This document shows, piece after piece, positions 1 through 39,593 of a DNA stretch of 39,593 nt (position 1 is the stretch's first letter; each line of letters opens with the position of its first letter). A program made the translations under genes and the position numbers. A model generated the notes under the pieces. It saw nothing but the letters and a program-made list of their open reading frames with translations, was not told the origin of the DNA and made no database searches. The stretch comes from Perkinsus olseni (lineage: Eukaryota), in contig JABANN010000321.1 of assembly GCA_013115125.1 (NCBI GenBank), positions 1 through 39,593 on the forward strand. The letters are read 5' to 3'.

Positions 1-182
1 ACGAGCCTGCATTGTGTAACTGTCGGCGGGCGAGCTGCAGTCAGATGGATAGACCATAGTTCATAAAATAAGTAGAATATAAGGGGGCGTAAGGCAGCAA
101 GACGTGAGTCTTGCGTCTTCGAATAATACACATACCCTACAGAAAGAAACGAACAAAGGCTCGTAAGTTAGCCTTGCTTCCT

Positions 183-204
183 CTGGGAGTCTCCCAGTGG
201 GAGA
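183..204. mobile_element. 22-bp excision-type scar, 8-mer CTGGGAGA
   Basis: ctgggag tctcccag tgggaga = T[1-7]+rc(T)+T[2-8]. Confidence 0.75.
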
Positions 205-515
205 GCAAGTTTCCAGGAACACCACAAGGAGGTCTCCGAGCACGTTCCCGCATCAGTAAATCACAACTCGTTCGTCCTTGAACTTGCCCCATAACTGGAC
301 CTGCATGTTAACCTTAAAAAAGCAAAACCGTATCAAGAACTGGGATTAGATTTCCATCTCAATTTCAGGCCGGAAGGGGGAAAATATCGATCATCAGAAA
401 TTGAGAAATGAATCGGAAGTGACAATCCTTGGAATAGATCGGGAAGTGTTGTAGAGACGGTGGGCGAGCGATAGACAAAGATCTTCGAATCTTTATACAC
501 AGATGTCTGAAGTGA

Positions 516-537
516 CTGATGCGGCATCAGTGATGCC
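516..537. mobile_element. 22-bp excision-type scar, 8-mer CTGATGCC
   Basis: ctgatgc ggcatcag tgatgcc. Confidence 0.75.
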
Positions 538-692
538 TCGGGATTGAACGATCGATGAGTATATTCATATTTGCCATGGAGTAATAGGCGATAGAGCATT
601 CGGTGGTAAGTTGAATTGTATGTATTTTTACACTTCAACCCGCAGAAGAAATTCGCCCCAGAGCATTATAAACACAATTCAGGGAAGATACC

Positions 693-714
693 CTCTCATC
701 ATGAGAGTCTCATG
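693..714. mobile_element. 22-bp excision-type scar, 8-mer CTCTCATG
   Basis: ctctcat catgagag tctcatg. Confidence 0.75.
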
Positions 715-1037
715 TTAGGATAACTACAGATGTTCATTTGTTTGAAGAGCAAGGAGCCCTAGACGGCTCAAACTTTGACTCTCCCGAAAGCACGGCCATG
801 GATGGATTCAACTTGAACCAAGTTGAACCGTTGAAGTCTTGAACTGCAAGACGTGCTTAGTAAAGGGCCCCGTAGAAGAAAAAAATCAGACCGTGAATTT
901 ATCACTGGCAGGGAGAGAGCAACCTACAGCTAACTTCGAGGACAAAATCATCACCTCTCAACCTCCAACTCAGTAGGTTGGAAGCAATAACCATCACCCT
1001 TGTGATAAAGACCATAACAGACTCCACCGCCCTTACA

Positions 1038-1059
1038 GTAAGAGGCTCTTACTAAGAGC
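1038..1059. mobile_element. 22-bp scar inside the CA gene, 8-mer GTAAGAGC
   Basis: gtaagag gctcttac taagagc; creates the TAG TAA stop on the minus strand. Confidence 0.8.
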
Positions 1060-1651
1060 CGTACTTAGAAGCACCACAGGATGACAGACCATCACATACA
1101 CGATGACAGTAAAGGTTCACCTCCTCCTTCAAGCCTTCGGTTATATAAATCTTACGACCGTTCAATGGTTGAGCATCTCTATAGTTGGGGGCGATGACAT
1201 CTCCATCGGGGCCAACAGCAGACCTTAGCACTTTCATCTGATCCTCACTGATTGTCATCGTCGTCTTCGCCACATGCCAGAGAACATTCTCATCACAGGT
1301 AGGTATGGTGATGGAACCATCATAACCAAAGTACTTTGTACTCGCCTCCTCGGGCATCAAACCATACAAGTCGATGGACTCAACAGTCTGACTAACGGTC
1401 TTCACGGCTTTGAGAATCTTCTCAATCTCGGGGTTGGCCTCGCCAATCTCAAAATTGACGCTGAAGAGAGCCAGGCCACCAGGCTTCCCCTTAGCATTCC
1501 CGAAACTTCCATATTTCTCGTTGTAATGAACGAAGTCGAGTCCCATTGGATAGGCCATACCTTCGAATAGATGCTCGCTGCCTGCCTCGTCGGTCAAGCC
1601 CCAATGAGCGTGGAAGTGCTCCAAAACAAAAGTGTCTTCTTCGAACATACG

Positions 1652-1673
1652 CACGTTAGTAACGTGACGTTAC
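1652..1673. mobile_element. 22-bp scar inside the CA gene, 8-mer CACGTTAC
   Basis: cacgtta gtaacgtg acgttac; causes the frameshift between the two CA ORFs. Confidence 0.8.
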
Positions 1674-3688
1674 TCATATTGTATCCCTTCTGCTCCGCTA
1701 ATACATTAATACCATAATTAGTGATACTCAAACCAGCTTCATCAATTTGACCATAATTGATCTGAAGATCTTCCAAAATGACCGACTGGTCGACAGCAGC
1801 GATCTCAATGGATATCGGTGATTGAGATTTACCCTCGGCACACATACCAGGCCAGGCAGACTGATCATCATAGGACCAATCAGAACCAGTAGCAGTGATT
1901 ATGATCTGACACAGGGTGGAGATGATGGTGACGCACTTCATCACAGGATGAGAATCAACTGGAGAGTAGTTTTTTCGAGGGATCGGACAATTGCGAATTC
2001 ATCCACATCCGGGGTTGAGCTCGTTCGAGTGAATCCTGGTTTCATCGAAAATTACGGTTGAATGACTCGAAACACGAGAACGTATTGCGCTCAACGTAAC
2101 AGCACTTGAGCTTCGAGTTCGGAGTACAACATCAGAGCAGACATGGGGTATGGGGAAGGTCTGTCGAGAACCCAGTGTAGAAGTGGCACTCAACTTGAGT
2201 TCGGGCTGAGTGACAGAAAAGGTCTCCCAGAATATGCCATGCTCAACATGGATTTCGAGTTCTGGAATCCTCTCGTAAACAGCCTCAGAAACCCGCCTCA
2301 GAGTGCCGCACGGTTACTCAAACGACCACACGCATCATGCATGTGCGTCACGCATGCACAGCACGCCATGTGCTCCTCTCCAAGCAAGATATATAGCAAG
2401 TTCGGGTCGGTAGTCTCAGTCTACCTCACGGAGATTTCAGTCGAAAAACGAGAGAGCACTGAACGCCCGGTGATTCCCAGGTGCATCTGCTATCCGGTGC
2501 TAGACGACTCGAGCTTGCCATGCTTGGGAGTAGCCCGCTATAGATGGAGACTGTCTCTAGGACAAGGGAGCACAGTAGAGTACAGCGCCACGCTTCAGTG
2601 GAATAAACCTTTGAGTGTACGAGCTTATAGTGTGCACAATACCGACTTTCCGAGGAATATACGAGTTGAACTCGTACACAGGGAACCCTCAGGTGAACGA
2701 GATTCATGTGTATGACCCATCATGGGCCGCCGGCCCGTCACTCCTTGCGCCTTGCCCTGGGGTCGTGCCTTGCGTACTTACCCGCTCGCTCGTGCTCCGC
2801 CAGCGGCACGCTGTCACGTTCACGCGTCACTCTGGCTTCCCTCCCCCTCGTGCACGATCCGTGCTCTTTTCCTCGGTGCTTGTTCCTTGGCGCCTCCCCC
2901 TGTACTCGCTCCATTATGTACTCGAGTAACTTGAGGCTGGGACCGCCATACCTCTTGCGGTACGAGAGGTCGAGCATGAGTCACGCTACGGCTCTCTGTG
3001 ACTCGCCCGAACACGACAGTGTTGTGCGGCCACCACTATCCGCGCGTTGTCGAAGCGTCCTTGGCGCTGCCTTCTAGTCGGTCATCCCGCAACTTCCCAG
3101 CTACCCACCACCTGTCGCGACACGACCGCAGGTGCTGTGCATCACCGACAGATCGTAGGCTGCGGACATCATCAATACCATCCAAGTTGTGATGGTATTG
3201 TGACAGTACTTGCAGTAAAATCTACGAACGCTTGGAGCTCGGCATGGGAACATTCTCCGCTCCGTCGTGAACTAACCTTTTTATGAAGTGCTCGGAATTC
3301 CCAGTCGAAGCCTACACTTGCTCGTTCCCCGTTTCACATCTTTCTAGATGGCATAGGGTAATGAGAGAAGCGGAAGAAGCAACGTACGAAGACTTTTTGA
3401 AATATACTCTCACTCAACTCAAACTCTCTATCGAGGGCCCTTCGGCGAGGGGACTTACAAGTCAAGTACGCCTTTCCAAGGCCTATTGTATTTTAGCGCG
3501 CGCTGGCGAAATTGATTTTACTAAGGCATATGATATGCCGCATATCTTGGCGCCGGTGATCGGTCGCTCTGCGAAAGTGATCTTACTAAACGCGAAATGG
3601 TGTAAATCAATTTCTCCTTATAGCGAGGATAAAGAGCAGCTTGTGAGCCGCTTGAGAGCCTCCTGATGATGGCTCGGGAAAGGACTTA

Positions 3689-3710
3689 AACAGGACTCCT
3701 GTTACAGGAG
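3689..3710. mobile_element. 22-bp scar, 8-mer AACAGGAG
   Basis: aacagga ctcctgtt acaggag. Confidence 0.75.
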
Positions 3711-3867
3711 CAGAGATAACGCAAGCGGCAGAGACACGCCAACTTTGCAACAGCGCTCTGTGTTCAACACGACACAGAGTGTCGGAAGGATCCTAGTTCT
3801 TCGCCTTGTGTTTGCGTACACTAGCACGCAGACTCACACAACGCTGCCAACCCTGAAGTTTCCGAAA

Positions 3868-3908
3868 GCTCGTGCCGGGGTTCGAACCCGCGACCTTTAG
3901 ATTTGAAA
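3868..3908 (-). other. tRNA 3'-half-like fragment (anticodon-side, variable loop, T arm, acceptor 3' strand)
   Basis: Minus strand reads TTTCAAATCTAAAGGTCGCGGGTTCGAACCCCGGCACGAGC followed by TTT; no matching 5' half upstream. Confidence 0.5.
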
Positions 3909-4185
3909 CGGAAGAGGTTTTCATGTGAAGGTGATAGAGTAAATTGCAGAGCTCGTTTCGTTTCATTTTCATAGTAACACCATCTAATGCATTGAGTTGG
4001 CAATTTCAATCAGTATCTTTCCGCATATCTTCAACCTCGCAAGATTCATGTAGGTTGAGTTTTCATGGATTCCCTCAATGACATCTCGGATGTGTTCCAA
4101 GAAGCAACTCGGACGAAAAATGAAATAGACGATCTGCTCGGCCGAATGGAGGAGGCAGGTAGTATCTATGGTCGAACACTGGGGA

Positions 4186-4270
4186 GTATCTTCAGGTTGA
4201 AGATAGGAAAGTATCTTTAGGTTGAAGATAAGAAAGTATCTTTAGGTTGAAGATAGGAAAGTATCCTTAG
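4186..4270 (+). repeat. 25-bp minisatellite GTATCTTTAGGTTGAAGATAGGAAA, about 3.4 copies
   Basis: Tandem copies read directly. Confidence 0.9.
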
Positions 4271-4303
4271 TTTGCCTAAAAACTTCATGTCCAGCAATCC
4301 TGG

Positions 4304-4378
4304 GGTTTAGTATCCGTAGGCTGACTATGGTTTAGTATCCGTAGGCTGAGTGTGGTTTAGTATCCATAGGTTGATTAT
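4304..4378 (+). repeat. 25-bp minisatellite GGTTTAGTATCCGTAGGCTGACTAT, 3 copies
   Basis: Tandem copies read directly; shares a GTATC..TAGG.TGA core with the adjacent array. Confidence 0.9.
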
Positions 4379-4590
4379 AGTGTACCGCGGAATATGCAGG
4401 GATGTGGTCGTTAGAAACGTCCAACTCTATCCGTGCCATGGACTCTCGCCGCCCCACTGCCGCCTCGATCCGGCCACTGGTTTCAGAAATTTCGACCAGT
4501 GCAAGAAATTTCTTTTGTTAAGATTATCTTTCCGTATGAATTTCTAGAAGGCCAGTCAGAATAGTATTCAGGGGACGATGAACCAATCCT

Positions 4591-4672
4591 GAGACTCAGA
4601 GTCGATTCTGGAAACGCCTCATTTTACGTGTAAGAAACAATTCCAGAACCGATTATCCTGAGCTTCAGAATT
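4591..4672. repeat. About 80-bp dispersed element with paired AGAATCGATTCT palindromes (degenerate copy)
   Basis: Aligns by eye with 26703-26785 and 32251-32330. Confidence 0.6.
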
Positions 4673-5333
4673 GGGTCCTTGAACGTGATCCAGATGCAGG
4701 ATGCCTATCGAATAAAGTGTCTGACTAGGGAACATGTAGACAACAGCCGACTGCTACTCAGCACGCGTCCGTAGCGGTGTTCGACAAAAAATCGTGAAAC
4801 TCGGAATCTATTCTGGACCCGCATTCTATATTGTAAAGATCAATTCTACACCTCTTCCCGAGCAAATAGAAAGTTAGATGGATAATTAGTACGATACGAT
4901 TAACTAGATCGAGCTGTAGAATCGATTCTGACTTCCAAAATTAGAACCGGGGCTCCGTCGGGAACACTGAGTTGCTCAGGCCTGAGCACGTCTCGAAGCA
5001 GCAGCCTCAGTACACCGGCCAATCGGCCTGCCTCTGAGGGCAGCGAGGTTGCAGTACAGCAGCGGATGGCGATGTTGATGCAGCAGCTGGTGAAGTTGAC
5101 CAACCGTCTGGAGGAGTTGGCAAGGGGACCGCAGGGAAGCCCTATGTGGCGGAAGAGGGCAGCAAGAATGCGTAGGGAAGGGCCTCGAGTGTCGCTGGAA
5201 TCTTCTGTGCTTGCCGCGACCTTAGAATGTATCGTGTTAATTATCTAGGGACTCTGAGCTCAGACTAGGGGCAAGTTGGGGGGTGTTCTTCAGATTGTTT
5301 TTACACCGTTGTTTCGCGCGTTGTATGTTAACG

Positions 5334-5392
5334 AATATCTTAGGTTGATCCTTGCAGGAGACAGTTATAAATATCTTAGGTTGATCCTTGCA
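5334..5392 (+). repeat. Direct repeat AATATCTTAGGTTGATCCTTGCA x2 (36-bp period)
   Basis: Copies at 5334-5356 and 5370-5392. Confidence 0.85.
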
Positions 5393-6319
5393 ATAGATAG
5401 TTGTATCTCTCTCAGGCGACGACGTTGATGGTATCAAAGTCTCCACAGATCGTCTGTTAAATCACATTTTTCGTACACGGCAACGAGAGAAGCTTTTCGG
5501 CGCCAAAAATTCGAACGAAAACGGCGAAGATCAAACAGCAGAATCGCAGTTATTGCGAGAGCGCCAAGCCCTACAGCAGAGCGCGGGGATGCTGGATAGC
5601 ATCTTGGGGCAGGGTCATGCTACATTGGGAAAAATGACGCAACAGAACACAGTGTTGAAGGTAGTACGAAGAGGGCGGAGGGTGGTAGGGTTTTGAGAAT
5701 TGTCAGTGGGAAAATGGGAATTTCTTCTGTTCGACACAGTAATTCTGAAAATTCTAAATCGATTTGTACGCGCGAACTGAGGGTCCCAGTCCGGTTTTAT
5801 ATGCCGGGGTTAGCTCGGTGAATGGTACTTTTTTTATCTGCATAAAGCAAGTTTTGAAATTTTTCTGCTTAGCCGAAATATTTACCATTACGTGGCTTCG
5901 AGCAAGACTTGGCTCGGCACTGATGGTGAGAATTCCCCCCGAGTATCTTCGACAAAGATTCTCCATGATCTCGGGGCTTCGGCGAAAGATTCTCGCAGTT
6001 GCCATAATATATTCTGCGCACGGTGAAGAATTGTATCGTTACAGTATGTTGAATGATCGATGCAGAATCGAGAGGAATCTTAGGTCGAAGCATGCTCTTC
6101 TCAAGTTGATTACGATTATTCCGGATGCCATTCTTCTTCAGACGACGCGACGTAAAATGTATGACGTCCTGAACGCTGTTGGTCTGTCGTCAACACTCAG
6201 CACGAGTATTGACCGGAGGCAGAGGGTGGACGCCTGGATTGTTCGGGGAGGAATGGTACGATTAATTTGGAATTGAGAAAATAGCACTGTTTAGTTTTTT
6301 TGTTGAAGGCAATCTAAAT

Positions 6320-6541
6320 AATTTCGTGGCGCGCGAGAAAAGCGACGATTGTTTGAAAGTTTGTACAGTTCGTAGTGGAACGATTCTATCTCGGGTTACG
6401 TGTCTTACGAGAGTAGCAATTTCCTGGCGCGCGAGAAATGTAGCAGGTCGAAGAGCATAGCCTATCTTTGTGCTGCATGTTCAGGTTTTGTAAACTCGTT
6501 TACTTCGTAGTCGTAGGAGCAATTTCGTGGCGCGCGGGAAT
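6320..6541 (+). repeat. Three copies of AATTTC(G/C)TGGCGCGCG(A/G)GAA at about 100-bp spacing
   Basis: Copies start at 6320, 6418 and 6521. Confidence 0.8.
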
Positions 6542-6919
6542 TATGGTAGATCCGAGAGCCCAGTCCGTTGCTGTTTTCAGGTCTTCGTCGTGGCCCTGTT
6601 TTTCATCCTTTATTGGTTCCTCCGTGCTGGGAGATGAACCCGAAGGAGATGGTGGTTTATACCGCTCGAAGAGGGAGGCTAACGACGCCGTGCCGTCGCC
6701 ACTGGAACACGCCTGATACATTTATCAATATGGTGCTGTTCTATTTGGGTTCAGTGGGAGTGGAATTTGGGGACAGCCGTTGCACAATGAGGGCTAGAGC
6801 TGGCGCATCGATATCTTTGTTCTCGGTGAGGTTCAAGGTTCGACTTAAGATTCCTTGAGGATAATGTATGACGCAGTGTCAGTTTAGTTGTGAAAGAGTT
6901 TTATTTTCACTCGAGGGAG

Positions 6920-9327
6920 ATGACTCGTAGCGTTCCGCTCCGATCAGTCACTTTTGCTCGGCACTTGTCCATCATCCAAGACGCCTCTTCTAAGAAGACT
7001 GGGTGTATTCAGTACAGGGTTCCGGGAGGGGTCCAAGGGCGTATCTTTTATCCGGCAGTATCCGAGGTTCATCAAGGGTATAAGCAAACTTTGTGGTTCA
7101 CGGATCTCGAAAGATATGCGTGAGTTGGGAATGGGTCTTAGTCGTAACGGGCTGACCATTCAGTCCGGTGGCAAAAAACCTTTCCGAGTTTGAAGATTGA
7201 AACGAGACCGGGCGCGTTAGAGTGGAAATTCGAAGGCTTTTCGAGCGATGGAATGTCCGACCGGACTTAATCGCAGATTTTTTCTGCTACACAAGTGAGA
7301 GGAAAATATTTTTTATTCGAAGCCTGGAGGAAAGTTATCAGTTTTTGGCTGTTTTCGGATCCCTGAGTTGCAGTCCGTGAGTTCTTCTTATCGAACCGCC
7401 GTTCAGGACTGGCCAGTTGGACGTCGGCCGAGCTTTGTTTAGAAGATCTCGAGTAATGCAGATAGTTGCTTCGATCTTGGAGTGGATGGTGAAGATTGTA
7501 GCCTATGTTTTGCCGAGGTAGCATCTTGCAATCTTGCATTTCCTTAACGCTGGTTATGTCTTCAGTCGTTTGTTCGTACCAAAGCTGAGCTCGACTTATG
7601 ATCGTATCGAACCGGTCGAGGAGGGGTCGCTGCCACTTGTGGTGTTCTCGCATGGACTGACTGGAAATGGCGATGAAAACGCTATGCTGTGCTCAGCACT
7701 GACTCGTAAGTATTTATAGTGATTAGTTGGGGAAGCACTTGCCTTTCCATCGGAAGGTCTCTGGTTCGATCCTCCCGCGTGTCGTTTAGGTGAAATTGTC
7801 GGAGGTGCTATTGTGGCGGAAGTCCATCATCAGGATGGCTCAGCCTGCGAGGCGGTGGACGAGGACGGCCACAAAATACCATATATTCCGGTGGGAGCTC
7901 TTATCCATGGTACCCAGGTTCGATCCCCGGTGGCTTGATTTTAGGACCCCATTGGAAGCCCGGACCCCAGAGATCTTCGGCCTAAGCAAGTGCGCCAGCG
8001 TGCAAATGAGATGAACTCGGTGGTCGAGTAATACTACAACTTTTGTAATTTATGTATGTGAATATCCAACGGTTTCAGATACCTCTGTGCGATCGGGTCC
8101 GGTGAGGAGAGGTCGGATCCCTTGCTGAATCGTGTGGCGAGGTTGATCGACCCTCGTCGTATTATCCCTGTTGGTTACTCCTTTGGTGGTGCTACTGTGG
8201 CTGAATATTGTAATAATCGGAAGAATCTTCGAAGCTCGAGAAATGTCGTCTCGATTGGAGTTTCTCTCGCGGGAATAAAACTGTTATTACTCCTTCTGAA
8301 ACGGTCGCATCCGGAAGAGATTGCCTCGAAATCAGGCTGGGAGAATCGAGCTCTGGGCAGGGTCGGCTTAGCTTGGTCTCTGCCCTCCAGAGTCTGGAGG
8401 TCTCAGTGTCTTTTAGAATGAATGCTGAGCGCGTCATTCCCTATTGTCTGCAGGTTCCACAGTTGGTCTGAAGAAAGTGGAGGATAAGTGTGTGCCGTGC
8501 GCGGTATTGATGGACCCGTGGACGTACGTTACCCCTAGGGACGGCTCTCAAGGGTTCAACTTCCCTGAGAGAGCACATAAAGAAGGTACCAACGGGCGTT
8601 CTGTTTTAGCGGTTAACGGGGATGGTTTAGTACCGACGAAGACCCTAGCTCGAATCTGAGTCCCTAACGTTTAAGCAATGTATTCTCGTCCCGTATCGAA
8701 GGTGACTCTTTCTATGTACTTCTGGTAACCGGTAGGTATCTGAGAGGTGCGGAATAATTTTCGAAACTTATTTTTCCGTGTGAGCCCTTTGCTGTGCTTC
8801 TGCGTTTCTTACCGCCTGTCTCTTGAGGTTGTATGAAGTTGTGGTCAGGAATCCAAACACCGACACTGATCCTCGGTAGCGAGGAGTTCTCTAAGTACCC
8901 CGGTATGCGTGCCGCTACTGTGAACTTGCATGATAAGAGCTTGCAACCTGGAAGTCGGCTCAGGGTACGATTTGGTGAAGTTATGGTATGTGCGAATGTG
9001 CGAGTATTCTAGGTAGTCGATAAGACAAGACATGGCAACTTCATGGAGCTTTGTTTTTGGATGCCGAAGTTCCTCGTGCCGGTCGCGGCTAGGATTGGAT
9101 TATACGATAAGAACAACAAATCTGCGAGAGGTGAGCGGAAGGTTCACTATTCTTTAGCGGAGCGAAGTTTTTCTTCTGCAGGTACGTACTGCAAAATCAT
9201 AGCGTCGATCGCTAATTTCATATTTCTGAATACGTCCTCTCACGCCCACAGTGCGTTGGCGTCGAAAAGAGTTGAGGAAATACCAAGTGAGAGCAAGATG
9301 AGCAAGAGGAACAATCTAAAGGAGTGA
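6920..9327 (+). CDS. PAF-acetylhydrolase-like alpha/beta hydrolase, copy 1 (multi-exon)
   Basis: Exons encode GRIFYP, LPLVVFSHGLTG, EVHHQDGSA, GYSFGGATV (nucleophile elbow), VLMDPW and DKTRHGNF, separated by GT-AG introns. Exact exon structure not fully resolved. Confidence 0.75.
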
Positions 9328-11911
9328 ACTTCGTTATTGCTCACTTGGACATGAAGCCAAGATTTCAAGCGGTGTTTTATAGCTTGTTATGGTTGGCATT
9401 CGTTCGTGGTGTTGTTTTGCACCCGATGGTTTTGTTTTACGGCGATAATCTTCAGTCTTGTTTTCCGTCACGAATGTTCAGTTGAGTTGGCGTGCGGTGG
9501 TCTTGTCATTGGGAAGGTCTGGCGCGTCGGCTGCATGGGTCTTAGTGGTCATTGTACGTAGGGCTGAGAGAATGGGAGAAAGGAGTTCGGAAAATGAAGT
9601 CCGTGGGCTTGGAACCTGGGAGCTCCACTTGTCGCGAAAACTTTTAATGTGTAACCTGCGCGTCTTAGCCTGTGATGACGATCAGTCTGGAAGTATAAGA
9701 GAACCCGTGCAACGGTTTCAAGATTTGATCGAACTCTCGTATCGCGGTTAGTGATTCCACTTGGTAGAATCTACTGCCAAGTTGGTAACCTATGAAAATC
9801 CGTTCAAGGTCGGTGGAGAGATGCTTAAGTAGCATAGGTTGCGAATTGCCTGAAAGCTCTTCGAGAGAACCGTCATTGCAGACTTCCGAGAGTGTCAAAT
9901 TGACGCTGTCAGGGTGACCTCTGGATTTTCGCAGATGACTTGATTCGAGGCAGGTTGTCGGCGCGTAAAGGCGGACCGAAGAAGGCGTTTTGCAGATACG
10001 AAGTAACGAAGATCAAAAAGTCTTCAAGGTAAGCTGCCGTTTGAAAGGTTCCTGGTGCTGGTCTGCCACCTGAATTTGCCACTACGGGCGGGTGGAGAAG
10101 GTAGCGAAAAATCGTAGACGGGCGGTCGTGGAGCGCGACCATAGTTCGTGCTAATTTTCTCGGAAGATTCGAACCCTTAATTCTCAATTCTCCTTTCTTC
10201 AATCTTGCGTGTCTTTCCCGGAGGAAATCGATCGTTGCTCTCTACTAGCAGGCCTACGTGTAGTCGTCTACTTCCTCTTGTTTCGGTCTGTGGGAGACAG
10301 CTAAGTTGTCACAGCGGATCTTGCCTTTCTTTCCGAGAGAAACGTTGCCGGCCGCGCGGAGGCTACGAGTCGTACTTTAACGACTTGCAGTCTTCAGGGT
10401 TAGTATCTGTTGTATTTCAGCAGTCTCTCGCTTTGAGTATTCAACTGGCGATTGGATATTGCTGACTTTGAGATGCATGATCATCATGCACCAGCTTCGG
10501 CCCAGCTACGATGATTTCGCTAGTGTTATCCGCTCGAGTGTTCCGAGTGCTGAGCTAGCTCACGGGATTCTGAGATGCTCTCGGGTTGGGACTAGATGAG
10601 GACCTGGGGTGGATGAGGAAGCGTCACCGTAGACCGATTGGACCGTTGGAACGGGTTAGCTGCTGGTCAGCAACGTTATGAACGCTCGGAGTATCTCGGG
10701 TGACCGCGGGTTTCTGCAGGATGCAGCGAGTCTCTGCCCAGTGAAATGGGCTCCTGTGTTCGAGCAGCTCGAGCCAAGCTGTAATTCATCTACGTTAATC
10801 TAATTCATCTACGTTGCGCAATGACGTCGCCGAGCGGCGGTCGCTCGAATCACAGGTAGTGCTCGGCGGGTGGTCAGAGGTCCTGCGGCAGACGCGTTGG
10901 GGCAGGGGTTCAGACTTGATATTCGCCACTTGAGACAGACACTTCCATGAGACCGAGCGTGTGGGGAAGGTTATGGCGTGTTTATGTCTCTGTCCACATT
11001 CTCCTGGGCGTTCACAGTGGTTTGCCGTGCCACGGTATTGAAGCTTCGCTGACCCTATCAACCTGAGACGGAGATTCAAGCTAGCCAAAGCAAAGGAGTC
11101 GGTGATACACAACGTGGGTGACTTCTGGTCAGGGATGGTTTCCGAATCGTCTTCACGGAGCTATCAAAGGTTGTGGGGGCTGCGGACAGAGGCTCGTCAA
11201 ACTACGTGAGGAACAGCACCTACACAAATCAACACTGCCTTCAAGACACCAGGAACAAGTTGTTCGTAAGTGCGCATCGCGCGAACCGCATCGAGTGCCA
11301 TATGGGGGATCCGTTCTGAGGGAGAAAATATGAATAAACAGGGTGAGGGGGGACGAGATGCATGACTCCGAATCGAGGTGTGTTTCTATTCTTGCTCTTG
11401 AGTTGAAACTTTCGGTGGAAACGGGATGGTCTAGTTGTGTACATTTTTGAGCGGCTTTTTTGACAGTGTGAAATCTGAGGGAACTTCACCGCCGAAATGG
11501 CGCTGGCTGTCCTTCCGATGGTTCTAGGTTGCATCTTATATCATGTGCAGCTATTTAAGCTGGGGTTCTCTGCTTGAATTAAGGAGTGGAGGGATCGTCT
11601 CTCCTTCAGATGAATGAGTGCCTGTCAGGAACTCCCTAGAATGCATCGAGGCTCGCCTTTATCGGGGAAGGTTGACGTCTTCGTCTTCGTCCGGTATGAA
11701 CCTTCGGAGAATCTCTGGCAGAGATTAAGAGGAAATGACTGTTCAGTATTGGCTGTTGAAAGAACGTTTTAATTCATAACAGCGATCTTCCGAGTTTCGT
11801 CACAGAACTGCTTCTCTCGGAGTTGAACCAATTCGAACTCGTTTATGCCTGGCGGAGTGGATTTGGTGTGGATTAGTTTGTTCGTGATAAAGTTTGCTTC
11901 TTTTGAGGGCG

Positions 11912-14015
11912 ATGACTCGTGGTGTGCCCCTTCGCTCCGCTGTTTTCGCTCGGCACTCGCCCGTCAACCAAGAAAGCTCGACGAAGAAGACCGGTTGTAT
12001 TCAGTACAGGGTGCCAGGGAGTGTTGAGGGACGTATCTTTTATCCTGCAGTATCGGAAGTTGATCAAGGAACGAAACAGACAACGTGGTTTGCGGATCTT
12101 GAACGATATGCGTAGGTTCAGCCGATCGTTGGCCACCAGTAGTCGTGACTTCCATTCTCGTTCGCCAAGTAATACTAGGGGGAGAGGCAGAGATTTTCAG
12201 TCGCTCCTTCCCGGTGCAGCAGGACTGTGAGAGCCGGTTGCTACGCTAGGGTGAGTTCGACTAGAGATTTTCATTAGTTCGTTAAACTTCTTGACTTGAA
12301 GCATGATGATCGAGGGTCCTCTGGAACAATCTAAATGGGCGACTCCTCAGTGTCGTTGTATCCGTTCAGGACTGGTCAGTTGGACGTCGGCCGAGCTTTG
12401 TTAAGAAGATCTCGAGTGATGCAGATGGTTGCTTCGATCTTGGGGTGGATGGTGAAGATAATAGCTCATGTCCTGCCGAGGTAACATCTTGCAATCTTGC
12501 ATTTCCTTAACGCTGGTTATGTCTTCAGTCGTTTGTTCGTACCAAAGCTGAGCTCGACTTATGATCGTATCGAACCGGTCGAGGAGGGGTCGCTGCCACT
12601 TGTGGTGTTCTCGCATGGACTGACTAGAAATGGCGATGAAAACGCTATGCTGTGCTCGGCACTGACTCGTAAGCATGTCGGGAAGCACCTGCCTCTCCAT
12701 CGGAAGGTATCCGGTTCGATCCTTCCGCGTGTGGTTTAGGTGAAATTGTCGGAGGTGCTATTGTGGCGGAAGTCCATCATCAGGATGGCTCAGCCTGCGA
12801 GGCGGTGGACGAGGACGGCCACAAAATACCGTATGCTCCGGTAGGAAGCTCTCATCCATGGCACCCAGGTTCGATCCCCGGTGGCTTGATTCTAGGATCC
12901 CATCGGAAGCCCGGACCCCAGAGATCTTCGGCCTAAACAAGTGCGCCAGCGGGCAAATGAGATGAAGTCGGTGATCGAGTAATACCACCCCTTTCGTAAT
13001 TCATGTATGTGAATATCTGACGGTTTCAGATACCTCTGTGCAATCGGGACCGGTGAGGAGAGGTCGGATCCCTTGCTGAATCGTGTGGCGAGGTTGATCG
13101 ACCCTCGTCGTATTATCCCTGTTGGTTACTCCTTTGGTGGTGCTACTGTGGCTGAATATTGTAATAAACGGGAGAATCCCCGAACCTCGAAATGCGAGCT
13201 TGATAATAATTCGGTTCTGTTTCATAGTCTATGAATCATGGAGCCATTGTCAGGCCATGGCACAGGATTCGAGCACTCAGCTGGGTATTCCCTCAGTGAC
13301 TTCACATTGGCGTTGAGTATCTTTCCGGTCCTGACTGCGCAGTTCTGTCTGTAGGCTCGACAGTTGGTCTGAAGAAAGTGGAGGATAAGTGTGTGCCGTG
13401 CGCGGTATTGATGGACCCTTGGACATACGTTACCCCTAGGGACGGCTCTCAAGGGTTCAGACTACCTGAGAGAGCCCATGATCGAGGTTGGATATGAGAC
13501 CATTCTTATGCGTTTTATGAGAGGCTGAGGTGTTGTCAGGAATCCAAGTGCCGACGCTGACTCTCAGTAGTGAGGAGTTTATCAATTCTCCTGATATGCA
13601 AGCGGCTACTGTCAACTTGCACAATAAGAGCTTGCAACCTGCGAGTTTCGGGGTACGATTTGGTGGAATTTTGGTATGTGCGAATGTGCGAGTATTCTAG
13701 GTAGTTGATAAGACAAGACATGGCAATTTCATGGAGCTTTGTTTTTGGATGCCGAAGTTCCTCGTGCCAGTCGCAGCTAGGATGGGATTTTACGATAAGA
13801 ACAACAAATCTGCGAGAGGTGAGCGGAAGGCTCATCATTCTTTAGCGGAGCGAAGTTTTTTATGGGTAGATACATACCGGAAAATCGTTGCAGCGGTTGC
13901 CAATTTCATTCATTTGCAGACCTCTTCGGATGCTCACGGTCCGCTGGCACCGCGAATGCGCGGGGGAATATCTAGTGAGAGCAAGATGAGGAAGAGAGGC
14001 AATTTGAAGGAGTGA
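11912..14015 (+). CDS. PAF-acetylhydrolase-like alpha/beta hydrolase, copy 2 (tandem paralog)
   Basis: Near-identical exons to copy 1 (FSHGLTRNG, GYSFGG, MDPW, RHGNF); introns partly diverged. Confidence 0.75.
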
Positions 14016-14264
14016 TTTTTTCCTCGTTCGGAACGAGTCGTTCCTTTGGAGGTTACACACGACCTGCTTGTAGTCGAAATCTTGTTTGATAGATTGGCGC
14101 TTAGTATTCCTGTAGATGGTGATTTACTGCATCCTATGGTTTCGCATTGGTGTAGTATCCCGTGGTTCGGTGGATAGTCGAGATGGTCGCGCCGCTGGGC
14201 TAGCTATCGGGAGGGCGTGGGCTCAATTCTATGTGCGGAGGTTTCTCAGTTTTCTCTTATCAAC

Positions 14265-15974
14265 ATGCCAGCCTCTTCGACGTATAGTGACGTTTCCACG
14301 GCCGATAGCATCGAGCCGAGCATCCCCGCCTCATCATCATCACCGCCCTCTACCTCGTCTTTAATAAATAAGTCAGGGGGAGATCTGAGCGTAGTGGATT
14401 TAATATGTGCTGATATGGACGGGACATTATTATCACCCGATCATAATATACCCGATATAACATTTAATAGGATTAATAAAGCTGATAATAATGGATGTAA
14501 CAACAACAAAACCATCATACCAACAATCCCCTGCATCAGGTCCGGTAGTACCCGCTACTGGGAGAAGTCGTGCCTCAGCTGTTCAATGTTTTGCACGCGG
14601 AGGCATTGACCTGTAATAATCGGGCGGGTCGTGAGTTCGATCCCCGCAGGGGGTGTTTTTCTGCAGTTATTCTCGGCCGGGTATTTATTTGAATGGAGCT
14701 ATCACCTACGACCATACAGGAGCAGTGGTAGCTGAAAAGATTCACTCTTACACAGATGTACCATCGGCGGGGCCTCTCCCTGAGCTTATTCGTATCCTGC
14801 ATGGTCGACTTGAAGATACGTTGAATGTGAATGTGCTTCTCAGATCGTCGAAGCCGTGAGAGTAGTGGAAGGCGTTGATGACGTCGTCGTATTGCTGTAT
14901 AATGGAGACAGAGTGCTAGCCCCTTGTAGCTCGGGGAGAATTGAGGAGATTTACGAATCGTAAAAAGTGTCGTGTGCGAGGATAGATCCGGGGACCTACC
15001 GATTCTGATGCAGACTGCATACGCCGTGCCCTGAGAACTGCGGTTCTTATGAGAAGATGCTCTCGAAGATCCACGATGAGGCCATACCCATCAACCTGGT
15101 AGAGCTGGGAGGACTGTGGCTGCCTGCACGAAGTGTCTGAGGGAAGCTCACCGATGAATCGACTTTATTTATTCGCGAATGACCCTTGAGTTTTTCCCAC
15201 CCGAATCGCTTCAGATTCACTTCATGTCGCTAGAAGGCCGGTTGCCAGAGGACATGCTGCGGAAGATCAGAACGTTTTCAGAGTAAGCTGTTATTCATGG
15301 GGCGCGGCGTTAGTCACTAGCACCAATTGCGACTGCAGTTAAGGAAGCCTGCACTGGCTTTTTGCTATGCTCTCTGCTATGGGCCGTGCTGTGAGGATGT
15401 ATAATGTATCGCGCTCCTTTGGCCGCGGAACCTCGGAACCGATCAGCCGCAGTATTCGTGTGCCGGAAGAATTCAATAGTAAAAATGACGGGAGCGAAAG
15501 GCTCTCGCCGCTGAAAGATGTACCCTCTGCAGATTGCCAAGAAGTATCCTTGTCTGAACAGGTCCAGCGGATGTACAGCAGCACAGTCTCTTTGGCGTTC
15601 CTGCGATGTGGTGCCCGCGGGGGTGAACAAAGGACTGGGAGTGAGAGTTCTGAAGGAAAATCAGGGATGTAAGCAGCGGGGATTGAACCTGGGTTGTTCG
15701 GTTGAAGGACTGAACCCGAAACTACGCCTGTTCAATCTCAGATGAACGGGTAGCATGTATCGGAGACGCATTAAATGACTTGGAGATGCTGCAGGAGGCT
15801 GATGTTCCAGTCGCTATGGGAAACGCCCTGCCCGAAATTAAGGTGACGGCGAGATCGATCGATATGTGGCGGATATGGTATTTTCAGAAAATTGCTTCTC
15901 TTGAAGTCAACCCGAATTCCAACTCGGAATTGCCGGGAGTGGCCGATTTAGTAGACCGCATCCTATCTAGTTAG
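14265..15974 (+). CDS. Cof-type HAD-IIB hydrolase, copy A (multi-exon)
   Basis: Motif I ADMDGTLL, motif II VPATGR, GIYLNGA, VNKG.G, motif IV CIGDALNDLEML..A...VAMGNA. Confidence 0.85.
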
Positions 15975-16796
15975 TGAAAGACTTAATCTTTCAAAGGATT
16001 ATTCCACCACCAGTCGTCAGTTTATCGTTCGTCAAGTTTATGTTGTCCAACCGGCCGAATGTCTGTGTTGCGTTGTTGAGTACGTTCCGCTGACCCTATC
16101 TTGGTCTGATGAGAAGCTACGCTTAAGCTAAGCTCAATCGCTGATGACATTGAGACAAGAGATCAAAGTTTGGATTCCAGATGGCAAAACTCGGGCGTTG
16201 GGTTCTCACTAAGACAGTATCTTCGCTATTCCTAGCTCAGCGAAGCCTGGAATAGCGAAGTTGATATAACGCAGTGAACGGAGTGAAGGATCGGAAAGTC
16301 GGAATCAATCCCCACCAACGCTGTGACGATTGTTCGTGAGGAGACAGCACTCGAGTGCTCGAAACTCATACGTCACGTAGATGCGTGCGCGGCCGTTGCG
16401 GTAGCTGACAACGGTTTTTTTCTGCTGGTGGGCTATTGCAGTCGCGGAGTTGAGGTCGTAGTCTGCAAGCTGAATGGAAGGCTCTTGCCAGAGCTCGCTG
16501 TCGCTTTCAGTGTGGCTCACACTGTGTGAGATTCCTCCCGCGCTGGGTATTTACTACCCGAAGCGTGCGGTCCTACCCGCCGTACGCAGGTCCTTGATGA
16601 ACTCGCGTCACCGATGAACGCAGCTCCACCTCATCACTGAGGCTTTGATGCTCGCGCTTGGTAAGCTCTATCTTAGATGCCTAGAGATCAACACGACGTT
16701 TAGCGTCGTCAGTCATAGATAGTCTACGGGGTGACTGATAATAATCTAATTGAGAATCATTGATGCCAATCGACGGGTTTTCACCCATTCTGGCAA

Positions 16797-18143
16797 ATGT
16801 CGGCAGTCCGGATCGTCTACATCCTATCCTTGTGTACCCTCGCCTCTTGTTTGTGGAAGGTCCGTGTGACCTCGACCTCTTCAGCAACTACTACCGTCTC
16901 GCCACCGACTACTACAGTATCGCCACCGGCTACTCACGCAGCCTTCTTACCGACTTCCCCACCTGCTGTGAAGCCCAGAACAGGTGTTCATCGTGGGTAT
17001 GTAGAGTTTTATAAGTTCGTCGAAGAAGCTTGGTATCGTAAGAAAAAACCCTTCACGAAATATGGTCGAGCTAGTATGGATTATACTTGGAGGACGTACA
17101 TTGACAATCACCTCAAGATGGGTATTAGGAACTTCGTGCTCGGCCACATTACTATCACAGAGAGCCGCATTGAATTCGGCGGCGGCACGAGAATGCACAG
17201 AGAATGGGACCAGACGAGTGCGTTCAAGTATCTGAGGCGAAACGTGATAGCCAAAGGAGGTCGGATACTGGTCGATATCAAATTCACGGACTTCCACCGC
17301 ACCGTATTTGATGAAAGCGTGTTCCTTGAGGAGGTTGCCGAGTTCGTGAAGGAATTTCCTGTTGATGGTTTTCGGATTCTTGCAAACTTGGAGTACAAAT
17401 ATCCCGGGATACGAGGTTACAAGAGTGAATAAGAGTATTTCGGTTCCGTGAAGGCGCTGCTCAAGACCATCAGGAAGTTGAATAAGATCCTAGCGATCTG
17501 GTAAGCCTGATGCTCGCGGAGATGGCGGTGGGACATCTGTGCTGTTTCTAGGTTCAAAGGTTCTAGCTGGGCTGAAATATTCAAACATGAACTAGGGAGC
17601 CTTGCGGATACTAATTTTTTATCTTTGGACATTCGAGGTGACACTGACATCGCCGTGTTCAACACCGATCGCTACGCCGTGCTTTTAAACGCCAGCTGGG
17701 CAGGCATGGCCCCCGACAAAATCATTCTCTCGGTGAGTTGTCTGCGACTTCTAGCAGCGATTACCATGTTTTCTCGACGAGAAATTCTCGTGCTGTTAGA
17801 TGTGTTGACCTCCATATTTGTTGTGCATAACACTGACAGTCTCCTGCCGTAGATACCCCTCGCCGCCTACGGTTCTATTCCTAGGTGGGGAAGCTACGGG
17901 TATCGTGCTATAGTACTAGACCATGGTGCAGACCCTGAGGGGGATGGTGTCGTCCCAGGCAACTCGGAACAGACGAACTTCTACTACTTTTTCTCTCAGA
18001 AGAGTGGCATCGATAAGATCCACCTGGCGAGAGATCGCGGCCTCCACGGTATATCCGTGGAGAGTGATCGGAGGCGTACATACGTCGATCTGAAACCGTG
18101 GTCTCCTCGTTCCCTCACCCACGCCCTAGCCAATAACGTCTAA
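16797..18143 (+). pseudogene. GH18 chitinase-like secreted protein, catalytically degenerate, with in-frame stop at 17430-17432
   Basis: Signal peptide, S/T/P-rich linker, GGRILVDI and FPVDGFRILANLEY (degenerate DxxDxDxE). The frame continues after TAA, and later exons end YYFFSQKSGIDKIHLARDRGLHGISV...DLKPWSPRSLTHALANNV*. Confidence 0.55.
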
Positions 18144-18514
18144 CGCAGTCGGGTTGAGTGATAAGGCCGGCTACTTGCCAACTGCGCCGTGGATTACCTT
18201 CATAATCAACGTAGTATGAGATTCTCCGACTTGGTAGCGTAATCGAGACCGATGAGCACGGTGTTGTCTGCCCGAGCAGTTTCCTGAGTTTTTTCGGGAG
18301 AACCACTCTCTCTTCCACTCGGTTTAGGTCAGATTTCTCTGGTTTCCCTTTGTATTGAGTTTTCATTTCAACGTGGGGATGAATCAGGGGAGGTTATGAA
18401 TCAGGTGATCTTTCTGATCGCGAAATAGGCATTTAAAAGGTGCAGTGGTCCCCTGTTGCAAACCATATTGCTCCGGGAAGGAGGTGCTCAGTTAACACTG
18501 TTCACGATGTGAGC

Positions 18515-18536
18515 GTGCGTAATACGCACTGCGTAT
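18515..18536. mobile_element. 22-bp scar, 8-mer GTGCGTAT
   Basis: gtgcgta atacgcac tgcgtat. Confidence 0.75.
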
Positions 18537-18614
18537 GCCTCCGACCTCCAGCGAGATGAAAGAACGTCCAACGTCCCCGCGACTCTCTGGTACACTGCCC
18601 CAAAACAAAGGATG

Positions 18615-18636
18615 ATCAGGAGTCCTGATTCAGGAC
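18615..18636. mobile_element. 22-bp scar, 8-mer ATCAGGAC
   Basis: atcagga gtcctgat tcaggac. Confidence 0.75.
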
Positions 18637-20751
18637 TCTACCTAGTCAGGGCGAGCGCAGAATACTTCCATAGAGAGTGATTCTCATCATTGATGGAAGA
18701 CTCCCATTGGCTAAAATCGAAAGTTACCCATTGGGTAACTTACCCAGGGTAAGTTCTCCAGGGGAACTCACGGGAATTTTAGCCCTTTCCAGCGAAATTT
18801 TTAAGAAGTCTCCGTGAAGAAGACCGTTTTTCGAGCTCTTTTTTGCGTTTCTTCACTAACAGCAGACTTCAAGACGCGATTTGTCAAGACGTCGTCCGAG
18901 AGCTTCCAGTTCATAGTTATCCAGGACTCTCGGCCCGCAACCGAGCCTCTTTTATGATACCAGATGGTATTGGTGCTGGGTACGGCTGCGCAGTGCTCGC
19001 AGCTGGTGCTCAAGAGTCGCGGCAGCAACTTCCACTGCAATCAGGCAGCAGCTGTACGAGAAGGCGATGAGTGTGGCCCGCGGGGATCTCATGTACTCGG
19101 CCACCATGTACCCCGCGGCTTGCACGATCCTCGTAGGCTCGTTAACCCCGGGACCTGGGACCCAGGTTGGTAATTCCACAACTCCGATGAAAGTGGTAGC
19201 AAATTGCTACTAGCAATTGCAGGGATTCGGGATCATGGGCAACGTCGCGATGGTGACCTACTCCTCGAGTTTTGAGGCTCGAGTGCCGCTGTTCCTGTGT
19301 TGCCTTGCCACGGCGGTCCTGTTTGTACCGGTTCACAAATTGTGAATAACAATGGTAAAAAGCAAATGCCACCACTTGGTCTACCTGGGACGCATACGTG
19401 GCGGCGATGACGAAGAATCATGGTCCTGATGTCAAGCAAGGCTGCAGAGGAGACGAGGGCGAGGATCCATGGGCCCAGACTTGAAGCTACCTGACAATGC
19501 AAGATAATATCTCGGAGATATGGAGCGGTATCTCGGCCTCATCATCGTAAACGCACTAAGAAGACTCGAAACTTGCAAGTCCAAGGCAATGTCCAGAGAC
19601 GAATTGAAGGATATGAAGACCTTCTCTTGGTCGGCTCACCAGCAACCGTCGAAGAGTGAGAAGGAGCGACAACCACCTGCGAAGCATATTCCGCGTAGAC
19701 TGGAGTCCAGTCTACACGTGCACTCGGTGTTTCCGTAGCTACCTCTTCCATCCGCAACCAATGTACAATAAGTCCAATAATGATTATTGGACAATCAATC
19801 AATAAGGCACGCGTATTATCTGCTGCGGGCCACAGCCTACGGCGGTGCCGGGTCACAGTTTGCGACCCCTTGTGCCTGCAACATCGGCGTACGAATCGTA
19901 CGGTAGGGTAGGCGTCTTAAGTCGTCTTAAGTCATTACTTGAGTGAATTGCGCCTATCTTACATGCCCTTTGTCGGTTCTCCCGGGTTCGATCCTGAGCT
20001 TGGACATTTTCCGGTATTTTTCGAATCCGCCCTCTCTGAGTTAAGCATCCTACGTGTATCACGCACCGATGAGAAGGCGGCCTGCTGCAGGCCGTAGGCC
20101 CCTCGTGTTTCATCACCGATTATTATTGTATAGAGCCTACACGGTAATAATGAGTAACAATCTCTTGTCTGAGATTCAGGCCACTAAACTTGCAATTCGA
20201 GTGTAATTTTCTTGTCATTTTTGGAGGCGTTTGAAGATCGTTCAGTTGAGAATCGTGAAGATTGAGAAGTTGCTGAGCGTGTGGAGATTCTCCACTGGAG
20301 AAACTAGCTGTTGTGTTGGCCTAACACTGTTGGTAGAGTGCCCTTTCCGAAGGGTTGATTTCAAGGCGACGTATACTTCCCGGAAATCTCTCGTGGAAAG
20401 ATTCGACAGAGCGAATCCTTCTGTCTCGTTTTGGCAGGGTTCGTAAGTTTTCGGGAAAGTATTTCCTTGCGGAATACAAGATTTTGGGAATTACCCGTTT
20501 GTAAGGTTTGGATAGGCTGCTCGATATGGTTACTGATCGCCGTCATGCCTTCAAGAGGGGCATTCCTTCGATGTAGTAACAGCTTTCCCCGGCAGTGAAC
20601 TTCTCTGCCTTTGGTGTAGCGTTCGGGGACACTGTGATACTCCATAGGTACTACGGTGATATTAGTGGTATACTATCCGATCTCAGCTATACCGGTGGTC
20701 GGACGATTCGTTCGCTATTGGGTGCTTCTGCTGACGGCATGCTCCCTTCAG

Positions 20752-22435
20752 GTTCTTGACGCAGTGTCCTGTCCCTCTTGAGAGATGACAAGTCAGCCGT
20801 TTTACTGTGCTACAGTGGGGATCGTGTATTAGCCCCCTACAGGGATAATAGGGTTATTGTTGAAGTCTTCCAGAAGTAAGTGATGCTTGATGCTATTTGG
20901 CTCCCTTTGTGCTGAGAGACGTGGCCATGTGCAGCAGCACATAGCAGAAGGAAAGCTTCCGTTGAGGACATCTGCTGTACTGAGTCGCTGCAAAATCCGC
21001 TCCGATCGCTCTCCGGCGATCTAAGCTTCGCTCAACCCTGTGCGTGTTGCTGCAGATGATGATTCACGGATATTCGTATCTGCGTCATTCGTTAGCGGAC
21101 TACTTCCAATGAATTGAAGTTACTCACTGCGAAAAAGTGTGATCTTGTAGAAGTCTGATTTTGCAGCACTCCCTCCTGGGATGATGGTGATCGTTGAGAA
21201 CATGCCGTTCGTCAGTGCGGTACATCGGCCATCTGACCATGCTCCGATCTGCTGTGTCGGAGGAATTGGTTGCTAGCTCCAGTCACAATCGATTGGTATT
21301 CAGACCGCATGGGAGTCCTCCTTGCTTTGTTGTTTTGGTGGGGTAAATAATTTTCGTGCTTTGGAAAGTTCGACTCGGTCGTTATTAAATAAAACTTGAA
21401 GAATTAATTAATTGAAAAAATATCGAGTGTTGCTCATTTTGTGAATTCCCTAGTAGTATGGTACGATTTTTACTGAGATCTTGTCTTTGCCGTGGGTCAA
21501 TTTTAGATTGTCATATACTGTTATCCCGAGGCATGATTTACCTTGCCTTTTTCTGCTAGGTTTGGCGATCCGATGCCGGAAGATTGCGGCACGTACGAGG
21601 GTATGTTGGAGAAAATAAGCGCGGAGATGTTGCCGGTTCATGTGGTAAGCGACTGTAGCTCATCCGCTGGCTGGATGTGGGTACCTTTTTAGATGCACGT
21701 GATGTCGTTTGAGGATCCTATCGCTGCTAGTATGTGCAAGAAATTGGACGATTTTGCAAAGTAGGGTGGTGGGGATGAACCGGGGACCTTTCGATGGAGA
21801 ACATGTTACTGGCCCAATTGATCAGAAGCAAGGGTTGTGTGGCTGCCCAGTCTGTTTCGATGGCGGTGGATATTGTGCCGCAGGGGGTTAGCAAGGGATA
21901 TGGCGTTAAAGTACTGAAGGAAAAACTAGGATGTAATATTACAGGGTATCTTAGGTTGAAGCGCGTCAGATACATTTCAGCTCGGGATAGCAGCATAGTG
22001 GCCTCTGTCAGATAAGTGTGTAGCTTGCATCGGGGATGCTATGAACGACTACGGCATGCTGCTGGAAGCAGACGTGCCTGTTGCCATGGGGAACGCTCTC
22101 CCTCAACTTAAGGTAATATACAGCCGGGTCGAGTCGACTTTTTATTAATGAGTAGTAGCGGGAATTTTCATACGATATACTGCCGCTTCTCACGCACCGT
22201 GGAAGGTCTCATCATTATTCCTAGAACAGTGAAAATACATTCTACTGCTAGTTCTGGTGGGTGTGACTCGTGACCTGATGATCACAGCTCGTTGTTGATG
22301 TTGATGGGTTTTATAATAAAACTTTTATTGTTTCAGTCCGTCGCCTCCTTTGAGGTCAATACCAACGCAGACACAAATTTGCCGGGCGTTGCTGATCTGA
22401 TTGATCGGGTCTGTGCCGCTAGGAAGAGTGTGTGA
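20752..22435 (+). pseudogene. Cof-type HAD-IIB hydrolase, copy B (no motif I found, frameshift in first recognisable exon)
   Basis: Exons CYSGDRVLAP, PEDCGTYEGMLEKI, VSKGYG, CIGDAMNDYGML..VAMGNA, LPGVADLIDRV. A tgtcc duplication gives a stop near 20780, and no DxDGT was seen upstream. Confidence 0.6.
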
Positions 22436-22556
22436 AGGGGGATGTCTTTTTTAGTGTTTAGTTTTTCCTCGTTTTTCGGGACCCAGATGGACGTGTTGAG
22501 TTGGAGGGGAGGTGGACGGTTTTTCATCAGTAAATTGTTTTTATTCACATATCTTA

Positions 22557-22642
22557 ATGGCTGGCCAGGCTGAGAAGAAGAACAAGGCGAGGGCTGAGCA
22601 ATTGACGGAGGTAGTAATCGGAAGGTCCCGGGTTCGAATCCT
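22557..22642 (+). pseudogene. Truncated duplicate of TMEM208-like exon 1 and start of intron 1
   Basis: MAGQAEKKNKARAEQLTE nearly identical to 27938 onward; similarity stops at GGTTCGAATCC. Confidence 0.8.
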
Positions 22643-23022
22643 ACTATTCGATCACAGCTTGCCCTTCATAGCATTCCAGTCATGCCGTGCATCCCCGCCG
22701 GAAAGAAAACTGATCACTCAATAGATTCTATCTGTCATGGCGGTGATTGAAAATCGAAAACAATTACAGTGTTTCGAGGATAAGAATGTCGTGAGTATCA
22801 TACTTAGAGTATGACTCACAGTGAGTCGCTCACTCTTGGTGAGCCACTGCTCGAGCGAGTCGACTCGACTCACCGAGTTTATACATCAAACCGTACATCA
22901 TGTACTTTGCATGGTACATCTAGTCGCGTCTCTTTCGAGTCATGAACGGCGGGGCCAAAAAGACTTGCGTTGTGGGCTAAAAAAGTATTTTTGGGAGACA
23001 TTCTCCCGGAGAATCGCTATAG

Positions 23023-23044
23023 CTCAGCATTGCTGAGTCAGCAA
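23023..23044. mobile_element. 22-bp scar, 8-mer CTCAGCAA
   Basis: ctcagca ttgctgag tcagcaa. Confidence 0.75.
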
Positions 23045-23263
23045 TAGAGTAGAGTGCGGATGTGAATTTCGTAGGTCCCTGTTTGACATGTTATTCAATA
23101 ACACGTGCTCCCACTCCAATAGCTATTGCTGAGCTGTAGCTTTTTTGACGCACTCCTCAAAATTCCTGACTAGCTGCTCGCGCGCCACGAGCGCGAAGTT
23201 CGCGCTCGGGATTCGCGCCGCGAATTCCGATCGCCCATTATTGCGGCATGAACCGGTTGCGGC

Positions 23264-23285
23264 CCATCGGGCCGATGGCATCGGC
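23264..23285. mobile_element. 22-bp scar, 8-mer CCATCGGC
   Basis: ccatcgg gccgatgg catcggc. Confidence 0.75.
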
Positions 23286-23572
23286 TGGAATGGATGAGAT
23301 AAGAAGCTTCGAGTCGCACCCACTCGTTATATCCATCACAGCCAGCCAGTGCCGGTGCTTCTACTAACACTAGCTCGAAGCTACGAGAAGTTACAACGAT
23401 CCGCGAGACAACCGAATCCGAAACAAGCCACCGAATCACTAGTCTCAATACCAACCGATCAGTAGTAGAAGTCAATCCTTGCATCGCAATCGGAAGTCAT
23501 AAGCAAGAGTAGCCCAGGTCCTCAGAGCAGTGACTCAAATGATTAGTAATCACCTCAGATAGCCGCTAGTAC

Positions 23573-23594
23573 TAAGCCTTAGGCTTAAAGCCTA
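23573..23594. mobile_element. 22-bp scar, 8-mer TAAGCCTA
   Basis: taagcct taggctta aagccta. Confidence 0.75.
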
Positions 23595-23699
23595 TTGCAG
23601 ACAATGATTAGTCGATCGTAGCAATACTAGTAGTTCGCTCCCCTTTTGAGCCAACCAACGTCGATCCGACGATCCAACACATCCGACGATCCAACTCCC

Positions 23700-23721
23700 T
23701 AGGCGACTCGCCTAAGGCGAG
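23700..23721. mobile_element. 22-bp scar, 8-mer TAGGCGAG
   Basis: taggcga ctcgccta aggcgag. Confidence 0.75.
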
Positions 23722-24764
23722 TGGTTCAACTGGACCGTTTCAGAAATCAAGTCGTTTCAACTAGTCCGAGGTTTGCGCCCAGTCTGGGCGCACGCGACTT
23801 CCCTCTACCTGTTTGTGCTCGTAGAAAGCCAACTTCAGTAACTCAATTGCAGATTAACACTGTGAGGGAACGGTTTCCGATACAGGTTGAAGAACACTGA
23901 TGCCCTCAGCAGCGACGAACCACGATATCAGTAAAAGGAATCATGCGAACAACGGTGCACGGAGCACTACAATCGAGTACGCAATCGGCAGGAATTGGGG
24001 CCAGCAACTCTCCAAACTGCACGAACCCTAATGAGGAAACACTACCTTTGGAAAGTCGCTCTGTGTCGAGGCCTTCGACTCGAAGGACAGGTATGGGCGA
24101 GGCGATCGATTCGTCGGCATCTTTCGAAAGCCTTCCTTCTCATACGATTGTCGACCGTGGCTAATTCGGCCCGGACTGTTCGGGCCTGTATGATAATCGC
24201 AGCGAAGTGTAAAAAGTCTTTCTTTTCGTCGCTCCACTTGCAAACATGACTGAGTCCAATCGAGCCCGTGTCTCCCGAGTGATGCGCATGCAGTCTCCAT
24301 TGGGGTTGCATCCTCTGACCAAGAGACTAGGGAATCGCAAACCAATAGGGAGTGTAGATGACCTTGATGAGAAGCCTGTCAAGCCGCAGCACGACGTAAA
24401 GTGGTGATGAACAGCAACAGAGAATCCTTGTAGTACTTGGCGACAGCCGTGGACGACAGGGGAGCCATTATAGGTAAGACGACGGGGATCATTGGGGACG
24501 GAGTGGTTCACCAAGACTATTGCTGATAGCCTGCCACTCGCCGACAGAATTTGACCTTCAAATTTTGAAGGGACGTCCACACTTCCAAATGGCCTCTGAT
24601 AAATTCTACGCGTCCTCAGCTGTTGTCATTGGACCGGCTGGGGATATTATTTTCGCGAGTGACTCGTGGAGACAGCTCCTCCCTCGCATGCTCCTGCGTG
24701 CGAGCGCTTATCGTATACTTCTGCCTCACTTATCAACTCTACCGGTGGTAACATTCTTCACGTC

Positions 24765-25694
24765 ATGCTGGCTATCACTCTCTTGACTACGGTCATAGTA
24801 TTTTGTGTGCTTGGGAAGCCTTCTCCGAGCCACGAAGCTCGAGGCCTTGCAGCCTTCGAGCCAACCTACAACGTCTTCGAATACCCTGGAAGATTTGTAC
24901 TCAACTACAAGACGCCCGTGTATACCGTCGAGATCGAGTACAAAATACTCTACAAGGGAGCGCTCTACTTCAGCATCCAGTGTCAACAAGGAGATGATGA
25001 GCCGGGTAAATTCACGGACGGCCCCTTCGCCTTAGCCTCGTTTCAAAAGTCTCCGGGGTTCGAGCACTTCTACATTGACTTTACCCCGCCGGAGTCCGCG
25101 AACACCTTCTTCTCCTATCGTTACGCGCCCTTGGGCGTCGAGGTTTTGAACGAAGGCATTAGGGCCGTTTGTCCCCAGCTCGAATTTCGCTATGGCGACT
25201 TCGAGGGTTTTCTCCTCACCTCGCCTGACTCTGCCGAGATCCTCGTCAACGGTGCCCAGGTCGAAATTTGGCGCTACACTGAGCCGGTCGTTGAGGGCAC
25301 ATACAGATTAAACTCGACGGACTCTAAGGAGCAGTGCGACGGCGCCAACTTCGTAATCCGAGCCAACCTAGGCTTTCGTGAATTTCTACCATCCGCCGAT
25401 TTTCAATGCACTCGTGGAAAAGGTGCTGGTTATTCACAGTTCGGCTATGGCGACTTGAGGCAAGATGAGCCCGGCAGACCGTACTACGTCTTGGTCCCAG
25501 GTCGCCCGAGACTCGAATGGATTCAATGGATACGCGAGCGTTGTGGAGCTTGTTTCGACATCAGGGACGATGATATGGTGAAAATAGGGTTCGAATACGG
25601 AGCTACCTTGCCGTCTTTGGTTACCAACGTTGGTGGCAAGAGGATGTACTTCGAGTGGCAAACGGCTGATCTTCTTCCGGAGGAAAATGGCTAA
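24765..25694 (+). CDS. Intronless secreted hypothetical protein (about 309 aa)
   Basis: Long clean ORF; the first ATG gives a signal-like MLAITLLTTVIVFCVLG. Two loosely similar halves, each ending IR..C...F..R..D. Confidence 0.75.
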   Translation: MLAITLLTTVIVFCVLGKPSPSHEARGLAAFEPTYNVFEYPGRFVLNYKTPVYTVEIEYKILYKGALYFSIQCQQGDDEPGKFTDGPFALASFQKSPGFEHFYIDFTPPESANTFFSYRYAPLGVEVLNEGIRAVCPQLEFRYGDFEGFLLTSPDSAEILVNGAQVEIWRYTEPVVEGTYRLNSTDSKEQCDGANFVIRANLGFREFLPSADFQCTRGKGAGYSQFGYGDLRQDEPGRPYYVLVPGRPRLEWIQWIRERCGACFDIRDDDMVKIGFEYGATLPSLVTNVGGKRMYFEWQTADLLPEENG

Positions 25695-25847
25695 TTGCAG
25701 TCGAAGTTCAGTATCCCAGTGCTCCTGTTTTTATTGATAGAAGCGTTGAAGCATTAGTTATGTTGTACAAACATGTGTATTGTTTGAGCGATTAGTTGCA
25801 TTGGGTCATCTCCATGTCGCCCATTATGATTTCTCCTTCGTCGTACC

Positions 25848-25869
25848 ACATCATCATGATGTCATCATG
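25848..25869. mobile_element. 22-bp scar, 8-mer ACATCATG
   Basis: acatcat catgatgt catcatg. Confidence 0.7.
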
Positions 25870-26702
25870 TACTTTAGGCGTAGTAGTAGCGCCGCCAAAC
25901 TGTGCCGGCTGAGTCAACAGTAACTCGTTTGTATCATCGGCGATTCAACCCCCTAAGAGGCTACTCATCATCATATACCTGTCTTTTCAATCGCAATACT
26001 CAGTCTGAGTCACCCGTGTGACAAACCTATTTTTTCTTCACTATTTATTTTGTTACATCACTGGTTTTCACTCTGCGCTGGACAGGATGTTCAGGTCGTA
26101 TCACTGAAGGTGATTCGTCCTGTGGCTGAATCTCCTGTGGTCACGATGGCATCGTTTGCCGTCGCGCTGGTGATGACCAGTATGTACATTTTGGTAAGCA
26201 CCCAATGTGCTTGCGTGCGACCATGGTACGCTCATTTTGCCCTGGCCAAGCAGTGGCCGATTTTTCATGGCTGGGCTCACTATACTGGACGTGAGATCAC
26301 GTTCGTCATTAACACTACAACTCGTCTACAGAGCTGAATGGCGATGAGTTCCGAGGAGTCGGGGTCACAACTATCAATGATTTCTGTTGCTCTACTCAGT
26401 TTGCCGAAAACTGCGTGCTCTCCTACAGCTGATGGGATAACGAACCGATCCGTCGTTACGGGGGCATGTATCTCAAGGGTTCGGTTACTTACGACCAAAC
26501 AGGAGGCTACTGTTGGCTTCTTCTCAGCAGCAACCGCTCCTGTCAGGAGCGCTTGCTGCTGAGAAGAAGCACAGAATTACGGATGTAATAGGAGTCGGCA
26601 GGGAAGGGGGAGGGGCGCAGATTCGCTTCGAAACGATGTCGGTTGATATCGTCGGAAGAGACCGTCTTAGGGTATCTTTGGTGTCGTTCAATAGACCAAT
26701 CC

Positions 26703-26785
26703 CCAAACTCGGAATCGATTCTGGAACTACGTTCTTCTACGTGTCAAAATCGCTTCCAGAATCGATTCTGAGATTCAGAATTACT
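26703..26785. repeat. About 80-bp element with paired (A/G)GAATCGATTCT palindromes
   Basis: aaactcggaatcgattctggaa...ttccagaatcgattctgagattcagaatt. Confidence 0.65.
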
Positions 26786-27040
26786 TCGTTTAACGGGGGG
26801 TTTGTGTCATGCTGTGACCTGTTTATCGTTAGCACATGGTGTTTCTGGGCCAGGCCCGAGCGTATCTTCGCCAGCGAGGTCCTAGGAAATTTGATCGTCC
26901 GAAGGTGACGAGTATCTCTCCCACTGATGCTATTGGACACTTCCTTGTGATGATGATATCTCACAGTGAGATTCTCACTTTTGTCCATGCTGGTGGTCCT
27001 CCGCTATTGGGTGCTGCTGCTGATGGCATGATTATTTTGG

Positions 27041-27817
27041 GTAGTTGATGCAGTGTCCATGTTGAGAGACGACAAGTCGGTAGTTTCACTGTGCTACAGC
27101 GGAGATCGTGTATTGGCCCCTTACAGGGATGATAGGGTCATCGAAGCCTTCCAGAAGTGAGTGCTTGATTAAGTTTGGTCTACTACGTCCTGATGAATTT
27201 CCCTTCTTCTGCCCTCCGACCATCTCGGACATCTGTTCCTCGCTCAACATGCTGCAGTAGATCTCCACGACGCGTCGTGAGTGGGCTAACTGTTGTGGGG
27301 TGGGGTCAGCGTGCGTTGTCACCACCTTAACTCCTTGTCGTATCTCGTCGCAGATCTCAGTCGCGAACTTGTTGTCAAACACTCGTGTCGAACGGAATTG
27401 ATTTCGGAGCCTAGCTTCTCCTCGTCTGCCTCGTGCGAGATTTTTTTCCCGTGAAAACAACCCGCTCGGTCAACGCTTTAATAGGGTATTCTGACCCTAT
27501 AGCAGCAGACCTCCTGTAATGGTGGTCATCAGTGAATGGATGCCGTTCGGCAGAACATTTTCACACGAACCGATAACTGCAGTCTCGGAAGCTCCAGCCA
27601 CACTTGATTGATGTACCCGAATGCAGGGACGTCAGCCCAAGGCGCCTCTTCCAGTCGTGGTGGGGGAAAATGATTTTCTTTCAATAAAGATTCCGACGTG
27701 CTCGTTTGGAGTCTATTAAAAAGCATAACGAGTGTTGGCGATTTTGTGGGTTCTCTGGTGTACGGTACGATCTTCCATCTGATTGATCGGGTCTGTGCCG
27801 CTAGGAAGAGTTTGTGA
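27041..27817 (+). pseudogene. Cof-type HAD hydrolase, copy C, internal deletion of about 0.9 kb relative to copy B
   Basis: Exon VVDAVSMLRDDKSVVSLCYSGDRVLAPY. Sequence matching B at about 21460 is joined directly to sequence matching B at about 22395 (LIDRVCAARKSL*). Confidence 0.65.
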
Positions 27818-27937
27818 AGGGAGGTGTCTTTTTCAGTGTTTAGTTTTTCCTTGTCTTCGAGACGGAGATGGACGTGTTGAGTTGGAGGGGAGGTGGACGG
27901 TTTTTCATCAGTAAATTGTTTTTATCCACATCTCCTA

Positions 27938-29489
27938 ATGGCTGGCCAGGCTGAGAAGAAGAACAAGGCGAGGGCTGAGCAATTGACGAAGGTAGTAATC
28001 GAAAGGTCCCGGGTTCGAATCCCCGGGGGGGCGTCTCTGTCCCCATGACACAAAGCTTCCGGAAGGGTCACCGGGTAGCTGATGTGATTTGGGGGAAATG
28101 TGGTATCTGTTTTCAGTACTACTTCTTCGCAGTAGCGATTGTTAACTCGATATATATATCCTACAAGGTCCTGCCACAATGGAACACATTTGGTGAGTGG
28201 ATTTCTGTGGTTAGCGCGCGCCCTGGTGATCGATTTCCTCGGTAGCGACTGTTGTATTGGGAGGTAGACAGATTGTGAAGTGGTGTGAGAATTGAACTTG
28301 GGTCGTTTGAAGACGAACTGTGGGCGGAAGGGTGCTCTTCTCAGATGCCTACAACATCCTGGGTTTTATCCTCTTCTCTGTGGTATCATACTTCACCTAC
28401 AACTCCATCATCAGCTCCCTGAAACTGGGGGTGCCTGCTGATTCGAGCAACGATCTGTTCATTATCAACCTCACCACCCAGGTAGGAATGCTTGGTTGAG
28501 GTCCCTGGTTCAATCCCCGCGGCCTGCGTTTTTTCGCATGGGAGTTCCGCAGTATATCGGTTGAGCTTTCCTTTCCTTTAACTATCTAGTTTCCTAACTT
28601 TTCTTGTCAACGTGTCTCCACTCATACGCTGATCGGGAAAATGACTAGCAACTATCTTAGCGTTGAGGAAATGCAAGTGGAGCATGATTTGTCTAGATTC
28701 ATGATTCTCCTTGGTCAGTTCCTAGTGACGTTCACGTCGTATGGTTGGTATTTGTATCTGACCGTACCAGCCTATCTACTGTATAAGGCAGGACTGTTCA
28801 TCAAGGACTACGCCTTCGCTGGGGCTGGTCAAGAGGAGGTAGTTAGGAGTAGGGGGAGGAGTGGTATGTCAGATTATCATCGTTCTCGAGGCTGTCCATC
28901 TGAGTGAACCATCTTCTTGTGAGTGATTTGAGTGGGATATCATGAATTGATACTGCATGGTAGCTCAGCCTATGAGAGCCCATAATACTAATAATATCTG
29001 ACTAATATTGTTACTCAATTGTGCAATACTTATACTCTTAATATTGCATACGACAGTGGACACGTAGATTGAAGATGGGTCATCCTCATCACGACTCGGA
29101 CATGTTAGTAATACTGGTAGTAGCGCTGGACGACAGTTATCGCACCTACCTTTGCCGCTGGTTCGTTTCCTGTATGATCGTACATGATGATAGGGTCTAC
29201 ATTTTCTGCGGTGATATGACTTAGTCGGACATGCGAGTGATAGTAATACTGATACGACTGTCGCTCCCCTTAATGCTTTGACGCCGGTGGTACTTTTTTT
29301 CCTGTATTATCCTTCGTGATGGTAGGGTCTCCATCCACTGTGTATTCATTACTGCCTCGCTTGCTCGCGTCATTGTGTTACTTGTAGGAGACTGAGGAGT
29401 CGGAGGAGCAGCGTCGCAAGAGGGAGAAGAGAGAGGCTAAGAAGGAGCGCCACATGCAGCAGCCGAAGTACAGGGTTATGCGCAAGTGA
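27938..29489 (+). CDS. TMEM208: TMEM208/SND2-like (DUF788) ER membrane protein; exons about 27938-27991, 28117-28192, 28345-28481, 28719-28838, 29388-29489
   Basis: Spliced product MAGQAEKK...YYFFAVAIVNSIYI...NDLFIINLTTQFLVTFTSYGWYLYLTVPAYLLYK...basic tail KKERHMQQPKYRVMRK matches DUF788 family features; all introns are GT-AG. Confidence 0.75.
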
Positions 29490-29568
29490 TGGGCACAGGA
29501 TTTCTATTGGTCGGTGGGTGTTGGACTTGGGGTTGGGTGGGGAATGGAGATTCAGTTTTGTTTCGATC

Positions 29569-31847
29569 ATGCCGAGCATCCCCGCCCCCTCATCGCCTCC
29601 CTCTTCCTCGTCGTCTTTAATAAATAAGTCAGGGGGAGATCTGAGCGTAGTGGATTTAATATGTGCTGATATGGACGGGACATTATTATCACCCGATCAT
29701 AATATACCCGATATAACATTTAATAGGATTAATAAAGCTGATAATAATGGATGTAACAACAACAACAACAACAACAACAAAACCATCATACCAACAATCC
29801 CCTGCATCAGGTCCGGTAGTACCTGCTACTGGCAGATGCCGCTGGTCTGCTGCTAAGTGCTTCGCACCTGGAGGAGTTGACCTGTAATAAAATGCCCTGG
29901 GTGGGAATCGAACCCGGGACCTTTCGCAGGTACTCTCGTCCCGGTATCTACTTGAACGGTTGTGTGGTTTATGACCAGACTGGGTCTGTAGCGGCAGAGA
30001 AGACTCATTCTTACGATGATGTAATAAAATGCGGCAACCGGCGGTCAGGAAGGGTATCTTAGGTTGACCCATGCGTTTCTCGGAATGTGGTGATTCAGAA
30101 TTGAATCATTGTTGTCCCATTGTAATATTATTGTATATACTAACGGCTATAGTTTATTAAACTTAATATGCCTAAAAATGCTATAATAATACCACAAAAT
30201 TCATATATCATATATAATTATGATAAGATACCCTATGATACCGATGTTGCTCAGGTGGTGTCTGTAGTAAACAACTTCAAAGACGAGGATAATGTAGTGA
30301 TAATGTGCTGCAGTGGTGATCATGTCTACGCCCCTTTCGAGTCCCCCGTCATAGCGTCACTGGCCGACACGTAATATTAAAAAGAGGGGCAGATCGATCA
30401 AAGATTCGCCGTTTTCTTGTCGCTTGCCAGAGTCGACCTATGATTCTTTCGGTAGTTTGAATTTGGTTTAGTGCCCTTCCTGTCAGCTTTGTTGTTATAC
30501 GACGACTTTTAAAGAGTTTGGGCGATCGTGATGTCATGGGCTGCTTTGTCGATCGCCAGGTTTTTCTCTGTTTCATCATCTGTGTGTCTCCGGTAAAGAC
30601 TAATGAGGATCATCAGTGACGACCGCCAGCAAAGACTCCTTACTTGCTCTCATCAGTCAGGGTTCTCTCGGTGTTTTCATTGGAATCGGTGACCATTGTT
30701 ATTTCATATCGTCTGATGAGGATGATCGTTGCGGTCGAGTTGGTCTTGGCGTCATCTTCTTACGTATTTCTACTCGTCATTATTACGCAAGGTACGGCGA
30801 CCCTTACCCAGAGAACTGTGGGTCGTATGATGGTATGTTGGAGAGAATCAAGAAGGAGAGTATACCGGTCCATATGGTAGGTGGGGCATCCTCCTCTTGC
30901 TGGTGATCTTCGGACCATCAGCGTTGGTTATAGTGGGGCATAGGAACTTCCCAAGTACCACTACTATCGGTGCCTTTCCAGGGGAAGCCCGGGCGATCCT
31001 TCAGAGGTGCAGTGCTACTACTCGGATGCAGATAAATTCCTCGTCTCAATCCTCGAGCTCCTCGTCATCATTCGCCAGACCTTCTGCGTCAGGATTGCTG
31101 GGCAATCGATACTGATGAGGCGTATCTCGTACGTGGTTCGTTCTCAGATTCATATCATGTCTACAGAGGGGTCGCTGTCGCCAACGGTGTTGGAGAAAGC
31201 TCAGAATTTCGCCAAGTACATGGGCGAGTTCGTGCCGAGTCGTCGTAGTAACGTGGAGGAATCTTCTTCTCCGTGCGCTAGGTCGGGAGGCTGCACCTCG
31301 GCACAGTCTCTGCCGTTCTTGACGGATATCATCCCCGCTGGAGCACACAAGGGTTTTGGAGTCGATGCTCTTGAGGAGAAGCTGGGATGTAGGCGGAGCG
31401 AAGCGATTCATGATTGCACATTTTCGGTGGTGATTGGTCAGATAAGTGCGTAGCCTGTGTTGGTGATGCCCTCAACGACTACCAGATGCTCAAGGAGGCC
31501 GATATTTCCGTTGCTATGGGAAATGCCATCCCTCAAATCAAGGTGAGTGAGGAACTTCCCTGCCATAGATTCAGTCCCGGGTTCGATCCCTGGTGGAGGC
31601 ATTTCTGATATATTTGCTATTCTATTGGTGGTGATTCTATTACTTCACTTGAAAAAGTTTACCAATCACTACCAATTCCGGCAGTTCCCGTTCTGTTGAC
31701 AACCCCACAGCGCTCCGCATGCTTGTCCGTCGTTCATGTGTTTTTCTGCAGGAGCTGGCCTCGATGGAGGTGAACCCGAACTCAGCTGAAGTGCCCGGCG
31801 TCGCCGATCTCGTAGATAGGGTCCTGGCCGCTAAGCGTGCTCATTAA
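29569..31847 (+). CDS. Cof-type HAD-IIB hydrolase, copy D (multi-exon)
   Basis: ADMDGTLL, VPATGR, RPGIYLNG, AHKGFG, CVGDALNDYQML..VAMGNA, VPGVADLVDRVL*. Confidence 0.85.
29754..29780 (+). repeat. (AAC)n microsatellite in HAD copy D intron 1
   Basis: About 8 units here versus about 3 in the equivalent intron of copy A. Confidence 0.85.
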
Positions 31848-32001
31848 GGGACAATGTTCATAATGACCTTGTTCATAATACTGTGTATTCCAGGCACAAT
31901 TTCTCGTTTCTTCGTCCAGTAGTATCTTAGGTTGAAGCGGGGTAGATACGGAATATCTCCGTAAGGTTACTCTTTCTTCCTCTCCTTCTTTCTATTTCGC
32001 C

Positions 32002-33573
32002 ATGTTCTTCGGTGGAGATCCGTTCGAAGACTTCGCGGGTGCAGCAGGGATGGGCGGCGGTCCTCGCGGTGACGTAGATACTCAGAAGTATTATGACATT
32101 CTGGGCGTCTCGAAGGATGCCACTACCGCGGAGATCAAGAAAGCGTAAGTTGGGGAGCTGGGTGAACCAATGCTGATTTCGCTCGCCCGAAGGATTCCAT
32201 GCGAAAAGGGAGGGAGCTGTTATTGTGAGCAGTGATGAATAAACTGGTTGGGAAACTCAGAATCGATTCTGGAATTACATTCTGTGAGAGAGAATAAATT
32301 ACAGAATCGATTCTGGTTTTCAGTAATAGTTTGCTGAGAAAGGGCTCAGTGTCGAGGAGTTCTCAGTGTCGTTTTTCAGGTTCCGAAAATTGGCCATTAA
32401 GAACCACCCGGATAAGGGCGGTGATGCTGAGAAGTTCAAGGAGATCACTCGGGCCTACGAGGTCCTCAGTGATGATGAGAAGCGACAAAAATACGACCGT
32501 TTCGGCGAGGAAGGTGTTGACCAAGAGGGTGAGTGTGTTTTGCCTGCGTATCTTATTACTTGTCTTGTACAAGCATCAACCTAAGATTCCCCTTAGGTCC
32601 GAGTGGCGCTGGTATGGACATGTTCGATATGATGTTCGGCGGTGGACGATCTCGTCATGGCGGCAAGCGGAAAGGGGAGGACATCAGCCACGTGCTAGAG
32701 GTCTCCTTATCACAGTTCTACAACGGAGCCACCCGCAAGCTCGCCATCAACCGTGTGGTCATCGATCGCTCCGTCCCTGTCAAGACCTGCAATGCTTGCG
32801 ACGGTCAGGGGGTTGTGATGAAGGTGGTCCGAATGGGCCCGATGATCCAGCGTGTCCGACAGGCGTGCCCGCAGTGCAGCGGACAGGGGCAGAGCTTCAA
32901 GACCAAGAAGAGCAAGGAGATCATTGAGGTCCACATTCAGAAGGGTATGAAGGATGGCCAGCAGATTCCCTTCCGCGGGATGGCTGATGAGAGCGATCCT
33001 TCGGAGGAGCCTGGTGACTTTATTGTCGTGTTGAAGCAGAAAGCGCCTCAGAATGACGCTGCTGCCAAGGGCTTCACTCGGAAGGGCAACGATCTCTATT
33101 TGCGGAGATCGATTACTCTGTTGGAGGCCCTCACTGGGTACACCACTGTGATCGACCACATGGATGACCGGAAGCTCATCGTGAAGTCCGGCAAGGGTGA
33201 GGTTATCAAACCTGTTGACCTGGCGGCTGAGAAGCACCTCCTGAAGTGCGTTAAGGGCGAGGGCATGCCCAGCCCGCAGAACCAGTTCGTGTGCGGCAAC
33301 CTATTCCTCATCCTCGACATCGTGTTCCCTGAGCATATCAAGGAAGATGCCTGCAAGAAGTTGGCCGCGATTCTTCCGCATCCTAAGAGCGCTCCTAAGA
33401 TTACCGCCAAAATGGACAAGGAATATGAGCATCATCAATTGGTGGACATGGACCCAGCTGAGAGTCTGAGGGCTCAGCAGTCTTATGGAGGCTCGAGAGA
33501 GGCCTATGATGAGGATGACGAGAACGATGGCATCCCTGGTGGTGCTCAGAGGGTTCAATGTGCTCAGCAGTAA
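32002..33573 (+). CDS. dnaJ: Type I (DNAJA/Ydj1-like) Hsp40; exons 32002-32144, 32380-32528, 32597-33573
   Basis: J domain with YYDILGV and HPDKGGD, G/F region, CxxCxGxG x2, C-terminal domain, CaaX box CAQQ. Confidence 0.93.
32251..32330. repeat. About 80-bp paired AGAATCGATTCT element in DnaJ intron 1
   Basis: aaactcagaatcgattctggaatt...aattacagaatcgattctggttttcag. Confidence 0.65.
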
Positions 33574-34099
33574 TCCTGTAGATATGTCTAGTTGTTGATC
33601 GTACTGCTGTTATTCTACTATGGCCGCCGTCTGCTGTTAAAGCAGCAGCAGCAGCAGCTAACGTTATCCTTCCCCCCGCGTTGTTCTTCTGATCTAGTAT
33701 AGTAGTCATGGCTCGAGTTAAGCCTCGGTGAGTCAATCGTAACCCGTGGGTTAACCTTGAGAGCGATGAAACGCGGCGATGCTTTCTGGTTTCCATCAGT
33801 ATTCAGCAACCACATCGAGCGTCCGATTCGACCGACCCTGCATGAATCAGGCCTAGAAGAGACCTCGGTAGACCTCACAAGGAACACAATCATCCGAGGA
33901 TCCGAGGCATCGGAGGCGTAGTTGGAGTTCCCAGGGCCGAGCTCAGGTAACTGAGCTCGAGTTGGGGTAGAAAGCCTGAGTATTTGTGAATGTACAAAAA
34001 TTGCCAGAGAGGCTGTCATAGTCGACGTTGCAGGTGAGGCATGTCACATCCGACTGTAGCAAATGGTGAATCGCGCTGACCGGGACATCGCTGAGTTTA

Positions 34100-34849
34100 A
34101 CAGCATCTTCCTCATTCCGCAACGATGTACACTCTCTCACCTAGGATCTGTGTAGAAATCGAGTTGGGACTAACGAATGCCAACTCAACTAAGTCATTAG
34201 GCTCAAGCAATGTCGAGCACGTTTGCTTAGCCTGAGCCTTGGCCTCGTCAAAATGAATAAGGTCGACCTTTTGAATACGATAGAAGATGTTGGACTCACG
34301 GTGAGGTCGACGAAAAATAGCGCACCAAAGAACGGAGCCGGATAATGCCCCGAGCATGTCATCTCCAGTACTCCGGATTCACCGTCGAGCAACCGGAAGG
34401 AGATGTTGATACAGTACTTAAAGAAGTGTACGAGTACCGTTTCTCGTTCGACCGAAACGTTGTCCTCCTGCTGAAGGTCACCGTCTCGCCTTCCACGATG
34501 ATAGTTAGGGTATTCTCGGTGGGGAAGGTGAAAGTGGCGAGGTCGCCGTCAACGATTTGAGTGGAGCGAGCCAGCACAAGCCAACCTGAATTGACGCTTC
34601 CACCTGGGGATATCATCACTCGAAGCCGAGATCGAACTCGTTAGAGCCTGTCCCCTGCCTGAGGAAAACCTCTCCATGGCTGGATGCATTCTGACCACCA
34701 CAGTCGTAAGTGGCGTTCAAATTTGCCTTCTCGTCCACATCAAGGATAATAGAATACCAATCAGACCGATATTCAAACCTTCCAACCGGTTGAGCTTTCC
34801 CCGAAATGAAAAAAATGCCCGAAACGAAGAGAGCAGTGATGGTGGGCAT
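34100..34849 (-). pseudogene. Frameshifted secreted hypothetical protein
   Basis: Signal peptide MPTITALFVSGIFFISGKAQPVGRF, then segments in shifting frames (WKRQFRLAC, DGDLATFTF..LTIIVEGETVTFSR). Loosely resembles the 24765-25694 protein; the 3' end is uncertain. Confidence 0.5.
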
Positions 34850-35124
34850 GAAAACGGTGGCTCTAGCAAGAAATAACTTATTTCCTTATTTCAAATAAGG
34901 ATCCCATTGCAGTGCCACAAGTGGCCAATTCACCAAGCCACGCACAAAGGTACAGGCTGAGGGAGATCAGGTCAATGCTTCTGATGCCTTTATAGCGCAA
35001 CCGATACTGCCAGGGTTCAATAAGCGTGCGTGCCACGGAGGGACGGTCCCCCTGTAGTGCCTTTGCTCGCGCCTTCCGAGTTTCAGCTGTGTTTCAGCTA
35101 TCAAAGCTCGGAAGGCTACCAGCT

Positions 35125-35198
35125 AGTGCGCAAGTGCGGAAGTGCGGAAGTGCGCAAGTGCGGAAGTGCGGAAGTGCGGAAGTGCGGGCGCACTTCCG
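35125..35198 (+). repeat. 8-bp tandem repeat AAGTGCG(G/C), about 8 copies, followed by one inverted copy
   Basis: Read directly; ends ...aagtgcgggcgcacttccg. Confidence 0.9.
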
Positions 35199-35820
35199 TT
35201 TGACGTTACGGCGTGTGGAGACTAGAAGCAGAAGTGGTCGGCAAGTGGTCTGCGTTTGGCCTGAAAGAGGCCGCCCCCGTGACTGTATCTGGCGCGGCAA
35301 TAGGAGACATTTGCTGGATCGGTGTCACACCGCATTACGGTTACCTGATGTTCAAGGTGTGATGCGCCTCGGCGCATCCTCGTTGTTGATCGAGGTACGG
35401 TAGGCAGGGAGCAGGGCCGCCAGGGGTAGGCAGGGTCGAGGCACAGTAGTTTATCGCAGTAGGCAATTCATTCTGCCGATCCCATGCGTCATCCGCATGC
35501 GGATCCTCTGGCAAAAATGCTAAAAGGTCGGTTTCTCCCACCCCGCACAATGTATCATACTTTGTGCGGGGTGGGATTGCACAATACATTATGGATAGTA
35601 TTGGTGTGTACCCGAATTGAAGCCGTATTTCCGTCGCTGCACAAAACCTGCCTCTCGTATGAGCGATTTTTCCTGCCTTGCGTGCGCGCTGCAATGTAGC
35701 GGCTGCATCATAGCATTCTGTTGATGGATAGGTGACGAACTTCAACGGTTGGAGCGTGACCCTTGCAGATAGCTCAAGTCTCCATACGCGCCACTGTAGG
35801 CCATTGTGGTTCCAATGTAG

Positions 35821-35842
35821 GTGTAGCAGCTACACTGTAGCT
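35821..35842. mobile_element. 22-bp scar, 8-mer GTGTAGCT
   Basis: gtgtagc agctacac tgtagct. Confidence 0.75.
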
Positions 35843-36868
35843 GGTAGACTCTAGCTTATTATTAACAGAGAGTCTCTGTCAGGGACTATGATAGCGATAT
35901 GCTGCAATTCTCAATGATCAATATTAGTGATCAGTACTCCTATGATTCATAGTAGTTCAGACATCTGAGTTATTGTAAGGGAACTTGAGGTATAATTCTA
36001 CTATCGATCGAACAATGTGTACGGCGTATTGTAAGTTTTCCAGTTCGGCTGCTGTTCTTGCCGAGAACTCCTTGATGGGAGGTGAGTGGGGGAAGGTTCT
36101 TCCCCCACTCACTATGATATGTTTCCGGGAAGTGTATCACCGTCTTGGAAGCGGCTTCCCCTCCGAGACTATGGTATGGTCCGAGGCTAAGGATGGCAAA
36201 GCTATGAATATCCACGTCTCATGAAGCCTTCTAACTCTACGACGTCGAGTCGTCCTCACTTCGCGTTAGAGCGGCGCCAGAAGGTCAGCGACCACTATCT
36301 AGGGCATTCTTCCAACCACTAATCAGACTGAGGAGTTTGAGAGAAATGGTGTCGTTCCATTGAAGGGAGTTCAAGTTTGACAGTTCTTGGGGTCTGCTCG
36401 TGCACTGCAAGACGTGCAGCAAGGCCAAACCAGCAGCTTCGCTCGGCAGAGGGTAAAAACATTCTTACTTCTCCCAATGAAAATTGGGAAATTTCTCGCT
36501 ATTTTTCCCGGGAATTCTTATTCCCGCGAGCCCTAGAGAGGCTAGGCGGCGCCTGAACTCTTCACACAAGGTCGAACAACCGCGTGGAAGCCTTGTTATA
36601 TACGAGCGACCCTTTAGGAAGCACAAGTATCACGGCGAAGTAGCTGCGCTCGGAGTGACCGCAGCCCAGGATGCCCCCATGAGGAGCGGCCTGCGCTTGA
36701 TGAACACGAATGGCACTTCACCACACAAGGCAACTAACGAAGATTTCTCAGCGAAAAAGAAACGGCAATAGCGAGATACGAGAATTGGTCGTATCTGAGC
36801 CGCAGCTGAGAAGATGCAGTACGCAGACCACTAGTTAAAAAAGTAGTAGGAAGTTAAAGAAGAGATGT

Positions 36869-37333
36869 TTAAGGCCGCCTCCCTAGAGCGGAGTGCAGTT
36901 CCGCACGGATGTACCTGGTGACTCCTCTTTCCCAGAACATGGTGATGATATCCGCCGGGATGAAACGCTGCAATACCGAGTATGTTATATCAGTAGCGAC
37001 GGTGTCCAGCTCAACCGCGAGGGCAGGTGGCAGTTCCAATATCGCAGCATTCTCAAGTTTCAGGGTGGTCTGATCGTCCATAGTATACAGGGTAGAGAAG
37101 AATCCTGAGTTGGTGATAGCGTCGTTTAGGATGAAGGCGACGCTGCACTCGCCTTCCTCTGTGACGCCGAAGTCGATTATCTTGACTGGAGGGTCGATGG
37201 TTTCAATAGGAGTGCCAGGCGTCGCTTCCTTGGTGTATATCAGGTAGGTGCCGGACAGGCATTCCTGTGCAACGCAGGAGAGTGATAGGATACAGAATAT
37301 CAGACCGAAGATGAGGTGAGAGGGAGTTGTCAT
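36869..37333 (-). CDS. Small secreted hypothetical protein (154 aa)
   Basis: Clean ORF with signal peptide (LIFGLIFCILSLSCVA); a paralogous fragment lies at 39325-39510. Confidence 0.7.
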   Translation of the reverse strand: MTTPSHLIFGLIFCILSLSCVAQECLSGTYLIYTKEATPGTPIETIDPPVKIIDFGVTEEGECSVAFILNDAITNSGFFSTLYTMDDQTTLKLENAAILELPPALAVELDTVATDITYSVLQRFIPADIITMFWERGVTRYIRAELHSALGRRP

Positions 37334-39324
37334 AGTGACTGTTGCCGAAAAGCTGCAGAGAGTTCACTATCGTCGACGTATCCTAGGTCGACTGCCATGA
37401 TTGGTCGCTGAAACTCCCACACCGCAGCGGGGACACCTAAGGTTGGCAAAGGCGAAGCGAGCGGGCACTGCCGAGTCGTGGACCGGGGGTGACGCAGTGA
37501 ACACGTGCGCACGCAAGTAGCGACATATCGGCGGCCGGGGCGGCGGCCCATCTTGGTCACTGAGGATGGGCTCTCTATCCGGTCTAATGGCATATGTAGC
37601 TGATCATGCTCGACATTTCCGCCGCTCTCCGACCTATCCGGCCGGCGAGAGGGGGGAGGTGGTGACGGCTGATCGGTTACTTCCGCGAACAAGAACGCTA
37701 GCAAGCGGTCTCGTCCCGGGACATCGTGCCACCGCGGGACATGCTCTGTCGCTGCAGCCATCACGTTACCACGGTGAGCTTCAACAGTCTTGCTCAACAA
37801 GCCACATGGTTAAGACAAAGGCGAAGATAAGTCCTCCCGAAAATCACACCCCGAGCCTGCGGTTCTCATATCATTCTCTGGTGATGAGGTTCCGTAATCA
37901 TTGCGCGGCGCAGCTGGGGCCACATGGCCAAAATTGCCGCCGGCCACCCCTTCCTCACACTGCCTGTTCCGCACCTTAGAAGTTCCAAGTTAGAACCAAC
38001 CCGGAGACCTTCAGTTTCGAAGCTGAAAGCTCTACCGGCTCGCCTATTTTCATCACCTAAAAGCCTTCGTAAAGCGTTGCAAGTTTCCTCCCGCAGTCTC
38101 GTATTCAGCCCACTGACGTAGGTTTTCTAGTTATTCAAAAAGTATGTTGAATGGCCAGTATGATAATGGTTTTCCTCATTTCACTGAGTGAAGGGCAGCC
38201 ATACGGCTGGTGTGTTTTTTTGACCGTGGAAATGGTCAAGAGCCATAGGTTAGTACGGCAAATTATCGTATACTGTTGACCCCTGTTGACCCAAGTCGGG
38301 TTACCCAACAGCAACCCGTAAACCTTCTTCCGTGGGTGACCGCGGAGCACTGTGGATGCGCGGGGCGATACATCGGCCATTCATCGGGCTGGTGAGGGAC
38401 GACGGAGTCACCTGCAGTACATAAGATGGAACCAAGTCCCGGGAATAATTCCTCCGCGTTTGTCTACTCCACGTGGTTTTTGAGTTGCTTGATGTCTCGA
38501 TGCTCTTCATTAATCAGGCGTGTACGAACTGTGAACTGAATGGGAAATTTACGACGCTTCACTGTGCCAATTATTAGTGTATGATATTGAAGTATACCAG
38601 CTTAGGGTCACCCAGCTTATGGTAACCATTCTTGAGTAAACTAGGCTGCCGTGCAAGAGTTCCCAGTGTACGAGATATCAGAGGAATGTACCTCAGCGAA
38701 CGAGCTTTTAGTATACGAGATGATGACTTCCTCAGTGGAGTGCGAGTTTCCTGTCAACGAGATTTATGTTCACGGATCGGTGTAGACTCGTTCTGAAACG
38801 ATGACCAGAAGCAGGTTCAGCCCATGGTTCTCCCTTCCTGATCATCTTGAATACCCGGGGCAGGCCGAAGGGTTACGACAGGGGTATCGCGAAAGATTTG
38901 GGGGTGAACCCCAAATCTCATCTCAAGCGAGAAATAGTTTGGAGAAATAGTAAACCCCCCGTAGACTAGTACTAGGTGTTAGGCGGTCCCCCGTGAACTC
39001 TCGACGCAAGCTCCAAACAAACGTGAGGAAGCCTTGGTGTATACGAGCTTCCTTTTAGGAAGCACACGTACGGCGAATCAGCAGGCTCGGAGTGACAGCA
39101 CTACCCAGGATGTCACTCTGAGCAGGCCGCGCTTGGTGAACGCGAATGACGGTTCACCACGAAAGGCTGATAACGAAGATATCTACAGAAAAAATGTCTA
39201 CTTTAGTAGAGCGGCAATAATGGGACACGGGATATTCAGAGCCATCGGTGAAAAAATGCGGTCCGCGGACCATTAGTTTCGAAGTTGAAGAAGAAAAAGT
39301 CACCATGAAGCAAGCTTATAGGCC

Positions 39325-39510
39325 TCAGTGCAGAAAGACACGGACATACTCAGCAGATCCTCTTGCCCAGAGCATTGTGATTGTACCGGGCTGCAATACC
39401 GATAGGGTTATATCAGTAGCACGGCCGATGTCATCTTTAAAGGGGGATGGCACTCTGCCAACCGTGCTGAGCTTTAAGAAAGCTGCACCATCCACAGTAT
39501 ACACTAGTAA
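39325..39510 (-). pseudogene. 3' fragment of a paralog of the 36869-37333 protein
   Basis: YTVDGAAFLKL...ATDITLSVLQ..ITMLWARG..YVRVFLH* aligns to YTMDDQTTLKL...ATDITYSVLQ..ITMFWERG..YIRAELH. Flanking DNA 39020-39300 also resembles 36580-36860. Homology is lost upstream of about 39510 (insertion or intron). Confidence 0.55.
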
Positions 39511-39593
39511 TAACGAGTATTCGCTAGCTAGGCCTATTGTTGGTGATATTGCTTTGAATGGGAGTCGTGCTCCAGGGCGCGCGCGTTAGAATA

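What the first reader, a model, noticed from the sequence alone, without database searches (positions are those of the whole stretch)
903..1944. Carbonic anhydrase broken by two independent scars; removing each restores the frame
Seen: deleting 14 bp at 1652-1673 gives YNMSNVRMFEEDTFVLEHFHAHWG in one frame. Deleting 14 bp at 1038-1059 turns GS** into GSYCKGGGVCYGLY. This is internal evidence that the scar is a derived insertion and that the ancestral state was the single 8-mer. Because +14 always shifts the frame, the process is a gene-killing mutagen. I found no scars in exons of the apparently intact genes (DnaJ, TMEM208, HAD A/D, PAF-AH).
Basis: seen in the sequence. Interest (0 to 1): 0.8.

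Follow-up and report, generated by a model that had tools for sequence, protein, structure and literature searches.

The report
Carbonic anhydrase pseudogene with transposon scars
One carbonic anhydrase gene copy of the clam parasite Perkinsus olseni is broken by two 14-base insertions that look like the scars left when a hAT-type jumping gene leaves, and such scars occur about once per kilobase in this stretch of DNA.

Summary
The window is a Perkinsus olseni contig. A single-exon alpha-carbonic anhydrase copy lies on the minus strand at 902-1941 and is read in three frames. The frame changes fall at two perfect 22-mers, 1652-1673 and 1038-1059. Each has the form x1-7 + revcomp(x1-8) + x2-8. 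Removing 14 nt from each gives a 320-codon ORF. It aligns without a gap at the junctions to 8 of 8 (site 1) and 6 of 6 (site 2) paralogs that cover them.

The window holds 41 such 22-mers, 22 of them perfect; shuffles give 0. Only the 8-mer, odd-centred form exists. The inferred 8-mers favour T at base 2 and A at base 7. These are hAT signatures, so I read the scars as hAT excision footprints. I infer that flank hairpins were opened far from the tip and annealed through the 8-nt inverted target-site copy.

The gene is a pseudogene. It also lacks the third zinc-ligand His and has a third frameshift. All four assemblies' gene models skip scar 1. Whether the scars killed it or came later is open. 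The pseudogene is ordinary; the scar class is unusually uniform and dense, and I found no report of it.

The parts
902..1941 (-). Alpha-carbonic anhydrase pseudogene, single exon. ATG is at 1941-1939. It is read in frame -3 to scar 1, in frame -2 to scar 2, and in frame -1 to the TGA at 953-951. The last 17 codons (955-905, stop at 904-902) are back in frame -2.
   Evidence: Pfam PF00194: 1674-1941 matches profile positions 2-61 (E=1.5e-4) and 1052-1651 matches 76-252 (E=8.8e-46). tblastn gives three frames. CA II structures match at E=7.8e-30. This is the contig's own gene model, P0010.
1652..1673 (.). Scar 1: a perfect 22-mer with ancestral 8-mer CACGTTAC (plus strand). It sits between codons for ..YNMSNV and RMFEE.., 12 codons upstream of the HFHAHWG zinc-His motif.
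1038..1059 (.). Scar 2: a perfect 22-mer with ancestral 8-mer GTAAGAGC (plus strand). It puts TAG TAA in frame after ..SKYGS.
1535..1543 (-). Codons Gly-Leu-Asp at the position where paralogs and CA II have Glu-x-His (the third zinc ligand).
   Evidence: Alignments. Codon positions were worked out by hand.
954..968 (-). Third lesion: a small indel with a net +1 frame shift. There are 13 nt here where paralogs have 9 nt, between QPTE and (C/G)DD. The paralog-like tail GDDFVLEVSC is therefore out of frame even after both scars are healed.
   Evidence: The tail homology is short (7 of 11 residues), so this is probable rather than certain.
183..204 (.). Perfect 22-mer scar.
516..537 (.). Perfect 22-mer scar.
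693..714 (.). Perfect 22-mer scar.
3525..3546 (.). Perfect 22-mer scar.
3689..3710 (.). Perfect 22-mer scar.
14023..14044 (.). Perfect 22-mer scar. The paralogous copy near 9335 shows a 13-nt gap here.
17770..17791 (.). Perfect 22-mer scar.
18515..18536 (.). Perfect 22-mer scar.
18615..18636 (.). Perfect 22-mer scar.
18732..18753 (.). Perfect 22-mer scar, nested with a 10-nt-arm odd palindrome centred at 18731.
19196..19217 (.). Perfect 22-mer scar.
20281..20302 (.). Perfect 22-mer scar.
22308..22329 (.). Perfect 22-mer scar.
23023..23044 (.). Perfect 22-mer scar.
23264..23285 (.). Perfect 22-mer scar.
23573..23594 (.). Perfect 22-mer scar.
23700..23721 (.). Perfect 22-mer scar.
25848..25869 (.). 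Perfect 22-mer scar.
26958..26979 (.). Perfect 22-mer scar.
35821..35842 (.). Perfect 22-mer scar.

Best explanation
The locus is a dead copy of a tandemly amplified alpha-carbonic anhydrase family of Perkinsus olseni. Its reading frame is interrupted by two independent 14-bp insertions. Each is the footprint of a hAT-superfamily cut-and-paste transposon that inserted, duplicating 8 bp, and later excised.

Inferred mechanism:
1. The transposase nicks one nucleotide into each flank and closes each flank into a hairpin. The left flank becomes x1-7 followed by the complement of x8..x1. The right flank becomes the complement of x8..x2 followed by x1-8.
2. The hairpins are opened well away from the tip, at least 8 nt, not at the tip.
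3. The two unfolded 3' tails then carry revcomp(x) and x, which are exactly 8 nt complementary. They anneal, the flaps are trimmed and the gaps are filled.
4. The product is x1-7 + revcomp(x1-8) + x2-8, the observed 22-mer.

Shown:
- the structure, its abundance and its strict 8-mer, odd-centred geometry;
- the T2/A7 bias of the 8-mers;
- polarity, meaning the insertions are derived, from the paralogs;
- extra defects in the gene.

Inferred:
- the identity of the element;
- the order of hairpin opening and annealing;
- that the gene makes no functional product.
For: Polarity and frame:
- Three tblastn HSPs in three frames meet at the scars.
- Healing gives a 320-codon ORF that is gapless at the junctions against 8 of 8 and 6 of 6 paralogs.

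Abundance and specificity:
- The window has 22 perfect scars and 41 non-overlapping scars with <=2 mismatches, against 0 in 20 shuffles.
- Among k=5..11, odd- or even-centred, only k=8 odd-centred occurs: 22 perfect against 0 for every other form, except one chance hit at k=5.
- Odd-centred palindromes with arms >=6 number 79 against 8.8 in shuffles. Even-centred ones number 18 against 8.5. The modal arm length is 7, in 49 of 90.
- Direct 6-mer repeats peak at offset 14: 37 against 2-22 at the other offsets from 6 to 30.

hAT signatures:
- The target-site duplication is 8 bp.
- Both palindromes are centred on the complement of the TSD base next to the element, as described for Ac/Ds footprints (PMC5873905, passages).
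- T at base 2 in 21 of 41 and A at base 7 in 21 of 41 (symmetrised 42 of 82, against about 25% base composition). This matches the Hermes preference (PMC8721813, passage).
- The MULE Muta1 makes an even 43+43 nt hairpin (PMC5499845, passage). Even-centred forms are absent here.

Minor products expected from the same model:
- Classical short footprints are present at low number: p=1,q=1 gives 3 against 0.2; p=0,q=2 gives 3 against 0.5; p=2,q=0 gives 2 against 0.
- Long single odd-centred palindromes occur with arms of 27, 20 and 19 nt, each with 1 nt between the arms.

Pseudogene status:
- His to Asp at the third zinc ligand and Glu to Gly two residues before it.
- A third frameshift.
- Gene models of all 4 assemblies jump from YNMS to MAYPMG, skipping scar 1 and the two His ligands. 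The FOZ62 and FOZ63 versions differ from the window at 4 residues, so they represent another allele or isolate.
- No intact version of this copy was among the 9 database hits.

Constraint: 0 of 39 other scars fall in 9,860 bp of constrained sequence. The circular-shift mean is 10.3, P=0.0028.
Against: - No hAT element, TIR plus 8-bp TSD pair or transposase domain lies in the window. Pfam gave no transposase hit in 149 of the 151 ORFs of >=78 codons (the two omitted are the CA ORFs, scanned). The TSD/TIR searches gave 0 and 1 weak candidate.
- I could not search Perkinsus genomes for one, because no eukaryotic DNA collection was open.
- No empty or filled allele was seen at DNA level. Polarity rests on protein alignments to paralogs of 65-85% identity.
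- No RNA data were available, so removal of the scars from the transcript is not excluded.
- Depletion from constrained sequence could come from insertion preference rather than selection.
- The four assemblies may not be fully independent, and their gene models are predictions.
- The one-nucleotide offset of the hAT nick is partly recalled (Hermes biochemistry). It is supported here only by the Ac/Ds passage.
- Why distal hairpin opening should dominate in this organism is unexplained.
Confidence: 0.75

Rival explanations
1. The scars are harmless to expression. Either they are removed from the RNA as hairpin-plus-direct-repeat mini-introns, like the non-canonical introner elements of the related parasite Amoebophrya, or the ribosome hops across them using the 7-nt direct repeat as take-off and landing site. 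On this view the CA copy would still be expressed.
For: - Amoebophrya non-canonical introns carry 8-20 nt inverted repeats at their ends and 3-5 nt direct repeats across the exon/intron borders (PMC7789003, passages). The scar has the same layout in miniature, with a 6-7 nt direct repeat flanking a hairpin.
- In both CA scars a codon in the first repeat recurs 14 nt downstream. In scar 2 the first of these is followed by TAG. This resembles known bypass sites, a comparison I make from recall.
- Both CA scars are still perfect.
Against: - None of the 7 frame-restoring 14-nt deletions in either scar is GT..AG (read directly). At 14 nt the segment is shorter than any spliceosomal intron I know of (recall).
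- The Amoebophrya study validated only introns of 40-1000 bp.
- 0 of 39 other scars lie in 9.9 kb of constrained sequence.
- The CA copy also lost a zinc ligand and has a scar-free frameshift.
- No protein matching a healed version of this copy was found among the 9 hits.
Confidence: 0.07
2. The scars come from a flank-hairpin process other than a classical mobile hAT. Candidates are another 8-bp-duplicating superfamily, a domesticated hAT-like nuclease acting without a mobile element, or polymerase template switching or snap-back during break repair.
For: - No donor element or transposase is in the window.
- Footprint density of about 1 per kb is very high for a genome stretch with no resident element.
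- P elements also make about 8-bp duplications (PMC3706591, passage), and MULEs make 8-10 bp duplications with flank hairpins (PMC5499845).
Against: - A duplicated 8-mer on both sides needs a prior staggered cut and fill-in, which means an insertion.
- Snap-back or template switching predicts variable loop and arm lengths. The window shows a strict 8-mer with a 1-nt centre.
- The Muta1 hairpin is even, 43+43 nt.
- P-element footprints keep element-end nucleotides (recall), whereas the scars contain only target sequence.
- The T2/A7 bias matches Hermes.
Confidence: 0.12
3. The 22-mers are sequencing or assembly artefacts and the gene is intact in the organism.
For: All evidence comes from assemblies and I saw no raw reads. 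The FOL46 and FOZ61 contigs are nearly the same length (39593 and 39618 nt), so they may not be independent.
Against: - The same frame break is implied in four assemblies, including a version that differs at 4 residues.
- 19 of 41 scars carry 1-2 substitutions, as real ageing sequence would.
- Scars avoid constrained sequence and show a target-site base bias.
- I know of no library artefact that gives this structure (recall).
Confidence: 0.03

Closest known systems
Ac/Ds (hAT) excision footprints in plants, budding yeast and Candida
   Same: Both have an 8-bp target-site duplication. Both have palindromic (P-nucleotide) insertions centred on the complement of the base next to the element. Both use microhomology after hairpin opening. 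Palindrome arms of up to 20 nt are reported in yeast (PMC5873905, passages).
   Different: Here one product dominates: the complete 8-nt inverted copy between two 7-nt target-site copies (22 perfect, against about 8 classical short forms). It is a natural, dense feature of a protist genome at about 1 per kb, and no donor element is nearby. Experimental footprints are heterogeneous (28 types in 128 events in Candida).
Hermes hAT transposon target choice
   Same: T at base 2 and A at base 7 of the 8-bp duplication (PMC8721813, passage, compared). Scars cluster in apparently non-coding stretches. Hermes is reported to insert in nucleosome-free regions; I saw this only as the title of a reference.
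   Different: The bias here is weaker (about 51%), and no Hermes-like element or transposase was seen.
P nucleotides at V(D)J coding joints (RAG hairpin opening)
   Same: Flank hairpins opened off-centre give short palindromes at the joint (recall; the kinship of hAT, Transib and RAG is stated in PMC5499845).
   Different: P nucleotides are a few bases long and involve no target-site duplication. Here there are 8 nt, and the joint is set by TSD-derived complementarity.
Amoebophrya introner elements (non-canonical introns with direct and inverted repeats)
   Same: Both show direct repeats flanking a hairpin-forming inverted repeat inside genes of a myzozoan parasite (PMC7789003).
   Different: Those are 40-1000 bp, validated by RNA-seq as spliced, and fall into repeated families. 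The scars add 14 bp, are made only of local target sequence, and no RNA evidence is available.
Acatalytic or pseudogenised alpha-carbonic anhydrase copies
   Same: Alpha-CA fold (PF00194) with loss of a zinc-ligand His.
   Different: This copy is also frame-broken three times, so it is not a conserved CA-related protein.

Membership tests
hAT excision footprint | Target-site duplication of 8 bp | tested here: met
   Only k=8 gives hits: 22 perfect and 32 with <=1 mismatch. For k=5-7 and 9-11 there are 0 perfect, apart from one chance hit at k=5.
hAT excision footprint | Palindromes centred on the complement of the TSD base adjacent to the element (flank hairpin with a one-nucleotide offset) | tested here: met
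   All 22-mers are odd-centred at the complements of x8 and x1. The even-centred form x+rc(x)+x has 0 hits. Odd palindromes number 79 against 8.8 expected. The criterion is taken from PMC5873905.
hAT excision footprint | Target preference nTnnnnAn | tested here: met
   T2 in 21 of 41 and A7 in 21 of 41; symmetrised 42 of 82, against about 25% base composition. The Hermes preference is quoted in PMC8721813.
hAT excision footprint | hAT element or transposase present in the genome, and filled versus empty alleles of the same site | not testable with these tools
   None is in the window. No eukaryotic genome collection was available.
Alpha-carbonic anhydrase (PF00194), functional enzyme | Domain match | tested here: met
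   E=8.8e-46 over profile positions 76-252 and E=1.5e-4 over 2-61. CA II chains match at E=7.8e-30.
Alpha-carbonic anhydrase (PF00194), functional enzyme | Three zinc-ligand histidines | tested here: not met
   HFHAHWG is present, but the E-x-H of ELHLVH reads G-L-D here, while 8 of 8 paralogs keep the His. The residue roles are recalled from human CA II.
Alpha-carbonic anhydrase (PF00194), functional enzyme | Uninterrupted reading frame | tested here: not met
   The gene is read in three frames, with stops directly after scar 2.
Spliceosomal intron | GT..AG borders and a length compatible with splicing | tested here: not met
   None of the 7 equivalent 14-nt deletions in either scar is GT..AG (read).
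Amoebophrya-type introner element | Direct repeats over the borders plus terminal inverted repeats | tested here: inconclusive
   The layout is present in miniature, with a 6-7 nt direct repeat and 6-7 nt arms. The length is 14 nt, against the 40-1000 nt range analysed in PMC7789003.
Amoebophrya-type introner element | Removal from the transcript | not testable with these tools
   No RNA data were available.

The most novel reading that the evidence does not exclude
The 22-mers are not only dead scars. Each is a hairpin flanked by a 7-nt direct repeat. Perkinsus might therefore remove or bypass them at RNA or translation level, or revert them precisely at DNA level. hAT footprints would then be the seed of the direct-repeat plus inverted-repeat non-canonical introns seen in the related Amoebophrya, and scar-bearing genes such as this CA copy could be switchable rather than lost.
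Probability: 0.05. Interest if true: 0.9.

Novelty: new variant of a known kind. Interest (0 to 1): 0.55.

Why it matters
- The CA copy fixes the polarity of a very abundant sequence class. The 22-mer is the derived state and a single 8-mer is the ancestral state.
- With that settled, the scars become a readable record of transposon visits in Perkinsus olseni, a parasite of commercial molluscs. This window has about one scar per kb. If it is typical, that means tens of thousands genome-wide, which is an extrapolation I did not test.
- The scars point to an unusual way of repairing transposase-made hairpins: opening far from the tip, then annealing on the 8-nt inverted target copy.
- There is a practical consequence. 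Gene predictors invent introns to step over scars. All 4 models of this locus delete the zinc-binding histidines. Scanning for the 22-mer would flag pseudogenes and mis-modelled genes in Perkinsus annotations.
- The CA pseudogene on its own is ordinary, since the family has many tandem copies.

Tried and rejected
- The first scan script timed out. I rewrote it.
- DNA alignment of the window's internal duplications was meant to find empty sites. The flanks are too diverged (59-77% identity). Only scar 14023 shows a 13-nt gap in its paralogous copy.
- A search for a resident element with an 8-bp TSD plus TIR gave one weak candidate (11 of 14). At 9 of 10 it gave 0 against 0.1 in shuffles. I rejected the candidate as chance.
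- Pfam on 149 of the 151 ORFs of >=78 codons found no transposase; the two left out were the CA ORFs, scanned.
- A codon-usage model meant to map exons was too weak, accepting only about 13 ORFs. I used only its LLR>10 ORFs, as part of the constraint set.
- Healing the scars in five other clusters (1-900, 3200-3950, 18300-20800, 22200-24700, 35500-36600) produced no long ORF. Those clusters are probably non-coding and are not hidden transposase genes.
- A 110-nt foldback repeat present in 3 copies was checked as a possible MITE donor. It has no TSD.
- ARAGORN and Rfam found nothing.
- The Yu et al. 2004 paper on hairpin repair in yeast is not held. I know it only through the citation in PMC5873905.
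- Eight literature searches returned no report of these scars or of hAT elements in Perkinsus. The library holds open-access papers and bioRxiv only, and no P. olseni genome paper was among the hits, so prior description cannot be excluded.
- MULE, Transib/RAG, P-element and polymerase snap-back origins were considered and rejected for the reasons given under the rival explanations.
Full report
**What is there**

The region 700-2300 carries a gene on the minus strand. Stop-to-stop ORFs and Pfam show an alpha-carbonic anhydrase (PF00194) split over frames. Window 1674-1941 matches profile positions 2-61, and 1052-1651 matches 76-252 (E=8.8e-46).

A database search with the 199-residue middle piece returned 9 proteins. 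Eight are Perkinsus olseni or P. marinus carbonic anhydrases at 52-85% identity; the ninth carries only a JGI label (31%). The cluster look-up shows that the window is a P. olseni contig of 39,593 nt whose own gene model is FOL46_005331 (P0010). The same locus is modelled in three more assemblies as FOZ61_005814, FOZ63_014255 and FOZ62_023357.

- 1652-1673 and 1038-1059 are perfect instances of x1..x7 + reverse complement of x1..x8 + x2..x8.
- tblastn of the intact paralog P0001 against the window gives three HSPs whose query ranges abut (1-97, 84-294, 294-318). They lie in frames -3, -2 and -1, and the switches fall at the two 22-mers.
- Removing 14 nt from each 22-mer in silico gives one ORF of 320 codons.
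- Nine deletion registers per scar give 3 distinct sequences. I take the 7 internal ones to be identical; the call does not show the mapping.
- In the alignment with eight paralogs there is no gap at junction 1 in 8 of 8. There is none at junction 2 in the 6 of 6 that extend that far; the P0006 and P0007 models end or diverge earlier.
- A 2-residue in-frame length difference lies about 9 residues upstream of junction 1, in a variable loop, and is unrelated to the scar.

**The scars are a class, not a coincidence**

- The window holds 22 perfect 22-mers, and 32, 42 and 60 hits at <=1, <=2 and <=3 mismatches. Twenty shuffles give 0, 0, 0 and 1.0.
- After removing overlaps there are 41 scars with <=2 mismatches, about one per kb.
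- I generalised the pattern to k=5..11 and to even-centred forms. Only k=8 odd-centred exists.
- Odd-centred palindromes with arms >=6 number 79 against 8.8 in shuffles. Even-centred ones number 18 against 8.5.
- The modal arm length is 7, in 49 of 90.
- Direct 6-mer repeats peak at offset 14 (37, against 2-22 at other offsets).

**What makes them**

Three features match the hAT superfamily.
1. The duplication is 8 bp. [quoted passage not shown]
2. Both palindromes are centred on the complement of the target-site base that would abut the element. [quoted passage not shown]
3. The inferred 8-mers have T at base 2 in 21 of 41 and A at base 7 in 21 of 41. This is the Hermes preference (PMC8721813).

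The MULE Muta1 makes an even 43+43 nt flank hairpin (PMC5499845), and even-centred forms are absent here.

From the known hairpin chemistry I derive the product. The one-nucleotide offset is partly recalled and is supported.
- The left flank hairpin is x1-7 followed by the complement of x8..x1.
- The right flank hairpin is the complement of x8..x2 followed by x1-8.
- If both are opened at least 8 nt from the tip, the two 3' tails carry rc(x) and x, which pair over exactly 8 nt.
- Flap removal and fill-in then give x1-7 + rc(x) + x2-8.

This derivation is inference, but it reproduces the 22-mer base for base. It also explains why the length is fixed. Minor products predicted by the same model are present:
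- classical short footprints (3 against 0.2, 3 against 0.5 and 2 against 0 expected);
- long single odd-centred palindromes with arms of 27, 20 and 19 nt, each with 1 nt between the arms.

In yeast, Ac/Ds footprints with arms up to 20 nt and microhomology use are reported.

**What is missing**

No element, TIR/TSD pair or transposase domain lies in the window. I could not search Perkinsus genomes. The element is therefore inferred from its traces only.

**Is the gene dead, and did the scars kill it?**

Beyond the two scars:
- The copy reads G-L-D where all 8 paralogs read E-x-H and human CA II reads E-L-H. By recall, that His is the third zinc ligand.
- A diverged paralog fragment (P0008) reads G-L-N at the same place. 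The loss may therefore predate the scars.
- After QPTE the paralog-like tail (GDDFVLEVSC against CDDSVLEPVMC) lies in another frame. There are 13 nt where paralogs have 9, a third and scar-free frameshift. The homology is short, so this is probable rather than certain.
- The gene models of all four assemblies jump from YNMS to MAYPMG. This deletes 33 codons, including both histidines of HFHAHWG. Two of the models differ from the window at 4 residues, so the break is present in another allele or isolate.
- No intact version of this copy was among the database hits.
- The family is large. At least six full-length paralog models of 341-365 residues were fetched from other contigs, and several other models are truncated or skip segments.

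I conclude that it is a pseudogene. The order of events is open. Two hits in 1 kb is close to the window's neutral density, which fits accumulation after loss of constraint as well as it fits killing.

**Constraint test**

A full exon map was not obtainable. As a partial test I pooled three kinds of sequence, 9,860 bp in all: Pfam-supported ORFs, ORFs with codon-model LLR>10, and blocks conserved between the window's internal duplications. None of the 39 scars outside the CA gene overlaps this set. A circular-shift control that keeps their clustering gives a mean of 10.3, P=0.0028. With the Pfam ORFs alone the test is weak (0 against 3.2, P=0.12). Healing scars in five other clusters creates no long ORF, so those clusters are probably intergenic. 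The depletion fits selection against frameshifts, but it would also follow from a hAT-like preference for open, non-coding DNA.

**Rivals**

- RNA-level removal or ribosomal bypass cannot be excluded without transcripts. The layout of a direct repeat flanking a hairpin echoes Amoebophrya introner elements (PMC7789003). The frame-restoring deletions are not GT..AG, the segment is only 14 nt, the gene has other defects, and scars avoid constrained sequence.
- A process other than hAT, or one without a transposon, is disfavoured by the strict geometry and the T2/A7 bias.
- An artefact is disfavoured for three reasons. There are 19 mutated scars of 41. The break is shared across assemblies. The distribution is non-random.

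**Novelty**

Frameshift alleles from transposon footprints and long palindromic hAT footprints are known. What looks new is one stereotyped 22-bp product dominating, at about one per kb, in a perkinsozoan genome with no donor in sight. Eight literature searches found no description. The library is limited to open-access papers and preprints, and no P. olseni genome paper appeared among the hits.

Noticed in passing
window 26516-26570; 35536-35576; 23179-23217: Long odd-centred palindromes with arms of 27, 20 and 19 nt, 96%, 95% and 79% complementary, each with exactly 1 nt between the arms. They are probably single-hairpin footprints joined without the 8-nt annealing.
   Followed up: partly
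window 34870-34899: A 30-mer scar variant of the form x1-7, then rc(x) twice in tandem, then x2-8 (x=GAAATAAG). The simple model does not predict it, because the base before the last block is the complement of x1 and not x1. It is unexplained.
   Followed up: partly
window 18721-18753: Nested palindromes: a 10-nt-arm odd palindrome centred at 18731 runs into the perfect scar at 18732-18753. This suggests repeated insertion and excision at one spot.
   Followed up: no
window 7524-7539 and 12487-12502: The same 16-mer, TCTTGCAATCTTGCAT, which resembles a short footprint, occurs at corresponding places in both copies of the internal duplication. That event would be older than the duplication.
   Followed up: no
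window 18484-20334 and 22308-24570: Two scar hot spots, with about 13 and 14 hits at <=3 mismatches in roughly 2 kb each. The stretch 26980-35686, which carries TMEM208, a HAD hydrolase and DnaJ, has none. Healing the hot spots gives no long ORF.
   Followed up: partly
window 6906-9259 and 11898-13947: A segmental duplication about 5 kb apart, with conserved blocks of 75-95% identity separated by unalignable gaps. Further duplicated blocks are 14310-14619/29566-29890, 20708-20857/26997-27141 and 22395-22641/27777-28022.
   Followed up: partly
window 4582-4654, 26685-26795, 32241-32332: A foldback element of about 110 nt in three copies, with a palindromic core GAATCGATTC. It has no target-site duplication, no Rfam match and unknown function.
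   Followed up: partly
window 28000-28023, 29903-29926, 12863-12883, 15674-15694, 31574-31590: tRNA T-arm-like sequences (GGTTCGAATCCC and relatives) in both orientations. ARAGORN and Rfam call no tRNA in the window.
   Followed up: partly
window 4170-4269: A tandem repeat of a 25-nt unit, about four units at 82-84% identity.
   Followed up: no
other P. olseni contigs (proteins P0004, P0016, P0013, P0014, P0020, P0003): Several other carbonic anhydrase gene models are truncated, start in a shifted frame (P0004 begins with the out-of-frame reading of the DDQSAWPGMC region) or skip segments (P0016). More family members may be frame-broken, possibly by scars.
   Followed up: no

Follow-up and report, generated by a model that had tools for sequence, protein, structure and literature searches.

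Dispersed copies of tRNA 3' halves, 16 in all, are present on both strands of the analysed window, a stretch of 39,593 nt from the Perkinsus olseni contig JABANN010000321.1, and most of them reside in introns of unrelated genes. The pattern itself is confirmed. Protein matches agree in assigning the window to Perkinsus. Comparison of three HAD paralogues has shown that their copies arrived after the intron positions were established. On balance, we think that the copies are dead-on-arrival insertions derived from tRNA 3' halves via Pol III transcripts, and that splicing now uses their T runs as signals. We have found no earlier description of tRNA 3'-half relics in Perkinsus introns in the literature.

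To detect the copies, the whole window was searched for the core motif GGTTCGAWCCC with at most one mismatch, and the outcome was compared with 100 shuffles. There were 19 matches at 14 sites (shuffles: mean 1.10, maximum 6, n = 100), five sites being counted twice, once per strand, as the core is a palindrome. The match at 10166 is probably due to chance (nhmmer E = 8.3); the core motif search places the B-box consensus at 13 sites of the window. A 45-column nhmmer profile trained on ten copies yielded 12 matches with E ≤ 5.5e-5 and four more with E between 0.0058 and 0.048 over the whole window (Table 1). The training copies fit the profile by construction; the six matches outside the training set are those at 12698, 12854, 22616, 9591, 14964, and 21771. 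All 14 places listed in the original prediction, at 3868, ~14975, 15673, and 29893 on the minus strand and at 7754, 7909, 12704, 12860, 14626, 19981, 22621, 28001, 28499, and 31574 on the plus strand, were recovered, and its claim that both orientations occur holds. The profile adds two copies to that list, 9591-9630 and 21771-21795, both on the minus strand. Each of the pairs 7748/12698, 7903/12854, and 22616/27997 represents one event multiplied by segmental duplication, and therefore the 16 copies correspond to 13 independent events.

Table 1. Copies of tRNA 3' halves and weaker candidates in the window (E, nhmmer E-value).
Feature	Position	Strand	E	Location and remarks
Copy	3864..3903	-	1.6e-7	Outside modelled introns, ~160 nt upstream of first coding match of SNARE gene; aligns with reference tRNA-Met positions 33-66
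Copy	7748..7789	+	1.3e-6	Sense, 3' end of PAF-AH A intron 7705-7789 (85 nt; inferred from reading frame and paralogy with RNA-confirmed 12669-12739); TTT run, then AG directly
Copy	7903..7943	+	9.1e-7	Sense, fills PAF-AH A intron 7891-7944 (54 nt; from reading frame, intron of PAF-AH B paralogue RNA-confirmed)
Copy	9591..9630	-	0.0058	Weaker, downstream of PAF-AH A, outside modelled introns; T run at offset 13
Copy	12698..12738	+	0.0077	Duplicate of 7748 copy, PAF-AH B intron 12669-12739 (71 nt); joint 12668>12740 (GT..AG) in X8, X7, X18, not in X1
Copy	12854..12894	+	2.9e-6	Duplicate of 7903 copy, fills PAF-AH B intron 12841-12895 (55 nt); joint 12839>12895 (cut +1) in three RNA-like runs
Copy	14622..14660	+	7.6e-6	Sense, fills HAD A intron 2 (14612-14665, 54 nt), position shared with HAD D intron 29884-29929; TTTTT immediately precedes CTGCAG
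Copy	14964..15003	-	0.026	Degenerate, antisense, fills HAD A intron 4 (14960-15013, 54 nt); 5' splice site GTAAAAAG is reverse complement of copy's T run
Copy	15663..15702	-	5.5e-5	Antisense, 5' end of HAD A intron 7 (15669-15741, 73 nt); 5' splice site GTAAGC is reverse complement of acceptor end
Copy	19979..20010	+	3.3e-5	Stretch without recognised gene; overlapping minus-strand ORF has no homologues
Copy	21771..21795	-	0.048	Degenerate, antisense, 5' end of intron 6 (~21762-21827, 66 nt) of third HAD-like copy; intron placed from its sequence and a tblastn search with P0005
Copy	22616..22644	+	3e-5	Truncated duplicate of 27997 copy in TMEM208 5' fragment; repeat D6 (22475-22641 = 27856-28022) ends within its T loop
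Copy	27997..28039	+	3.6e-8	Sense, 5 nt past 5' splice site of TMEM208 intron 27992-28116 (125 nt); joint in three RNA-like runs
Copy	28496..28533	+	6.4e-7	Sense, 14 nt past 5' splice site of TMEM208 intron 28482-28718 (237 nt); RNA joint
Copy	29888..29928	-	6.5e-9	Antisense, fills HAD D intron 2 (29884-29929, 46 nt); best nhmmer match; intron start GTAATAAAATG is reverse complement of T run plus ATTAC; joint 29883>29930 in three RNA-like runs
Copy	31569..31607	+	5.4e-8	Sense, 26 nt past 5' splice site of HAD D intron 8 (31543-31751, 209 nt); RNA joint
Possible relic	30021..30060	-		HAD D intron 3; by eye, no nhmmer match
Possible relic	14758..14800	+		Start of HAD A intron 3; by eye, no nhmmer match
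Weak T-arm-like match	28286..28307	-	1.1	Internal to TMEM208 intron 28193-28344; may be chance

The copies are ∼40-45 nt long. They extend from the anticodon loop to the 3' acceptor strand by way of the T arm, and keep the tRNA register in the variable loop, the T stem-loop, and the acceptor strand. Local alignments to tRNA-Met L017, a bona fide gene from an unrelated metagenome contig called by ARAGORN, and to tRNA-Pro L001 start at tRNA positions 33-48 and end at 63-77, and the 5' ends of the copies cluster close to the anticodon loop. The copy at 27997..28039 is identical to this tRNA-Met in 28/28 nt (positions 36-63). TTT or a longer run begins at offset 13 past the T loop in 10/16 copies, at offset 14 in one, and at offset 12 in the copy at 3878, which was read by eye as the script had anchored on the wrong loop; four copies (12868, 15679, 22631, and 28012) have no T run. 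As background, 3.3% of window positions have the first T run at offset 12-14. Both the alignments and the spacing to the T run agree with the tRNA origin proposed initially, and the initial description of about 8 nt followed by a T run turns out to be exact, with 5 + 8 nt between the T loop and the run in those ten copies. When CCA and T-run ends were compared, CCA was found in 0/16 copies. The acceptor strands vary in the nhmmer alignment, and even copies with differing acceptor strands have zero spacing between the discriminator and the T run. The T stems carry 1-3 mismatches, and the B box is destroyed in several relics (14964, 21771).

Neither complete tRNA genes nor a longer SINE, of which the fragments might have been parts, were found. 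ARAGORN detected no complete tRNA genes in the window, and Rfam gave no tRNA match at E ≤ 10 for the whole window or for 27900-31800. The original prediction saw no recognisable 5' half; using references from other organisms, 0/14 upstream flanks were closer to the reference 5' half than shuffles, and the best match of a 5'-half profile across the window had E = 2.3. Of the two boxes of an internal Pol III promoter, the copies have the B box and lack the A box, and hence are incapable of their own transcription. We also compared the 120-nt flanks of the 13 independent copies, with 78 pairwise comparisons upstream and 78 downstream; the top scores were at the shuffle level, indicating no common SINE body, as expected for the short unit claimed. 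A flanking direct repeat beyond shuffles was observed in 1/13 copies and is exonic; given the age of the copies and the uncertainty of their boundaries, target site duplications (TSDs) may have decayed. The 139 ORFs of at least 80 aa include no reverse transcriptase or LINE-like ORF and no transposase domain.

Splicing was assessed by comparing RNA contigs of three runs (X8, X7, X18) with the DNA run X1. Among the joints listed, at least 14 GT..AG joints occur in X8, X7, and X18 and none in X1, and six of those 14 introns contain a copy with E < 0.05: 12669-12739, 12841-12895, 27992-28116, 28482-28718, 29884-29929, and 31543-31751. Residence in introns of unrelated genes is thus shown by RNA joints in PAF-AH B, TMEM208, and HAD D; for PAF-AH A and HAD A, the introns were modelled from paralogy and the reading frame, with no RNA joint among the 15 joints listed of 58. 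Overall, 36 introns were modelled, amounting to 15.7% of the window, and they hold 11/16 copies (P = 3e-6); within the window, introns are therefore enriched in the copies. For independent events, the count is 9/13 (P = 1.5e-5; 0.004 if only half of the window is non-coding). Copies 3864, 9591, and 19979 are outside the modelled introns. In minimal introns (46-55 nt), the copy makes up nearly the whole intron. Where the intron is short, the ends of the copy fall on the splice sites; of the copies in long introns, three abut the 5' splice site with their 5' ends.

The relative age of copies and introns follows from the HAD genes. Exons 4-8 are of the same length in HAD A as in HAD D, which means that the intron positions are common to both genes, and exons 3-9 are only 56-71% identical. 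Intron 2 contains a sense copy in HAD A and an antisense copy in HAD D; introns 4 and 7 contain a copy in HAD A only, intron 8 in HAD D only, and intron 6 in the third HAD copy only. Hence, in 6/6 testable cases, copy-bearing HAD introns are at positions common to old paralogues, where the copy is absent or inverted. Since the copies differ in presence or orientation at common intron positions, they have colonised pre-existing introns and did not create them.

In the reading that we favour, the copies would stem from the 3' halves of tRNA genes or their Pol III primary transcripts, from the anticodon loop to the discriminator, with the oligo-T directly after it. An RNA intermediate seems most likely; the piece integrated, or captured at a DNA break, might have been a 3' tRNA half or else a cDNA halted in the anticodon loop. 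The copies would have accumulated in already existing short spliceosomal introns, as exonic insertions would be purged by selection. In a sense copy, the T run would take the place of the polypyrimidine tract before AG, and in an antisense copy, its complement would form a 5' splice site of the GTAA(A) type; both the T run and the T loop may act as splice signals. P. marinus is reported to have hundreds of near-identical tRNA genes, including 349 tRNA-Leu and 116 tRNA-Gly (PMC3706591), suggesting that tRNA genes are unusually amplified in the genus. Of the three options offered in the original prediction, a short mobile unit and tRNA fragments captured at breaks both fit the data; dispersed TFIIIC sites fit least.

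Several observations count against insertion via Pol III transcripts. No TSDs were detected, a flanking direct repeat beyond shuffles being limited to 1/13 copies, and there is no reverse transcriptase or LINE-like ORF among those listed above. The zero spacing between the discriminator and the T run is odd if each copy retains the terminator of its own source gene. The earlier sequence of the short introns has been almost wholly replaced, for which simple insertion does not account, nor does it explain the 5' ends of the three long-intron copies at the 5' splice site. Random 5' truncation would scatter the 5' ends, and thus LINE-type truncation alone does not fit their clustering at the anticodon loop.

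Chance or convergent likeness of intron hairpins to a T arm, whose core is short and palindromic, has a negligible probability given 19 core matches against 1.1 expected, identity to a real tRNA over up to 28 nt, and the fixed T-run spacing. The copies could also be functional extra-TFIIIC sites (TFIIIC being the B-box-binding factor of Pol III), with B boxes selected in gene bodies for control of chromatin or transcription in either orientation. The sites are indeed dense and orientation-independent, and the 11-nt core has 0/33 differences over the three recently duplicated pairs, compared with ∼9% in the surrounding introns, although the chance of zero differences is ∼0.05-0.2 and the value is not significant. 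Like the B-box-only TFIIIC (ETC) sites of yeasts, the copies carry a B-box consensus that stands by itself, remote from any tRNA gene; unlike them, they retain the B box in a full 3'-half tRNA context, and it is decaying. We give this explanation little credence, as an acceptor strand and a T run at the exact tRNA spacing would be superfluous for a B-box site, the T stems have decayed, the B boxes at 14964 and 21771 are broken, and the apparent conservation of the core among copies is largely an ascertainment effect of the core-based search.

An introner-type origin, with exonic insertion of a tRNA-half unit creating the introns and bringing or recruiting splice sites, also appears improbable. 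Introners occur in alveolates related to Perkinsus (PMC7789003; bioRxiv 10.1101/2020.10.14.339549), and, according to the latter source, some dinoflagellate classes are found in both orientations, as are the copies. Similar to introners of Micromonas, Aureococcus, fungi, dinoflagellates, and Amoebophrya, which fill whole introns with splice sites at or near their ends, the copy spans nearly the entire intron in five independent short introns (7891, 14612, 14960, 29884, and partly 7705), with the T run or its complement at the splice site. However, the six testable HAD introns are older than their copies, some copies are outside introns, there are no inverted repeats and no TSD signal, and the 5' splice-site tetramer shows no match to the four bases with which the next exon begins. 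Moreover, the copies are diverse, with varying acceptor strands, and do not form a near-identical family. The introner papers examined contain no mention of tRNA. Copying from tRNA genes at the DNA level, without an RNA intermediate, by template switching or break repair off arrays or as by-products of Dada transposons, would account for the immediate T run without CCA, as in genomic tRNA genes, for the lack of detected TSDs, and for the duplication breakpoint within the T loop of one copy. Dada transposons are known from the same genus, insert in the amplified tRNA genes of P. marinus, and can give rise to elements with tRNA fragments on their flanks (PMC3706591). Still, DNA-level copying is rather unlikely. 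Dada elements measure 4.7-11 kb, as opposed to the 40-nt intronic 3' halves seen here, and their reported target, TAGCTC in the A box (PMC3706591), would yield fragments starting at the D arm and not at the anticodon loop; no Dada-like sequence adjoins any copy, and no transposase domain was found among the ORFs.

Under the favoured reading, insertion via Pol III transcripts, the copies resemble tRNA-derived SINEs in their Pol III tRNA-gene origin, dispersal, B box, occurrence in both orientations, and frequency in genic regions, and differ from them in lacking the A box and 5' half, a body or LINE-derived tail, and detectable TSDs, and in a length of only ∼40-45 nt. As dead-on-arrival pieces of small RNA without a poly(A) tail, they are also similar to 5'-truncated retrocopies and tRNA retropseudogenes. 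Mammalian tailless retropseudogenes mostly retain the 5' part, unlike the copies, which consist of the 3' half, start at a fairly constant point near the anticodon loop, end in oligo-T, and have no known partner element.

Some further candidates may also be relics. The first 12 nt of HAD D intron 3, GTAATAAAATGC, are as in intron 2, with the T arm lost (30021..30060). The weak match at 28286..28307 is the sole candidate not abutting a splice site. The possible relic at 14758..14800, which has no T loop, is similar to the 7748 copy in its 5' part and to the 19979 copy in its acceptor part.

The core GGTTCGAWCCC, allowing at most one mismatch, gave 19 matches in the window at 14 sites, as the core is palindromic and five sites were counted on both strands. 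In 100 dinucleotide-preserving shuffles, the expectation was 1.10 on average, with a maximum of 6. An nhmmer profile of 45 columns, built from 10 copies, yielded 12 matches at E ≤ 5.5e-5 and four more at E 0.0058–0.048. These recovered all positions at which the original prediction had placed tRNA 3'-half/B-box fragments and added two, 9591-9630 and 21771-21795, both on the minus strand. Profile matches were absent from 1-3800 and 32000-39593, and the core site at 10166 was unsupported as a copy (nhmmer E = 8.3). Three pairs of copies ride segmental duplications, comprising the duplicated platelet-activating factor acetylhydrolase genes PAF-AH A and B and a TMEM208 5' fragment with TMEM208 itself. 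Since each duplicated pair represents one event, there are 13 independent events in ∼28 kb. The pattern is genuine and far from random.

The copies are not complete tRNA genes. ARAGORN called no tRNA gene in the window, and Rfam scans of the full window and of 27900-31800 were free of tRNA matches at E ≤ 10; the matches that Rfam did return, 13 nt of a tmRNA T arm at 29903-29915 and plastid ycf2 at 31554-31602, both reflect the T arm. Reference tRNAs were obtained by scanning metagenome contigs with a 25-nt pattern common to two copies, which retrieved 19 loci belonging to unrelated organisms. Three of them were recognised as tRNA genes by ARAGORN (tRNA-Met in L017 and L019, tRNA-Pro in L001), and by eye the remaining 16 resemble tRNA-like sequences or SINE-like heads of tRNA origin. 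The window copies align to reference tRNAs from positions 33-48 through positions 63-77, and the TMEM208 copy is identical to tRNA-Met at 28 of 28 nucleotides (positions 36-63). Between the T loop and the T run lie the 5 nt of the T stem and another 8 nt that make up the acceptor strand and the discriminator. A run of at least three T begins at offset 13 in 10 of the 16 matches and at offset 14 in one; by eye, that of the copy at 3878 is at offset 12. The run is missing from four matches, including one point-mutated duplicate, one truncated duplicate, and the match at 15679, where the position is exonic. As background, the first T run falls at offset 12-14 in 3.3% of window positions. The alignment to reference tRNAs, together with the fixed 5 + 8 nt spacing, upholds the tRNA 3'-half origin. 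In the proposed comparison of CCA and T-run ends, the T run stood at tRNA spacing and CCA occurred in none of the 16 copies. The source was therefore not mature tRNA but either a tRNA gene or a transcript that was unprocessed or lacked CCA.

The predicted lack of a 5' half was also borne out against references taken from other organisms: none of the 60-nt upstream flanks of 14 copies matched reference 5' halves above its own shuffles, and a profile combining 15 distinct 5' halves from the references found no match in the window (best E = 2.3). A D-arm-like stretch in intron 7705-7789 scored 16, against a shuffle mean of 16.2, and the near-full-length reading of that copy was therefore withdrawn. 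Intron 5 of the third HAD copy contains the A-box-like GTAGCTCA, which gave no match to the 5'-half profile. Across the 13 independent copies, flanks of ±120 nt had nothing in common beyond the shuffle level (78 pairs per side), which speaks against the body of a longer SINE. Flanking direct repeats (target-site duplications, TSDs) showed nothing beyond chance, with one nominal match among 13 copies, located in an exon. With neither a 5' half nor common flanks, the unit is ∼40–45 nt long and has its 5' limit near the anticodon loop.

A Pfam search of 139 ORFs identified genes for carbonic anhydrase, a V-SNARE, TMEM208, DnaJ, and two HAD (Hydrolase_3) paralogues, HAD A and HAD D. The two PAF-AH genes were named from NCBI protein matches, exon 7522-7704 being 96% identical to NCBI Perkinsus olseni platelet-activating factor acetylhydrolase proteins; Pfam produced a weak alpha/beta-hydrolase match for one exon only. 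Metagenome contigs searched with the P. olseni PAF-AH protein gave no match, a protein atlas search with the DnaJ exon returned no informative taxon, and the ORF at 19545-19916 (minus strand), near the copy at 19979, had no homologues. The NCBI P. chesapeaki protein P0005 (868 aa) spans the SNARE, PAF-AH, and HAD genes (4065-15974) and is probably a merged gene model in the NCBI record. The first SNARE coding match is followed, ∼10 nt on, by a tandem repeat at 4170-4269 (family D11; 25-nt unit, 50-nt copies at 25-nt spacing), which probably lies within the first SNARE intron. The last TMEM208 intron (549 nt, in the region 28839-29487) is followed by a short final exon at ∼29388-29487, whose end is separated from the HAD D start codon by only ∼80 nt.

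RNA-like contigs were aligned to 12300-32200 and interpreted where they gave cover. They came from the runs X18 (RNA on record), X8 (RNA by guess), and X7 (RNA-like), all of which show GT..AG joints that are missing from the DNA run X1. Copies with E < 0.05 were found in 6 of the 14 RNA-supported introns among the joints listed. PAF-AH A introns 7705-7789 and 7891-7944 were modelled from the reading frame and paralogy, and the eight HAD A introns from the frame and homology to the RNA-supported HAD D model, with one X7 loose end supporting HAD A intron 1. Eleven of the 36 modelled introns carry copies. These introns make up 15.7% of the window and contain 11 of the 16 matches (binomial P = 3e-6) or, counted as independent events, 9 of 13 (P = 1.5e-5; P = 0.004 if half of the window is non-coding), so that the expected intronic enrichment holds within the window. 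The matches at 21771 and 22616 are in introns of partial gene copies, and those at 3864, 9591, and 19979 lie outside all modelled introns. The search found no copy in any of the three SNARE introns, nor in those of DnaJ and carbonic anhydrase. The copies are tRNA 3'-half relics inside spliced Perkinsus introns. One joint seen in both X8 and X7 skips 197 nt (13162-13360) with AA..CG ends and three extra letters (TCC); its probable source is the transcript of a divergent allele or paralogue, not a non-canonical intron.

Copy-bearing introns and related features of the window
Feature	Position	Strand	Observation
RNA-supported copy-bearing intron	12669-12739		
RNA-supported copy-bearing intron	12841-12895		
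RNA-supported copy-bearing intron	27992-28116		
RNA-supported copy-bearing intron	28482-28718		
RNA-supported copy-bearing intron	29884-29929		
RNA-supported copy-bearing intron	31543-31751		
Weak match	28286-28307	-	nhmmer E = 1.1; may be chance; internal to intron
Third HAD copy, partial	21570-22420		
HAD intron 2			sense copy in HAD A; antisense copy in HAD D
HAD intron 4			antisense copy in HAD A; no match in HAD D
HAD intron 6			none in HAD A or HAD D; antisense copy in third HAD copy
HAD intron 7			antisense copy in HAD A; none in HAD D
HAD intron 8			none in HAD A; sense copy in HAD D

An insertion that itself created the intron, as in introners, would place copies at new intron positions, and the HAD paralogues allow the positions to be compared. 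Exons 4-8 of HAD A and HAD D are equal in length (116, 85, 68, 107, and 101 nt) and the other junctions match; therefore, all eight intron positions are common to both genes. The duplication is old, as exons 3-9 are only 56–71% identical. Exon 1 and intron 1 (14265-14611 vs 29569-29883) are 93–95% identical, which suggests a recent gene-conversion tract that would reach no further than GTAATAA, the opening 7 nt of intron 2. All six testable copy-bearing HAD introns occupy pre-existing positions, which argues against intron creation by insertion, at least in the HAD family; the copies were acquired after the introns existed. The PAF-AH A/B and TMEM208 duplicates are 94–95% identical and have the copies in common, so the PAF-AH and TMEM208 insertions pre-date these recent duplications. 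A dinoflagellate-type 4-nt TSD in the role of 5' splice site was inconsistent in 10 introns inspected by eye. The duplicated block 22395-22641 vs 27777-28022 (the 5' part of TMEM208) ends inside the T loop of a copy and is unrelated beyond it; copies may mark rearrangement breakpoints.

In the short introns concerned, the copy takes up almost the full length. The T run of sense copies directly precedes the AG, with 0–5 nt between the profile match and the 3' splice site (7748, 7903, 12698, 12854, 14622), and antisense copies begin directly after the GT. Introns 29884 and 30021 start with GTAATAAAATGC and intron 14960 with GTAAAAAG, both reverse complements of the T run; in introns 15669 and 21762, it is the acceptor end whose reverse complement forms the 5' splice site. 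In the long introns with strong matches (125, 237, and 209 nt), the copy begins 5, 14, and 26 nt past the 5' splice site, respectively. A combined hand-worked test of the distance to the nearer splice site, partly post hoc, gave P ∼0.02 for the five introns with slack, where splice-site adjacency is suggestive only. We infer from the sequence that the copies may provide splice signals; the T loop (TCGAT/TCGAA), located ∼17–26 nt from the AG in short introns, could, as a speculation, serve as a branch point. Five introns (12979, 14612, 29884, 30021, 30371) begin with GTAATA, not GTAAGT or GTGAGT, and these starts may partly derive from antisense T runs of copies.

The simplest account is that Pol III-derived tRNA 3' halves would insert through an RNA intermediate, and that selection would remove exonic insertions. 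The absence of CCA, the oligo-T end, the lack of an A box, the diverse acceptor strands, and tRNA gene amplification all fit this account. Missing the A box, the copies are dead on arrival, and the diversity of acceptor strands suggests several sources. As for amplification, passages of the study of Dada, DNA transposons targeting P. marinus tRNA genes, report genes with >95% identity, including 349 for tRNA-Leu, 116 for tRNA-Gly, 46 and 9 for tRNA-Ile, and 23 for tRNA-Tyr (PMC3706591). However, simple LINE-type retroposition does not fit four features: the 5' limit is fairly fixed near the anticodon loop, there is no spacing between the discriminator and the T run, a TSD signal is lacking, and the content of short introns is almost completely replaced. 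The account might be refined in several ways: the templates may have been 3' halves cut in the anticodon loop, a modification of this loop may have arrested cDNA synthesis, U-tailed or CCA-less RNA may have been primed on A runs beside splice sites, or the copies may be break-repair filler, with survivors only where a spliceable length was restored.

A further, rather doubtful reading is that 3' halves of Perkinsus Pol III tRNA transcripts constitute a unit in their own right, ∼42 nt long and either mobile or captured, that is directed to splice-site-proximal intron ends and acts as an intron kit, renewing minimal introns genome-wide. The T run would give a polypyrimidine tract, or GTAAAA if antisense, the near-palindromic T loop would give a branch-point-like motif at the distance from the AG noted for short introns, and the unit would repeatedly overwrite minimal-intron content across the genome. 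If true, this would be a tRNA-derived intron-colonising element of a kind undescribed among introners or SINEs. The copies belong to a known kind, tRNA-derived dispersed copies; a more interesting possibility is that the unit may be tied specifically to intron ends.

Among the matches listed, no work on introners or intron gain contained 'tRNA-derived', none on SINEs or tRNA-derived elements concerned Perkinsus, and only the Dada transposon study (PMC3706591) treated Perkinsus tRNA genes. tRNA, SINE, and Perkinsus are unmentioned in two introner surveys and in part of the text of a dinoflagellate introner preprint (bioRxiv 10.1101/2020.10.14.339549). Passages of the Amoebophrya genome paper (PMC7789003) describe introners with inverted and direct repeats and refer to tRNA only in plastid aminoacyl-tRNA synthetases. 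We found no published description of the copies, in a comparison that excludes Repbase and the P. marinus tRNA sequences (PMC3706591, figure 2). Perkinsus introns are 39–1622 bp long, mostly <100 bp, according to an intron-frequency survey. If the window is typical, tRNA-half relics build a large share of the short Perkinsus introns, and three features of the genus would be linked: its unusual tRNA gene amplification, its activity in reverse transcription or break repair, and the way in which intron sequence turns over. The copies would then be a datable marker of the replacement of minimal-intron content at fixed positions, a rarely visible side of intron evolution. They will confuse tRNA, repeat, and gene-model annotation of Perkinsus assemblies, and insertions, common or private, could mark strains or species.

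The RNA contigs yielded several other observations. Loose ends reading ...CTTGGCTCA occur just upstream of 29554, which precedes the start codon of HAD D by 15 nt, and of 31963, upstream of the DnaJ gene. We take CTTGGCTCA for the 3' end of the spliced leader of dinoflagellates and Perkinsus, in which case both sites would be trans-splice acceptors. At 23588-24251 (loose ends 24000 and 24043), the summed contig depth was 21,321 in X8 and 2,372 in X7, far above that elsewhere. The contigs match ∼44 nt only and then diverge from the window, and Rfam has nothing there; this looks like a short piece in common with a very abundant RNA. A 44-nt piece at 18230-18273 is matched by X8, X7, and X18 contigs that depart from the window to its left and right, with the same loose ends, and is probably a segment in common with another expressed locus.
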